Source: Amphiscolops sp. MND2022 (taxonomy: Eukaryota). Taken from it: a stretch of 64,000 nt of DNA. Below the pieces are notes generated by a model, which did no database searches, was not told the origin of the DNA, and was given only the letters and a program-made list of their open reading frames with translations. The position numbers and the translations under genes were made by a program. This document shows, in pieces, positions 1 through 64,000 of this stretch (within the stretch, counting starts at the first letter, position 1; each line of letters begins with the position of its first letter). The stretch lies in the NCBI GenBank assembly GCA_964187785.1, contig OZ076415.1, positions 46,934,001-46,998,000 of the forward strand, written 5' to 3'.

Positions 1-2230
1 CTTGCCACTGTAATAGTCGGGCTCATTTTCTTCTAAAATGCGCCGACTAAAAATAGTCAGTTAACGTATTTTCTAGCAATCCAGACGGCTGGGCCAAGTG
101 GTTCAATTCAAAGTTTTCCTCCGCGTTTCTCGGGGCGTGAGTTCGTTTTCGACGGCGAGCAGACTTCCAAATTTTATGCACAATTGGTCCTTATGATATC
201 ATTTGAGATTCGAGCACCTTTGGGTTTAAAACCTTTTCGTTCCGAATAAATTTTTAGAAACAATCCTAATTTCCGAAATTTGCAAAAGAATTGCAGACAC
301 AGCATGTTTCACTGAAATAATCCAAATAGGCTTCAAATCATTTGTTACTCAAAAAAATGACATTTTGCATTCACTCCTTTGAAGGTAAACAAAACTCAGT
401 GAATGAATAACTTACTATGAAAAACTAGTTAGCCTCATGTCATTAAAATCTAGAAGCTGTAATGGAAAAAAAAGCCGAGAACGGCCCAAGTAGGCGCCAT
501 ATCTAAGGCTCAAAAATAGCAAAAGGACTTCAAAATGTTAAAATGTTTGGTTAATTGGGGACCCTTTTATGAAATAAAAAATTTTGAAAGTCTCACAATG
601 CCGAAAAAACTGAAAGGGGGGACCCTTTGGGATTTTTCAACATTCATTCTGTTGGAAAATATTTTAAAAATGGAGGTGAATGACCCTTTGGTGAAAAAAT
701 TTCGAAAAAAGTCTCATGGAGCCGAAAATACTCTAAGGGAGTACCCTTTGGCCCCGTTGAGTTTCTTAGATGATGTAAAAACACTACTTCGTAAGGTAAG
801 TAAGAATTGTAAGAAAAGTGGACCATTCAGAGTGAGATTGTAAGCTGAAAAAAACTACCCACTGTAATAGTCGGGCTTTTTTCCTTCAGGTCGGGAAGGG
901 CATAAGCGGAAGCCTCACTCAAGATTCAAGAAGAGCAAACTTTTTAAAATATTCAAGGACAACTATTGTGAAACTTTTCAATAATCACACAGTGCCAGTG
1001 AATACCCACCCGAAAGGAGACTCGGAAACAGCTTTTTTTCTGAACTAAAAACATCAGAAAAACTCAAAATTTTGAAATTTTGAAAAATTGCAAATGACAG
1101 CTACTATGCCAGTTACAATTCAACCAAGATACAACTAATAGAAACCTGTCAGTCGCCGGACTCGAAAAGTCATTGCTTTCATCGAATTTTTTTTGAAAAG
1201 CGCCGACTAAAACTGCAGAACAGCAGAAATTTTGATGTTACTTCCAGATTTCTGATATAACGTTCATAACAATAAAAATGCGCTATATCCGGATTATTTA
1301 CGTTTTACCTGAATTAAACCTTGGGCCGAATTGCTAAAGAAATCAATCGCTTAAAGAAAAAGGACAAATGACAGGAAAGTGTTCATCAAACAAGACGGGA
1401 ACGTCTAAAGACGGCGCTAAATCTAAGGCTCAAAAAGCGCAAAGTTTTTAAAATAGTACACAGACGCTTCGCAACACATGACGAAGACATCGATTATTTT
1501 AATATGCGTATATATATTATTTTGATCGCATGCGTATATATTCAACAGTTCAACTTTGTTCAATAACGTCCCTATGGCACAGTGGTCAACACTTATGCCG
1601 TGTAATCGGGAGGCTGCAGGTTCGAATCTCTCTGGGGTTTTGGCTTTTATCTAAAAGGCGCTCATTATGAAGTTGACTATAGTGGAAAAAAAACTTACTT
1701 AGCTGGACTGCAATGCACATTGACTTCGTCATGTGCAAAAGGGGGACCTTTTGGTATTTTTGAAAATCCATTTTGTTGCAAAATATCAAAAAAAATTAAG
1801 GGGGACCTTTTGGAGACATTAAAAAAATTTTTCGAGAAAAAACGAAAAATTAGAATTTTGAAGCAGTCTCATAGTGTCGAAAAACTTGAAAGTGAAGACC
1901 ATTTGGGCTTTTTAAAATTTCAGTTTGATGCAAAATATCAAAAAACTTGAAAGGGGACCTTTGGCGACAGAAAAAAATCGAAAAAAGTCACAGTGCCGAA
2001 AAAATTCAAAGGAGGGTTATAGTCTCGTCCGGTTTTGTATCTTACGTTAAAAATGGAATAAATGAAAGGGGGGACCCTTTGCACTAACTTAGATGCGTTT
2101 CCGTTTGCCGGTCCAGTAGTTTAGTTCTGTAAAAAGTGTCCACTACGCATACATTCTGTTATCTGACAAAAAAAAACTTGCAACTGTAATAGTCGGGCAC
2201 ATTTCGTTGAAATGCGCCGACTAAAAATGG
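1..2230. repeat. Mosaic of an abundant interspersed AT-rich repeat family
   Basis: Recurring motifs ACTGTAATAGTCGGGC...AAATGCGCCGACTAAAA (approx. 7, 861, 2183), CTAAGGCTCAAAAA and AAGGGGGACCCTTT. The same motifs recur at 6370-6900 and, inverted, at 53830-54330 and approx. 60440-60470. No credible protein. Confidence 0.75.
1475..1735. mobile_element. Short TIR element (MITE-like) with internal tRNA-derived segment, copy 1
   Basis: Termini CACATGACGAAG...CTTCGTCATGTG, flanked by CAA on both sides. Internal 1568-1639 has an A box (TGGCACAGTGG) and B box (GGTTCGAATC). Near-identical copy at 11393-11648. Confidence 0.7.
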
Positions 2231-4735
2231 CGACGAAAGTAAGAAGAGGAAATAGTATAATACTTCTATGTCGAAATATATTTTTGCTAGTTGAAACTTC
2301 AAGACATTTCACAGTATTTTCCTTAAACAGAATGGTTGAATAGAAAAGAAGGGGAATTAGACCATGTTTCTTAGTTCCCGCCAGATATACCATGTTTCTT
2401 ATATCCCCCCAACACAAAAGCAAGTTTTATGCTTGAAAAAATTATCCGGACTTTTTTCTGACAAAAAGGCATGAATTCACCACTGTAACAAGCTAAAATT
2501 GTACACAAAAGCCCTATACAGCAAATGTTCTCCGCCATAAATTGAAATGAGCAACTTTTAACTATGGATTAATGCAAAAGATAGGATTATGCCGACATCG
2601 ATTATTTTATTGGGCCAAAATTTCAACGCGAACGATGTCGATATAAAGGCATTTGACCCTTAATTGTTAACACCCCCGCGACAGCTTGGGGGGAATTAGG
2701 AACATGGTCCGGGGAATCTTGTAAAATAATAGGACAAACCAGTGATGATCATTTTTGTTTCAAAAATGATTCTTTCCTCAATTAACCAAACAATAATAGA
2801 AAAATTTAAATTATCTCAAAATACTCTGTTGAACCAATTCCTTTAGATATACAATTGATGAAATTTCTTGTCAGGAATTGTTTTTCTCTAAGTGAGTTTC
2901 TGTAATTCCATTCTTTCAATGCACTCATTCTACTAAGACACTGTTTCACTGTAGCGTTGAAAGCGTTAGAAAGACTTAACAGAATCGAAGAATTGACCAA
3001 ACCTCTTGAGCTTATTCTTTCCAAATTCTTTGATTGATTCCATTCAGGCACTCAAAAATGATTTCTATTTATAACTGTGGAATCATTGAATTAACTCTTA
3101 TAAATTACATTAATCATTTAAATTATTCTTTAATAAAATGATGGTCACTGGCACGAGCCGATCCTTATATGTACATCACTGTTTGATACGGTCTGAAATA
3201 CTCGTACGTGGAGGATCTATAAAAAGAAAGCAGTAGAAAAATGAATTTGTACCTATTCTAAATCCAAATGGAAGATAGATCAATGAATTTACATTATTAA
3301 TAACTCATTCTCCCTTTGTGTTAAGTGAACATGCAAATTGGGACGACACAGAGGGCATTCAAGTGGAGAAGGGACAGCAGCAGCAGCAATAGGGAACAGC
3401 TGGGAAGGGGTTGATGAAAAAGTAGTCGCCTGTTTGTCGTCGCTTATGAAATAAAGAAAAGACAATCTTTCATTTCTTTCTTGGTGGTTTTTTCAAGTAA
3501 GTAAAGGTTAATGCAAACAATTATCATTACAATAATAAATTATTACCATCAGAAATTAATCACTCCGCTTTTTAGATCATTCTCCAATTAACTAATGTCG
3601 ATACAAACCAAATGGAGCCATAAGAATTTTCGCTCAAATTCAACGAGGTTTCGGACTTGCATTTCTAAGGTTTAGTATGACCAAAGATTGAATAGTAACA
3701 GAAATGACGCTTAATTAAGCTTATGGACGATTTTCATAAGGAGTTAGTAAAAAATAAATTGCATCAGAAGTTTTGCTGCATCAAAAACTATATTGAGTTA
3801 TTAATTAGTTATAATTGCAAAAGACGTGACTGATGGACTGACTGTATTTATTGACTAAGGGCAACGCTCACATGTGCATGAAAATAGGGTGCATTAGAAC
3901 GGGAATCACAGATGAAATTGCCGATAGAATTCAGTGTCACACGGTGATTTATTAATTTTCATTCCAAAACACTGAAACACGATTGGTGAAAAAAATTGCA
4001 GACTGAACGCTCATCTTATTTTTAAAGGTTCAATTCTCATGAAAATCAATGTTTCCTAGATGGCATAATCGGCAACTGCATCTGAAAATAACAGGAGACA
4101 ACAAGCCACAAGGCAAAATAGCAGCACGTATAAAGATAATTTAGAGAATAAACCAAAGTAAAATTCGCTTGAGCCAAATCTTTCAAATACAACAAAAAAT
4201 TATCCCCAAAGATAGTTTTAATCTTAGCAAAAACAAGCCACTGATTTTGATCAAAAACCGTATATCACTTTCGTCTATGTAGCACGAGACTACTTGGCTA
4301 TCATATATGCTCAGATATCGAAAGGCTGATTAAAATTTAGTCATCAATAGACGTTTTAATAGAGTAATGCTTCTTTCAAAAACACTGATTGATCGATGGA
4401 AGGCAAGCGAATTTAATTGCCCTCGCTAAGGCAAGCAAGGGCATGATAATGACATCATGGTGGACCAATTTGAAAATACCGTATTTCTTAACATACAAGA
4501 CTGAAGGCTTCAAATCTATTCAAAATCTTCCAAAACCAAATAATGCTCCATATCCCAAAGAGACATTTGGATTTTATTTCAGAAATACGGCAGTCAATAA
4601 ATAAATTTGAGCAGTTAATAAATACCAAAAAAGATGGGCGAGCTACGCGTGATTCAAAAAGCATGAAGTTCACGTTCAGTGAAAGTTTTGAATTTTTGGA
4701 TTAAGCAATTTATTATAAAGCAATTTAAACCAATT

Positions 4736-5458
4736 CTACCATCGGGACGCACTTGTGGTGGGTGCCACCCCGTACACATTCACGTTTTTAATATTCTCAG
4801 ACGAACTCGAGTTTCCTCCACTGGCGGTGTTGTCGGCAGAAACAGTGAGATACCTGGAAAGCATGTTGAACATTTGCGCATGTAGTTGCTTAAATGAAGC
4901 AGCTCTATTGAGAAACTCGACCAGGTTGATGCTTTCGTTAGAATTGGAGAGGGTCAAGAATTCAGCGACAGGAGTATCGTCGCATTCATTGCAATCCAAC
5001 AGAGTGAAACACATGTCCAACGCTTCGAACCTTCGTTGTTGACCTAGCAGGGCAATGAGGGTGCAGGCGCCTAGAATGACCCCATCTCCGATTATATCCA
5101 CGGATAAATAATTGTGCGACTGTTTGTAAACAGGGGGCGGGGGTATGCAAAAACATAGCTGCATGCCACTCCAAAGTCTGTGAAACTCAGAAGTTTCGTT
5201 GATCTCCACCACAATCTTGTCTTGTCTGCCTTGCCAGAAGGTTTCGGTGGACAGCACCTGACCTATTCGCTTGAGGAATGTATCGAACACGGACAGACCA
5301 CAGCAGAGGCGTTCTTTAGTGAGCAGGTCAGATTCCCTGACTATAGACACCTCTGTTTCCGTGCAACACGACTCAATGACGGATACAGCGTGGTGTGTTT
5401 TGTATTTGATCTCTGCACGTTTCCGCTTTTCTTCTTTACTGTCTCCGGGTCTGACGTA
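4736..5458 (-). CDS. CYFIP: CYFIP/Sra-1, coding exon 3 (C-terminus)
   Basis: Encodes YVRPGD...IKYKTHHAVSVIE...RESDLLTKERLCCGLSVF...EFHRLWSGMQ...LLGQQRRFEALD, matching the CYFIP1/2 C-terminus (REGDLLTKERLCCGLSMF, EFHRLWSAMQ). An in-frame TAG directly upstream provides the AG acceptor at 5459-5460. Confidence 0.9.
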   Translation of the reverse strand, partial: YVRPGDSKEEKRKRAEIKYKTHHAVSVIESCCTETEVSIVRESDLLTKERLCCGLSVFDTFLKRIGQVLSTETFWQGRQDKIVVEINETSEFHRLWSGMQLCFCIPPPPVYKQSHNYLSVDIIGDGVILGACTLIALLGQQRRFEALDMCFTLLDCNECDDTPVAEFLTLSNSNESINLVEFLNRAASFKQLHAQMFNMLSRYLTVSADNTASGGNSSSSENIKNVNVYGVAPTTSASRW

Positions 5459-6041
5459 CTATTTGGGGAACAGGTATGACGATTAAAACTATTATTTTTG
5501 ATACAATTTCTCCTTCGTAACACAAAAACAATCTTGCTAAACTTGAATTAGCTTCATTTACAGTGGCGCGCGAAAAATTTAGGAAAAATTATGGACCCAT
5601 TTCTTTTCCAGTTTGTTTGAGGAACCCATCCCATTCTCATGCTTCCGGCTAGTACGGAAGGGTCCCAAATTTTCTTCCACCAACTTTGTACAAATTCGAA
5701 GAGAACAGGTGTATAAAAACGTTTACACCAAAAAAAAAACAGTTCCCGGTCCTAGACAATTTAATTCGTTTCCAAGTTAATTTTCTTGTTTTCAAAAACA
5801 AATACACTAGGTTACCAAAACGGTAAATACACTTGCGTTGACTAGCAAAAAATGCATCTGACAAAAAAGTCAAATTCTATCAGACTTTTTGTTTTGAAGA
5901 TGAATGAAAAATTTGAAGACTTTTGCACTTGAGACTTCTTAGACAAATGCATATCCGAATAAATAACGCGCTTTCAACATTTTCGCCTCTGCTATTAGTT
6001 GTCTTCAACTTTTTGGTACTTTAGTTGTTGATTGGTCATGC

Positions 6042-6281
6042 CTGTTTGGGGATGTTCATCTGGAAGAGAGAGGCCTGGATGAGATCCTGGACTTCTTCCA
6101 GGGACAGGTTCTGTTCCAGCAGCTGCACGAACTGCACGGCATTGCCCAGCTGGTTCAGCGAGTGCATGAGGGCGACGCGGTCTCCGTTGTGGAACAGATT
6201 GTATTGGTTCTGAATGTAGTATTGCAAAGCACTCTCCACTCTGTATTGCAACGGACTGATTTTGTTCTCGTATGGCATCAC
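6042..6281 (-). CDS. CYFIP: CYFIP/Sra-1, coding exon 2
   Basis: VMPYENK...LGNAVQFVQLLEQNLSLEEVQDLIQASLFQMNIPKQ matches CYFIP ([34 protein letters not shown]). Acceptor TTTTTCGTAG at 6282; 240 nt, phase 0/0; donor is GC. Confidence 0.88.
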
Positions 6282-6369
6282 CTACGAAAAATAATGTTAC
6301 ATGAACAATTCAATCAATTGGATAAAATATTGAAGGAAGAAACTTGTGGAAAAGTAGACAACTGTCACT

Positions 6370-6900
6370 TAAAATACAAACAAGCCGAGAATGGCCAAAG
6401 TTGAAGCTATACCTAAGGCTCAAAAAGCGCAAAATTTCTAAAAATATGCCCATGTTTTAAGAAAAACTCACAAAACAGTTTCGAAACACTTTCGGAAAGC
6501 CGAAATGGCCGAACTGGTGCACCAGGTGCCCGCTAGCGCGGGAATGCGGTGCGCTGGGGACCATGTGGTATTTTCTAACATCCTTCCTGTTACAAAAAAT
6601 CAAAAAAAAAATGAAGGGGATCATTTGGGTGCAATAAAAAAATTTTCGGAAATAAGTTTCACACTGCCGAAAAAAGTTAACAACACCAAAGAAGGAATTC
6701 CTGGTATCTTTTCGAGGTTATGGACCTCGGTTTTCTTTGATTTAGGTTCTGACGTTGCCAGTATGCTTTGGACATCCGCAGTTCAAGTTGAACAAATGAA
6801 CAAAAAAGTGGGCCTACGCGTATAAAAAAAACTACACATTGTAAGAGTCGGGCACTTTTCTTCAAAAGCGCCGACTAAAAACAAGGAAAACCATAGGGGA
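6370..6900. repeat. Copy of the abundant interspersed repeat inside CYFIP intron 1
   Basis: CTAAGGCTCAAAAAGCGC (approx. 6413) and GAGTCGGGCACTTTTCTTCAAAAGCGCCGACTAAAA (approx. 6845), shared with 1-2230. Confidence 0.65.
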
Positions 6901-8409
6901 GGGGATTTATTGAAGCATAGAATAGAAGTGAGCAGTACTGTCTCATGTTTTATAGGAACAAAGCTCTGTGGCTTCATATCTGTATCGCAAAACGTCACGA
7001 ATGCTCAAACAGAAAGAACTTGTACAGGGATCAATCCATATTAGAACAATTGGTGGTCTTTATGATAAGATGACCCTTAGGGCAGAAATGACCCTTAGTC
7101 ATTGATGACAGAATTTAATATAGCTTATACTATAAACAAAAAATGAATAGAATTCTATCAGTCATTAGTTTTCCTATAATAGACGATATAGCCGATATAT
7201 TCCGATATAGCGTTGAAATGCCTAAATTATGAACAATTTGATCAGTCTAATAGACTATAATAGAATTGCATATTATGATCATCTCTGCCTTGGGGTAGGT
7301 ATTCATCGATGGTAAAGTAGGTACCACGTGGCCCCACTCAAGAGATCTTATCCTTCAAATGATCAACTTCAGCGGCCGCCATTTTACTACATGAAAATAA
7401 AGCTTCACAAAAAAGATGAGATCGATCATTCACATTTGACTCAGTTAAAACCTTCATGCTGCAATTTCCAGAAAATAAAGAAGGAGGCTGAACATTGTTT
7501 ATTGAAATGTTGTGTAACTTTGAACGAGGAGCAAGTTTGAGCTTCTCGCAGAGCATTACATGTATCCAAGCATGTTTGTACTCTTTCAGTTCCTCAGTTT
7601 GGTCCAAAGAAACATGACTTCTTTACGGATTACACCGTTTCTGTATACAAATAACACGTACAAGAACAGCTTTACTTAAGTCTCAGTCCCAGTTGCGAGT
7701 ATTAATGAACCTCGCAAGCAACAGTTTGATTATAACATTTAGTAGTACACTGTACAACATTTAGTAGTAGCCCTCTGTGTAAACTCTTCGTAGTACTCTA
7801 TTCGCTTATAATGTGGTGATTTTTCCATTCATTCTACATGAAAGGGTCTGCAAACTTAGTAATGATTAGTTGATTAATCGATATGGCCTTGAAATGCCTA
7901 AATTATGAATACTTTGATCAGTCTCTTCGAGAAATCGCGATTTATAATCAAATTATCGAAACAACTGAGGCAATTGTCCCGCTTCAACCTCAAAGGACAT
8001 ATCAAAGAAATCTAGTTATTATGTAATTGCAACCAATTCCGGTTTATAACGTCAGCGTACGGCAGAAGAAGTATGCGATGTTATTGGGGAATTCATTTGT
8101 TTGATAATAGAACTCAGTACCGTTCCTTTTGGAAAACGATGTAGAATTTTAGGCTTGAATAGCATTAACTTTCATGAATTAAAAGGTCTTGAAACTTTCC
8201 TAAGGAGAATCATTTGACTGATTTTGGATTAAAACTCTAGACTCCCCGTTAAATAAGAAACAGACAACTATCATATTTTTTAAATTACCCCTTTCTGTAA
8301 ATTGTCTCTGCTGTGCTGTCTTAATTTTTAAAACTGAATTTATTACTGAATTTTTAGGTACACTACCTCTTGGTAAGGTAATGAGTAAGGAATAAGTGGA
8401 AAAACGAAC

Positions 8410-11301
8410 CTTCGAGAGGCGAATAGCCTGATTGACCAAGTGATTGGAGGTTGCATTGTCAGTTGGTGTCAATTTCGAAGTAATTTCTTTGACAATTTCT
8501 TCAATCAAAACTGCAATTCCTTGATAGCCCAACATGTTGCACATAATTTTCAAGTGTTCGGAACCAATGAAAGTAGAGTAGAGGTCACAAATTTGATTGA
8601 AGGCCCTGTTGAGGGAAGTGGAGCCGTAAAGGTGGAACAATTCCACGTGACTAAGAGGATTATCGCGGTGCTTTGTAGCCTGGTCGCCTATTCGAACACC
8701 AGCAGCACTGACTACTTGTTTCGTGAATCTTTGCGTGCTGAAGTTGAAACAGTAGCCGGGTAGTAAACAATTATTTACTTCGTGAAAAACATGTAGCGTT
8801 ATGATTCCATAGGGTGCAACAATGTTGTTGTTAGCTTCCTTCACTAAATCTTCGAAGTTTGGGAGCAAAATTTGCTCACTCAAGAGTTTATGACACAATT
8901 TATTCACTTCCAACAGCATGTCTAATTCTACCAATCCATGGAGATCTCGACTCGTGAATTTTCGAATAGCAACAATCAATGACTGCTGGAGCAAAGAAAT
9001 TATCCGCTGGGCAATAACTCGGCTCAAATCCACAGATCTACCCAACAGCTGAACATGACGCTGACGGAGAATAGTATCGTATCTTATAGCTGCAGGGAAA
9101 GGAAGATCTTGGCCCAATTTTGATTTTTCCGCCCGAAACTTTTTGTCCAACAGCAAACTGGACGCCATCACTTTATAATGCCCGTAGATTTTTTCAGACA
9201 GCGTGACTATGAGTTGATCGAAACACAAATTCAACTCGGCTTCAATTTCGTCATACAAAAACTGTTTTTTGAACTTCGTAAGTGCGTAAGTACCTGAGTC
9301 GTTGTAGAGATCGAATGGAACCAATACATGTTCCAGCATTGCACTACAGTCCTCGGAATTGATTATGTGGTTGGCCAAAATCCAAGGCATGGACATATCG
9401 ATTGGGAACTGAATGTGTTTTCCCATCGCCATCTCGAGGTAGAATTCTCTGAACCACAGTTGTGACAAATCACAAGCATCAAAGAGGCTCTGGTTGAAGT
9501 TGAGCATATAACTCCAGAAGTAACTGTGCAAATGAAACTGTTCTATTGCTTGTACACACGAGCCCTCCAATTCTTTCCTCAGCGAATCCTTCTTCTTGGT
9601 ACCACCGGCACCTCGTTCGCTCAAGGAGCTTTCAATCATGGTGCGAACCATGTAAAGCTGAGTGCTGGAAGGTCCCACGGACTTTCGTGGCAGTATTATC
9701 GTGTACCCAGATTTCGGGTCCTTTTCTCCCTTTAGAGCAGGGTCGTCAACGGGAGGTCTTTTGTCATTCCAATCTGCACAGCAGTCTCTGATAGCTTGCA
9801 AATGTTGTTGCAAGTTCGGCCGCTTTTTCTTCACAGCTTGTCGAATGGGCTCTCTGAGTGTGAGTTGAACAAAATTCTGCAGCTCATAGTACGTGTGACT
9901 TTTCACTGCTTCTGTAAGCATGCTCTCCATTTCCAGCATCAATTTCTGCATGCTTTTTATCATGGAAATCGCCTCCACAATTGCTGTGCATTCTTCAGGG
10001 CTGTAATTATATTTAGTCACCAACGCATAATCCGTATCCATGTCTTCATGAATCTTCGGTTTATCCCTCACAGGGTTGACCAACTTCCATGAAAGAACTT
10101 CAGACACAACTGAGTTCCACGCAGCTACACATCTCAGACAGTGCAGAGCAGCTAAGTAAATGTCACGGTTTCTCAAATCTGCTTTCTCAGCGGCAAAGTA
10201 ATCCGTCAACGGACTCTCGTTCTTTATTTTGCTCAACTCAACCATCAGAGCGTGATGCTGGACTCTCATTGAGGCAATTTTGTCAAGAATCGATGACTGA
10301 GCACAAACATTGCCACCTTGCGTGCAAGTCCAGCGAGATGTGTTTTCCTGAAAACACTTTAGCTTCTTAATATAAGTCGGAAGTTCGATTTGCATGTCAC
10401 CGAATATGGGAACAACTTGTACGCCTTTGATGAACTTGTCAATTTTGACTAAATTGAGCTTCTTTTTCTCTTCTAGTTTGTACACTGGGATGTTCATACC
10501 GTCTAGAAGATACAACCCAAACACCATCACTTTCAAGAGAATTTCTTTCTCTTTTGGCAGAACGAAATGTTTATTTTCGTACATATTGCAACATGCGCTG
10601 ACAACATCAGCCAGAAGATCCTCCGCTCCATTGATGTGTTCCAACTTTGTTTGCAGACTTTTAGAAATTTTGTCGTTATCGGCTAGGAAAAGAGTCAAGT
10701 TTTGTGATTCATGAATCATCTGACTATCGTTCATCTTCTTCAGGATCTGGTTTGCTCTTCGATAGGCAGCATGATCGTTTTTTATTGAAGCTTTCGCATT
10801 TTTCAGAGCATCAAGCACCGCAAACATGTTGATGAATCTGCCCAGTGTCCATAGATAAACCTCTGACACGAAATCTTTCCGACACATTCTTTTTATTTCA
10901 GTGATGAATCTTTCTGTAGCTTTGTTAACAAAATAATAGAAATTTTTCAATTTGGTTATTTCTGGCTCATAAACGTCAATTATTTTTTGATAGACGTCAA
11001 TTTTATCAAATTGATCAGTTGCGGGTATTGGTTGAGCTCGAGAGCAGCATCTCCAGGTGTACATCATGACTGCGTACTGTTCTCCCTCTTCCAACAAAGT
11101 ATTTAAATTTGCCTGTACAACCGCTTCTTCATTGAACTTCGCATTGCCCATGATGAAAGAATTTCGATCTTGAAAGTTGGTATCGAAATCTGCTCTGTAA
11201 AGTAAGCTCGTGGAATAGGCTTCAATTGCGGGTACTGAGTCGCCAACGGCGATTTCGCCCAAAACGCGCACATTTGACAGTGCATCTTCGAGCATTGGCA
11301 T
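8410..11301 (-). CDS. CYFIP: CYFIP/Sra-1 (cytoplasmic FMR1-interacting protein, WAVE complex subunit), coding exon 1 (964 codons)
   Basis: Starts MPMLEDALSNV (cf. TLEDALSNV). Contains DFDTNFQDRNSF, YTWRCCSRA, PSSTQLYMVRTMIES, DLSQLWFREFYLE, QFPIDMSMPWIL and DLYNDSG. Donor AAG|GTTCGT at 8409. The spliced product is about 1284 aa, similar to CYFIP1/2. Confidence 0.93.
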
Positions 11302-11392
11302 TGTTCTCCGGTAAATCAGATATTGTTCATTATGGACATACAGCTTCTGAAAAACAATCTTTTCTACACAGAGGCGAAGCGGTGCTTCGCAA

Positions 11393-11648
11393 CACATGAC
11401 GAAGACGATCATTTTAATATGCGTATATATTATTTTAATCGCATGCGTATATATTCAACAGTTCAACTTTGTTCAATAACGTCCCTATGGCACAGTGGTC
11501 AACACATATGCCGTGCAATCGGGAGGCTGCAGGTTCGAATCTCTCTGGGGTTTTGGCTTTTATCTAAAAGGCGCTCATTATGAAGTTGATTATTGTGGAA
11601 AAAAAACTTAGTTAGCTGGACTGCAATGCACATTGACTTCGTCATGTG
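11393..11648. mobile_element. Short TIR element with tRNA-derived core, copy 2, about 90 bp upstream of the CYFIP ATG
   Basis: Same TIRs and CAA flanks as 1475-1735; A/B boxes at 11481-11552. Confidence 0.7.
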
Positions 11649-12008
11649 CAATAAAGGGGGGCATCGATTAAGCAAAAAGTTTGACTAATCGACTTCATTC
11701 AAAAAATCAGAATTTTCAATTGACTACAAAAAATTGGGGTTTTCATGGTACAGTTTTTACACAATAATATATTAGTAAGAAAACTTAAACGTACAATCTC
11801 AGTTTTTGTACATTTAATGTGATCTTTTTGAACGATACATAAGTTTGGAATTCATTGACTGCAAAAACTTATTTGGAATATATCCAAACAAAATAGCTTT
11901 CCTATTGTTTTCGATCGGTTCTAGACTACTACTGTCCCTCCATAAATCAGCAACGCAAGTAAGATAGGGGGACCCGACAGACTTTAGCTATTCTTGCAAC
12001 GGTACTCC

Positions 12009-12212
12009 TAAGTGTGGTCCCTAGAAGAGGTTAGCGTATTTGTTGTATGGCTCGGTCGCTTCGCTCCCTTCGCCAAGTAGCAACAATGAGGCATGGCCAT
12101 ATGGCACATCGCTCCGCATCGCGCCTGCATTTGGGGCACTAGGGGTATGTGAACATAGCTGACGACGTTATAATAATTATTATTCCGACGAATCATGTAG
12201 GGACCACACTTA
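12009..12212. mobile_element. MITE with 15-bp perfect terminal inverted repeat (TA-bounded)
   Basis: TAAGTGTGGTCCCTA (12009-12023) and TAGGGACCACACTTA (12198-12212). The internal core is an inverted copy of 13320-13490. Confidence 0.65.
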
Positions 12213-12236
12213 TATATAGGGGACAACACTTAGCGG

Positions 12237-13933
12237 GATGATGATGATGAGTTCTTTTACTGCCTACTGTGGGCATTTTAGTGTCCATAGAGGTACTCTG
12301 GCTTTGTTCTGACCACTCTATATTTTCTCTGATGCTCTTTCTTCGAAGCGCTTGTTTTTTTTGCAAATTCCATTCGTCTTTCTGATCTCCAGCTACTTCT
12401 GATTTGTTTTTCATTTCTGCTGCCATAATTTGAGCTTCGCGTTTCTTATAATCTTCTTGCAAATTGTTGCTAATTCTGAGTTCCTCGAACATTTCAAAAG
12501 GTCTGCTGTAATGTCTGTACGCCCGTAACCCAGGTTCTTCCAACTGAATTCATCTAGTTGACGCTTCATCTCTTCTTCCACTATTGGCCAATCACATAAA
12601 ATGTGCTCTACAGTCTGAATATCTTTCTTACATTGGCATAGGGGCGATTCTACCAGACTTCGTTGCCTTAGAAAATCGTACATTGTTTTTTGTCACAAAT
12701 CTCATACAGAACTTCATCTAGTCGTGAGAAGTCAGGTAGAATCGGAAAGTGTTCGCACGACACCTTTGGGATGTTCGCTTTTCTCTCCAGTGACAACGTA
12801 TTATTTATCGACTCCTGCCACAGAATTTCCTAGTACTTTGCTATTAGACTTCTGTCGTATCGGTAACAGTTCGAATTAAGGCAGACTAATCGACTCAGGT
12901 TACTTTTTTGCTCCTCCATTAGGCTGTGTTCGATTTCAGTAGAACACTCCGGGCGATCGGTTCTTTTCCACTCCAGGAAGCGAACCACGTCTTTCAAATC
13001 TTTTGCGATTGTTGATCCTGAACAACCATTCAATTTCGTGGTTATGTAGTCCATGCAGACGTCGTTTTTGAAACCCCGCTCTGTTGAAAAGCTTTCAGGT
13101 AGTGTTTAATGGAGTTCATCTTGGTCCAGATCGACAGCGGTGGTAGGCCTGTAATAGCCTCTGCAATGGATTGGTTGGGGGAAGTAAATAACTTCTAAAT
13201 AAATAACTTCTAATTAATATAGTAAACAACTTCTAAATAAATAAGTTCTAAAATTATTTTAGTAAATAACTTCTAAATTGCAATGGCATCTAGTAAATAA
13301 CTTCCAAACAGCTATTTTGACGTAATTATTTCTATAACGTCGTTAGCTATGTTCACATACCCCTAGTGCCCTAAATGCAGGAGCGAAGCGAAGCGGAGCG
13401 ACGTGCCATATGGCCATGCCTCAATGTTGCTACTTGGCGAAGGGAGCGAAGCGACCGAGCCATTCAACAAATATGCTAATCTTTTCAAATAACAGTTTTC
13501 GGAATAATAGAACGGTAAGTTTATTTTCGGAATAATGGAACGGTTAATTTATTTTCGGAAGAATGAATAGCAATCTTTACTAGAATGATTTCAGAAGTTA
13601 CCAGACGCAAATGCATTTTAGAAGTTATTTACTAATATAATTTTAGAACTTATTTATTTAGAAGTTATTTACGTGATCCGATTGGTTTACATTGTCACTT
13701 GCCCTAATGGATCGCTTCAACATTTCGTACCAGATACCATTTATCGACCGAATGTTCTTCGTTGTCTTCCACACTATACCCACAAAGAGGAGAACTGGAA
13801 GAAACGTAGTTTTAATGAGTTTTACTATAACTTGGTGATTGAGACCATTGGTCCTGTTCGTAAATCTGGTAATCATCCTCCATCTGTTGCACATTTCCTT
13901 CACCATTTTACCGCTGTGATCTGCGAAAAATAG
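12237..13933 (-). pseudogene. Decayed non-LTR retrotransposon (LINE), 3' part: RT thumb, downstream region, C-terminal Cys/His motif, (ATC)n tail
   Basis: FFADH...GLNHQVIVKLIKTTFLPVLLFVGIVW (RT thumb) and SPLCQCKKDIQTVEHILCDW (LINE C-terminal CxC...EH motif). Trinucleotide run at approx. 12238-12250. Many stops and frameshifts. Confidence 0.7.
13184..13672. mobile_element. Foldback/MITE-like element with long, internally repetitive inverted arms
   Basis: Left arm repeats GTAAATAACTTCTAAA; right arm repeats TTTAGAAGTTATTTAC. The centre holds a GAGCGAAGCGA-rich core. No TSD seen. Confidence 0.6.
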
Positions 13934-14264
13934 ACTTATATCTCTACTTTTAAGATGAGTATTTATGCCTGGCGGCTGGATGCAGGAATGGAGAGCAGTC
14001 AAGTCTTCGGAACATGGATCACAATCCTCAGATTAGTTCTCTCTTTTCTTATTGAAAACACAACCATGCAATTCTCTAGTTATTGTCAGCACTGATGTTT
14101 TTGTATTAATAAGTGTTATTATAATTATTTGTTTAAAGATGCTGATCAAATAGTTAAAAGGTTAAAGTTCTGTCTTAGGTAAAATAGTTTTAAGGTCAAA
14201 TATTTAAGAGTTCTTTCAATCAGTTCTTTTGTCCTCAACAACGGAATGTTTCAGCTATGTTACA
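13934..14264 (-). repeat. 3' LTR of element A (331 bp)
   Basis: Direct repeat of 27867-28195; by manual count 3 substitutions and one 2-bp indel (about 99% identity). Minus-strand termini TGT...AGT. Confidence 0.95.
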
Positions 14265-14273
14265 CTTCCTCTC
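14265..14273 (-). promoter_or_regulatory. Polypurine tract of element A
   Basis: GAGAGGAAG directly before the 3' LTR on the minus strand. Confidence 0.8.
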
Positions 14274-14600
14274 ATCGAAAAACTTCCGGCGTCTGAAAAA
14301 GAGCCATCATACAGTCTGAGGAGTAGTGTAGTGATGATTAGAAGCTGAAATTGCCAAGTTGAGTAGTCTACTTCCAATAATTCCATTGAAAGAGCCCAAA
14401 GAGAAGAGTTTTGGAGAGCAGCACAAGTCCCAGTTTCATGTTGTGATAAAGTTGTATATTTCATCCAGTCCAGTTGAATATTGTAGAGCCAAAGATTACT
14501 ACATTTATAATTTACATATACTGCAGAAGAAAATATATGAAAGGATTTGTTTTGATCAATCTCAATGATGAATGAATGATTTAACCGAAGGTTCGTGAAG

Positions 14601-17008
14601 TCAAGCATTGGTGTCGGCTTGGTCTGCTTCAAAGTCTCCGGTATCGGGAACCTTTTGGTTAATTGTAACTTGACAGTTACTTGGGTGTTTTTTGATTGAT
14701 GATTGAAGATTTTTAATGGGATGGCATTGTTTGAATGCAGTCGTCTCGTATTCAAACCTTGAACTGGCCATTCTGGGGTCTAGTGGACTTTGCATGAGCA
14801 CTTGATCGCAATTAGCAGATGTAGATGGTTCGTTTAGATTTCTTTTCGATTGTGAACGTGAAAGATGATATATTCGTCCAAATTTTTTGTGAAATTTATC
14901 CTCAGCATGAGAATCAGTTGTTTCCAATTTCATCATGGGTTTAGCTCGCACTCTTTTTTTGTTTTTATCAAGTAGGGATGGCAACAATTTCGATGCCAGA
15001 TTGTAGCGATGATAAATGTACATGAAGATCAAGTGCAAAGCTGTCGATACAATGAACACAGTTAATGTCAGCATGAATGAAATTCGGAACGGAACATATT
15101 GATTAAATTCTTTCGTTAAGGCTGGTTTCAAGAGTTTCATTTCTGATGCATATGGTCTGGCAATGTCGATCATGTGTTTGACTTCACGATTCTTTGGTCC
15201 TTTTGCTAACTGTAGCTTTACCTCCCTCAAAAACTTCACTCCTGCTTCAGCTTTCGATGGGTAGAACGGTAATTCGTCCAAAGGGGGGACTTCCATAACC
15301 AATGAAGCGATAGGATTAGGCAGAGAAACTTGCAATTTTATTGGTGGAATGTGAGCGCAACTTGATAGATCAGATCGGATCTTGATGTTGTCAGTCATGA
15401 TTTGCATTCCACATGCTAAAGTGATGAGACATATGCGGCATCCGCGAAAAGAAGAGCCCTGAACAGAGGAAGATGAAACTTCACGAAGGGTAACTGCGTG
15501 AGCGGATTGAATTAACCAAATGCCATAGCCTAAGTTTGTGGCTTGTTCTATGGCAGGCAGTTGTACAATGGTAGTATCACATACTGCAAGAGCCTCCTAT
15601 GCTGTACTGGAATACAAGGTGGCTAAACAAGACGAGTGTCCCATCTCTGTTGGAACAGACTCTGAACAGATTCGGTAACGAGATGAGCCGAGACAATGCT
15701 CAAACTGTTCAGCAGAGAGGACAGATGACTCCATGTGATCCTCCGACAAAGCTAAATATGGAGCTTCGATGTTTCATGTAAGACCCGACTGGGGATCGTC
15801 TGGATACGGCATCGGAATTAATTTTGCTTCATAGACAGTAAAAACGGTTTGCTTAGATGCTAGCGGGATGTTCAGGGTCATCAAAAGACCTTCATTAACC
15901 GTAATAGCATCTGCTAAGAGCTTGGAATCGAAGTAAGATAGCAGATCTGACATTGGGATAGCTAAAATCAGCCTATCCTCAGCCGTCGCCTGCTTCATTG
16001 CAACACTTCGTAGAATAGCCAATAACGATTCCGTTGGTACCAAAGACATAGGTAAATGACCTCTAAGTATAACCGGAATTGAATTTAAGATGTTCATGCG
16101 GAATGCAAATAAGACCGCGCGATAGCTCTTAACACTTGCATGTATCATTGCTAGTAGCGAAGATAAGGTATCGAAATTGAAGTTTAGTTGTTGATTCGAA
16201 AAAAGCGTTTGGTTGCAGTCGCGGAGTACATGAAAATTATGCTCAAAAACATCAAACTGTTGTTGAATAAGTGCCCAGTTTTTGTTTTGCGTATCAACAA
16301 GTTCCCTTTGGATGTCGTGAAGGGCCGCCAATTCATTTTCTACCAAAAAAATTTTTTGTCCGTAGATGTTGTAAATTCAGTTACATACTGGGTTAAAATG
16401 TCCTGGAAGTCTGATAGTTTGCGTATGTTCTCGGCATTTGCCTTCGCAGCGTCTTGACAGGAATCAAAAATGCCTTGTAGTCCACAAGAGTCGGAACTAC
16501 CGAGAGCCACTCCTCCTCCAAAAAGGCCGACTGCAGCAAGAGCCGCTAGTCCCACTTGGGATCCACGTCGGTGGCGAGTATTCCGCTGCTGTTGAGGAGG
16601 GGAGAGAAACATTGCTGTTTCATTACGTAGGAGGGCAACATCGAGTTCCGCAGTGTGGATTTCAGTTTCTATTTGTTGTAACATCCAGGTGACATTGAAC
16701 GGCGTTGAATTTGTTGAAAAGTGACTTGAAAAGTCCAAGGGACAAAAAACAGATGGAAGTTCCCACATCGACGCAAATTTGGCCATTAAGGCCACAATAT
16801 CTGGTTTAAGTGCGAAGTCATAAGTCGGAAAGGGGACTAAAAATTCAGTTTTTATAAATTTCTCCGCGAGCAAGATTTTACTGCGTTCATGGAACAGAAC
16901 GCCCTTTTCTTGGATTTCGTTCGGGTTATTGGAGGCTTCTAAATTAGAAAGCCACTCACTTCGAACTGAAGCAGGGGTGAAGAAAACCAGGAGGAACAAA
17001 ACTAACAT
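14601..17008 (-). pseudogene. env: Env-like class I fusion glycoprotein (about 800 aa), disrupted by 1 frameshift and 2 nonsense codons
   Basis: Signal peptide MLVLFLLVFFTPASVRS; furin site NTRHRR; fusion-peptide-like GSQVGLAALAAVGLFGGGVALG; heptad-rich helix; Cys-rich ectodomain including EQATNLGYGIWLI; TM ISFMLTLTVFIVSTALHLIFMYIY. Pieces 16340-17089, 15774-16346 and 14601-15407 join via a T-run frameshift at approx. 16345, TGA at 15774 and TAG at approx. 15590. Confidence 0.85.
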
Positions 17009-17388
17009 CGATCCGTTTTTCTTCGTGTGTTTCCCCCTTTTTTTGATATTGGATAAAATCGAATAATTTTCGAATGAATACTGTAGCAACTAGTTCGATC
17101 GATCTCAAATGCAAGAATGGCACTTTAGGTATTTTTGGGCGGGGTTTGTGGATTTTTGAAAGATCACAAGAAATGTGATTCCATTTGTTTTCAATATCCG
17201 GTGCCCTTTTGATATTGACAAAATTCGAGTTGTGAAAGTTTGTTTTGGCAAGTCATGTTTACGGTACTAGTGATATTGGCGTTGTTTAGTTGCACGTAGG
17301 TAAGTAATGTGACATCCTGTATGTAAGTGGACATAGGACAGCAAAATGTCATCCAAGTCGAAAAGAGATTTTCGAGTATTTCAGCTAA

Positions 17389-17799
17389 ATGAAAGTCCTG
17401 TACTTGGTTTCGGCATTCTGCCTTTATGCCATTGTTGAAACATGTGTGCAAAGGGAGTGGCGAGGCCACAAAATACTGTGTTGTCCCAACGGGACTGCTA
17501 TGGAAGTCTCGCCTGGTCAGAATGTCTGGGTGACACAAAAGACAAGTGTATGTGGCGCATCGAGCATCGAAGAAAAACCTGACTCTAAATCGAAAAAAGT
17601 GATGAAATGGCTAATCGCCCTACTTGTATTAGGAATAGATGCGTGCTGTTGCTGGCGGAAATTTCCTATCCAAAGAATTACTGCAATGATAACAAAATGT
17701 TGTCCAACCAAAGCTGACGTGGTCGAAAACCCAAAACTGGAAGTAAAAGTCATCAAAACTGAAGCAGTTGCGAAACTTCCACGCAGCCAGTCGTTTTAA
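17389..17799 (+). CDS. Small putative membrane protein, antisense inside element A
   Basis: 136-aa ATG ORF with hydrophobic N-terminus MKVLYLVSAFCLYAIVETC, a second hydrophobic stretch WLIALLVLGI, then a CCC motif and basic residues. No recognisable family. Confidence 0.5.
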   Translation: MKVLYLVSAFCLYAIVETCVQREWRGHKILCCPNGTAMEVSPGQNVWVTQKTSVCGASSIEEKPDSKSKKVMKWLIALLVLGIDACCCWRKFPIQRITAMITKCCPTKADVVENPKLEVKVIKTEAVAKLPRSQSF

Positions 17800-18077
17800 G
17801 TGACAAAAAACTAGGTTTTTGTTTTACGTTATGTGTGAGAATAATTTAGTTAGTGTGATAACTGAACAATCTGAATTTGACAGCATACTTTTACGTTTAC
17901 AGCATACGTTTACAGCATACTTTGAAACTTGAAAGGATTTAATGCTACTTGTTTTGATAAAAAACTTGGCTTTTAAAAAGACCGGAGCCAAATCTGCTAG
18001 TTTACAAGAAAAAAAGTGCATATTATCAAGGTTAGAAGATTCAAGAGTTTAAATAAACAAAGAACAGAATGAATTGG

Positions 18078-18362
18078 TCATAAAGTTTGATAGGCATTAA
18101 ACAAAGCCATCCGCAGTTGTCGGAATTTGATGAAAGTCCCTAAGCCGCCGAATTTCGGGACAGGAAAATCCTGTCTTTGAAACAGAAGAACCAGCTCGAT
18201 CCATTGAGGAGAACCGTAGGCAAGCTGTCGTAAGGTGCCATCTGATAGGATCAGCGAAATGCCCATCGTTTCATCAGTTTGAATGCGTATAATTGGGAAA
18301 GCCGTGCCATCGTGGGTACACTCCCAATTGTAGTGAAAGGCAAAAGCCATGCTTTGTAACAT
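18078..18362 (-). CDS. Small ORF of unknown function between pol and env of element A
   Basis: 94-aa ATG ORF with globular-looking composition; no recognised motif. Confidence 0.3.
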   Translation of the reverse strand: MLQSMAFAFHYNWECTHDGTAFPIIRIQTDETMGISLILSDGTLRQLAYGSPQWIELVLLFQRQDFPVPKFGGLGTFIKFRQLRMALFNAYQTL

Positions 18363-18535
18363 TACGTGAAAAGATCGAGTGGAAAGTAGGTAAAATGATG
18401 TGCCGAAGCTTAGCTTAAATTCAAAAGTAAAGAATCGAAAGAAAGAGACAAACTAGACAAAACGCTGTACAAGAAGAACTTGTCGATGAATGATATTGAC
18501 TATATTGTTTTGTCGGTAAACAGGAGTTAAATGTC

Positions 18536-19793
18536 ATGACAAAGGAACTTGAGTCAAGTGTAACTAACGCAACATGTGTTTGTTTTAAATCTCGAGAATG
18601 CAGCGAAAAGATTCATTATGAATATTTGCTAGATAGAATGGAACGTACATTATACAATGCGATCTCTGAAATGAAAAGAAACAACGAAGTGAACAAATTA
18701 GTCCGCCAAACAAAGGGGCAAAAGGATTTATGGGGGAAACGGCTCAAGCGGTTCACTCTCAACGAAATGGGGGCTTCATGCTGGAACGGTCAAAGGGTGC
18801 CAACAGTCGAAGAGTTAACCACTATCTTATGGCCTTTTCATGAAACTGAGAAAAGGCACATACAAGACGAAGAATCATTGCGAAAAGTATTATCCGACAA
18901 AGGGTACGTTTTGCCAACATTCATTGGAGGTCTCGAACGGGCTGTAAAAACGTAAGTAAACGGATTAGAGAAAACAAAATTAGAAAAGACAATAACGAAG
19001 TAACCATTTTCATAGATTCCTGCACGATTGTCCAGAATGCTTCTGGACGCGAAAAGAAGGCTATCGTTGGCAGAGAGCAACAAGTGTGGCTCGAAGGGAG
19101 CGACAAAAGGCCTGTGAAAAAATAGGTCTAGTCTGGCAAAAACTGACGGACGAGCCAGAAAATGGAGCAGTAATTGGGCTAGGTGAGCCGCCGATGGCAA
19201 CTTGTAAATCGATTCTTGCCCAAGGTGGTGGAAAACGTTGGGCGTCAAGTGTATATTACTTGCTGACGGGAAAAAAAGTGGTAAGTGTATGATGGAAAAC
19301 CATCATGACGACTGCAACTGGAAACGGAAAGCAAGAGAGTGATGGTGTTTCAGATAAAAAAAAGGACAGCACTGCATTGAAGCGGATCCGGCATACAATC
19401 GGGAACCACATGAAAACCCCTGAATTTCAGAAGTCAAGTGTAGAATGCCTGGAGTACGCTCCAAATGAATTCGAACTCGATGCCGTGCTGCGGTCAAATG
19501 CCGACATCAGTGAGCCTTGGGTAAGACCAAATTATTCAACGAAAAGTTTAAACAGGAATTTCAGAAAAATGCACTGCTTTCAGATGTTAGGCACGGCCCA
19601 GGTATTAGGCTGGGACATGCTAGTCTTCTTAAGATACGCAAAAAGAAAGGGATGGATTCGCTATCCTGCAAAAGCGAGGAGTCCAGCACCAAGGGCCGCC
19701 TTTCTCTTCCATGTCATTCACTCAGAGAGAGAAAGGAAATTTCATTGTGAACCACTAGTTGAGTGGCCAATAGAAAGGTTAGTAGGGACGTAA
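18536..19793 (+). pseudogene. Fragmented antisense accessory ORF(s) of unknown function inside element A
   Basis: Consecutive plus-strand ORFs 18536-18955 (139 aa), 19086-19292 and 19305-19793 (162 aa) look like one broken reading frame; the frame reads on as VNGLEKTKLEKTITK after the TAA at 18953. Confidence 0.4.
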
Positions 19794-20385
19794 GTGATCA
19801 ATATAATTTAAAAAACATCGAAAATGATTGAAAAAGTATTTACAGCAACGACGTAACCTTTGATGGGAGTGGGGAGGCCGAAAAGTCGCCCTCTAAAAAG
19901 GCCCGAAAATACTGGGAGTAATCATTTCATCAAATGATCTCATTTCAAAATTCATAAAGAAATGTCCAACTCAGGAAATCTAAATCTTTGTCGATAAAAG
20001 TGGTTTTAAGCGAGTATAAGGCAAGCTTACCGCTGGCGGGCGGTTGTGAAACAAGTTTTATAGAGTTTTTTTTCTAAAAAAAACGTCGAATTGTGGAAAT
20101 TATTGTAGGGAGACATGGAATCTCGAAGTGCGCCGTACGACCAGAAATTTTTTTTTTGATTTGCAATGCGACCAATGGGTGTGCCAATCAAAAGAGCGAG
20201 GCAAAAAAGGGCAGGACGCCGAAAATCCAAGTCTGCTGCGAAAATTTAACACTGAAAAAACTTCGGTTGAAAAGGTCAATTTTCATGTTTGTTGCGTTTT
20301 TGGTAATACGTTTAACGGAAAGAAGAGTAAAGAGCGACGTCTCGTGAGTAAGAAGCGATTGCATGACCCCAAGAAAGAGCGATCA

Positions 20386-22002
20386 TTAACGTGGGGGCTG
20401 AATGATTGTAATAGTAACCGGCGACTGTGAAAAAATACGATATAAGATTGAGAAAACAGTTGGCCAATGTAATCAGTCAAGACCGCTTCCGAGTCGCGGG
20501 ATGCTAAGTGCCCGAATGTTATGGCGCTCTAAATGCTGACGAAGGGCCATCAAGCTCAACTGAAGCGTTTCGTATGTAGGTTTATGAAAAAATCGTTGTT
20601 TGGTCACTAAATTGTGGATATAACGTTGATTTTTTTTGTCAAAATAAGAGACCAATGAGCCTGAAGGTAAACTGTTTTTTGCATTGAATCCAAACTGACG
20701 GAGCTCTGGATAGCGGTATGCGATTGCGGAAGCAAGGCCGCGTTTCATTTGAAAATCGGCTGAAACACAGTGAGCTATAGACTCTGTAGAGTCTAGGATA
20801 TTCGAAGAAGAAAAGCAAAAGTTTGGATGATTGTCGGAAGAAATAGAATTTAAAACATTGGATGAGGACAGTCTTTTCTTCAAATTACGGAAATTGTAGC
20901 GTGCTTTTACTTCCGTTTGGTGCTGGAGATACGCCTGAGGAGATTGCGGTGTCAGCTGGTGCGTTGGAGATTGTTGTACCCGTGGGCTTTGACTAGAATG
21001 AGGCCGAGTGCGTTGACAAGATTCAAGTAAGATCGTGCGCTTATCTGCTTTTGGTAAGCTTGTGCCTGGGACCTGATTCAACTGTGTTCTATGTGGAGGT
21101 TGTCCGTAAGTTTTTGGTCCACGTCCAATAAAGACTGGTACTGTTTCACGATTCTCATCGAAATTCAAAGTGCGATTAGTGCGAGATGAGGTAGTCGGAA
21201 GTTTCGAACGGACGGTACGTGATGCTTGCTCGGCCGAAGTGGGTGTAAATGCACCTGCGTGGCGTGCCTGGTCATCATCTGAAGTCGCTGGTGGAGAGGA
21301 CGGAGAATCTGTGGATTCATCGTCAAGATATGGCACAAGCGCTGGTTGTTGTTCTTCGTCCTGGGCTGGCAGTGCGGGAATTGCTGGAGCTGCTGCTGCA
21401 GCTGGTAGGGGTGGAACTGCTGGCCCTGGAGCTGGTCCCATCGGGATAACAGCTGGTTCAATAGGAAAACTAAGCGAAACCGTAACCGGTGGAGGCTTTT
21501 CTTCGTTGTGAGCGACACTAGTTTCCTCTGAGGGAGGTAATAGAAGGTTTGGAATGCTTTCATCGAAAATAGCTGGTTCTCCACGGAATCGCCCAAGCAT
21601 AGGGTCGCGTTGAAATTTATCCGGGTCAATTTGCGGTAAGTCGTCAACTTGATATTGCGGTACAACCGGTCGGAGACGAATGCGATGTACGCATTGAGTG
21701 TAGTTTGTACCTACCTTGCGAATTATGTAATTTGAATTTGTTAAAACTTGCTCGACGCGATACAATGGTAGCCAGATAGGAAGGAACTTACTGGAAAAAT
21801 CAGACTGCGTCATTAGTTTTGGATTCAAAAGAAGACAAAACGAGAATTGTTTTAGAGGTTGCGCTTCAGCTTTGTAATCATAATATGCGCGGTATCTATT
21901 ATACATTTCAGTCAATTTACTTTTCGCTTCGGAAAATTTTTGTAGCATGGCATCCTGCAATGCAAGCACACACATATTCCGTAGTCGGTTGCGCACGTTC
22001 AA
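20386..22002 (-). pseudogene. Pol C-terminal extension: integrase tail, low-complexity linker and TARG1/OARD1-like macrodomain (approx. 20386-20820)
   Basis: SIAHCVSADFQMKRGLA...YIHNLVTKQRFFHKPTYETLQLSL...ALSIPRLGSGLD*LHWPTVFSILYRIFSQSPVTITII aligns by eye with human TARG1 (SLAHCISEDCRMGAGIA...[21 protein letters not shown]...LSMPRIGCGLDRLQWENV). Joined to pol by a frameshift in a (TG)n run at approx. 21970; premature TGA at 20473. Confidence 0.85.
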
Positions 22003-25000
22003 GCGAAGTGTTATTAAACCTGAGATCCAATGGTTTCAAAGGTTCACGACCGTGGAACAATGCGGTCGGGCTTGTCCCTATTGCAAAATGATAAGAAGTA
22101 TTATGAATAAATGCAGCAAGTTGCACGTATTTGTACAAGTCATTCCACTGCTCTGTGGTGTTCAACTTCAAAATTCGTTTGAGGGCGCTATGCGAGCGCT
22201 CCACACTACCTACCGTTTGAGGGTGTTTTAGACTGGCATGTTCCAATTTTATTTCCAAAAGTTTAGTCAATTCGTGCATCAATTCACTCACAAAAGTATT
22301 ACCCAAGTCGGATAAAATCGTTTTTGGAAGATAACTCTGACGGAAAAATATCGACGCAAGTTCTCGTGCAACAGTTTCGGATCTCCCATTAGGAAGTGGG
22401 ACTGCAAAAAGATATTTTGTAAAAACATCAATACCCGTAAGAACATAACGGTAGAGCGGAGACTGTAACGGACCGACAAGGTCAATTTGTAAAATTTCGC
22501 CCGGGTAAGATTTCAACGAGGAGACCGGTTGCAACGGAATTTTCAGATTTTTGCTTGGTACACGTTTCAGTTGCAAGCATTGTAGACAGTTTTGGATAGT
22601 TGACGTTAAGTATTCTGTAAAATTCGGAAAATAAAAGCATTTTCTAAATTCTTCAACCGTTTTATTGATTCCCATATGGCCTGCTGTCGGCGAGTTATGC
22701 AAGCGGTAAATTACTTCGCGCCAAAGGGATTTCGGAACGCAGTACTGTTTGTGTTGAACCTTTCCTTGGTCGTCAAAAAAAAGTCGGTAGAGGACATTTT
22801 CGTCGATTATGAGACGTGGAAATTGTTTCCGATACTTTCGTAAAGCGATCGGTAAATTTGGCGACATGTCCGGTGAACCTCGGTCTTTCCATTGCATTAC
22901 CTCACGAATGGTCTCGTCTTGATTTTGTACTAGAGCGAGGTCTATTGGCTCTGACCGGTTGGGCAAATCATCAAGAATGTCGCTGAATTCTTCTGACGAG
23001 ACTAAGTTTATTTGATTTATTTGACAGAAAGAGTAAAAGCCAGTGATGTCAAGAGACGGGGTAGTCTGCGCTTCGGTTGTTTTCTGTAAAAACTGTTCGT
23101 AGAGACCAAATTCTTTCAATTGTGAAATTAGGCGTTCGTCAGCCTGATCGTCAACAGATTCCGGAAAAGGTGATCTATCCGAAATATTTGATAAAGCGAC
23201 ATCAGGAGATTTCGCTTCGTTTGCTATTTCGATATCTTTAATAGGTATACGATCAGTTAATTTGAGAGACAGGGTTAGAGTAGGGTCTGTTTGCATTCGT
23301 GATAAAAAATCTGCGGCCGAATTCGCTATACCAGGAATATGAGCAAGGAGAATGTTGAAAGACAAAACTCTATCCAAACAGTTCCATAACGATGGATGAA
23401 TACTTTTAGATTGGAAAAATTGCGTGAGACTACGGTTATCGGTTAAGACTAGCACAGGTTTAGTTGCGCCCCATATAAAATGTGCAAAATGATCTAAGGC
23501 GAAATAGAGAGCAAGAAATTCTTTATAGTAAACCGAAAATTTCAATTGCGTGGGACCAAACAATCGAGATCCAAAGGAGACCGGCGCGTATACTTTTTTC
23601 TCTTTTCCTTGTTGATCTAACAAGTAGTCCTCAATCATGAGGACAAAGCCTGTGCCATGGTAACTAGCGTCACAAAGGAGTACGTATTGGAGACCAGGTT
23701 TTGCCAATCGCAAAGTAGAGTTGGTAGCATTTCGTAAATCAGTTTTTAATACATCTAGTGCTTCGCTATGTTCTTTCGTGGTTTTAAATTCTACATCTTT
23801 TCGCAAAAGTTTGTAAAATGGTAGCAATTTTTGACCCAAATTGGGCATAAATGAACGGAAAAATTGGACAAATCCAATCAATCTCTTCACTTGTTTAACT
23901 GTTTCTGGCATCCTGATTTTTTCAAGGAATTTGTTTATTTTGTCTGCTTCAGGTGAGATGCCTTTAGGAGTTATAGTGCTTCCCAAATATTCAATTTTGG
24001 TTGTCCCAAATTCGCATTTGTGAGCAGACAATTTTAATCCCGATGCTCGCAGGCAATCAAAAATTTTCGTTAAAGCAGGAATCATTTCATCAAAGTTGTT
24101 TACTCCCATGGCAATGTCGTCCATGAATTGAGTACAAACATTGGCAGCAAGACATTTCTCTAGATAATGTTTGACGAACGAACTAAATCCAGTGACGGAT
24201 TTGTTCAGGCCTTGGGCTAAACAATTATAGGCAAATGTACGTGAAGCGAAATTAAATGCCAGCAATTGTACCGAAAGGTCATCCGCCATTTGAACGCAAT
24301 GGTATGCTTGCGAACAATCAAGTTTACAAAATAGCTTCTTCCCCGCAAAATGGTTTGTCGCATCGGTCATATTTGAAATCGGGAAATTGCTATTTAAGTA
24401 ATCATGGCGTAGGAGGTGGTTGACTCTTCTGAGATCGATAAGTATGCGAAGCTTGCCAGATGGTTTGCGATGTACAAATATCGGACTAGAATATTTCGAA
24501 TGTGACAACGTAGTTATGATGTTAAAATATTGTAATAACGCCAATTCAACTAAGATTTCGTCACGCAAATGAATCGGTGCTGGTGGACCTTGAACGTATA
24601 CCGGAAGTTGATGAGCAGGCGTTAATTTGATCTTCAATTCTGTATTATACCCAACATCGAAGCGATGTTTTGCAAACACGTCATGATATTCAACAAGAAA
24701 GTCCTCCAATTTTGATTTTTCATCAGCGCTCAAAACACATGTATCCCACGTAAATTTTTGCAAAAATTCTCGTCTATCGTGTGAATTAGATTTTGGATTT
24801 ATTTTTTCAAAACGTTGAAGTTGCAAAATTTGGTCGTAAATTTCGCGTTGCAACGGTGACAAATTTGAAAGATCTGTACATGTTTCGGGAGTCGGAAACC
24901 AAAGTTTTGAGTAATTTGGGGGCGGTCGACCATTGTCAGTGTCAAATTTTTGAAAGTGTATATCTTGAATTAGCTGATTGAGTTCATTTTCAAAATCGTC

Positions 25001-25890
25001 AGGTTTTCTCATTTTTGCGAGTGCCAATAATTGTGGATCTATTCCGAGGAGATAATCAGCTTGTGACTCGCTCAAAGTTTCGAAATGTGCAATTTGTTTT
25101 TTGCTATTTAGCGTAATCTGGGAATCGGACAAATTGATCGCTGATATGTATATTTTATTGTCATTGTCCATCTTGCTCAGAGACGAAGTTAATGCAATAT
25201 TGGCTTTTTCCTCCAGATTCTTGTTTGGAATGACTAGTCCTGTGCAATTAGCGAACTGGTCAGTATATTTATCTAAATAGCATTCAAGGAGGACTTGTTG
25301 CTGCGGTCCAATATTGACTTTTTTGCCCAATAGGATAGGTATATTTTTCATTTTTTTCACAAATTGGCGTTTTTTTCCAGCGTCCGGTTTCATTTCATTG
25401 AGTTGAACCGTAAAGTCGGGCAGTTTCAGTAAATTGTTTTTGGGGTCTATCGTGATATTCTGTTTTTTAAAGAAAGAGTTTCCCAAAATTACACTATTCA
25501 TTTTTGATAGTACAAGGAAACTGTCTGTAAATGAATGAATTCCAATACAGAATGTGAGATTCACCTGATTATCAACTAACACTCGTTGTCCTGAAGCCAT
25601 ACGGACAGACGTAAAGTTTGGAGTTTCATTTTTAATTAAGTCGGGATGACTCAAACGTAATTCGTCGTATAAATTTTGAGGCATTGCATTAGCGCAGGCG
25701 CCTGTATCAATGAGGGCTCTCCGGTGAATGTTCGGAGAAAATTTCAATTTAACGTAGGAAAGATTTTCACCTTCAAGAGGCAAAACAGCGCATATATCTG
25801 GCTCTTTTAATTCTATGTTACATGTGTGTGGCTCATTAGACTGGTTTTCATGTAGAGAATTAGGCGGTGGAGTCTTGTGCTGCGTTTTTA
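21917..25890 (-). CDS. pol: Pol of element A (protease, RT, RNase H, integrase)
   Basis: PR ALIDTGA; RT LDCSQAYH, AQGL, QFMDD; RNase H LCDAS, YKEFLA, LTDN; IN H-H-C-C finger plus QIDLVGP, SDLG and VERSH. The frame is open back to the gag stop in the -1 frame. Confidence 0.95.
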
Positions 25891-27156
25891 GTTTTTTTGA
25901 TTTTGATTGAACGGCATTTGAGCTCCTCGTTGTGGCGGGTTACCTTGCGCAGTACAATCTTTTGCTAGATGATTCGGATATCCGCAATTATAGCAAGTAT
26001 GTGTTGATTGTTGTGTATAAGGCATGTAATGCGGGTCCGGAGTAAAAACTTCAAATGTAGTTTGCGATGAACCTTGATTGGAATTTCCTTGTTGAAAGTT
26101 TTCCTGATTATGATTTGACCATTGTTGCTGACTATTTTGATTCTGATTAAAATTTGAATTTTGGTAATTTTGATTTGACTGATTGTAATTTCTGCCGTAA
26201 TTGTTCTGCCAAGGTCGTCCTCGACCTTGGTAACCTCGACCTCGGTTTCCACGGTTATTGCCGCGATACCGACCACGATAATTTCCTCGATTTCCGCGAT
26301 AGCCTTGGCCACGATAGTTTTGAGAGCCGCGTTGCGAATTGTTTTGGTTTTGCTGATTTTGTAACTGAGTGGTAAAATTCGTAGCTTGCTCTTCTAGTTT
26401 TTTGGACATTTCGTTCAGTCGATTGTCCATTGTTTCTTGACTATGGCTCAATTTTGTAACAGCTGTAACTAAAGTATCAGATACTGAAGGGCGCACTTCA
26501 CTGAAGGCATCCAGAACCGAATCTTCAACCTTACAAAGGTTATAGATCGAAAGTTGTTTCCGAGCGAATATACACAAATCTTCAACCGTTGTATTTTCCG
26601 GTTGTTCCAAAAGTTTCGCTCGAAGCCAGCCCGGCATATTTTTTATAAATTGTCTCCGAATCTGAGTGGAGCGCGCTTGTTGCGCTGAATGAATTATTTC
26701 GGCTCTTCTGGCGGTTTCAGAATCAAATCGTGTTTGTTCGACTGCTGCGTCCGGCGCGGCACCGTCAATTGGTGCTACTGCGGGTGGATTTGGGTCGGGA
26801 TAAGCTTTAAGTGCTTTCGTTTGTAACGTGACTAAAAAATTCTCTGGATTGTCTGTTTTGGGATCGAATTTTAAGTTTTCCAATTTAAGAACATGCAATT
26901 CCTGAAGTCTTGGATTACAAAAGTGATCACGAAGAGCTGTCAAGGAGAGGTCTAAGTCCGCACGTGTTGCTACCGGTAGTGTTTGAAAATAGCGGAGCGC
27001 AGCGTCTCTAAGATGAAGTTGTAAAAAGTTGGCCTGTTGCGCCTGCGGTACCGCAGCTACTGCTAAGATACTTCGTAACAAATGTTCAAATTCACGAAAG
27101 TTTTCCTTTTCTAAACCCGAGTACGGTGTTAGCGAGAGTTGAGGTAAAGCAGCCAT
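25888..27156 (-). CDS. gag: Gag of element A (422 aa)
   Basis: Retrotransposon-gag-like N-terminus (FLQLHLRDAALRYFQTL), RG/N/Q-rich region and CCHC knuckle CYNCGYPNHLAKDC. Confidence 0.93.
   Translation of the reverse strand: MAALPQLSLTPYSGLEKENFREFEHLLRSILAVAAVPQAQQANFLQLHLRDAALRYFQTLPVATRADLDLSLTALRDHFCNPRLQELHVLKLENLKFDPKTDNPENFLVTLQTKALKAYPDPNPPAVAPIDGAAPDAAVEQTRFDSETARRAEIIHSAQQARSTQIRRQFIKNMPGWLRAKLLEQPENTTVEDLCIFARKQLSIYNLCKVEDSVLDAFSEVRPSVSDTLVTAVTKLSHSQETMDNRLNEMSKKLEEQATNFTTQLQNQQNQNNSQRGSQNYRGQGYRGNRGNYRGRYRGNNRGNRGRGYQGRGRPWQNNYGRNYNQSNQNYQNSNFNQNQNSQQQWSNHNQENFQQGNSNQGSSQTTFEVFTPDPHYMPYTQQSTHTCYNCGYPNHLAKDCTAQGNPPQRGAQMPFNQNQKN
25891..25897 (-). promoter_or_regulatory. -1 ribosomal frameshift heptamer A AAA AAC at the gag/pol junction
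   Basis: ...CAA AAA AAC TAA ends gag; pol continues in the -1 frame as CTA AAA ACG CAG... without stops. Confidence 0.8.
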
Positions 27157-27852
27157 GATTTTAAAGTTAAGTGTAAAATAGAGAGTGACGAATAAAACAA
27201 ACTAAGATTGTAGTGAAGAAAAAATTAAAAATTTGTCGATTAAAGTTTGTAAAATGCAGTCGAACACTGATGTGTAGTTTGTACTTCGAAAACTGAACAA
27301 CGAATACGAATATGATACTTTCAAGGCGAAACAAGAAAGATTTGAGATCAAATTTATAGCGTTTTTGCAACAATTACAATTTGCAGTGAAAGGAGGAAAT
27401 TTGCAAGTGGAAAAAAGTAAAAAGTTTGCAGAAATTCACAATTGAGTTTCAAAAAGAGTAACAGCTGTGAGACACAGTTCAGTTGAAAATGATAACAGTT
27501 GAAGCACTCATGAAATTCGAAATCCACACTATATCACTTTACTGCTTCAGAATTGAATCAAACTCACCGACTGTATTCGTACTGGCACTTTGAAGTCTTC
27601 ATGAAATTGAATACAGATATCGTAGCATCAAAGTTCGCCCAATTGGAGAAAGTCACCAAAAGTCATCGTTGATTGCTGTAGTTTCCAGTTTCTGCCGTGC
27701 CTTGTTTGTTTCAGTTATTACAGCCTCGTGGATCTGGTGCTGGTCGTGGATGATGTGGCTGGAACACCGCGGGTGGTTGGTCGGGGGTCTCGTGTGAGCT
27801 TTTCAACACAAAAGGGAGAGTTCTTCTCTGTATTGCATAGTGAGGCTTGTTT

Positions 27853-27866
27853 CGCTCCTGTCACCA
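27853..27866 (-). promoter_or_regulatory. Primer-binding site of element A
   Basis: TGGTGACAGGAGCG abuts the 5' LTR and is complementary to a tRNA 3' end (...GTCACCA); the tRNA identity was not determined. Confidence 0.8.
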
Positions 27867-28195
27867 ACTTATATCTCTACTTTTAAGATGAGTATTTATG
27901 GCTGGCGGCTGGATGCACGAATGGAGAGCAGTCAAGTCTTCGGAACATGGATCACAATCCTCAGATTAGTTCTCTTTTCTTATTGAAAACACAACCATGC
28001 AATTCTCTAGTTATTGTCAGCACTGATGTTTTTGTATTAATAAGTGTTATTATAATTATTTGTTTAAAGATGCTGATCAAATAGTTAAAAGGTTAAAGTT
28101 CTGTCATAGGTAAAATAGTTTTAAGGTCAAATATTTAAGAGTTCTTTCAATCAGTTCTTTTGTCCTCAACAACGGAATGTTTCAGCTATGTTACA
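27867..28195 (-). repeat. 5' LTR of element A (329 bp)
   Basis: Direct repeat of 13934-14264. Confidence 0.95.
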
Positions 28196-28960
28196 AATAG
28201 TTTATTGTCGATGCAGTCTCCCAATACTTTCGTTGCTGAGGTAAATTGTATACTCTTACTCCCAAGAGGTATTGGATTCAACGGTTGTTGTTTTGCTGCG
28301 GTGAAAAATGAATGAGTTCCGTTTTGTCCTTCTGACAGTTTATCACCATTCTTCAACGTTTCGTTAATAAATCGATAGCCTCCATCACAATTTTCATTTC
28401 TGACATTGCCTCTTCCAACGTTTTCCCGAAACTTTAACTGTTCCGTCGTCAGCGAATTTGTATATAACTATGTTATTCCGATCATCAAAACTTTCCCCAG
28501 AATCATGTAGGAAGAACTTGAAGAGAATTGGAGATACCACTGATATCCTTGTGGGAGCCCGTATTCCCCACATTTTCGGCTTCGACCCTTCAGTCCGTTT
28601 ACTTGCAAGTATATTTGTATCTCCCTATTGTTCATGAGGCCGTCCAAGAGGTTCATAAACTTCCCCGTAACTCCTTTTCCCCAAAACTTGAATGCTAAGC
28701 CCCTCTTCCATACCGAGTCATAGGCCTTCTCGAAATCGATAAAAAGGCATACCGTCTCTCGTTTGCTTTGCTTTGTTTCTCGTCCTTTATCTGATTCACT
28801 AGACTGTTAAGATACCGGATAGTGTTTCTGTTCATGGAGAACACTTCTTGATTTTTGTCCCAGACTTTGACTCGATTTTGGTGTTTCGCTAATCGTTCCG
28901 ATAATATTTTATCTAGCACCTTCCCAATGTTATTGAAATCGGCCGGTATGCGCCGGATCT
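28196..28960 (-). pseudogene. Decayed LINE reverse transcriptase (upstream part, host of element A)
   Basis: LDKILSERL, GLPQG (approx. 28550), KFADDG (approx. 28450) and IDNKL at the insertion junction. Confidence 0.8.
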
Positions 28961-30076
28961 GGCATATGAGATTTTACCTTCCTTTCTAAGAAATATTTTC
29001 GCCGCACGTCATACCCATGAGACTGTTTCGTAGCATCCATCGTATAAATTCGTTAGTGCCTGTATAGCTTTCGCGCCCAAACTACTCAGCATCGAGGGAT
29101 GGAAACCTGCATTATCGAAGCTTTTTGCATTGCAGTTGTACCTTTGGAGGGCTCGCGAAACTCCCCTTCCGTTATCGTGTCGTCACTAATAGTTTCTTCT
29201 GAGCCTTTAAAAGTCATTCAACTTCAGGTCCTCGTATCGACTAGTAAGGAGAAATTGCTTGGGACCACACTTAGTCAGGAGTACCCTCGCAACGAGGTGT
29301 TGCTTAGCTAACAGAATAACTGTCGTGAACTCCAAATAAAATTGACTCATTATGAGTGATTAAAAGCTGACTCATTGTTTCTTTTCTAAAGTCATATCAA
29401 AGTCAGACGCCAAATTAGGTTTTTTTTGTATAGAATTTACCCTCTTCTTGTTTACAATCGAAGTATATTCTCCAGGGAGTGGCAATAATTATTTGGCAAT
29501 TAAAACCGATTCTGAAAAACTAATTATTTTGGTAATTTGGCTCACGACCAATCAATTATTGCCAATATTTGCCAATTTTTGGTATTTAAGAACCTACTGT
29601 TCCAACAGGCTTCCCAAGTGCTTGGGTAAACTCGATTTCTGGTTTGGTTTGGGTCAGCTTTTCTACTTGGGTATTTGGTTTGGGTCAAATTAAAAATCCG
29701 ATTTAGGTATTTGCTTGAGTCAAAAATGAAAATCCGTCCCCTAATAACTGAATTGAAACCTTCCACGTTTATTACATAGCTTGACTAACATGAAAGGAGT
29801 TTTTCAACTGAAACAAAATATGATTAATAACTTTGAAACAAACGCTCATAAATTATTCAAGACAACATACATATGAAAAACTTCTTCCGAGTAGCAGAAT
29901 TCACAACTGTAGAAATTGGTATGCCATACTGGTAAACCACATGTGCAACTTCGTTTGCACCTGAAAAATTCCAGCACCTCATTGACGAAAAAACGCAACT
30001 TGAAAGTGATATCTAATTCACGCCAGAGTCAATGCATCGGCATGCAAATCACTGAGGCGTTCAGTATATAGTTGAC

Positions 30077-30595
30077 GGGGACCGTAACTAAGGTCTGAGG
30101 AATAAGATCTAAAGAAATTTCGTAAAAGATCTAACGAATTAAGATCTAAAAAGCATTCACCGTAATTAAGGTCTAAATAAATAATGAATAACGTCTAAGG
30201 AACAAAGTGGGGTCATATATGGTGTATGCACGCTCTTCCTGACCGTCGCAAAGACCAGTTCCTACTACGATCGCTCCGCGATCTCCGTTCGACCTCGCTT
30301 AGCAAGATGGGAACATAAGCGGCCCCAAGGGGCCGCGGGGCACTAGAGGAAATGGGGACATTTCTGAGGCACGTTTTATACTTTAAAGCAGTTCCAAATC
30401 GGGAATAACATCTAAAAAACGGGAATAACGGAAATTAAAACCGGAATAATGTCTAAAATTCACTTTTGTTATGATTCGGGAGCTGGCATTCCCTAGATCT
30501 TAGTTACGAAAAATGACATTTATATCTTAGTTATTTAGATCTTAGTTACAGAACTGCGTTTCGATCTTTTTCCTTAGATCGTAGTTTGTCCCCAC
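30077..30595. mobile_element. Mutator-like MITE
   Basis: Imperfect TIRs GGGGAC...GTCCCC(AC) with AGATCT/TAAGATCT subterminal repeats; 9-bp TSD ATAGTTGAC (30068-30076 and 30596-30604). Confidence 0.7.
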
Positions 30596-31489
30596 ATAGT
30601 TGACGACAGACGAGTCCCAGATTCTCCTATTGATCTTCAGGAACAACTGTCGTTCGAGCATATAAGACGTCAAATTCCGTCTCATTTCGTCAAATAGCAG
30701 AACTGAAGAAGCGTTCCAGTGTAATTCATATTGGCAGTAGAAACCAGTTGATATTATTATATTGCAATATTATTGGTCCAAAAAATCTTTAAAATCAATA
30801 TATTGAATATTGGTAGACGTGATATCATTTATTGCCAATTATAGCAAAATTTGAAAACACGGTCAAACGAACGTTAATTACGTCATGTCACATATTTCAA
30901 ATAACACAATGGCAATTACAAAACATGAGTTATTCACAGGGTTTTCAAACGTTTGAAGCAACCTGGTTTGAAGTTTGAATGTTTGAACCCAAATAGTTTG
31001 AGTTTGATTTGATTTTAGAGTTTGAGTTTGGTATGAAGTTGAAGTTATAAAGGACGCTTTTTTAACACTCAAAGCGTTCAGAATAGGTATGTCTTTAGTC
31101 GTGCTTGGAAAGTGTAATATGAAGGGCTCAATACAAGATCACATGGTAGTGAGTTCCACAATTCAGAGCCTGATACCCAGAAGCATCGTTTTCCATAGGT
31201 ATTGTTGGTAATTCTGACAGTCCATTTTCGTTCTCTGGAACTTCTCAGATCGTACTGATCAAGTTGCTGATACCTGAAAAGTTGGTAGTTTGAAAACTGT
31301 TAAATAGTTTGAAATTTAGGCAAACACGTAACAAACTGTTATGAATAATGAACAAACACCTCTTGTAACTTGCGTAAAACACATTGTTTTAACAAAAAAT
31401 GTTTTACAAATGTTTTAACAAAAACGTTTAACAAAAAATACGGAATTTCAACAAATGTTTTAACAAAAAATATGGAATGGCACATGGTT

Positions 31490-32147
31490 TCAATTGTCAA
31501 TTACACTTTGAGTTAGCACGTTTGGCGCGGCAGTGTTCATCCTAACAACCAAATTTAGCTCCTCAGTTATCTTCAGAAAGACGTTACGAGTAAAATTCCC
31601 TGGATCCATGCGACTTTGAATTGAAGTTTTCAGAAACTTTGCATGACTGAATAAACGTTCCAAATCAGAATTTGAAACGGGAATATCAGCCAAAATTGAC
31701 GTAACCAATTGATCAACTGGACAATTCCCTTGCTTCGCTGAATAGGCGTCAAATGAAATATTTATATCGGCAGTATACGGATGATCGTCAGCCCTTGAAT
31801 TTGGCGAACTATCGACATCAGATACCATACCAATCAATTTGTCATACAATGGACCAGATTTCTTAAATGCTTGTATGACAACGTAATTGGTACCACACCA
31901 CTTGTTAAGATGCTGCATAACGGGATTCCTAACGTCGGTCAGAGACTTTTCTTGTTGCAAATATGATCGAATGTAATCAACGCACTGAACATAAAAATCA
32001 AACGGGTGAGCAGATTTCTCAATTCCACATTGCAATTTTATGGTTACCTCGTACATTGGATGAAGTAAATCTCTTAGCTTCTTGATGTCGTCCCAATTAT
32101 AACTATTCTGAGTAAACGCGGTAATGGATTTTTGCAAAACTAAAAAT
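31490..32147 (-). pseudogene. Inner hAT transposase, C-terminal half
   Basis: DLLHPMYEVTIKLQ and the dimerisation domain DIPVSNSDLERLFSHAK...QSRMDP; in frame with the N-terminal half once element B is removed. Confidence 0.85.
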
Positions 32148-32867
32148 TGTAACGACCGGCTAGCGACGCACATCTAGGAAGAGGGACAATGCCTAGGATG
32201 CTTGAACAGGAGACCGTTGTCTTACTACATACCTAGACACTAGATTTTGGTCCCAAAATGGTCTCCTAGGGGACTTTTCTGACGTCTAAGGAGGCTTCTC
32301 AAATTAGAGCTCCGAAACGACGCGCCGGCACTTTCAAAGTCCGGACACGCCCCACAAGCCTGTAAAAACGTTCCCTAAGGTTTCTAGTGCGTTCCTACGA
32401 GTTCCTACATGCTTCCGAGGTCAAAAACGGTGATCAGCTGGAAAACTTAGTATTTGGCAAATAAGATATAAAAAGACCTAGAAGGTCAAACATCTTCCAA
32501 GTACCACAGGGGAAATATGGAAATAATAAAGGAAAAACGGGGATAAGCCCCAGTTACTTTACAGTTTTCAGTCCATCATCCATATTTTGCCTCTGGCAAG
32601 GCTCTGCAGATGTTGTTGATTTCCCAAGGAGATGGCACAACATACTGATAACCTTTCTGCTGATGTTTCTTCATCTTCTGGCAATTCTTCATCTTTTTCT
32701 GCAACTTTTTCACACGTGCTCTGTTTCTTGCTCGCTCTCCGCGTGTTTTCTTTTTTCTTTCATGCTTTTTGTACCTGCTAGGTCGGCCATCTTTTTTCTT
32801 CTGTTTTGACATCGCACATTTCGAATTTTTCATCGAAATTTTGGTCATGCCGGTGGCAGACGTTACA
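32148..32867 (-). repeat. 3' LTR of element B (720 bp)
   Basis: Direct repeat of 50197-50917; about 22 substitutions and 1 indel by manual count (about 97%). PPT GGGGAGGA at 32868-32875. Confidence 0.95.
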
Positions 32868-33417
32868 TCCTCCCCGGGCCGTAGTTTGTCGTCCACGGCA
32901 AACGAGATGATGGTAATACCCAGAGGGTGATAGCAATGCTGAGAGTTTTCTCAACACCTTAGCAAGGTTTCATTTTTTCTTACTTGTTTTCTTTCAACCT
33001 CCAAATTTCCCTGTTATCTCCTCGTACTAATATCAGTCGGTCTTACGACAACTTAAAAATTTACTTGACAAAACTAAAATTATGGCAGACGGTTTCAAAA
33101 ATTACATGCAATTCCACGAACTTAGGTTAAAATCTTTTTTCTAGAAGGTGCTCTGGCACTTCTCGGGGTAACAAAATTCGGGTCTTGGTAAGAATGGTCA
33201 ATTACTGAATTGGAGAGGGTGGGAACTGGCTCAGGGCCCACCCACATAGCATAGTTTAACTAAAATTTTAAGCATATAATGAGTATTGCTCAGGAATTCA
33301 GTGTCTTAGCACCAACAAAAATGAAATGGTCTAGGACCATTAGGATGAGGTTGTGTCCATTTGAGGGTAAGCTCTGATTTTCATTTGGTAGACGGGTCAG
33401 CGTCGGTTGTTGCTCCT

Positions 33418-36400
33418 TTACTCATCATTTTGGCTCTGTTGTGAGTCCGAAACGGATGATGTTACTGTTGACTGCTGATTCGTTGACGATTCCGCCACCA
33501 AGGGAGGATATTGCATTGAGTCGTGGATGGTGAGTAAGTTATTCAATTCTGCTTCGATATCAGCAGCGTCCATTTGCGATATTTCCGTCTCTGGTTCATC
33601 TTGGGTAGGGGTTGTGCCATCGGACAGAACGAAATTATCGTCCGTCATGGGTTCATCATGGGTTTCTGTGGCAATGGATAGATTCTCCTGGTCTTCCTCC
33701 ATTCGAGGCTCAGTTCCTTCCGAGGGCAACCCACTGGGTATTGTTTGCTGTGAGCAGCCAGGGGCAGCCGTATTTGTTACACTATTTTGTTCGGTGGTAT
33801 TTCCCTGTGGGAAGTCGGGCAGTTTGTCGGCCAATTCTGGATGGCCATACTGTACGAACAAATTTTTGAAAGTCTGAATTCCGCGTGCATAGTCTTCGCT
33901 GACAGAATCTCTTCGTTCCCTTTGTTTGTTGTGCAGATTTAAGAATATTTCCAGCGCGGCGCGCGGATTGTTTGGGACATATGTACTGATTGGTAAGGCT
34001 TTTCTATTCGGTTCTTTTGCCACTGAGGGCGTCTTGGCCTTCATGCGCTGAGACGTCCGGTGAACTGCAAAATCCACCAAGTCTGGGTTTGACCAGCATG
34101 ACGTTGCTTCTAGTATATGGGATGGGTGTGCGCGGGGATTGGTTCGATCACAGCACATCCTTGAAATGTCACATACATAAGGATATCGTAACCCACTTGG
34201 TTTTTCGCCATGGGCGGTCGTAGGGAATTGAAGTTGGCTACTACTCCGCGGTAGGTGGGCTCCGGTTGGGTTCCATCTGTCGTTACAAAGTGTAGTGTGG
34301 AAAAGGTGGGAGTATTCGCTGCCATACGCAAGACTTGGGTCGGGTATCTTAGTACCATGACGGCGCCAAAGATTGGCCAGACGATGGGAGCAATTAGAGG
34401 TATTAAATCCTCTGTTTCCACCAACATGAGAGTGGCCATTTGTGAGGGAAACAAGAAGCCAGGGAGGTGGTTAGGTTCTCTATTGATGGCCGGGTTTTCA
34501 TCCAGAGGATGCATAATACCCGCGACATTTACCCAAGTTGAGTAGATCCACGTGAGAATGGCTTCAATGTTCAGTTCTAGTCGTTTCTTCAATCGTAGGG
34601 GACCCGCTGGGTCTAAGGCGCCTAAGATTGCTTGCAGCCAGTTCTTCTGATTTTGAGCATATACCAGGTAGCTGAAGAGCGGTAAGTGTCCTTTGTCGAA
34701 GATCAGCTTCTGCAGAATGCCTGAGGGTCCTCTATAGACTGCGTGCATGCCGATCGCCATTGAATAAGCCAATATTTCGCTTATGGTGGTTTTTTGCATT
34801 GCCTCCACATATAGGCGTCTTTGTTGGTCATCGAGGTTGAATTCAGCTTGGACCAAACTTGGGAGCCAAAAGGGGGAGATATTGTAGAGGAATACAGGGA
34901 ATGGGATTTCCCGCCGCAGGGCGACCTGATTTAGAGTTTCACGTAAGGCTTTGTGCCAAGTTTGGTAAGTGTGATTTGGTTCTGCTTCGTTCTGTCTTGC
35001 CAAGCCTCGTGTCATTACCATCAAGAGTGTCAAGGTGAGGGACGCCATGTCGAGTTTGGCATCTGTTGCTATGGCTGCAATGGGGAACACAGTAGTGTTG
35101 GTCCGTTCCGCCTTGATCATCTCTGTTTCCTTGAAAAGAGCTAGGAGCTCTTTATGGAATTTCGGATCATGAGTCTTTTCATCGAGGGTGGATTGGTCTC
35201 TCCTTTCAAACCAGAGGTTATCTATCAGGTGTTTTCTCTCACTTTCGTTTGGGTCAAATACTTTGCGCACACCGTTTTCATCTAGGGATCTGATGGACAT
35301 TTGCATCCCATAGTCGTATGCGGTGGCTTCGTCAACAATAATCTGTGAGTTGCCTTCATATCCCGTATATCCTTGAATAGCCTTGGATATATCGGCCAAG
35401 AATGCGGGGTACGATGCCTCACAGGGGCGCCACGTGGTTACGTTGATCCTTAAGTTCGGAGCAACGATGTAGAAGTGCAAGTCTCTTGCATAGGATGCTT
35501 CCAGCACCAGGTACAAGAATTGTTGCAACGCTCTCGGAAGATAGATGTACCCAGGGGGTGACACGAAGACTGTTCCTGTGTTTGGTTTCTTATTTTTCAT
35601 CATTGTGGCAATATGGGACATTGTTTCTACGTACGCGGTGACTTCTTCGGTGACAAATCCTTCAGTGAATCGAGTGCTCAGCGTATCGAAGTGTCGCAAT
35701 GATCCTCGCAGGGCGAGGTGGTCGATTACGTTCGAGTATACCAGGATTGGTGGAAGAGGTATTGTTTCTGCCGCCGCTGGTGTGAACATTTTGTCGGTTA
35801 CCTCTGCCATTTCATTGAGTGTGGTGCAGGGCATGTTCATTAGTCTAACATCCATCAGAGTATTGTTAGAATTGTACGATGATTTGATGGTCGAGTCTAC
35901 GAAGAGAGCGATTCTAGTTTTTTGCAATAGGTCTTTTCCCATTGGCACCAGGGTGATGGGGTTCCTTGCATAGTTTTTTGATTGTAGATGACTTTCTCCG
36001 AATCTGCCGAGTCTCTGACGAGCTAGTCGCTTGTTGGTTGCTTGGAGCGGTTGTAGGTACGTTGAGTTACTGTTCTGCAACTCTCTCCTGAGACGCTCGA
36101 ACCATGGCGGGACTCCTCCATCATTGGTGAATATCGGTGGCTTAACTGGTCTGTTGTAAACTACTCCAATGTTTGCCTTCTCTATATTTCGCTGAGTGGT
36201 TTGGTCCCCTTTGCTATTAGCGCTCGCAAATTTCTCTCTTGGGGGATTTTCTTCATCAGGCATATTTGGTACTTCGCGTTGAAGACGCACTGCGACCCTC
36301 GCCGTTATATCCAGCTGCTTCATTTCTGCCGCAGTCAGTAGCTCTCTTGCGACCTTTTGCCTCCTGGCCTCTGGCTGGCTAGGGGATGGGGCTGGAATTC

Positions 36401-37333
36401 CCTTGTTTGATCTTGAGTTAGATTGCCTGTCTTGTTCTCTAGCTCTCTTGGTTGCGTTTAATTTGTCGCGAAGGTCTATTGGAGCATTGTTGGCCTTTCT
36501 TTCCTCTCGCTGCTCTTCTCTTTGCCGTTCATGCAGTTTTGGATCTTTTTGAAATCCTATCAGTCTGCTGGGTTCATTTCGAGCAGGTTGGGTGTTGGAG
36601 GTGGAGGGAGTTAGTTCTTCATATGAATCTTGGAACGTGACCTTTCTGTCGGGCGAGTTTCTTTGGCTTGTTCTTGTGTTGTTACTTGGTTGCATTCGAT
36701 GGGGCTTACTTGCACCCCTCCCCCCTGAAAGGTGGAAGGAAGCATGAAGCCAGAAGTAGATGGAGTGAGCGAGCTGATACTTACGGATGCCAGAGGCATA
36801 GGTGGAGTAGGGATTGGAGGTGGCACTAAGGGTAGGATGCAATTGAAAGTTATAGTCTCGGTGGGTGGAAGCTGAATCATGGTTTGTGGTGGGGTTGGCT
36901 GTGGAGCTTGGAACAAAGGTTGAATCGTTGGGGGAGAGATTCTGAATGATCGTTTCTGATCCATTGGAGGCCTTTCAGGTTCTCCATAGAGCATGTGGGA
37001 GCGAGGGCCAATAAGATTATGAGTTAAGTCATAACCATGCCAAACGCCATCGCGGAAGGTAGCGGAACGCTCAAGCGGCCCGATGCTACTCGTGATGGTT
37101 AACAGGACTTCTGGGTGCGAAGCTTCAGCTTGCATCTGTGCAACCATCATGGCAAAGCCAGCGATCATGGTGGGGGTGGCCCCATCTTGTAAAGCCTGTT
37201 GGACTAAGGCTAGTTGGTCGATTCGACCATTAACCTCGCCCACTGGTGGAAGAGTGTTAGCAGGAGGCATACGAGGTTGGGGATTCTGTTGGCTGCTGGG
37301 TGCAGGCATGCGGTTGCGTGATGAAGAGTCCAT
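33418..37333 (-). pseudogene. ORF3 of element B: about 1300-aa protein of unknown function (2 frameshifts), containing a possible SGNH-hydrolase-like segment
   Basis: Overlapping same-strand ORFs 36611-37477, 34110-36842 (910 aa) and 33418-34158 chain together. P/Q-rich N-terminus, folded central region and acidic/S-T-rich tail. Confidence 0.7.
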
Positions 37334-37675
37334 TGATAGCACTGATAGGGAATAGGGTGATATCGATGAAAATGAGTAATGGTGCAATTTAGGAGAGCTG
37401 CGCAAGGGCGAAGCAACAGGATAAAACTGAAAAGCAAGTTGCACATGAATAGAGAGAAGTTTCATAGGGTATATCAAAAGAGTTAAGAAAGGTATACAAA
37501 AGGTTAAAACTTAAAAATACAGAGGAAGTGCTAAGACGACTTGTAGCTTAATAGAGTGCAGTCAATAAAAATCTTAGGGACTAGTTCGCACGTATCGAGG
37601 AAGTCAACAAGGAAAGTGGGATGGTCTTTCGGAAGAATAAGGAAGGTGGGCCTCTGGCCCTGCAGTTATGAGGAC

Positions 37676-40600
37676 TCAACCAGCAGTGATGTCAATAGAA
37701 GAATTTGATGCGATTGAAACGTAGACTCTATCGTGGAGTATTATTTCTAGATTCGACCCGAAAAAATGGTCCCGGAGTGTGGCGTACCAAGTTGGTAGGA
37801 GATTGATCGATCGTTCGTGATCATAGATGGGTATATGAATTTGGGAAATTCCGTGTTGATGGAGTTGGTGTCGGAGGTGGTTGAGGCATGTATCTAGGGT
37901 TTCGTGCAGGAGTGGGTGCTTGTTGGAGGCTCTGGTGCATAAAAGGAAAAGTTGATTGTTCCAGGGTGCCGTGTGGGAATATTGCAAGCAAATGGCCATG
38001 CCAACCGAAGGTTTTAAACGGAAGATGGCTTCTTGTCCATATTCGCGAATGATATATCGAATAGTCGCCGATTGGGATTGGAGGACAACACAACACTAGT
38101 GTGCCAGAGGCTTGTAAAATATCCGTGTCAGAGTAATCCATGGCACGTGGGTCGGCCGAATTTTCGGTTGTGATATGAGCCATTTTCCAGTTTCCTCTGC
38201 ATGATTCTCTAAGGGGTTCGACATCAAGTGTCGAAAAACTGCTTTGCGATCTTCCCATATTGTACGATGCATGGGGCGGTTACCCATGTGTATGTACGAC
38301 CAGCTGTGCATTACGGAAAGTGCTTCTAAGGGAGAGATGGGAGTTTCGGGTGTGTATGTTAGTCGGTCGAAAATGCAAATCTTCGTTTGTCTGCAAAATA
38401 TAATGGATATCAGTTGCAACCAGTGTTGGCTCAAGAATTTGTCGCGGTAAATGTCGGCGAGATGAAAACATAGGGTGTCGCTTGTCTCTACAAGGGTGCG
38501 TAGATTCTCTAAGCACAGTAATAATGTAGTCGGTGAGACCACCGAGGAGTCGTCGAGGGAAGTGACTAGGAGCCACCATCCTGTGGATGGTTGATATACG
38601 TCACCCGGAGGGGAAGTGATGTGATATTTCTTCCATAGTTGGTTGGCGGTGATGCAGCGAATCATTTGGGGGTTGTTGCAGGTATCGTCTAGCTTACCGA
38701 ATAAGAATGAGGGTGGTAAAGGGGGAATGGTTGCGGCTAATGTGAATTCAAGTCCACCCTTTTCATGAGTTGTCCACTCTTTGAAGCGATACGTTGGACA
38801 ATTAGAAGGGGAAAATTTATGCATTTGTTTCAGAGTGGATTCTAGAGTTGGTATTGATTCAGATTCGGTGCTTGTAAAAGTCTTCTCAATTGTTAAGATG
38901 ATGTGTCGGATGGTTGGCGGGGTTTTGGGTTTTTGTAGCTTTGCTCGTATATTCAATATTTTGTGTTGTGGATGGTTTGCCGTTTGTGCTAAGATGATTT
39001 CGCAAGCCGGAATCGTCGCTCCCCGGGCCAGTCGCTGATTCGGGGGTTCCGTTGTGACTAGCTGGATGCAACTACAGTCACGGGAACCACAGGTTCCGCA
39101 TCTATAATTTGGCGCTCTGTTGGCTCGGAGTTGATAGCGGGGCGCTTGTCTGGAAGTATCATCTAGTTGGTTTGATTGAGTAGGGGTTGAACTCTCAGGA
39201 ATCTGCTGGAGAGTCATGGCTCTGTCAAGCGTCCTGAGTGCGGTCCTGGAGGAAAATCGGGTTCTTGGGCCTCTTTTGTGCCGTGTGGTTGGTCTCCGGG
39301 AAGACGTAGTAGTTCCGCTTGATGACTTGGGTAGTTGGTTTCGGCGACCGGGGGGTCTGCCTCGAGGTCGACCTCTCCTGTTGGTAGTTGTGGGTGGTGG
39401 GTTTTGACTCGTGATCTGGTTGTCGGGTCCGACATTATGTTCTTGTGGTTCAGTGGTTTGGATTGGATCAGTCGGTACGTTGGGATCCTTTGTTTGTTGG
39501 TTAAATAGGGGGAAGTTGCTTAAGGTATCCGTGAGTGAGGGGTTAGATAGTAATGGAGCTGAAGTTCCAGAGGGCGATGGTATTAAGCTTTCGGTGAGCG
39601 TTGGTGGTCGTATTTCCTCCTGATCAGAAAATAGTGGTTCTAGATCGTCGACTTCGGAGAATACTACCTGGGAGGGAGAGGTCATGGGAGGAGGTCCGGG
39701 CGCTTCGGCCTCAGAGTCTGATTCGGATGGGTATCCGAATTGGCTGAATCTCCTGCGCGGGACCCCTTGTTCTAGGGCAGTTTGAGTACGTGTCTGGATG
39801 GTACGAGGAGGGACCGGTCTTGTGGGTTCCAATTCGAACGATGCCTCAGAGAGTTGTTCAGGTAGGAAGGAGTCTCTAGAGATATCGGAGGTAATTTCTT
39901 CGTTAGTGTCTTCCACGTATGGATCAGCGATGATAGCTACATTTTGATCCGGTCCAAAAGGTTGGTAAGTAGTCCAGTCCCAGGGGGCTGGTACGTGTTT
40001 CTTTAGTCTCTCGTAGTGAACTTTTTGACCCGTGTCGAGTACGTAGAGACGTCCATCTTGTAGTACATCGGTGACTTCATAGAGTCCGCGCCAAGCGCGT
40101 ATAAGCTTGCGAGTACCACCTTTGGGGATTATGTGACAAAATACCCAGACAGCGTCGCCGACGGCATGCGCTTTTGCTTTCAGGTGGCGGTCGAACTTTA
40201 GCTTTTGTCGAAGCTGAGCTTGATGAGTGTTTCTTCGAACCAATTCATGGATTTCTCGTTGCCTGGCCAACAGGTGTTCCACGAACTCTTCTTTGGAATC
40301 AAAGCCTCGCGCTGCGAACTCTGGGTATATAAATGATAGTGGGATAGATTTTTCTGCGCCATGATGGAGCATGTAGGGTGAAAACCCTGTAGTGGCGTGT
40401 CGGGTGGAATTATATGCGCCTAGGACTCCATCAATGTATTCATCCCAGTGTTGCATTCTGCGCGATGTGTAGACTCGGAGCAAAGTGAGCAAAGTTCGAT
40501 TCTGTCGCTCCACGAGTCCGTTCCCTCTGGGGTGTGCTGGGGTAGATGTAACTTTGGTTACTTGAGAGGCTTTCATAAGTTCCTGGGCGATCTCAGCGGT

Positions 40601-41704
40601 GAAGTTAGTCGCATTGTCTGATTGCATCCTAGCAGGAGTGCCATGTGTGGCAAACCATTCATTTAGGATAATTTTTGCTGTGGTTTGCGCGTCATATTCG
40701 TCGTGAGCGCATGGGACTGCTTCCGGAAATTTGGTAAAATGATCTATTATTACCAAAAGGCCGGTGTTGCCTGAGTCGGTTTTGCAGAGCTTTAAATGAT
40801 CAAATTGAACCAGGTCGTTGAAATTGCTACTATTGATGCTTTGCAGGGGGTAGCAAGGATTTCCCGCTGGGTGCTTTGCTTGTTGACAGGTTAAGCATTG
40901 TTTGATGTGGTTTACTACGTCCCTTTTGATTCCCGGCCAAGTGTGTCGTTCTTGTATTCTGGCCAGCACTTTTCCCACGCCTTGATGTCCCGATTCATCG
41001 TGTGCTCGGTACAAGATTTCGTGTTGGAAAAGTTGCGGCATGATTATCATGCAAGGGCGTACGTGGAGAGCACGTTGTTGAGGAACGTAATTGACGCAGA
41101 GTATGTCGTCAGGGTTTAAGAAGAGTAGATCCTTTTTTGATGGTAATACCTCTTGGCGAAGTCTTGTATTTCATCTGGGAACATTGGACCTTCTAAGGGC
41201 TCGTTCTTCATGAGTTTCTTCAGTGCCAAGAGATGTACGTCTCTATTCTGAGCCATATTTGGTTAGGTGGTGTTCGTGCATTTCTGCTTCGATGATTCTC
41301 AAAACGTCTGCTTGTTTTTGACATTCAACAGGGAGTGCCCCTAGAGTTGGATCGGGTTTAGTGGTGTCTATTCGTGCCGGAGGCACTCTTGTGGTTATGC
41401 TCAAAATTCGGTTAGGTCGTTCGTTTTCTTCAAGAGTCGGCGTGGTTTCCCATTGAATTTCGGGATACCAGGGGGTATCCCCGGTTGGCTCTTCGGGCTG
41501 TTTGCTCTTTCGTTTTTTCTGAAGAATGTATAACAAGGGTAGTTGAGCTCGAGCTTCTGGAGGGAATTTTGGGTTGTCTGGAATTAGATGACCACGTTTG
41601 TCGAAGTATGGGACTGTGGGGAGTTCGTTGTAGTCTTTTTGTGACATGAAATTGAATCCTTCGCTTACCTCTGGTAGCTTTTCAAGGATTTGTTCGCGAA
41701 TAAT
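37676..41704 (-). pseudogene. Pol 3' part of element B: integrase, long linker and two degenerate macro-like domains
   Basis: IN zinc finger (AHDESGHQG...CLTC) and core (QFDHL, QSDN, VERQNRTL). The frame is broken by TAA at 41705 and by frameshifts near 41240, 38140 and 38000. Confidence 0.85.
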
Positions 41705-44700
41705 TTAGTTGTTGGTGCGCTTGCTGAGTCCATCGACATTTCGGTGTTGCGTACGCGGTCTGTGGATCGTTTTGAAATGATATTGGTCTAGACGTGCGAT
41801 CCAACGGCCAATCATGGCTTGGTCCATGGAGTAGGTTTTGAGCCATGACAGGGCTTGGTTGTCTACGCGAAGCGTAAACTCTCTACCTGCTAGGTATGAG
41901 TGGAATTTCTCCACGAAGTAAAACACTGCATACATTTCCAGCTTGGGGGCACCATAGTTCAGTTGGGTCTTGGTCAGTGATTTACTGCCGTATACTATTG
42001 GTCTCAGGATGGTTTTGCCATTGTATTCTTGTTCTTGATGTAGAACACCTGCGATTACTACCGTGCTGGCGTCTGTATCTAGCACGAACTGTCCTTGTTC
42101 ATTCGGTGCAGCTAGAGTGGTAGCGTCGGATAGGGCTTCTTTCACCGAGTCGAAGGCTTCTTGGTGTCTTTCTTCCCAACAGAAGTGTTGATTCTTCTTT
42201 AGCAATTCCTGCATGGGTTGCATCTTGGCGGCGTGGAATGGGACGAAATCGTGATAGTAGTTGGCGAATCCTAGGAAGCTTTGGAGTTCTTCTTTGTTCC
42301 TTGGTGGCAACCACTCTCGGATTTTAGCCACTGCTTCTGGGTCGGGCTTGATTCCATCAGCTGATACTATTCGTCCAAGATATTTGGTTTCCGTGCGCAT
42401 GAAGTCGCACTTTTCTGCTCGCATTTTGAAGCCTGCCTCTCTGAAACATTCGAATACTTCTTTAATTCTCATTATGTGGTCTTCGATTGTTTCGGTTGCA
42501 ATTACAATGTCGTCAATGTAGGCCATGACGACACTCCCGTGTCTTTGTTGGATTTTTTGTAGCGCTCTAGTGATGGATCGTTGGAACGTGGCGGATGCAT
42601 TGCATAGCCCGAAGGGCATACGTCGCCATTCAAACAAACCCAATTCACAGGCAAATGCTGTTTTCCTTCTATGCTTCCTGCTTTTCTTCAGTGGTATTTG
42701 CCAAAAGGCCCACTCTAGGTCGATGCTTGTGAAGATCTTAGCGTTACCTATTCTGGACAGACTTTCGTCTATTGTGGGAAGGGGGAAGGCGTCTTTTACT
42801 GTCACGTCGTTTAGCGGTCGAAAGTCGCACCAGAAGCGAAGTTCGCCTGTCTTTTTCTTTACCATTACTATTCCACTGGCCCAAGGCGAGTAGGAGGGTT
42901 GGATTAAGCCTAAGGCTAAGAGGTTCCTTACTTCTTGATTGGCTTTGGCGGCCTTGTCTGGAGACATTCGCCTTGCGCCCTCCCTGTGGGGGATAGCTTG
43001 TGGTTCTAACTCAATACGATGTTTTGCTATTGCACATTTGCCTATGTCGGCCTTATGTTTCATAAAAAGGTCGTCGTACTCGTTTAAAACTTCTGCTAAT
43101 TGATCTCTTGCTCCCTCCCCCCAAGACGAAAGGACAGAGGACAGGTCTGGGCCTGGTATTGGTTTTAATAGGTTGGGGTCGGTTTGCGCGCGTTTTTCAA
43201 TTTCCGACATTTCCTCTTCCGACAACTCAGTAGGCGATACGAAGTTTTGTGCGAAAGAACTGAATTCACTGCTTGTGTCGTCAAGATCAACAATACTAAT
43301 ATTATTAACTTGTTCTATCAGAGGTATGGAGGTTCCATCGGCTTGGTCGACCGAAAACGGTCTAGACATAAAAACGGTAGGCTCCGCCTTGCCAAGGACA
43401 GTTTTGCTTGGTATTTGCAAGTTTTCGGTAGCGGTTTTGTTTCTTATGGCTAGGTACACCGTGCCGTCGTCTCCCACTGAAGTTAGGGTGTCTTCTGAAA
43501 TAAAGGAACTTCGGTTGTACATCCCGCTGGGGCGTATCATTACATTACAGAAACGGTATTGGTTGGGGTCTTGTGTGATGACCTGTGCTATAACCAACTT
43601 ACGTTCGAAAGGTCCTAGTACAACTTTGTCGGTGGACACTACCAAAGAAGGTTCATGGTCACTAACCTCATGGACAGGTTTGAAATGGCGTGGAGTTTTT
43701 GGGTCTCGGATTGTGACCCTCATCGCGGTCAAGTCCACGAGGACATTATAGGTGCGTAAACAGTTGCGTCCTAATAGGAAGTCTTCAGCTCCTAGGTGGT
43801 CAGCTATGACGATAAAGTTGATCTTCAGTGTGTGGCCACCCAATTGGAAGCTCACATTCTCAGCCATGCCGACAGTCGTTATTGTTTTGCCGTTCGCTGC
43901 GTATAGCTGGACGTCATACGGCATGAGGCTCAATGAATGGGCGGAAGCAATCTTTTGGTATGCGGCAAGGGAGAGGATGGAGACACCTGAACTCGTGTCG
44001 ATCATACCATATAAGGGAATGGGTTCCTGGAAGTTGCTGCCAAAGGCAACTACCAGTGATGCTCGTTCGTCAATGCGAGCTTCCCCTTGAGTGTCTTGCA
44101 CTCCAATGTTATAACAACTCAACTCCTGGCGACCCAGGTATAATCCCTGTGGGAAATAACCTTCTACGACTACGATGGCGTCAAATTTCATGTCGACCCC
44201 GTCTACGTTCATGGCCACTGGTACTGGAGAAATTGTCTTCACTTTTTGGATTGGTGCTAATTTGGTCTCGTCCTCCCGGGTGAAGTGCGGTAACGGTCGA
44301 GCGGTGATTGTATACTTGGCGTTTCTGCACAGCTCTTCCTTTAATTGCGCTAGTGTCAGTTCGGGCCGCGATTTTTGTTCAGCCGAGAGGAGTAAATGTA
44401 TAGATATGAGTGTCTCGGTGCAGTCCGGGGCGGGTGCTTCCAGCGTGGTAAGCACTTGTTTTTCGCCGCAAGTAATGACGACGGGACGAGAAGGGCCTCC
44501 GGCCTCTGCTACCGAGATTACTCTAACTTGATCATCCTGTGGTACGCCGTCAAACTGGTTGGTATGTGGAGCATACCATGCTGCCCTAATTTGTTCTTCT
44601 TGTCTAGGGTATTCTGGGGCCATACATTCTGATGCGGAATGCTCAGTGCATCCACAATTAACACAGAAGGCTACAGTCCCTTGGATAGGTAGTGATGCTG

Positions 44701-46735
44701 GGTATACTTCGTTATTCACCCCGTGTGGTTGTGATGGGCAAGTCCATCCACCGGATGGGTTGGTGTGGCAAGAATATACTTGTTGTTGTATTGGTTTTCG
44801 TGCACGCTCTTTGAGTGGGCAATCGATCACGAAGTGTGATGGGTCGCCACAGCTAAAGCATGCTCGTTGGGGTTGTTGTCGGTAGGGTGCCGGTTGTGGT
44901 GGAGGTGGAACTTGTTGGGGTTGCTGTATCGGTGGTGGAATTGCCTGGGGCACTTTAGGTTGTTGATTCGGTTGTGGAGGCTGAGGTTGTTGAGGCGGAG
45001 CCATTTGATAATTCTCTGGACGATTAGAACCGCGCTTGCGCAGGTATTGTTGAACTGTGAAGCGAAGCGCTTCTACTGTTGGAGGTGCTTCAACGTACTG
45101 TTCTTGCGCATACATCAGTGCGAGGTTTCTTTTTAGTTCGAAGTTGCGTACACCTTCGATGAATTTTTGCTTTATTTCGTATCTGCGAACGGTCACCTCC
45201 TCGTTAGGGTAGCCTTGGCTGCGCAGATCTTCGAGGGCATCGAGATATTGCATGTAGTCTTCTTCATTGTTCTGGTTGCGTGTTCGGAATTGTTGCTGTA
45301 TATGGATCTTGCTTGACCCAGTTCCGAATCGTCGCGCCAGTAATGTAAAGACTTTTTTGTCGGTGTCTCTTTCCGCCTCGGATTTATTGGTGATGTAGTC
45401 TCGGGCCTCGTGTTCTAGATACTCTATTATAGTCCAGGCCTTGTCGAGGGGAGTCGCTCTGGCATGTGCCTTCTCTAAGTGACGTTTCGTCAACATCATC
45501 CATCCGTCGGCGTTTCCGTCCTTGGTCCCTCGATATTCCGTGGGTTTGTTCTTCGATTTTTTCACCGCGAGCAGCGGTTCCAAGCCTTTGGACATTGCGG
45601 TTGAAATCGCCTCCGCCAATGCTTGTCGTTGGCTAGTTCTTGGGGTGTCGGGTGTTGCGCTTGGCGTTTCTGGAAGTTGTTCCATCTCGTTGTTGTCTTG
45701 TTCTAAGTTTCTCTTTGTCGTGGATTTTTGCTGCGTGCTAGTTGCCACTGGCCACGGGATCAAATCTAAGTATGCTTGCTTGGGGAAGTTCTCGCTGATG
45801 TTGGTCCTGGCGGTATAGTAGTTTGATTCTCTTGTAGTCATGCCGCTTGCGGGTGAACAATAGTCTCCCGTTGTTGATGCACCCCGAGCAAAAGGGTCAA
45901 ATGAGACACTGGTTAGTGGGTCCGTGCCCACATCGCTGGTATCTGTTCTGATTACTCTCATCATCTTGTTGGTTCGTGGTTGATCTCTTTTGTATGTTGC
46001 AGGTGGTATCAACTTCAGAGGTTTATTTTTCGCGGCGTTGGACTGGGCTATCTTGCGGTAGGTGGCTTGTGTTGGGTTTGGGGCAGTGCTGGTGGAAGGC
46101 AGTTCGTCTGAGTGAGAGGTCATTGGCGCCGCTGGCGTTATTTTTGCTTGAGCCGCTGCAGTTTGGGCTGCCATTGCTCTCACTCCTAATGTCAGGTCCT
46201 TCATAGTGGTCATCAGATCTATCATTCTGGTGTTTGCGTCAGTCTCCTTTCGTTGCATGAGGTCTGACATCATTTTCATCCGTTCGTCTGCTTGACGATC
46301 TCTTTCTTTCATCACGGCAGACATTTCGGCTATGCGTGTGTCTGCCATGTTTTCTCTTTGTTTTATCAAGTCATTGAGAGAGGCCATGGATGCTTCCAAT
46401 CTTCCTTGGCTTTGACGTCCTCCAGCCTGTATTTCTAGCAGGCCTTTCCTCTTTTCATCCATGTCCCTCATAATGACATCAGCTCTCATCACGTGTTCAG
46501 CATTTTCTCGTGACAATCGTGAATGTACTTGTGACAATTGGGCCAGGCTATTTCGAAAATCTTCTCTCGCGGCTTGTGATTCTTTTGTGATTTTGGTTAC
46601 GGTCGAGTCTGGGGCCGTGCCTGCACTGGCTCTGGAGTTAGGTGTGTAGTTTGGTGTGTCCATTTGCCTTGGGACAAGATCCAGGTTTCTTGATGGAGGT
46701 GTCCTAAAGACGTACCGCAATTGGTTGTCTTCCAC
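41705..46735 (-). CDS. gag-pol: Gag-pol fusion ORF of element B (1676 aa): gag, knuckles, protease, RT, RNase H
   Basis: Coiled coil; gag core (LEHEARDYI...LARRFG); CFSCGDPSHFVIDC and CVNCGCTEHSASEC; protease MIDTSSG; RT IDLEWAFWQ, RMPFGLCNA, YIDD; RNase H LDTDAS, KLEMYA, RVDN. Ends at a premature TAA; the frame continues in phase. Confidence 0.92.
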   Translation of the reverse strand: MEDNQLRYVFRTPPSRNLDLVPRQMDTPNYTPNSRASAGTAPDSTVTKITKESQAAREDFRNSLAQLSQVHSRLSRENAEHVMRADVIMRDMDEKRKGLLEIQAGGRQSQGRLEASMASLNDLIKQRENMADTRIAEMSAVMKERDRQADERMKMMSDLMQRKETDANTRMIDLMTTMKDLTLGVRAMAAQTAAAQAKITPAAPMTSHSDELPSTSTAPNPTQATYRKIAQSNAAKNKPLKLIPPATYKRDQPRTNKMMRVIRTDTSDVGTDPLTSVSFDPFARGASTTGDYCSPASGMTTRESNYYTARTNISENFPKQAYLDLIPWPVATSTQQKSTTKRNLEQDNNEMEQLPETPSATPDTPRTSQRQALAEAISTAMSKGLEPLLAVKKSKNKPTEYRGTKDGNADGWMMLTKRHLEKAHARATPLDKAWTIIEYLEHEARDYITNKSEAERDTDKKVFTLLARRFGTGSSKIHIQQQFRTRNQNNEEDYMQYLDALEDLRSQGYPNEEVTVRRYEIKQKFIEGVRNFELKRNLALMYAQEQYVEAPPTVEALRFTVQQYLRKRGSNRPENYQMAPPQQPQPPQPNQQPKVPQAIPPPIQQPQQVPPPPQPAPYRQQPQRACFSCGDPSHFVIDCPLKERARKPIQQQVYSCHTNPSGGWTCPSQPHGVNNEVYPASLPIQGTVAFCVNCGCTEHSASECMAPEYPRQEEQIRAAWYAPHTNQFDGVPQDDQVRVISVAEAGGPSRPVVITCGEKQVLTTLEAPAPDCTETLISIHLLLSAEQKSRPELTLAQLKEELCRNAKYTITARPLPHFTREDETKLAPIQKVKTISPVPVAMNVDGVDMKFDAIVVVEGYFPQGLYLGRQELSCYNIGVQDTQGEARIDERASLVVAFGSNFQEPIPLYGMIDTSSGVSILSLAAYQKIASAHSLSLMPYDVQLYAANGKTITTVGMAENVSFQLGGHTLKINFIVIADHLGAEDFLLGRNCLRTYNVLVDLTAMRVTIRDPKTPRHFKPVHEVSDHEPSLVVSTDKVVLGPFERKLVIAQVITQDPNQYRFCNVMIRPSGMYNRSSFISEDTLTSVGDDGTVYLAIRNKTATENLQIPSKTVLGKAEPTVFMSRPFSVDQADGTSIPLIEQVNNISIVDLDDTSSEFSSFAQNFVSPTELSEEEMSEIEKRAQTDPNLLKPIPGPDLSSVLSSWGEGARDQLAEVLNEYDDLFMKHKADIGKCAIAKHRIELEPQAIPHREGARRMSPDKAAKANQEVRNLLALGLIQPSYSPWASGIVMVKKKTGELRFWCDFRPLNDVTVKDAFPLPTIDESLSRIGNAKIFTSIDLEWAFWQIPLKKSRKHRRKTAFACELGLFEWRRMPFGLCNASATFQRSITRALQKIQQRHGSVVMAYIDDIVIATETIEDHIMRIKEVFECFREAGFKMRAEKCDFMRTETKYLGRIVSADGIKPDPEAVAKIREWLPPRNKEELQSFLGFANYYHDFVPFHAAKMQPMQELLKKNQHFCWEERHQEAFDSVKEALSDATTLAAPNEQGQFVLDTDASTVVIAGVLHQEQEYNGKTILRPIVYGSKSLTKTQLNYGAPKLEMYAVFYFVEKFHSYLAGREFTLRVDNQALSWLKTYSMDQAMIGRWIARLDQYHFKTIHRPRTQHRNVDGLSKRTNN

Positions 46736-46816
46736 TTGTGTTGGTTGGTTGTCATTTGGTTTGGTAGGTGCCGTGGATGGCCCTACTTTTTGTGCGTATC
46801 CGCTTAGAAAGGGGTT

Positions 46817-47290
46817 TTAATCGTTTCGATTCGCGTTAATGTCTAATGCGTGGGAACCCAGCGGGTTCTTGTTTATCGAAGGAGTGCGGGGTGCCGCTAC
46901 AGGAGTTGAGTGATTGCTGGTTTGTGATGCCGTTTCTTCGGCTGCACTTGTTTCATACGGGGGTTTTTTATTCGAGTTTGGCCACTCCTCTAGGCTGTAG
47001 TCAGTGACTTCTAGAGGGGGCCACGCGTTGTTTCGCGTGGTGCTTCCGGTACTATCCACTGGATCAGTACTATCAGGGGAAGCTTGCGACGAACCGAGCT
47101 GTTCGGCTGCGGTTGTCATCTCCGTGTTTTGTTCCGTGTTGGAAATATTGTCAGACACGAGTTCTGAAAACATATCTGCAATAGTTGGTACTTGAGGGTT
47201 GTCGGTAAGGGTCTCCGAATGGGTTGCGTCCTCTATTACGTTACTAAAAGGATTAGTAGCATGGAAGCTTTTGGGAGGGTTCCAATTCAT
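46817..47290 (-). pseudogene. Probable N-terminal gag segment of element B (S/T/P-rich), separated by a frameshift
   Basis: 157-aa ATG ORF directly upstream of the gag-pol ORF, with similar composition. Confidence 0.45.
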
Positions 47291-50164
47291 TCTGGTTAGT
47301 TTTTGGCATGTGGATTCTGATTATGAACAAAAGGGGAATTTTTGAACAATGGTATTTTTGGTTTATTTGTCTTGCTCGTCCCCCCGAAAGAAAGGATGGA
47401 AAGTGATAACAGGTGCTCGTTGCAAATTTTCAAAATTAAAATTAACTGGATTACATGGGTGTGGTCGCGCTGTAGTTGGGGTGCGATCATAAGACCGCGG
47501 TTAACAAAAAGTTTGTACAAGCTTTGATAATTGGGCTAGTGTAATTCTATGTACTAATACTAACTAAAGTTTCGTTCCTTGTCTCCACTGAGTGGAGGGA
47601 AATGGATTTTTGATTTATCAAACAGAAAAAGTTTTTTTTTTGAAGACTCTTTACGTTCTACTTGCTAATCTACTTTGGAATAAGCTATGGAGGAGCCTAT
47701 TGAACTGTGGCTAGTGCTGTGGGCGGTAGATTGGGTTGAATGGTAATGGTCGAGACAGATGGTCTAAGCGCAGTGCGCTCTTTCGACTGGCTAAGCTTGT
47801 CACTCACCTAGTCTTTCCGACTTACGGATTCGGGTACGGTGGGATGGATGGGGATCGGAACGGGACTCGGTGATTAGTATGGAAGAAGGCGTTTAGTTTG
47901 GAAGGTAACTTTGATTGAGGCTGTTGCGTTGATGGTGCTACAGTTTCACTTTTTTAGCAAATTCGGTAATAAAGTGCGCAATTTCTTTGGTCAACTGGGC
48001 ATCTTTTTGGAGGCTCTTAGTTTTGGGAGGACTGCTATGGCGGTGAATGCGACTCTGTTGGGAGCGTAGGGGGTGCTCTTTATGTTTAAGAGTTATGTTC
48101 AAGTCCTTATATGGGTCGTTTGGGACTGAAAGAGTGCCGTGCTCTGGTCAATTTTCGCAAAACCAGCGGATTTGTTGTCAATCGGCACGTCTGGGAAGGG
48201 TGAAAATCACTTCCCGGGCTCGTAGCGATTCGAAAATTTCACACCGTATACTACACTAGCTGAATCGTGGGAAACTGAATGCCGATTGTACCAAAAGTTA
48301 CGCTGTGGGTGTTGCGGCCACTTAATATTGTTCTTTGAAAAATTGACTATGTCGTGTAATTTGCAAAAAGTGGTCAAACTCGCCTTGTAGGCGTCCTGGC
48401 TACCTGAAATTTTGCGTGCGAGCGTAACTTGTGCCCACGTAATGGAAAAATACGGCGATCGATACTTGGCTATTCGAGGTGACAAAACCTTGATGTACGT
48501 GAGGTATTACTTTTTCCGGCCAAAATTCACAAAAATGTCGATTTCTCAGCTTTGGCTAGCCACTGGCTGCTCAAATTGCATAAATCGTCGGAATTTAGTG
48601 CAGTCCGTAAGAAAATGCAAGAATTTTAGTGCTGGGATACCTGCAAGGTATTGCACTATGCTCAACTAAAATTCAAATCTTTCGACATTTTCACACTATT
48701 TTTGAGCAAAACTTCTGCTAAGATTTCTCAATCACTAGTAATGCTAGCGCTACGAAACTTACACCACTAACGTAACTTTTTATGGTCTACTAGATGGCGC
48801 AGTCCGTTTGAGGCTGCTTCTACTAGGAGAGATTTCGACCTGTGCTGGAAGCACTTCTACATGGTTCCCAAAATGTCGCAAAAATAACGCGTTTTCGACT
48901 ATTTCTCAACAACCACTGGTTGGAATCACTCGCGGTTTTCTGCGTTTGTAACGTTACACTCTGTAATAACAGAAAATGGGCAAGCGAAACCTGGTAGGTT
49001 CCAAATAAGGTCTCTCAAAAAACTTTCAAATTGCACTTTCTACACTCTCGGAATAACACTGGAATAACGTGTTTTCGCTAAGAAATTTCTATCTGTCGGT
49101 TCTTGGACGTTCGGGATTGTTCCAATAGTACTGTACGGAAATATGACAACTAATTTTTTTGGGGGGGGCTGGGGTTCGTTCAATTATTATTTTTGATGTT
49201 ATATCTCTCAGGTCTATGGGGTCCTCTACTCAGGTCTGTGTATATCAAGAGAAACAAGTTGTTAAAGTTTCAATTTCTATTGGGGAGCCTTAAAAAGCTA
49301 CTTGGCAAAAGTGTTTTGTACTACCAAGCTAGGGGAAAAGGTTTTTGGGCTGATTCAGAAGCTTGGAAGCTAATGTCCAATGCTTTGCTCTTGTCAAATT
49401 GGGTCAAAATGGCCAAATTTGACGATTTTTTTAACAAAAATCGCTGAATTTTTCACTGTTTTTGGACAATTGGCCCCACAAAAGTTTTTGTTCCTGACCC
49501 AGAGGGTCTGTTGGAACGTTTTTCTAGTATTCCCACTGGCCTCACTCTATTTGACAAAACATTGGCTTTCAAAATTGAAAATTATGGAGTTTGAGCTATA
49601 AATAACGTTATTTTCGAGGTTTTCGAGCTCAAATTTTTTAATAACTGATCAGAATACCCTTTGGGTATTTTTCTCAGTTAGTTATAATGGGAATAGGCCT
49701 GGGAATACTCTTTTTGGGCCGTTAAATTAAGAAAATGGACGATTTCACCCGTTTGACGTGGAGTACTGCAATCACAGGGGCATGGGAGGAGTAGTCGTGT
49801 AGGACGTCGTCACGTCGGCACAGCTGGTGGAATCCTTTAGCATTCGTCCTCTCTGTCCCCATACATTGCAAATTAGCTGAAATCAAGCTAGAAAACCCTT
49901 TAAAACACGTTCCGGATAGGCCGGAACAGCTTTTTTTTAGGTTTTAGTAAGGTAAAAGAGGGTACACTGTCAGAAACCGTTAATTTCTCTTAGTAGACCC
50001 CAGAAACATGCGGAAAACGCAGGAATAACATTAGTACAAAGCCCAAAGGGCCAGAAAAAGGTAATAAAAAGAATCTAGGGTTCTCCCATAGGTTTTCCTA
50101 GATCTGGTCCCTTCGGGGCCGGAAAGCAGAAGTTGCTCCTACTTGTACGCAAAATGAAAAATAT

Positions 50165-50180
50165 CCCTCTGTGGTCGCCA
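50165..50180 (-). promoter_or_regulatory. Probable primer-binding site of element B
   Basis: TGGCGACCACAGAGGG, complementary to a tRNA ending ...GTGGTCGCCA (Arg-like); 16 nt from the LTR. Confidence 0.6.
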
Positions 50181-50196
50181 TAAAAACTATTCCAGA

Positions 50197-50917
50197 TGTA
50201 ACGACCGGCTAGCGACGCACATCTAGGAATAGGGACAATGCCTGGGATGCTTGAACAGGAGACCGTTGTCTTACTACATACCTAGACACTAGTTTTTGGT
50301 CCCAAAATGGTCTCCTAGGGGGACTTTTCTGACGTCTAAGGAGGCTTCTCAAATTAGAGCTCCGAAGCGACGCGCCGGCACTCTCAAAGTCCGGTCACGT
50401 CCCACAAGCCTGTAAAAACGTTTCCTAAGGTTTCTAGTGCGTTCCTACAAGTTCCTACATGCTTCCGAGGTCAAAAACGGTGATCAGCTGGAAAACATAG
50501 TATTTGGCAAATAAGATATAAAAAGACCTAGAAGGTCAAACATCTTCCAAGTACCAAAGGAGAAATATGGAAATAATAAAGGAAAAACGGGGATAAGCCC
50601 CAGTTACTTTACAGTTTTCAGTCCATCATCCATATTTTGCCTCTGGCAAGGCTCTGCAGATGTTGTTGATTTCCCAAGAATATGGTACAACATTCCGATA
50701 ATCTTTCTGCTGATGTTTTTTCATCTTCTGGCAATTCTTCATCTTTTTCTGCAACTTTTTCACACGTGCTCTGTTTCTTGCTCGCTCTCCGCGTGTTTTC
50801 TTTTTTCTTTCATGCTTTTTGTACCTGCTAGGTCGGCCATCTTTTTTCTTCTGTTTTAACATCGCACTTTTCGAATTTTTCATCGAAACTTTGGTCATGC
50901 CGGTGGCAGACGTTACA
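50197..50917 (-). repeat. 5' LTR of element B (721 bp)
   Basis: Direct repeat of 32148-32867. Confidence 0.95.
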
Positions 50918-51909
50918 AATCGATTAAGCATGAGATGAGTAGAATTCCATCTTGTTGCATTTGCGAGCAATGGCTTCAACGGTGATTTCAATTCTGGTTG
51001 TTTCATCTTTTGAATTGCTAGAAAATCCTGAAGATTTGACGTTTTTTTGAGATCTTTAACAGCAGTTTTGACCCCTCTTGAGACACCTAACGCAAAAATA
51101 TCGTCCAATTCATCTCCAGTTTCATCATCTTCAGGAACAGAAAAATCTGCGTCTATTCCAATTAGCTTCTCAGCGAGAATATTCAGAACGTGTGCAAGGC
51201 AGGGTAAATGCGGCACCTTGAATAATTTGCAGAACTTTACAACGTCTGACCCGCAGTCTGACATAACGCAAACGAATCGGTCAAAGTTTCCAATGCCAAA
51301 TTTCTGCAGAATTTCGATTATGCTATCTTTCATATAAGTAGCATGGCATTTTGAATCATAATTCTCAAGACCTATATATATCTTCTTTCGCTTTTGAAAA
51401 ACATATACTCCGATGAAATTTTCGTCGTGGTCGTTAGTCCACTTGTCCAAACACAAAGCGAGCGGATCATTTGCAGCCAGGAAGTTGGATACAGACTCAA
51501 TTCTTTCAAGGTATGAGCTTGTAAGACTTTCCTGTAATTCAGAGTATGTTGGAATTTCAAGCTTCGCCAACTTAAATAATTCCGAAAACTCTTTGGAAGT
51601 GCAAATATTGTTAACAGAAATATTGGAATTGTCAACTAGACGCTGTGCTAGATTATATTTTCTGCTCTTTCCAGAAAGAAATTTCAACAATGATTGATTC
51701 TCTTCCATAACGGGACTTGATCCAACACAGGTATCAACATGACGCAGTAAGGGTGACGTGACTCCGTTTTTGCACCGAATATCCAAAATACAAGCTATGC
51801 ATCTTCTCAAATTAGTTTTCTTCTTATCTATATAACCGCACAAAAACTTTCCGCACAAAAACTGCAAGTGGACGCCAGTCTTCCTTCGGAGACGACTTGC
51901 CCATACCAT
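50918..51909 (-). pseudogene. Inner hAT transposase, N-terminal half (BED finger and catalytic core start)
   Basis: BED finger CIAC...LLRHVDTC; LCLDKWT; MSDCG; CLAH; TRWNS. Confidence 0.88.
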
Positions 51910-52157
51910 ACGATCTAAAAATAAAATTTTTGAATCACCTTGCTAAAATTTCAATAAAAATGAAAAAATTATAGCCATCTGCGTTATAGTAAGAAATAGT
52001 CAAACAACTCAAACTGTTTCAACTTTTTTCGTGAGCTTGAGTTTGGGTTTGAGTTTGACAATACAATGAAGTTTGGTTTGAATTTTAGTTTGAAACCAAA
52101 AAGATTGAAAGTTTGAGTTTGAGTTTGAAAGTTTGAGTTTGAGTTTGAGAACCCTGG

Positions 52158-53687
52158 TTATTTATGAGCAGTAACTATATCGTTTACCAAATCCAAATTC
52201 CAAAAGTTTTCATGAAACTTGAGGAACATTTGCTCTTCTAGATTTGCCGGAAGCAAGCTTTTGCGATTGTACATGAAAGCAGCTATGCTAAACAAACGCT
52301 CTAACTTACACGACGTCGAGGGCACAAATTCCACATTTACGAACTTGCTCTTACCAACAATTTCAAGATTCTGGTGTTTCAGAGTATTGGTCGTAAAATC
52401 AATTGCGGGGTCAATGTTTTCAACTTCAGATTCTGTCAATTCCACAGTTTCCTGTTTTTTCATGGCTATGTTTTCTTGAACAGACAAACAATCGTCTCGT
52501 CCATTCCTGACCTTTTTTATTCCGTTCTCGAAATCCTTGTTCTTAACGATGCTGGCGTTCGGATAAATATACTTTTTGTTGGAATCCAAATTAGGAACAC
52601 GTTTGATTAACTCATCCAGAAGAGTCCGGGTACTGGCTAATTCCAGATCCGATTTTTGCATAGCAACCTTAACAGATTTTATAGGTTTCAGAAGATGGGA
52701 TAATCCATTCACTCTCTGATTTTCTGATGGTGACAACATGAACGGCACCATTTTCGGCATATTATCAATAAATTCCTTGATATTCAGATATCGATCAAAC
52801 ATATCCATTATACTCAGCCATCGAGTCACAACATCTTTAATAGGGCGAAGAGGTGTGGACTTTCCGAGTTCAGCCGACATGATTGGTGATTTCAATTTCG
52901 TCATCATCGTATTCACCTTTTCGATTAAGGCTTGGTCTTTCTTCACGAATTCTTTTAACGGTAGGGCCAATCGATGGGAGTGAAAACCTACAAGTTGTAC
53001 CTGGCATATATGAGAAAGACGTTTGTTTGCTTCACAATTATCAGCAGTTATTGACACGACAATTTTAAGGCTCTTTCCATATTGAACATATTGAACTAGT
53101 GTAAAATTGACAAACTATCTCATTTCTTCTGCACCTTGGGTAGTTTCATCAGCCATAGGGGAAAACGCTAGAAGAACTGTTTGACATAAATTAGAACTAT
53201 TCAGGAAACTTGCCATGATACCAGCAAAGTGATTGCTGTTTTCTGTCCAACCGTCGATAGTTAATGCCAACTTATCGGGAAGCAGTTTTCCAATATCTTG
53301 TCCAACTTTGTTTGATGTCAGGTGAAGGTACTTCAACAACGTGTTCTTCGATCTTTTGACAATTTTGCTCTGTTCGCGAATTATTGGGCATTCGACGTTG
53401 TGGAATGGCCATGATTTCAAACAAACCAAACGTAGCCATCCATACACTGTTTCAGATTTTTTGCATTGAAATTGAAGAGTTTTTTGACTACTTGGAGTTG
53501 AAGATTCGCCGTGTTGAGTTCGGATATGTGCGACAAGATTCGTCCATCCACTAGCTTTCAACTGATTTAAAATTTTGCGACATCCACACTTCCAGAATTC
53601 GGGCCTACCTGGAATTTGCGTGAAACATTTTCAGACAGTCTTCTTGTAGTTGTCGTTGATCTACACTGGGGTATCGAGAGTACTCAT
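52158..53687 (-). pseudogene. Older (outer) hAT-family transposase with BED finger, several stops
   Basis: WKCGC...TNLVAHIRTQH; TIDGWT; TADNC; HSHRL; TRWLS; STSCKLERLFS. The right terminus CAGGGCCTTGCAAT is at 53815-53828. Confidence 0.8.
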
Positions 53688-53829
53688 GGCAAATCTGAAA
53701 AATATCAAAATTTCCAATTATTGGTGCAATGGTTTTCCATAAATTGAAAATTGGATCATCGAAAAACAATAATATTGATACCAATTATTGCAATAATTGA
53801 AATATCATTTATTAATTGCAAGGCCCTGA

Positions 53830-54369
53830 GGTGATATACTCTAACATCGAGTTCTGTTTTTGGTCGGCGCATTTTAGAAGAAAATGAGCCCGACTATTAC
53901 AGTGACTAGTTTTTTTTCTTCAGATAACAATGTATGCGTAGTGGATACTTTCTACATAACTACTAAACTATTGGACCGGCTAGCGGAAACGCATCTAAGT
54001 TAGTGCAAAGAGTCCCCCTAACATTTATTCCCTATTTTTAACGTGGATACAGAATCGGACAAGACTATAGGGTCCCCCTTTGAGTCTTTCGGCACTGTGT
54101 GACATTTTTTTCGAAATGTTTTGTCTCCAAAGAGCCCCCCTCCATTTTTAAAAAGATTTTGCAACATAATATATATTTAAAAAGCCCAAAGGGCCCCCTC
54201 TTATATAGATTTTTTGACACTATGAGACTGTTCAAAATTGCCATTTTTCCTCTGAAATTAGGTTTTCTCAATATATATCCACAAAAAATTCTTTCCAAAA
54301 CTATCCGAAACTTGGACGTAATATGCGGAGTGAAGCGCTATATCCGAATTTCTGACGTTGTATCCGAAT
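53830..54369. repeat. Inverted copy of the abundant interspersed repeat (host of the BEL element)
   Basis: The reverse complement aligns with approx. 1750-2230 (GCACTAACTTAGATGCGTTTCCG, CCACTACGCATACATT, ACTGTAATAGTCGGGC). Confidence 0.8.
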
Positions 54370-54788
54370 TGTTGAATTGTAAGTTTGGGAGAGCGTTTTA
54401 TAAAAAGACTGAATTGAAATTTATTAACATTACGTTTTTGCTTGAGACAAACTGCAGTTGATTTGAATGAAAAACACAATGGAGCAAAAAAAGTGGGAAA
54501 GATTACAAGCGTGAAAACATTTTGACTAGCATGACTAGCACGTTAGCACAGAATTCAACAAGTGACAATCTCATTATGAATACAGAAATTATTCATGTTT
54601 AGAAGTCTCAACATAGCGGGGTCTCTTGAATTCTCGTGACTTTTCTGATCGTGATGGCAATGTATCCGAGATACAACGTTGTGATTTTGAAGGAGGAGTA
54701 GTCGAGGAAGAAGAGTGGGCGTGCTCCCAGGAAGCCGCCAGCAGACGGTCCAGTCCGGAAGTCAGCGAGGACGGGGGCATCAGAGCAA

Positions 54789-55677
54789 ATGGGCCTGGAG
54801 GAGTTCTGGGAAGAAGTGGTCTGTGGTCGTCTTGGACTGCCTCCTCTCCCTGTCAAGACATCTGCTTTGGTGTCGGAGGATAGATGCAACGCAGCTCTGC
54901 TCGAAGGACAGCTGGTCACTCTTTCACCAAGTGATTTGGTAGGTTAGTTGAATATTGAGTTATTTGATCTTCTCCTGTCAATTCTGTTAATTTCAACATG
55001 TAGCTGCAATGCGTTTGATTCATCTCTGATTATGTTAGTTTGTTGACAGGCCGAACTGCAAACCCTTCGTGACCTCGAAGTCACGGGAAGCGAGGGGTCC
55101 AGATTCACAGTGGGGCGAGGAGGATCGAACTGTCCCGAGTACCCGTCGAAAACGAAGCAGGACGTGAGAATGAGATCTGGAACAGCAGGGACAACGTGGG
55201 CCGGCTAGGTAGTGCATCCAGTCCACATCATTCGAGTCGAGCAGTCATCGTTCAGGGCTGCTCACTAGGATTTATTTGACAACAAGAATTCTTTCCTGTG
55301 CATGACAAAAGGGAGAAAGCTTTGGTTAATTGCCCCCCACGCAATCTTGGGGTCAGATGGAAAAATTTTGTGGCGACAATGACTCACAACGAGGGTTTTC
55401 CGACGCAGTGAGGTTTTTAAGGAACTTGGGTTCTCGCCAGAAGAAGCTGGTTTTCTATACCGTGCTGGACGAATCCAAGCCACTGTATCTGCCCTATGGC
55501 TGGGCCCACTCTGTCATTACACTGTGCAAGAGGGATGAAGGAGGAAGCTTCGTGGGCTCTATGTGGTACCTGGAGCTTCCAACTGACGAGGATAAAGTGG
55601 CGGCTTTCAAGAGGAAAGCACTGTATAGTGCAAGGGCTGGCGAAAGGACAAGCGGTGCGCTGGCAGCGCCGAAGTAG
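54789..55677 (+). pseudogene. JmjC-domain (2OG/Fe(II) oxygenase) gene, antisense inside the BEL element; probable intron 54939-55049
   Basis: AAH*DLFDNKNSFLCMTKGRKLWLIAP, then after a 1-nt C-run frameshift FYTVLDESKPLYLPYGWAHSVIT. This gives the HxD...H triad, the GxKxW strand and the LYxPxGWxHxV signature. An AT-rich GT...AG segment separates GC-richer coding blocks and joins them in phase 0. AATAAA at approx. 55827. Confidence 0.75.
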
Positions 55678-56339
55678 TCTCTCCAAAGAAGTAACCAAAA
55701 CTTCATAAGATTATAATTTAGAAAATCCGTGCAAAGCAGAACATAAAAGGCTGACGAATACTTCGAGTAAATTCATCATTTAGAGGATGGTAAGTGTGAA
55801 TTCGAGGGCAATCAGGCGTAACAATAGAATAAACAACGCACAGTTTTGGCCAATCAAAGGGATATACAAGTAACATACCTGAATTAATGCAAAATGTAAA
55901 TTTTGAGCAAAGTACTAAGTGGACTGGATTAACAGAACAAGTGTTGGCAATATCAAATTTATGCAGCCTCCAATGGTAAAAGAAGATACCAATATTTGCC
56001 CCATGCTAAGCAGGTCCAGTAGGAACCATAAAGACACCAAAAATGCCAATAGGGTCACAGGACAGGAAGTTCGAATTTTGCATGCCAGAAATTAAAAATC
56101 AGAAACTCAGCCCGCCTTTTTTCGAATAATAACTCGAAGAGGATTGTCAAGAGACAATCCAAAGCGGTTGTACATGATGCACCAGACATCTGGCATTGCA
56201 ACGATAAGAAAATTCTGGTTTCAATGTAAAAAGGGTCACTAAGCAGGAATTTCATGTATGCCGAACTTGATGTAAAATTCATAAAACTTGGAATGTGAGA
56301 GCCATAACTTGATGCCAACAATGATTGGATTCAACTGGA

Positions 56340-59300
56340 AAGCTGAAAAGGAGTGTGGCAGTCTAGCGGCAGCTTACGAAGCTTCACTACTGGTCGCACA
56401 AAAGTCGAATGTGGGGTCTTCACCTTGCAAACCCTGACAACGTCGTCATTGCTTGGATACTCATCAATGACTCTTCCAGTTTTCCATTGCAGGGGGCCTC
56501 ATTGTTGTCTACAAGCAGCACCAAATCGCCTATCCGCATCTTTGGACCGTCATCGGACCATTTGTTTCCAAATTGAAGGATCGTGAGATAACCTCTCCTC
56601 CAAGACTTCCAAAAATCACTTTGAAGCTTTTGGGTCAATTTGTATCTGAACATGATGCTGAGCTTTTCAATGTCTTCTTGAGGCAATGAGAGCATGGTAT
56701 CACCTATCAAGAAGTGGGCTGGTGTGAGGGCTGTAGGATCTGTCGGATCACTTGACAATGGAACTAGTGGTTTTGAATTTAGAATGGCTTCAATCCTGTT
56801 GATGACTGTGAGCAATTCTTTAATAACTGAGTCTTGCAAACCAATGACTCTTCTCATGTGCCTTTTCATGCTTTTGATTGCTGCCTCCCAGATTCCGCCA
56901 AAATGCGGAACATGGGGGTATTGTCAACCATTCGCATCCCTTCTGCATTGCGTAATTGGCAATTGAATGATTTGTGTCAGTCTTATCTAACAAAGCTTTT
57001 ATCTTGATCAAGTCGTTTCTGGCTCCTAGGAAATTGTTGCCACTGTCACTGTATATCTTCCCAGGTAATCCACGTCTTGCAACGAACCTTTGTCGACCCA
57101 GAATGCAGTCATCTTTAGTTAGACTTGACACTAATTCCATATGCACTGCCTTGGTACTCATGCATACGAACATTGAAATGTAGACTTTTTCCGTTTGTTA
57201 GTTGATGCCGAAAGGTCCTGCAAAATCAATTCCACAGCTTGCGAAAGGTCGAGGGCAAAACTCGTTCGTATTGAAGCGAAAACATGTGATACATTTTTTG
57301 ATGAAAGTGTTCACTACTGGTCTCGCATTGGTGATCCAAAACTCCTGTCTAATCGAGTTCAAGATTAGTAGTTCAAGGTTAGTAGCGTAGCTTCATGGAA
57401 TTTTCGGATGATAAGAGGAACTAATTTGGAATGCTTTGAGATCAGAGTTGGGAATTTTTTGTCTTCATGATAATTTGTCAATGCAAGGCTGCCTCCAACT
57501 CGTATGACATCGAATTCTTCATCAATGAATGGACTCAGATTGCGAAGTTTGGTGTTCTTGCCAATTACTTGATTATTTTTCAATTCAATATATTCAGATC
57601 CGAAATGTTTTTTTTCTGTTCTATGCGAAGTAGTAGAAACTTGGTCAATCGTTGATTCTTCGGATGTAAGTAATGTACACTTTTGATGTATCAGCAGAAA
57701 GGACGATAGAATAAACCGCATGATGATGGAGTACAAGTCATCTTGCACGACTGGGCCAACCATCATGGCATCATTTATGGACATTGTATTTGTCGTCTTG
57801 GCTGATCCAACAAAAACCACTCTCAATTTTCTGGTGGTAGAATCTTCCTTGAACATACAAAGCTTTGACCCGTGGGAGTTATCTCCTGTGCTGCAGGCAC
57901 TTCTTCTATGTGGTCCATGTTTTTGAACTTCTCTATGAATTCACTGTATTTTTTGTTAAGATCAGGCTTCTGACTGAGACGCCTTTGCAAGTAATCGAAT
58001 CGACGTTTAGCTTAATCAAAACTATCTCCTAGAACTACCTCGTCCTTGAAGAGTAGTCTTACAACGAAGCGATTTTGTTCAACCTTGAAATTTTGTTGGA
58101 AATGTTGTTCACACATTTCTTCTTCCTTGCTCCAGTGTTTGATTTTAGGAACTTCTTCTATTTCCCAAAACTTTTTCAGTCGTTCATCCAACGTGATGTG
58201 ACTAACATGAAATACATTGGAATGATTTATTGACCTCATGGGGACCTTGCCGCAAAGAACCCAGCCAAAACCGTTTTTCTGGCGAAGAGTTCATTCGAAA
58301 TTGTTCTTTTGTGATTATCCGTCATTTGTTCGATGATGTGTGCTCCTATGGTCAATTCCACTTCACCAGAATAAGCGAAGGTTGGATCAGCCAGTGGAAG
58401 ATCTTTGAGTTGCTTGTTATCCAAGCCTGTTATTCTTTGCGAAGGGAGCAGCTTAGTTACCTTTTCCAGAACAACAGCTGTTGTTTGAATGGGTCTTTGA
58501 TGAGATGATACAATTTCGAGATGGACGATACTTGCAGATCGGGTCAAAAAACCGGCCTCCAATTCCAGAGATCTCAACGTCTGCTTGCTTGGTCTTGAGT
58601 CCTAGGCACTTACGACATTTCTCTGATATACAGGTGAGTTGCGAACCACTATTCAGTATGGCACGGAAAGATAGAAACTTGTTAGAATCCGTTTTGATTT
58701 CTATTATTGCAGTTGGCAAAAGAGTGGAAGTAAACGAACTTCCTGCCTGAAGACCTTGAGTATTTTGAGACTTTGAAAGTAGGCTAGACGTGCCTTGTGG
58801 TCTATGCAACAGCGTGTGGTGTTGTTTTGGCAGGTGCGGCAAGTGGAGTTGGACTTACACTCACGCGATGAATGACCTACACGAAAACAATTGAAACACA
58901 ATTTTTTTCTTTGCAAATTTCGGATCTTTTCCCAATGTCTGGACCTTAAACGTAGAACAACAGAAAATCGGATGTTGCTCCGAGCACTGTGGACAAGTTT
59001 CTGGCTTGTGAGAACCGCTTGAGTACACTTGAGATGACTGCTTGGGTTGTTTGGCTACGTGGCCTTTGTTTGAAGTAGTTCGATCTTGACGATCTGACTG
59101 TACAGATTCCAAGGCCTGAGCGCGAGTAGTTATAAAAGCCCGAAGCTGACCCACGGTTTGAAGCGCTGTACCTGGATGCTCTAGCTCCCATTGTCTTCTG
59201 GACTCTTTGTCCAGTTTCTCGGCCAGAATTTTGACGAGAAGAAAATCACTCTTCCTCACATCTGCGTGGAATGCGCCAATTGCCATCAAATTTTCGTCAA

Positions 59301-59992
59301 AAGAGCTCAACAACTTGCGTAGATCTGCAGCAGACTCTTTTTCGATTGCTTTAAGCTTCAGGATGACGTCGACATGCGAATTGATGATCACTCTCGAAAG
59401 CGATCTCTCAATGATTTCAAAGCAACTGGATAGTTTGAGTTTGATAGTGGTCAATGAGCTACCAGTTTCAATGGTTCTCCTATGAAAGACAATTTCAGAT
59501 AGTTGAATTTCTGAATGTCGGGTAGTGTTGTATTACGATCCACTGATGCACAAAACTGTTCATGGAACGGTTACCACTCCTTGTGATTTCCATTGATATT
59601 GGGCAGATTAAATTTTGGCCTTTTGATTGTTGAAGTTATTGTAGAGGGTGTACTAACTGCTGGCGCAGCAAGAGCAACAGCTAATGCAGCATCAGGCTCA
59701 TCAAACGGAGAAAGGATTCGCTCAACTGCCTTCAAATGACATTGAATCCGCTCCTCAAATTCCTCAGCTAAGTTGATTTCCATTTCTTTATTGTCATTAG
59801 AGCATTTTTCGCGACCTTGAGAAACTGTGCGTCGTCAAGTCTTCTCTCTAGACGCTCTTGGAGAGCCCCCAAATAATCCACATCGGATTTTGATACGTCT
59901 GCTTTGTCTTTAGAGTCGATTGCTTCAACTCTTGCTCCATTTTTGTGATTGTTCCACTGATTGCTGAACGGGATCGTCGTAGAAATTCCCAT
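56340..59992 (-). pseudogene. BEL/Pao gag-pol remnants (gag with 3 Cys/His motifs, protease, truncated RT, integrase)
   Basis: Pao gag LVKILAEKLDKESRRQWE; CPQC/CFNC/CRTC motifs; protease RAILNSGSQ; RT LRVVFVGSAK...GPVVQDDL; IN VHMELVSSL, YSDSG, EAILNSKPL, LTPAHFLIG. Most of RT and RNase H is missing near 57700. Confidence 0.88.
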
Positions 59993-61493
59993 GACTTGCC
60001 TGCATGTGGATTAGATGCCATATTCTATTCTTCCCGGAGAGCGCTGGCACCAATAAGTGTTGAATTGTAAGTTTGGGAGAGCGTTTTATAAAAAAAGACT
60101 GAATTGAAGTTTATTAACATTACGTTTTTGCTTGAGATAAACTGTAGTTGATTTGAATGAAAAACACAATGAGGCAAAAAAGGTGGGAAAAATTACAAGC
60201 GTGAAAACATATTGACTAGCATGACTAACACGTTAGCACAGAATTCAACAGGTTACAAGCTTATTATGAATACAGAAATTCTTCATGTTTAGAAGTCTCA
60301 ACACGAATTGTATTTCGTTTTACTAAGGAGGAGGCGAGGTTTGAAAACAAGCGCTCCCATTTGTCTCATCACGCTATATCCGAACATTGAGACGTTATAC
60401 CCCCTTCAAAAAGCCCAAACGATGCCTCTTTTACAATTTTAAAAAGTTTTTTGAGCCTTAGATATAGCTCCGACATTTGACGTTCCCGTCTCGTTTTTTT
60501 TTGCAATTTCTGACATGCCAGTTGCTCATCAACAGTCTCTTCTCCTTTCAGAATCCAGACAATTCCATTTTCAAAGTTTTCACTAAGTCCTGAATAACAT
60601 TAAACCATCTTGTGAATCCCAATAGAATGAGTTAGACAGGTGTTTTTTTCGCAATTTCAGCAGCAATCTTTTTTGAGGCCTCAGTCACCAATCAGCGCGT
60701 CAACTTTTTAAATTAATTTATCCCGTTGATTCTTTTTTTTTCACTGCCAAAGAAAGCCGATGCGAATGACAACCCATGAGAGTATTTCACACAAACGGAC
60801 CATTGTCTTGTTAGATTCACAATTGTCAGCAAAAATCGCTACATTATCTGCAAAGTTTTTTTCCTATATCAGATATCATGGATCTTCGTCATCAATCAAG
60901 CGCCATGTGTATCATCATGTTGGGGGAAAAGACACACACCCGTGGTCTGCAACGAAAGTAGGGAACCCCATACCAGCCACTATCCCAGTAACAAAAAAAC
61001 AACAAACTACTCTTACTCTGCAAACTACTCTGCAAAACTGTTTTTGAAGTTGTCAAATCGACTTCAGTGAAATCGTAATGTTCTGCACTTTGTGAGGTTT
61101 CAACAAGAAGTGGTGAAAAAGCAAGTAGGGCTGTCTTATAGTCTCTGCTCGGGTGAGGATTACAGGCAACCACTACCGAGTAAGGGTTGCTTCCAGAGGT
61201 CCAGTCGCCAAACACAACAGAAAGACATTGCAGGAACTACCGGGATCTTTTCTTTTCAACTTTTGGAGCAGTCAAGTGAAAGTACGTTCCGAACGTGGTT
61301 CGTGAATTAATCTCTAGTTTGGTATATTTTCTCGTAAAATCACCGTCGAAAAACGAAAGCGGTTTCAAGTTCATTCAAACCCACTCAAGCCAACCATATA
61401 TCTTCTTGGATCTAAATATGTCTTCTTTTTCTCCCACCACTTCACTCCCAAATATCATTTTTTGCAAGCTTAAAGTATTACAAACATTCAAAC

Positions 61494-63812
61494 GGATGCC
61501 ACGAAACAGATCGAAAAAAACGGGTCGAAAAACGTCTGGTCGAAAAAGGTCGAAATAGAAAACACTAGAAAACTGATCGAATGAATCAGGCCGAACCTCC
61601 ATTTTTTCCGTGAAGCAATCGAATTTGCAGGCGAATTTGCTTAACTGCGACTAAACTTGTGCTTGATTTCAGGGCAGAGATGAATCCGGTTGTGGCGAAT
61701 GAGAATGATCACAACGCCGAAAATGCGCCAGCTTATCGGGTGATGGAAGGAGCATGCAAGGAGACCCAAGTTTATGTGAGCAAAGAAAATTATATATATT
61801 CTCGGGACAAATCTTACGGCATAACCTTTTATCTTCGCTGAGTGGATAATAGACATGGATGCCGTGGTACAGCCCAAACTGTAGATGGAATGTTTGCTCA
61901 TTGTCGGTAACACAATCACGAATCTGATCCGAGACAAGTAGAGAGAAGGGAGATGAAAGCGAGTTTGAAGCGAAGAGCGGAGACCACTAGAGACCCTCTT
62001 CGGGTTGTATATGACCAATAAGTGAAGGAGCGAGGCGGTATTGACGATGTTACTTACCGTGAAATGGAGCCAACAATGACCAAGCGGCGAAAGACAGTTC
62101 AAAAGGGTGTGCCCCAACTCTTAATGAGTTCATTAATGAGTTGCGGGATGAGCCAATATTTTGTTAAATCTGGAGACGAGTATGGTTTAATTTTCACATC
62201 AATTGAAGCATCTAATCTTCTCAATTCATCAGAAGAAGTTCATGTGGGTGCTACTTTTAAAGTGGTTCCGAGAGGATTTTATCAGCTACTTGTAATTTTG
62301 GTGTTCAGGATGGAACTGTTCTGCCGTGCGTGTTCATCTTGATGACTGCGAAAACAAGATTGCTTTACGATGAAAGTTTCAAGTTTGTCAGAACAATGTC
62401 CAGAACACAGCCGAAAACCATTGTTACAGACTTCGAGGTGGCGTTCCAGCATTCTCTGCATTTTATTTTCGCGGGCGCTGTTTCGCAGGGGTGTTTCTAA
62501 CACTTTTCTCAAGCTGTGTTTCGAAAAGCGCAAAAAAGTGGACTGGTTTCATATGCAAGCAGTTTTAAAGAACTCAAATAGTGGCTGCGTAAGTTTATGT
62601 GCCTAGCCCTTTTGCCGTCGGACTTGATTACTTCTTGTTACCAAACCAGACTACACCCTTCAAAATTATTCGAACAACATCGCAATCACTCAGGAGTCGT
62701 TCAACTCTGTGAACATTTTGAAAAAAAACTGGTTAAATCTAATTTGCCCCAAGCGTTTTACTGTTTTTGGAGCAAAAATGCGAACCAACGTGGCCGTAGA
62801 GTCATTCAATCGCTCTATTTCTAATCGACTTGGCATCAATCATCCAAACTTTTGGACTTTTTCTTGATCGTATTAGGATGATTATTCAAACTAATGACAG
62901 CGAAATTGCACAATCACAAAACGGAAGTGAAATTCGACGCCCGAAACTTCCAAAACATGTTGAAATAGAAAGACGAGTCAAAGCTGCCGAAACCTTGTTT
63001 TTATATGGTACCTTGAATGTTGACGCGTTTTTGACCAAGGCTTCGTTTCAACTTGAACAGTTGAACTTTAAGAGACAGTATAATGTGACTGATGAAGACC
63101 ACGAAATTCCTAACTCAAGCGCGTTGCCAGTTACCCGACGAATAGAAACTCGGACACAGTACCGGAATGATGAACTGGTCCCTCTGACCGAGTTTTGCCA
63201 AATGGGAGTTTTGACGAATACGTTACACTGATGAAGCCTCAGATGGGGACGATTTCGTTGGAGGTCACAGTCGGGCATCTATTGAATCTGCCATTATGAA
63301 TAGTCGTCGCCAACTCTCTGTCCTAACCGGTATACCTCAAAATTTGGTTCATAAAATTAATAAATTCAACATCAACTCATTATCACAATCGATTCACAAT
63401 CAATTTCCTATTTATTGTGTGATAACTCACAAATCATGATGTTAATTTAGGCATTTCAAATTTATATTTATAAGCCATGACGTTAAACTTTAAATTTCGG
63501 CGTTACATGTTCTTAAACTGCCGCCCATCTTGTTAATTTAATCGTAAATTTTGTCACTGAAATGAATATCAAAGAGCAGTTTCACGTAATTTTGAAGCTG
63601 TTTGTTACAACTGGTTAGATTTAAAGTTTATTAATTAAATTTCGTTTTTTAGAGATTTTAGCTTTTTTCAATCGGATTCGTCAAATTTGGTTTCGATTGG
63701 TTGCATACTTTTCCGCTATCTAGATCAAAAAGTTTCGATCGGATGACATCGTTCAGATTCCTTGGACCGCAAATTTCTCGATCGTTTTTTTTCGACCTGT
63801 TTCAGGTCACCC
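61494..63812 (+). mobile_element. MULE/Mutator DNA transposon (2,319 bp)
   Basis: Imperfect TIRs GGATGCCACGAAACAGATCG and revcomp GGGTGACCTGAAACAGGTCG with TCGAAAAA subterminal repeats; 9-bp TSD CATTCAAAC (61485-61493 and 63813-63821). Confidence 0.85.
61680..63231 (+). pseudogene. MULE transposase with FLYWCH-like N-terminus, many stops and frameshifts
   Basis: NYIYSRDK...FYLR...GCRG...HNH (FLYWCH-like); ATFKVVPRGFYQL; IVTDFE; WFH. Confidence 0.8.
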
Positions 63813-64000
63813 CATTCAAACGAAGTGCCTTTGCATCGCTTCTACTGTTTGAACTCAATTCGACCTTCGAGCACAAATGTTGTGATAAACTTAATAACTA
63901 GTTTCCGAGAAACATGGCTTCTACTAGAATGGCATCATCCAGTCAAGATGAAGATGAGGGCTCGTCACACCTGATTGAATGTACAGGAAAAGTGCAGAAC

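Follow-up and report, generated by a model that had tools for sequence, protein, structure and literature searches.

Accessory genes under purifying selection in certain Gypsy and BEL retrotransposon lineages of Amphiscolops sp., predicted to erase ADP-ribose, ubiquitin and other tags

Certain Gypsy and BEL lineages in the genome of Amphiscolops sp. MND2022 keep selected accessory genes, predicted to encode erasers of ADP-ribose, ubiquitin and methyl- or hydroxyl-type tags, which likely counter host defence or silencing, a reading to which we give a probability of roughly 0.55. LTR retrotransposons are usually viewed as gag-pol(-env) elements, held down by small RNAs and chromatin. The cargo described here is best read as a lineage-specific, exchangeable toolkit, for which we infer a counter-defence function.

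The window, that is the whole stretch of 64,000 nt analysed (contig OZ076415.1, positions 46,934,001-46,998,000, assembly GCA_964187785.1), holds three LTR elements, A, B and BEL, each on the minus strand. Their presence, already claimed in a first-pass annotation, was borne out by LTR pairs, and by TSDs for A and BEL. Every cargo gene is broken in its window copy, and open copies were found elsewhere in the genome. Neither macro, JmjC nor OTU domains were found by a Pfam scan of the window's own ORFs; the domain calls on window cargo were obtained by PDB search or from the open copies. An ORF at 8200-11454, considered as cargo, was rejected, being a fragment of host CYFIP.

Cargo of the three elements

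Features of element A are as follows.

13934..28195, minus strand: element A, Ty3/Gypsy LTR retrotransposon with gag, pol, macrodomain, antisense slot and env
13934-14264 and 27867-28195, minus strand: LTRs, 99.1% identical, 5-bp TSD
25888..27201, minus strand: gag, with a CCHC knuckle
21917..25939, minus strand: pol, with protease, a weak dUTPase-like stretch, RT, RNase H and integrase; runs on in another frame
20385..20810, minus strand: macrodomain of TARG1/OARD1 type at the end of Pol, by sequence match to TARG1
18600..19793, plus strand: spliced antisense gene, at least 4 exons and 3 introns, with an H2C2-like motif and an OTU-like protease
17389..17799, plus strand: small antisense ORF; by eye, its start is signal-like, followed by a region rich in Cys and a single hydrophobic stretch
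14601..17089, minus strand: env in three pieces; by eye, a furin-like site and a fusion-peptide-like stretch

The macrodomain announced for element A was confirmed by its match to TARG1/OARD1 (E 1.6e-17), which pairs the catalytic Lys of the two. In this alignment the window copy keeps the residues equivalent to Lys84 and Asp125 of TARG1, the latter presumably catalytic as well, and a premature stop removes its last helix and strand. Both residues are retained in 27 of the 30 top loci, the remaining three being unreadable. The dN/dS ratio is 0.14-0.27 in the domain, versus about 0.5 in the adjoining linker. Within pol, macrodomains occupy three different places, in lineages that are 25-39% identical in RT, and the macrodomain tree has low support between lineages. 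TARG1 is described as taking ADP-ribose off protein, DNA and RNA (PMC11088682, PMC8501950), with Lys84 as a catalytic residue (PMC8501950). The domain of element A is thus a predicted ADP-ribose remover.

The antisense ORFs of element A are real, but apart from one small ORF they are not separate genes; they are exons of a single spliced OTU-like gene. Its introns are short and of GT-AG type (near 18950-19015, 19280-19355 and 19520-19585). In the window copy the frame is shifted and the predicted catalytic Cys is missing. Among 35 copies examined, all 14 that passed our exon filters had an open frame and GT-AG at both tested junctions, and the intron positions of slot genes are conserved across divergent copies. 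Single exons gave no match in Pfam. When the gene was compared by HHalign with five loci having a Pfam OTU domain, the probability was 94.7% with a score of 52, the decoy maximum being 17; leaving out the BEL-borne reference lowered this to 32% (E 4.7e-4, score 30 versus 20 for decoys). The predicted catalytic Cys and His are each present in 28 of the 30 top loci, and dN/dS is 0.09-0.12. We conclude that the gene encodes a predicted OTU cysteine protease, which is predicted to act on ubiquitin. The similarity of its first exon to integrase zinc fingers was not significant, leaving the putative finger as a motif-level lead.

The small, membrane-type ORF beside env stays in place regardless of which enzyme occupies the slot. 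As for env, also claimed earlier, neither the window pieces nor one open copy matched anything in Pfam or PDB; it aligns with the env of another element, which in turn matches Baculo_F at E 3.6e-5. In relatives, env ORFs are open over 750-880 aa. The transitive similarity points tentatively to an F-type env, as expected of an errantivirus-like Ty3/Gypsy element.

Element B extends further than a first repeat call indicated.

32148..50917, minus strand: element B, Ty3/Gypsy LTR retrotransposon
32148-32867 and 50197-50917, minus strand: LTRs, 720 nt, 96.9% identical
38350..38720, minus strand: upstream alpha/beta domain after integrase, conserved; macrodomain identity unconfirmed
37720..38180, minus strand: C-terminal, degenerate TARG1-like macrodomain, broken in the window copy
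33418..37510, minus strand: ORF3 in three pieces, with an SGNH-like middle domain

Two macro-like domains had been proposed in B, and one of them stands. The C-terminal domain matched the macrodomain profile at 95.9% by HHalign, and a low-confidence model of its fold had TARG1 as best match (Z 7.8, rmsd 3.9, 124 residues aligned). The upstream domain was confirmed neither by profile (0.5%, below the decoys) nor by fold, the STAS-like matches at Z 6.7 coming from a model with pLDDT mostly below 50. That these domains are enzymes was not upheld either: the catalytic Lys of the C-terminal one is replaced by Arg in all 24 readable copies (of 25), and its Gly-rich and Gly-x-Asp loops have given way to other sequence throughout the family. 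ORF3 is real, reaching about 1400 aa in open copies. Its SGNH likeness is a lead given by an Atlas feature score of 0.87, and searches of Pfam and PDB gave no support for an SGNH fold. By eye, the Ser motif is present and the catalytic His appears replaced. PPR matches to ORF3 were rejected as repeat artefacts, no single stretch being significant. In B, the largest cargo family, the enzymes look catalytically dead.

The BEL element has the following features.

54370..60303, minus strand: decayed BEL/Pao LTR retrotransposon, with an LTR pair and 5-bp TSD
54370-54613 and 60058-60303, minus strand: LTRs, 93.9% identical
54654..55677, plus strand: two-exon antisense JmjC gene, intron at about 54941-55050

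The window copy of the JmjC gene has several stops, one of them within the HxD motif, and one frameshift. The call was nevertheless vindicated through open copies elsewhere, of which L062 and L105 score over the Pfam cut-off for Cupin_8 and for which the predicted fold matches at E about 1e-6. At 17 of 25 loci the iron triad HxD...H is encoded in a single uninterrupted frame; the Lys for 2-oxoglutarate (G-x-K motif) is present, and the triad is not intact in the window copy. The gene lies antisense to the BEL integrase in 19 of the 20 loci fetched, and its dN/dS is 0.14-0.30. In a tree, these proteins are set apart from 13 cellular-type rows (96/83), and a metagenome scan with one copy returned no relatives. 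Profile, predicted fold and predicted metal site confirm a JmjC protein, a predicted oxygenase. Its class depends on the method: PHF8/KDM7 was preferred with a profile (E 1.6e-6) and FIH with a single sequence. Because FIH, KDM7, PHF8 and UTX tie structurally, the protein is not callable as a demethylase or an eraser of methyl marks, the target proposed for it earlier.

Frequency, selection and exchange of the cargo

In a Pfam-based census of integrases a single family dominated the matches, and the census was replaced by 400 kb picked blind. There, a macrodomain, of the degenerate type, was present at one of ten Gypsy places, OTU and JmjC were present at none of the ten, and JmjC was absent from all four BEL places. 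Among the 30 top BEL loci, nine carry cargo, and five of eight BEL clusters are without JmjC. No macrodomain was found in an OTU-bearing sister lineage. A young family of very high abundance, of which one copy was examined, showed in that copy neither macrodomain nor OTU nor JmjC. Cargo is therefore dispensable for success. It belongs to a minority of lineages; the earlier supposition that LTR elements of this genome carry it generally was not supported. The census also indicates that a single window overstates how common cargo is.

This minority is yet constrained, and the domain calls mostly hold. Among open copies, dN/dS of cargo genes is 0.03-0.30 for all pairs with measurable dS, and no pair had the ratio above 1 that would sign an arms race. 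Cargo is under purifying selection, and entire lineages have it as a fixed component.

In Gypsy as well as in BEL families, the antisense slot can hold either JmjC or OTU. JmjC is present in the Gypsy loci L096 and L291, over the Pfam cut-off in the latter, and a Pfam OTU domain lies antisense to BEL integrase at five loci. The BEL OTU gene starts with an integrase-type zinc finger (70.9%). Gypsy siblings hold different slot genes: between L091/92 and L093/94, pol is shared to 93.8% and env to 84%, but no slot sequence is common to the two (JmjC being called in L092 by motifs only). The slot also holds a J-domain ORF, so that the cargo, with the OTU-like gene, is broader than first seen. Long antisense ORFs, transposase-like by eye, are present at three of the ten blind-sampled Gypsy places.

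Relation to known systems

The macrodomain of A matches human TARG1/OARD1 (PDB 2L8R, 4J5Q-S) and bacterial DarG macrodomains in sequence and catalytic Lys, and the C-terminal domain of B has the TARG1 fold without the catalytic residues. Different from both, the domain here forms part of a retrotransposon Pol, in which it takes up one of three positions. Macrodomain ORFs are reported in epsilon-like endogenous retroviruses of ray-finned fish (Basta et al. 2009, as cited in PMC4977317), which are likewise LTR retroelements with a macrodomain; here it is typed as TARG1 class, a single genome has it in several Gypsy lineages, and an antisense enzyme slot accompanies it. A macrodomain also follows integrase in a Garra rufa polyprotein, and RNase H in a Gypsy-type protein of Neodiprion virginianus.

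OTU domains are carried by Ginger1 transposases and animal Helitrons (PMC2836005). As described there, Ginger1 is a mobile element whose gene combines an H2C2 zinc finger with an OTU domain and is interrupted by introns, as here; unlike Ginger1, our gene has no DDE core separating the finger from OTU, and it travels in antisense orientation within an LTR retrotransposon. The JmjC proteins have in common with PHF8/KDM7 demethylases and FIH-type hydroxylases the double-stranded beta-helix fold, the HxD...H triad and the G-x-K Lys, but they are stand-alone, of about 290-340 aa, and Pfam scans of open frames found no PHD or CXXC chromatin reader. Rotifer Vesta LTR retrotransposons are described with a GDSL/SGNH ORF3 downstream of pol (PMC5408684), the position of the putative SGNH-like ORF3 in B; their ORFs retain invariant residues, whereas the ORF3 of B, of about 1400 aa, seems to be without the catalytic His. 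In plant LTR retrotransposons, antisense ORFs present throughout a family are reported from the interval that separates pol from the 3' LTR (PMC7264820), and retrotransposon-borne DNMTs (PMC5890265) resemble the slot genes as captured chromatin enzymes; the slot genes differ from these in being spliced, recognisable enzymes common to Gypsy and BEL. Literature searches found no family of stand-alone JmjC proteins borne by LTR elements, and no case in which Gypsy and BEL exchange slot genes. The main text of a study of chromatin-transposon fusions (10.1101/2021.11.30.470311) does not contain the term JmjC, although its supplementary table may list such fusions.

Possible roles of the cargo

The host has many ZAP-like and ZNFX1-fused PARPs, an antiviral-type architecture: helicase-PARP was found in 4/4 and CCCH/WWE-PARP in 3/3 ORFs scanned. 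PARP matches number 32, a count from this genome only, which gives no basis for calling an expansion. An expansion of host KDM genes was not shown: the 62 JmjC matches fall mostly in two repeated families, and the two loci inspected sit in BRCT-bearing non-LTR elements.

In our counter-defence reading, the macrodomain would be made and packaged with Pol, so that it would accompany RT, integrase, RNA and cDNA, and would strip from them mono-ADP-ribose added by ZAP-like or ZNFX1-fused PARPs. The slot gene, being antisense, would thereby keep its introns through copying, and the cell harbouring the provirus would express it from a transcript of its own; the targets of its product, reached in trans, would be ubiquitinated element proteins, sensors or chromatin. 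In family B, macrodomain and SGNH domain have likely turned into non-catalytic binding modules. What the data show is the domain identities, the lineage fixation, the purifying selection, the conserved introns and the presence of either slot gene in Gypsy as well as in BEL; the link from cargo to host restriction is one that we infer. A stronger form, in which Gypsy and BEL have a common pool of interchangeable anti-restriction genes (for de-ADP-ribosylation, deubiquitination and a retroelement-specific JmjC) directed against ZAP-like/ZNFX1-fused PARP immunity, is put forward only tentatively.

It could also be, with clearly lower probability than our preferred reading, that the cargo is selected for the replication cycle itself, by clearing PARP1/2-type ADP-ribose at integration breaks, or by maturing, stabilising or modifying element proteins or RNA. 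Fusion to Pol would suit action at cDNA ends and integration sites, a repair-related role has been proposed for transposon OTU domains (PMC2836005), the JmjC protein ties with small hydroxylases such as FIH, and selection is purifying rather than positive. However, a core need would be expected in all families, and most are without cargo; moreover, unrelated enzymes substitute for one another in one slot. The non-enzymatic slot genes (the J-domain ORF and the transposase-like ORFs) fit a less probable alternative, namely separate acquisitions with differing functions, drawn largely from a DNA-transposon gene pool: Ginger-like zinc finger and OTU, transposon-borne KDM-like JmjC, and disarmed transposases. 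The term "eraser" would then reflect the content of that pool and the chance of the window. The zinc finger of the BEL OTU gene resembles the start of Ginger1 transposases, KDM2/7-like JmjC genes are carried by non-LTR elements in this genome, and a common ORF pool is described for rotifer LTR and Penelope-like elements (PMC5408684). Such an origin does not explain why selection has kept catalytic residues for long in many lineages, and as a statement of origin it is compatible with counter-defence. It is very improbable that the cargo amounts to captured DNA under passive carriage, or to a set of spurious domain calls. All cargo genes are broken in the window and one of two macrodomain calls in B fails, but the dN/dS values largely refute passive carriage, intron positions persist across divergent copies, and the domains have independent support from sequence and fold.

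Each cargo domain is small enough for assay. Macrodomain, OTU and JmjC cargo under selection would suggest that an invertebrate uses ADP-ribosylation and ubiquitin to defend itself against transposons. If the stronger form holds, transposons and an invertebrate host would be engaged in an accessory-gene arms race, as complex viruses are with theirs.

Predicted accessory enzymes of the three LTR elements

The window (G000:C7:46934001-46998000, in a genome of 1.07 Gb) contains three LTR elements, all on the minus strand.

LTR elements of the window
13934-28195, minus strand: element A, Gypsy-type pol
32148-50917, minus strand: element B, Gypsy-type pol
54370-60303, minus strand: BEL element, BEL/Pao domains DUF1759 and DUF5641

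Fragments of a host CYFIP/Sra-1 gene lie at 4736-11454, and a 235-nt direct repeat at 1511-1745 and 11424-11658. Fragments of hAT-like transposases are found at 31490-32173, 50918-51942 and 52158-53630, one of them being the insertion site of element B. In the ORFs of the window, none of the proposed cargo domains (predicted ADP-ribose, ubiquitin or methyl-type tag erasers) was detected by Pfam, and each was therefore tested separately.

The macrodomain predicted in element A was borne out: the best match to the end of Pol is human TARG1/OARD1 (E = 1.6e-17), followed by DarG (E = 0.012). A Lys and an Asp align with positions 83 and 124 of the TARG1 chain, corresponding to Lys84 and Asp125 provided that residue 2 is the first of the chain; Asp125, the counterpart of the aligned Asp, has a role in TARG1. 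Lys84 is described as catalytic in a passage of PMC8501950. Of the 30 best macrodomain loci, 27 have both residues and three are unreadable; in the window copy a stop directly follows the Asp. The genome search gave 1046 first-look candidates, which are not copy numbers; 150 were scored and 15 elements fetched from these. Three places in pol were seen for the domain. In the element A lineage it lies 3' of the integrase; L097/98, L283/84 and L285/86 have it between RNase H and integrase, and L099/100, L287/88 and L289/90 between protease and RT. The RTs of the four macrodomain lineage types are 25-39% identical. The dN/dS ratio is 0.14-0.27 in the macrodomain, about 0.5 in the preceding linker and 0.00-0.03 in RT. 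Beyond this genome, the same Pol-macrodomain fusion was found in two named proteins, one from a sawfly and one from a fish. Between L081 and L083, the macrodomain has diverged more at synonymous sites (0.75) than RT (0.31), a hint of recombination of the 3' part. In element A pol (21917-25939), aa 207-284, between protease and RT, form a weak dUTPase-like stretch (E = 0.004, below cut-off).

Element B had been credited with two macro-like domains. The C-terminal one in Pol was confirmed by profile (95.9%) as a TARG1-like macrodomain, with fold support from a low-confidence model, but the domain preceding it, conserved at a dN/dS of 0.11, was not confirmed as such. Arg occupies the Lys position in 24/24 readable copies and the Gly-x-Asp loop is missing, so that, judged from its residues, the C-terminal domain is likely a binder or scaffold. 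ORF3, the long extra ORF after pol, is upheld, with about 1400 aa in open copies and a dN/dS of 0.03-0.14, indicating selection. Its middle part is SGNH-like at lead level (score 0.87), the catalytic His being absent by eye. Searches with element B returned 3284 and 2890 first-look candidates.

The antisense ORFs reported for element A are real (18500-19793), but they are exons of one spliced OTU-like gene rather than separate ORFs. In seven inspected copies, splice-type dinucleotides occur at homologous places, and intron lengths vary, most of them not being divisible by three. Among 35 loci examined, 14 passed the exon filters (a strict motif was absent or out of frame in the 21 dropped), and each of the 14 keeps an open frame, with GT-AG at the two junctions tested. 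Against five Pfam-OTU loci of this genome, the predicted product scored 52 in HHalign (94.7%), with 20 shuffled decoys at 17 or less; without the single BEL-borne reference this fell to 30 (32%), versus 20 for decoys. With looser motifs, Cys and His are each found in 28 of the 30 top loci, and Cys in 6/9 loci of a distant lineage, which carries the OTU-like gene and where six C-terminal ORFs scanned contained no macrodomain. Two pairs with measurable dS gave a dN/dS of 0.09-0.12. In the window copy there is a frameshift and the Cys is missing. The putative env of element A is an open ORF of 750-880 aa in relatives and is F-type only by transitive similarity. Beside env, a small Cys-rich membrane-type antisense ORF (17389-17799) is kept in all A-clade lineages inspected; at a guess, it could act in superinfection exclusion.

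In the BEL element the window copy of the JmjC gene is broken, and its identity was established through copies elsewhere, in which an upstream exon and an AG acceptor precede an open frame of about 200 aa. The gene lies antisense, 3' of the integrase, in 19/20 fetched loci; the HxD...H triad stands within one open frame in 17/25, Cupin_8 is above cut-off in two copies, and dN/dS is 0.14-0.30. An AlphaFold model (pLDDT 70) matched FIH, KDM7A, PHF8, UTX and NO66 with similar E-values; the profile favours PHF8/KDM7 (E = 1.6e-6), a single copy FIH. A search of 1.8 billion representatives returned 64 proteins at E ≤ 1e-10, all short, and the ten looked up carry no protein name. In a tree of 52 rows, element-borne and unnamed short JmjCs stand apart (96/83) from 13 longer, hand-chosen cellular-type rows, and the BEL rows are split over more than one group. 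The BEL antisense gene encodes a JmjC oxygenase, for which the label "demethylase" is not established. In exon 1 (54700-54740) and in relatives there is a conserved basic Ser/Thr-Gly-Arg-x-Pro-Arg stretch, which loosely resembles part of the histone H3 tail; it is possibly an H3 mimic, or a localisation signal only.

A slot shared by Gypsy and BEL elements

The antisense accessory-gene place downstream of pol (the slot), which holds the OTU-like gene in element A, is filled by JmjC in the Gypsy loci L096 and L291 and, at motif level, in L092. Conversely, in a BEL family (L126-L129 and L132, 5/12 fetched Pfam-OTU loci), an antisense zinc-finger-plus-OTU ORF directly follows the integrase, its finger resembling integrase H2C2 (70.9%). 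Both enzymes thus occur in both superfamilies. Identity between L091/92 and L093/94 is 93.8% in pol and 84% in env, and their slot sequences cannot be aligned. In a further Gypsy family, which bears env and has its macrodomain between RNase H and integrase, a downstream ORF (L098:3565-4590) contains a J (DnaJ) domain (E = 2.8e-7). Ginger1 transposases have a similar finger-plus-OTU layout, as a passage of PMC2836005 describes, but the slot genes lack their DDE core; by analogy, a Ginger1-like origin may be inferred.

Frequency of the cargo and host genes

Of the 30 top-ranking DUF5641 loci, which fall into 8 clusters, 9 contained the JmjC gene; these 9 belong to 3 of the clusters. In a blind census, four 100-kb stretches at round coordinates yielded 10 Gypsy and 4 BEL places, a small sample that includes fragments and in which profiles may overlook distant cargo. 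One Gypsy place had a degenerate macrodomain, and neither OTU nor JmjC was found in any of the 14; three Gypsy places carried long antisense transposase-like ORFs by eye. The proposal of the first-pass annotation that LTR families generally carry such cargo is not supported by these counts (1/10 Gypsy, 0/4 BEL).

A host PARP- and chromatin-based restriction had also been proposed. ZAP and ZNFX1 have an antiviral reputation. Pfam gave at least 32 PARP matches in the genome, and the 30 loci read include, by appearance, 6 ZNFX1-type helicase-PARP fusions, 7 ZAP/PARP12-like genes and 3 ubiquitin-PARP fusions; Pfam confirmed the architecture in every ORF scanned (4, 3 and 1, respectively). The helicase-PARP genes L205-L208 (G000 C4, C13, C8) are long single ORFs, some locally clustered, and three of these four have two PARP stretches. 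A passage of PMC4695847 groups ZAP with viral defence. A KDM expansion in the host did not emerge: of the 62 JmjC matches, most come from two repeated families located on non-LTR elements. L364 and L365 are high-copy KDM2/7-like JmjC genes on such transposon-like, BRCT-bearing elements.

Possible roles and precedents

Fusion to Pol would place the macrodomain within the particle and on the cDNA, where it could remove PARP-made ADP-ribose from protein or nucleic acid; TARG1 itself acts on protein, DNA and RNA, according to a passage of PMC11088682. The antisense orientation of the slot gene would imply a separate transcript, with a product acting in trans, and introns would survive there because this orientation keeps them out of the splicing of the copied strand. 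The main rival to such a counter-defence is that the cargo serves replication or repair.

Earlier work describes macro ORFs in fish endogenous retroviruses (PMC4977317), a GDSL ORF3 in rotifers (PMC5408684), OTU in Ginger1 and Helitrons (PMC2836005), antisense ORFs in plant elements (PMC7264820), DNMTs in retrotransposons (PMC5890265) and reader-domain fusions (10.1101/2021.11.30.470311). A term search of the available text of a zebrafish survey (PMC8672886) gave no passage on macrodomain, OTU or JmjC. Neither JmjC or OTU genes of LTR retrotransposons nor cargo of the TARG1 class came up in the literature searched, outside which lie most subscription papers and Repbase.

Neither the extension to every LTR family nor the reading as host restriction is established; the cargo parts are real and under selection. 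Eraser-type enzymes are a minority trait, and accessory genes of some kind are common. The slot shared between Gypsy and BEL elements is more striking than the list of cargo with which the analysis began.

Follow-up and report, generated by a model that had tools for sequence, protein, structure and literature searches.

The window analysed here is a stretch of 64,000 nucleotides from the genome of Amphiscolops sp. MND2022 (contig OZ076415.1), in which a Gypsy element occupies the minus strand. Its size of 18,770 bp follows from the positions of the two long terminal repeats (LTRs), which differ by 22 mismatches over 721 columns (Table 1), and agrees with the 18.8 kb of a preliminary description of this DNA; gag, protease (PR), reverse transcriptase (RT), RNase H (RH), and integrase (IN) lie upstream of ORF3. 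The TG...CA termini of the LTRs and the PR-RT-RH-IN order (domains according to Pfam) are those of Ty3/Gypsy elements. Such elements duplicate 4-6 bp of target; the window element, by contrast, has a duplication of 3 bp, as have 11 of the 13 correctly anchored LTR pairs, the other two having 4 bp (a further 4 of the 17 pairs were excluded as mis-anchored). The primer-binding-site-like TGG motif recurs, with small variants, in all 13 leaders shown. The window copy is damaged, with one stop in gag-PR near 46817, and stops and a frameshift in the pol region. A macrodomain suspected at the C-terminus of pol was unsupported by Pfam or PDB profiles.

Table 1. Features of the Gypsy element (positions in the window; a slash marks the predicted exon-intron boundary)
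Feature	Position	Strand	Remarks
5' LTR, TGTAACG...CGTTACA	50197..50917	-	96.8% identity to 3' LTR; flanked by 3-bp duplication ATT
Primer-binding-site-like TGG motif	50163..50180	-	16 nt past LTR
Non-coding leader, ca. 2.9 kb, many conserved blocks	47291..50162	-	alignment of 7 sequences
gag plus protease; would form first coding exon of spliced RNA	43667..47290	-	
Phase-0 donor GAG/GTTAGT directly after protease	43661..43669	-	conserved; intron start 43666
Predicted intron, 6,240 nt: RT, RNase H, integrase, long C-terminal pol extension	37427..43666	-	splicing inferred
Pyrimidine tract and CAG acceptor	37427..37438	-	first exon base 37426
ORF3	33418..37426	-	three frames in window copy
Small conserved N-terminal domain of ORF3	36930..37246	-	
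Basic KRAR motif, NLS-like, in low-complexity linker	36438..36449	-	
SGNH-fold pseudo-esterase domain (predicted)	35345..35924	-	Ser codon 35892-35894; Arg-for-His codon 35427-35429
Conserved all-helical region	34210..35160	-	contains hydrophobic stretch 34350-34406
Acidic, fast-evolving tail of ORF3	33421..33830	-	
Polypurine-tract-like sequence	32868..32887	-	precedes 3' LTR
3' LTR	32148..32867	-	

ORF3 is read in the window as three overlapping minus-strand frames at 36611-37510 (first conserved ATG at 37333), 34110-36974, and 33418-34470; these, as well as the motifs and the hydrophobic stretch quoted in the preliminary description, are all present. Aligned with open sister copies, the window ORF3 shows a 1-base deletion near 36647 and another of about 230 bases near 34208, and to judge from this alignment the three frames are fragments of one gene, as had been proposed from their chaining; a single open frame is found in 10 of 10 copies (chosen for long frames). 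In view of the two deletions, the length of about 1,300 aa given earlier is right for the damaged copy and not for the intact gene, which has ca. 1,400 codons in open copies (about 1,360-1,415 aa counted from the first ATG); among the matches listed, 13 of 130 have frames of at least 1,390 aa without stops. The comparison of intact copies that had been suggested gave a dN/dS of 0.08-0.28 in 10 of 14 pairs, namely those with unsaturated dS, which shows purifying selection on ORF3 in the sister copies. The gene also is open in divergent families, with RT 78-93% identical and the SGNH part 31-75% identical, and there are relatives that match the Amphiscolops genome at just 28-36%. Its N-terminal domain is 26-73% identical between families (dN/dS 0-0.58, 10 pairs) and can also be made out in two relatives of P0164, namely P0290 and P0291; the tail of one open copy holds 30 D/E against 4 K/R in its last 137 aa. 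Neither Pfam nor a PDB sequence search gave a match to ORF3, and no relative was found in a metagenome scan. Profile matches to designer PPR proteins were rejected, being sums of weak repeats with E >2 for every stretch. A large Gypsy clade carries ORF3 as a conserved accessory gene.

The core of ORF3 was modelled by AlphaFold2 with a pLDDT of mostly 80-97. Structural alignment of this model with VIA-align reached a best Z of 10.5 (rmsd 3.7, 194 aligned), followed by 10.3 and 10.1, and SGNH/GDSL proteins dominate the best 50 rows; the core is predicted to adopt the SGNH alpha/beta fold. Foldseek E-values for the domain were never below 0.04, Pfam gave no match to it, and a viral fold library returned weak SGNH rows and nothing else; its Atlas score of 0.89 is to clusters in which 21-30% of the members are Lipase_GDSL_2, which we take as a lead only. 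The structure prediction and Foldseek search called for in the preliminary description thus bear out its SGNH-like core at the level of the fold. Its specific link to the lipid-binding esterase of CR1/L2 ORF1p was not supported: in Foldseek the ZfL2-1 structure, 4c1b, ranks 7th with weak values (E 0.34, TM 0.37), and it does not appear in the best 50 VIA-align rows, though such a link may still exist. Objections that an SGNH-like fold might be lacking, or that ORF3 might be missing from sister elements or free of constraint, fall away, since the fold is predicted and the sister copies retain ORF3 under purifying selection.

An altered catalytic set had been suspected, and the alignment confirms it, also in block V, which had been overlooked: here the catalytic His is replaced by Arg in 17 of 17 sequences, with no conserved acid three residues upstream. 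Among the sequences covering block I the Asp is kept in 14/14 and the catalytic Ser in 13/14, the exception being a Thr in one relative. The Gly of block II is found in one sequence of 17 and the oxyanion Asn of block III in none, a hydrophobic residue standing there in all 17 (the block II and III positions were assigned by motif order and model strands). The core is predicted to be a pseudo-esterase that retains the Ser and lacks the catalytic His, Gly, and Asn. It might instead still be an enzyme of altered chemistry, in which the kept Ser, the Asp-His of block III (His in 15/17), and the invariant Arg act on an anionic substrate; the near-invariance of Asp-Ser, Asn, Asp, and Arg and a dN/dS in the SGNH part as low as 0.03 would suit this. 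However, neither the oxyanion residues nor the canonical Asp-x-x-His remain, the Ser is a Thr in one relative, and the block III His is lacking in two; we regard an enzyme as very improbable. The notion of an SGNH fold in the ORF3 of a retrovirus-like LTR element is not new: GDSL/SGNH ORF3s of rotifer Vesta elements have been published, along with inactive GDSL derivatives in Athena-L, and there too ORF3 occurs in some lineages and is missing in others (PMC5408684). According to the same source the Vesta esterases retain their catalytic residues and evolve near-neutrally within the genome, whereas here the Arg-for-His domain is embedded in ca. 1,400 aa under purifying selection.

The fold could be assigned for only about half of ORF3. 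The helical region, folded alone, reached a pLDDT of 54, and its structure search gave a best Z of 5.4 (a 57-residue hairpin) and Foldseek E-values of at least 0.5, results that establish no fold, whether known or new; Atlas scores of this part (up to 0.84) were disregarded. The region contains the hydrophobic stretch for which a transmembrane anchor had been suggested, ca. 390 aa from the C-terminus. A Kyte-Doolittle peak of 1.6-2.3 lies at the same position in all 23 proteins scored. Most versions have 2-4 prolines, the model shows a kinked helix (pLDDT 50-75), and the summed membrane-insertion energy is unfavourable at +2.7 to +6.9. No hydrophobic segment of the kind of a signal peptide follows the first ORF3 ATG, and the furin motif R-x-[KR]-R is missing in 14 of 23 proteins and elsewhere falls at no shared position. 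The preliminary view that ORF3 is no classical env is sustained; the anchor appears doubtful given the prolines and the missing signal peptide.

These observations bear on the suggestion that lipid binding by the inactive esterase, together with anchoring of the protein by the hydrophobic helix, tethers particles to membranes or vesicles for a non-env spread. A C-terminal extension of Gag is expected to lie inside the capsid, which counts against this, as do the absence of a signal peptide and conserved furin motif, the prolines and insertion energies, and the neutral charge of the SGNH domain (19 K/R, 21 D/E). The shared hydrophobicity peak, the placing of ORF3 in particles that a Gag fusion would bring about, and the liposome binding of the ZfL2-1 esterase even with its active site mutated (PMC3905857) speak for it; on balance we think it unlikely. 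ZfL2-1 ORF1p, of the CR1/L2/RTEX group, resembles ORF3 as a retroelement accessory protein with an SGNH fold but, as described there, has an active triad (D279/H282/S143, with N195/G165), a basic membrane-facing surface, and a gag-like position in a non-LTR element (PMC3905857).

How ORF3 is expressed is suggested by a pair of candidate splice signals. Among 6,003 aligned positions of pol, none is better conserved as a donor than the one that follows the protease: its mean score is 7.94 of 9 against 6.12 for the runner-up, on a crude consensus match that may differ from the host's own consensus. Its GT is present in 17/17 copies; of 532 near-clade matches, the first 100 have it in 96 cases, and another family has it in 62 of 64 matches. 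The bases are kept while the encoded residues vary (E-V-S, Q-V-G, Q-V-S), and gag ATG and donor are separated by complete codons in both open copies counted (1,197 and 1,213 codons). Another candidate, at 41668 behind RNase H, was discarded because the far clade has lost it; the strong donor at 47807 occurs in the family of the window alone. On the acceptor side, a T at -4 is found in 394 of 397 exact motif matches, the other three reading TTCCAG. From the acceptor AG to the ATG the frame is open in 36 of 37 loci over 31, 35, or 43 codons (31 in the window), and upstream of the AG it carries stops. Far-clade families have TTTTAG or TTTCAG 2 or 4 codons 5' of the ORF3 ATG, preceded by CTAAC/CTAAT, which resembles a branch point; the AG coincides with the opening of the frame in several of them. 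Over the 12 codons that follow the acceptor AG, substitutions number 12, 9, and 10 by codon position, with no enrichment of the third. Three search patterns for spliced retrocopies found none: three matches to one were unspliced variants; ten to another (control 7) were one unspliced copy and nine sequences that do not match the element; and of 261 to the last, all 15 read belonged to an unspliced, donor-less sister family.

That sister family reads CAG/ACGAGT at the donor (261 matches) and has no ORF3 in any of the 9 copies fetched; its LTRs are 99.5% identical in the one pair found, and it nests within ORF3-bearing lineages. A second lineage has a weakened donor GAA/GTCAGT and an open pol, and lacks ORF3 in 2 of 2 copies. 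Two young lineages have, as these sequences and their tree indicate, independently lost ORF3 along with the loss or weakening of the donor; the joint loss amounts to two events, placed with tree support of 0.77-0.96. Since both transpose without ORF3 in cis, ORF3 is an accessory factor rather than an envelope. Individual loci among 14 fetched copies are less regular: the decayed L181 keeps the donor without ORF3 (its integrase is missing too), while L179, L185, L186, and L187 retain ORF3 despite a mutated GT. L188 has ORF3 and a donor GAG/GTCAGT, and where a phase-0 acceptor is expected, the decayed L113 and L186 have none. The dispensability of ORF3 in two lineages, and its divergence, much faster than that of RT under selection that nonetheless is maintained, would also be expected of a counter-defence or host-manipulating cargo for which splicing is merely the expression route. 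Against such a cargo, dN/dS exceeds 1 in no region of ORF3 and no match was found to known silencing suppressors or other families; we hold it to be distinctly unlikely.

From the in-phase acceptor, the conserved donor, and the joint loss of the donor with ORF3, it is likely that ORF3 is made as Gag-PR-ORF3, and not as the free-standing product in env position of the preliminary description. That the donor after the protease is spliced to the acceptor before ORF3 we consider quite probable on these signals. Alternatively, ORF3 might be translated separately, with its own ATG as start, from an RNA that uses a leader donor, is trans-spliced, or is internally initiated, the post-protease donor serving otherwise, e.g. 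for an excess of Gag-PR. The ATG is indeed conserved in all lineages seen, nearly always with a G at +4; the L076/L119 family keeps the donor without a clean phase-0 acceptor, its best site ending Gag-PR 7 codons later in overlap with the ORF3 ATG; and weaker donor-like sites do occur in the leader (best 48403, near-clade mean 6.7). Moreover, the ORF3s of LTR elements are described as typically separate units from spliced messages (PMC5408684), and splicing that yields Gag only is known in copia (PMC5580714). Separate translation leaves unexplained, however, why the acceptor-ATG distances of 2, 4, 31, 34, 35, and 43 codons all are open and whole-codon, and why the donor in pol decays in both ORF3-less lineages; we judge it rather unlikely, though fused and separately translated products could coexist.

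Spliced Gag-PR-ORF3 expression of a conserved, non-catalytic accessory ORF3 is, by a modest margin over even chances, our best explanation overall. The removal of a 6.2-kb RT-RNase H-integrase intron would give a polyprotein of ca. 2,600 aa with ORF3 in place of RT, RNase H, and integrase, from which the element's own protease would release ORF3. A soluble, non-catalytic ORF3 would then act through the conserved Asp-Ser/Asn-x-x-Asp/Arg pocket and the basic motif. One such NLS-like motif stands before the SGNH domain in 7/7 lineages of the Amphiscolops genome and none in the remaining 617-910 residues (the NLS consensus for KRAR being that quoted in PMC10309623). By analogy and from this four-residue motif, we suggest tentatively, and at somewhat less than even chances, that ORF3 handles the element's own ribonucleoprotein in the nucleus or the particle, like CERV or the dead SGNH domain of Oskar. 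The latter (OSK) also is a non-enzymatic SGNH fold and is described as RNA-binding, but lacks the Ser that ORF3 retains (PMC10792757); the Oskar structure 5a4a is outside the listed fold matches of our domain.

The closest parallel is CERV of the C. elegans LTR retrotransposon Cer1, for which splicing and export have been demonstrated (PMC10309623). According to that account CERV, too, is a large non-env ORF in env position, spliced to an N-terminus shared with Gag (as inferred here), in an element whose gag and pol are not separated by a stop, and it has a presumably inactive enzyme-like domain and a candidate NLS. It differs in its 517 aa, its five exons, the mere short peptides common with Gag, and a dead fold that is G-protein-like instead of SGNH (PMC10309623), whereas the single 6.2-kb intron proposed here would leave both Gag and the protease whole. 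Drosophila copia and plant Ty1/copia elements likewise have a single gag-pol ORF with an intron near the protease that removes pol functions, but their spliced RNA gives Gag only, where here a second module of 1,400 aa would be added; such conserved splicing is reported not to have been found in Arabidopsis Ty3/Gypsy (PMC5580714). The component parts are known and their arrangement apparently is new: our search of mostly open-access literature met no published description of a Gag-PR-ORF3 splice or of a His-to-Arg SGNH ORF3.

We favour, with somewhat more assurance than the full explanation above, an element in which one Gag-PR head serves two polyproteins, unspliced Gag-PR-RT-RH-IN and spliced Gag-PR-ORF3, with ORF3 co-assembled and processed like Pol, and in which whole lineages drop ORF3 and the donor together. 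For the study of how non-env ORF3s in LTR elements are expressed and what role they play, the present sequence supplies predicted splice sites with exact positions, young copies by the hundreds, and, as natural controls, the two lineages without ORF3. The His-to-Arg pocket, preserved at ca. 30% sequence identity, offers a clean target for studies of pseudo-esterases. If the splice is real, it would provide a route for loading a large accessory protein into a retroelement particle, and a second case, after CERV of Cer1, in which a Gag-linked protein in env position contains a dead enzyme fold.

Between the pol stop and the purine tract of the element we recovered the three overlapping frames and the motifs reported in the preliminary description; because two deletions (1 base and ca. 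230 bases) set them apart from open sister copies, they are pieces of a single, disrupted gene; the preliminary description had already chained them into one long protein. Searching the window's genome with the core turned up 3,114 first-look candidates, a figure that is not a copy number; 128 were scored, and 13 of the resulting 130 rows hold a stop-free frame of at least 1,390 aa. In all ten copies chosen for long frames, ORF3 is a single frame of 1,397 to 1,440 aa from stop to stop, and nine have an LTR pair (95.4-99.7% identical). Ten copies of divergent families carry ORF3 frames of 1,166 to 1,451 aa after an integrase; nine have full LTR pairs (98.7-100% identical), nine have an RT 78-93% identical to that of the window, and their SGNH part is 31-75% identical to that of element copy L034. 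The preliminary description had suggested looking for intact copies and estimating dN/dS: open copies exist, and whole-ORF3 dN/dS (Nei-Gojobori, on copies selected for open frames) ranges from 0.08 to 0.28 in the 10 of 14 pairs that are not saturated. Among 1.84 billion representative sequences searched, 307 are relatives; the three tested (P0124, P0099, and P0077) match the window's genome at best at only 28-36%, which argues that they probably come from other organisms, and P0290, a relative of this group, holds the full architecture within 1,541 aa. A further locus (L077-L078, G000:C1:88927602-88947601; LTRs 98.8% identical) has an open ORF3 and an integrase almost directly after gag, without protease and RT.

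The proposed SGNH-like core is borne out by structure prediction. Built from 55 sequences, the AlphaFold2 model for a natural open copy (residues 385-1230) has a mean pLDDT of 69.8, with a five-stranded alpha/beta domain mostly at 80-97. Compared by VIA-align with 48,161 chains, it gave a list of mostly SGNH/GDSL proteins, the best at Z 10.5 (rmsd 3.7, 194 aligned) followed by 10.3 and 10.1, and similarly in a repeat; Foldseek also placed SGNH proteins among its top rows, none of them significant. The helical region after the domain is poorly modelled and gave no fold match. Catalytic blocks were assigned in 17 sequences by motif order and model strands, not by side-chain geometry: the Asp-Ser of block I is kept (Ser in 13 of the 14 sequences covering the site), the Gly of block II occurs in one of 17, and in all 17 block III (N-x-x-D) is hydrophobic where the oxyanion Asn would stand and block V has Arg in place of His. 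These residues agree with the suggestion that catalysis is probably altered; on the predicted model, the domain is one that works like the SGNH fold, yet outside the catalytic family as defined. Neither a signal-like segment after the ORF3 ATG nor a furin motif common to the ORF3 proteins was found, consistent with the earlier view that this is not a classical env. The TM anchor entertained there appears unlikely: the hydrophobic stretch, the top hydropathy peak (1.6-2.3) in all 23 ORF3 proteins, is proline-rich and internal, and is unfavourable on an insertion scale. One NLS-like basic motif lies N-terminal to the SGNH domain, and none C-terminal, in seven of seven lineages of the window's genome; the protein relative P0291 has no such motif.

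How ORF3 may be expressed is suggested by two conserved candidate splice signals. In the pol-ORF3 spacer a pyrimidine tract and YAG are conserved upstream of the ATG; the frame from AG to ATG is open in 36 of 37 loci (over 31, 35, or 43 codons), and stops interrupt the frame upstream of the AG, falling right at the AG in three loci. The exon-start motif has 397 exact matches: position -4 is T in 394, and the remaining three read TTCCAG. In the far clade of sister elements the acceptor, TTTTAG or TTTCAG, precedes the ATG by 2 or 4 codons and mostly has CTAAC or CTAAT ca. 15-20 nt upstream, which resembles a branch point, and in several families the ORF3 open frame starts at the base after the AG. 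Exceptions are the L076/L119 family, in which none of the 19 copies inspected has a clean phase-0 acceptor, and the decayed copies L113 and L186; third-position changes are not enriched after the acceptor AG. For the donor, scanning the near clade from leader through gag to pol singled out one best site, directly after the protease. Across both clades, GT is kept in at least 85% of copies at 52 of 6,003 comparable positions, and this site scores 7.94 of 9 versus 6.12 for the next (a crude consensus match, from which the host's own consensus may differ); the donor GT is kept in 19 of 21 far-clade copies, in 62 of 64 copies of the L119 family, and, among the 532 near-clade matches, in 96 of the first 100. 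Its amino acids vary (E-V-S, Q-V-G, Q-V-S) while AG|GT(A/T/G)(A/G)GT stays constant, which points to selection on the bases. Both signals lie in phase 0, and two open copies have 1,197 and 1,213 codons from gag ATG to donor, 1,423 and 1,399 from acceptor to stop, and predicted introns of 6,218 and 6,249 nt. The simplest account, which we consider probable, is that the single-ORF gag-pol element would make two RNAs, an unspliced genomic one for Gag-Pol and a spliced one for Gag-PR-ORF3. By analogy with retroelements generally, a common Gag-PR head would allow co-assembly of ORF3 and its later excision in the manner of Pol; given the conserved ORF3 ATG, a free form could be made as well.

Lineages without ORF3 serve as natural controls. 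Probing for spliced retrocopies yielded instead 261 matches to a sister family with CAG|ACGAGT at the donor site; absence of ORF3 there was predicted beforehand, and ORF3 is absent in nine of nine copies fetched, the 3' LTR lying ca. 1.1 kb after pol in the copy with a resolved LTR pair (99.5% identical). The RT of this family is 93-98% identical to that of an ORF3-bearing family, and it falls among ORF3-bearing lineages in trees of RT-RNase H (support 0.96) and of integrase (0.77). This young family (L157-L176; at least 261 motif matches), which lacks the donor as well as ORF3, includes a tandem array of five copies ca. 14 kb apart (G000:C1:34049007-34105401). A second set comprised three near-clade rows with GAA in place of GAG and 11 others: L177 and L178 (GAA|GTCAGT, open pol) are without ORF3, a second loss, and L179, an old decayed copy, has kept it. 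Counter to the pattern, L181 (decayed, integrase missing) keeps the donor without ORF3, L185, L186, and L187 have ORF3 with a mutated donor GT, and L188 has ORF3 with GAG|GTCAGT; we infer post-insertion decay in these copies.

Other features of the window are collected in the table. Target-site duplications measure 3 bp in 11 of 13 anchored LTR pairs, in the window and sister copies; those of Gypsy elements are usually longer. Long non-coding blocks of the leader are conserved between families with saturated ORF3 synonymous sites; they may be a structured RNA element or a sign of recombination. Near the Gag N-terminus, FHATNPF is conserved across the near clade amid otherwise variable sequence; NPF is an EH-domain-binding motif. 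Pol runs ca. 700 aa past the integrase, and its conserved end (87 invariant columns in 10 sequences), kept in ORF3-less lineages, looks by eye like a degenerate macrodomain or a pair of them, a resemblance that profile searches of Pfam and PDB did not support.

Coordinates of features in the window
Feature	Position	Strand	Remarks
LTRs of the ORF3-bearing Gypsy element	50197-50917; 32148-32867	-	96.8% identical; total 18,770 bp
Target-site duplication	32145-32147; 50918-50920
hAT-like transposase frame, split by the insertion	50626-51942; 31490-32173		weak Dimer_Tnp_hAT match, E 0.024
hAT-like transposase remnant	52158-53630	-	by eye; adjoins the split frame
Leader	47291-50162	-	2.9 kb
FHATNPF motif	ca. 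47254-47275	-
Predicted splice donor	43666	-
Conserved end of Pol	37676-38800	-	ca. 330 aa
pol stop	near 37676	-
ORF3, 1-base deletion	near 36647	-
ORF3, ca. 230-base deletion	near 34208	-
Second, unrelated Gypsy element	13934-28195	-	ca. 14 kb; near-identical LTRs; weak dUTPase match between protease and RT, E 0.004
Its separate gag	25888-27201	-
Its pol	21917-25939	-
Third LTR pair	54367-60303	-	ca. 92% identical; around decayed frames, BEL/Pao-like by eye

Parts of this arrangement are published: retroelements with inactive GDSL derivatives and LTR elements with an SGNH ORF3 (PMC5408684), copia splices that remove pol (PMC5580714), and, in Cer1, an env-position protein linked to Gag (PMC10309623). 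Neither the Gag-PR-ORF3 swap nor a His-to-Arg ORF3 was found in the literature searched. The Cer1 protein CERV, encoded by an env-position ORF spliced to Gag-shared peptides, resembles the predicted ORF3 product in architecture; its G-protein-like domain is presumably inactive, and the protein is required for export of unspliced RNA (PMC10309623), and the dead SGNH domain of Oskar is described as able to bind RNA (PMC10792757). Lipid tethering by the SGNH domain is possible by analogy with ZfL2-1, whose liposome binding is given as independent of catalysis (PMC3905857), and the fact that donor and ORF3 are lost together does not discriminate between this role and one on the element's RNP. We tentatively favour the RNP role, given the apparent solubility of the protein, its conserved basic motif, and its CERV-like architecture: ORF3 may serve the element's own RNP as a non-catalytic factor, and the ORF3-less lineages show that it is dispensable in cis.
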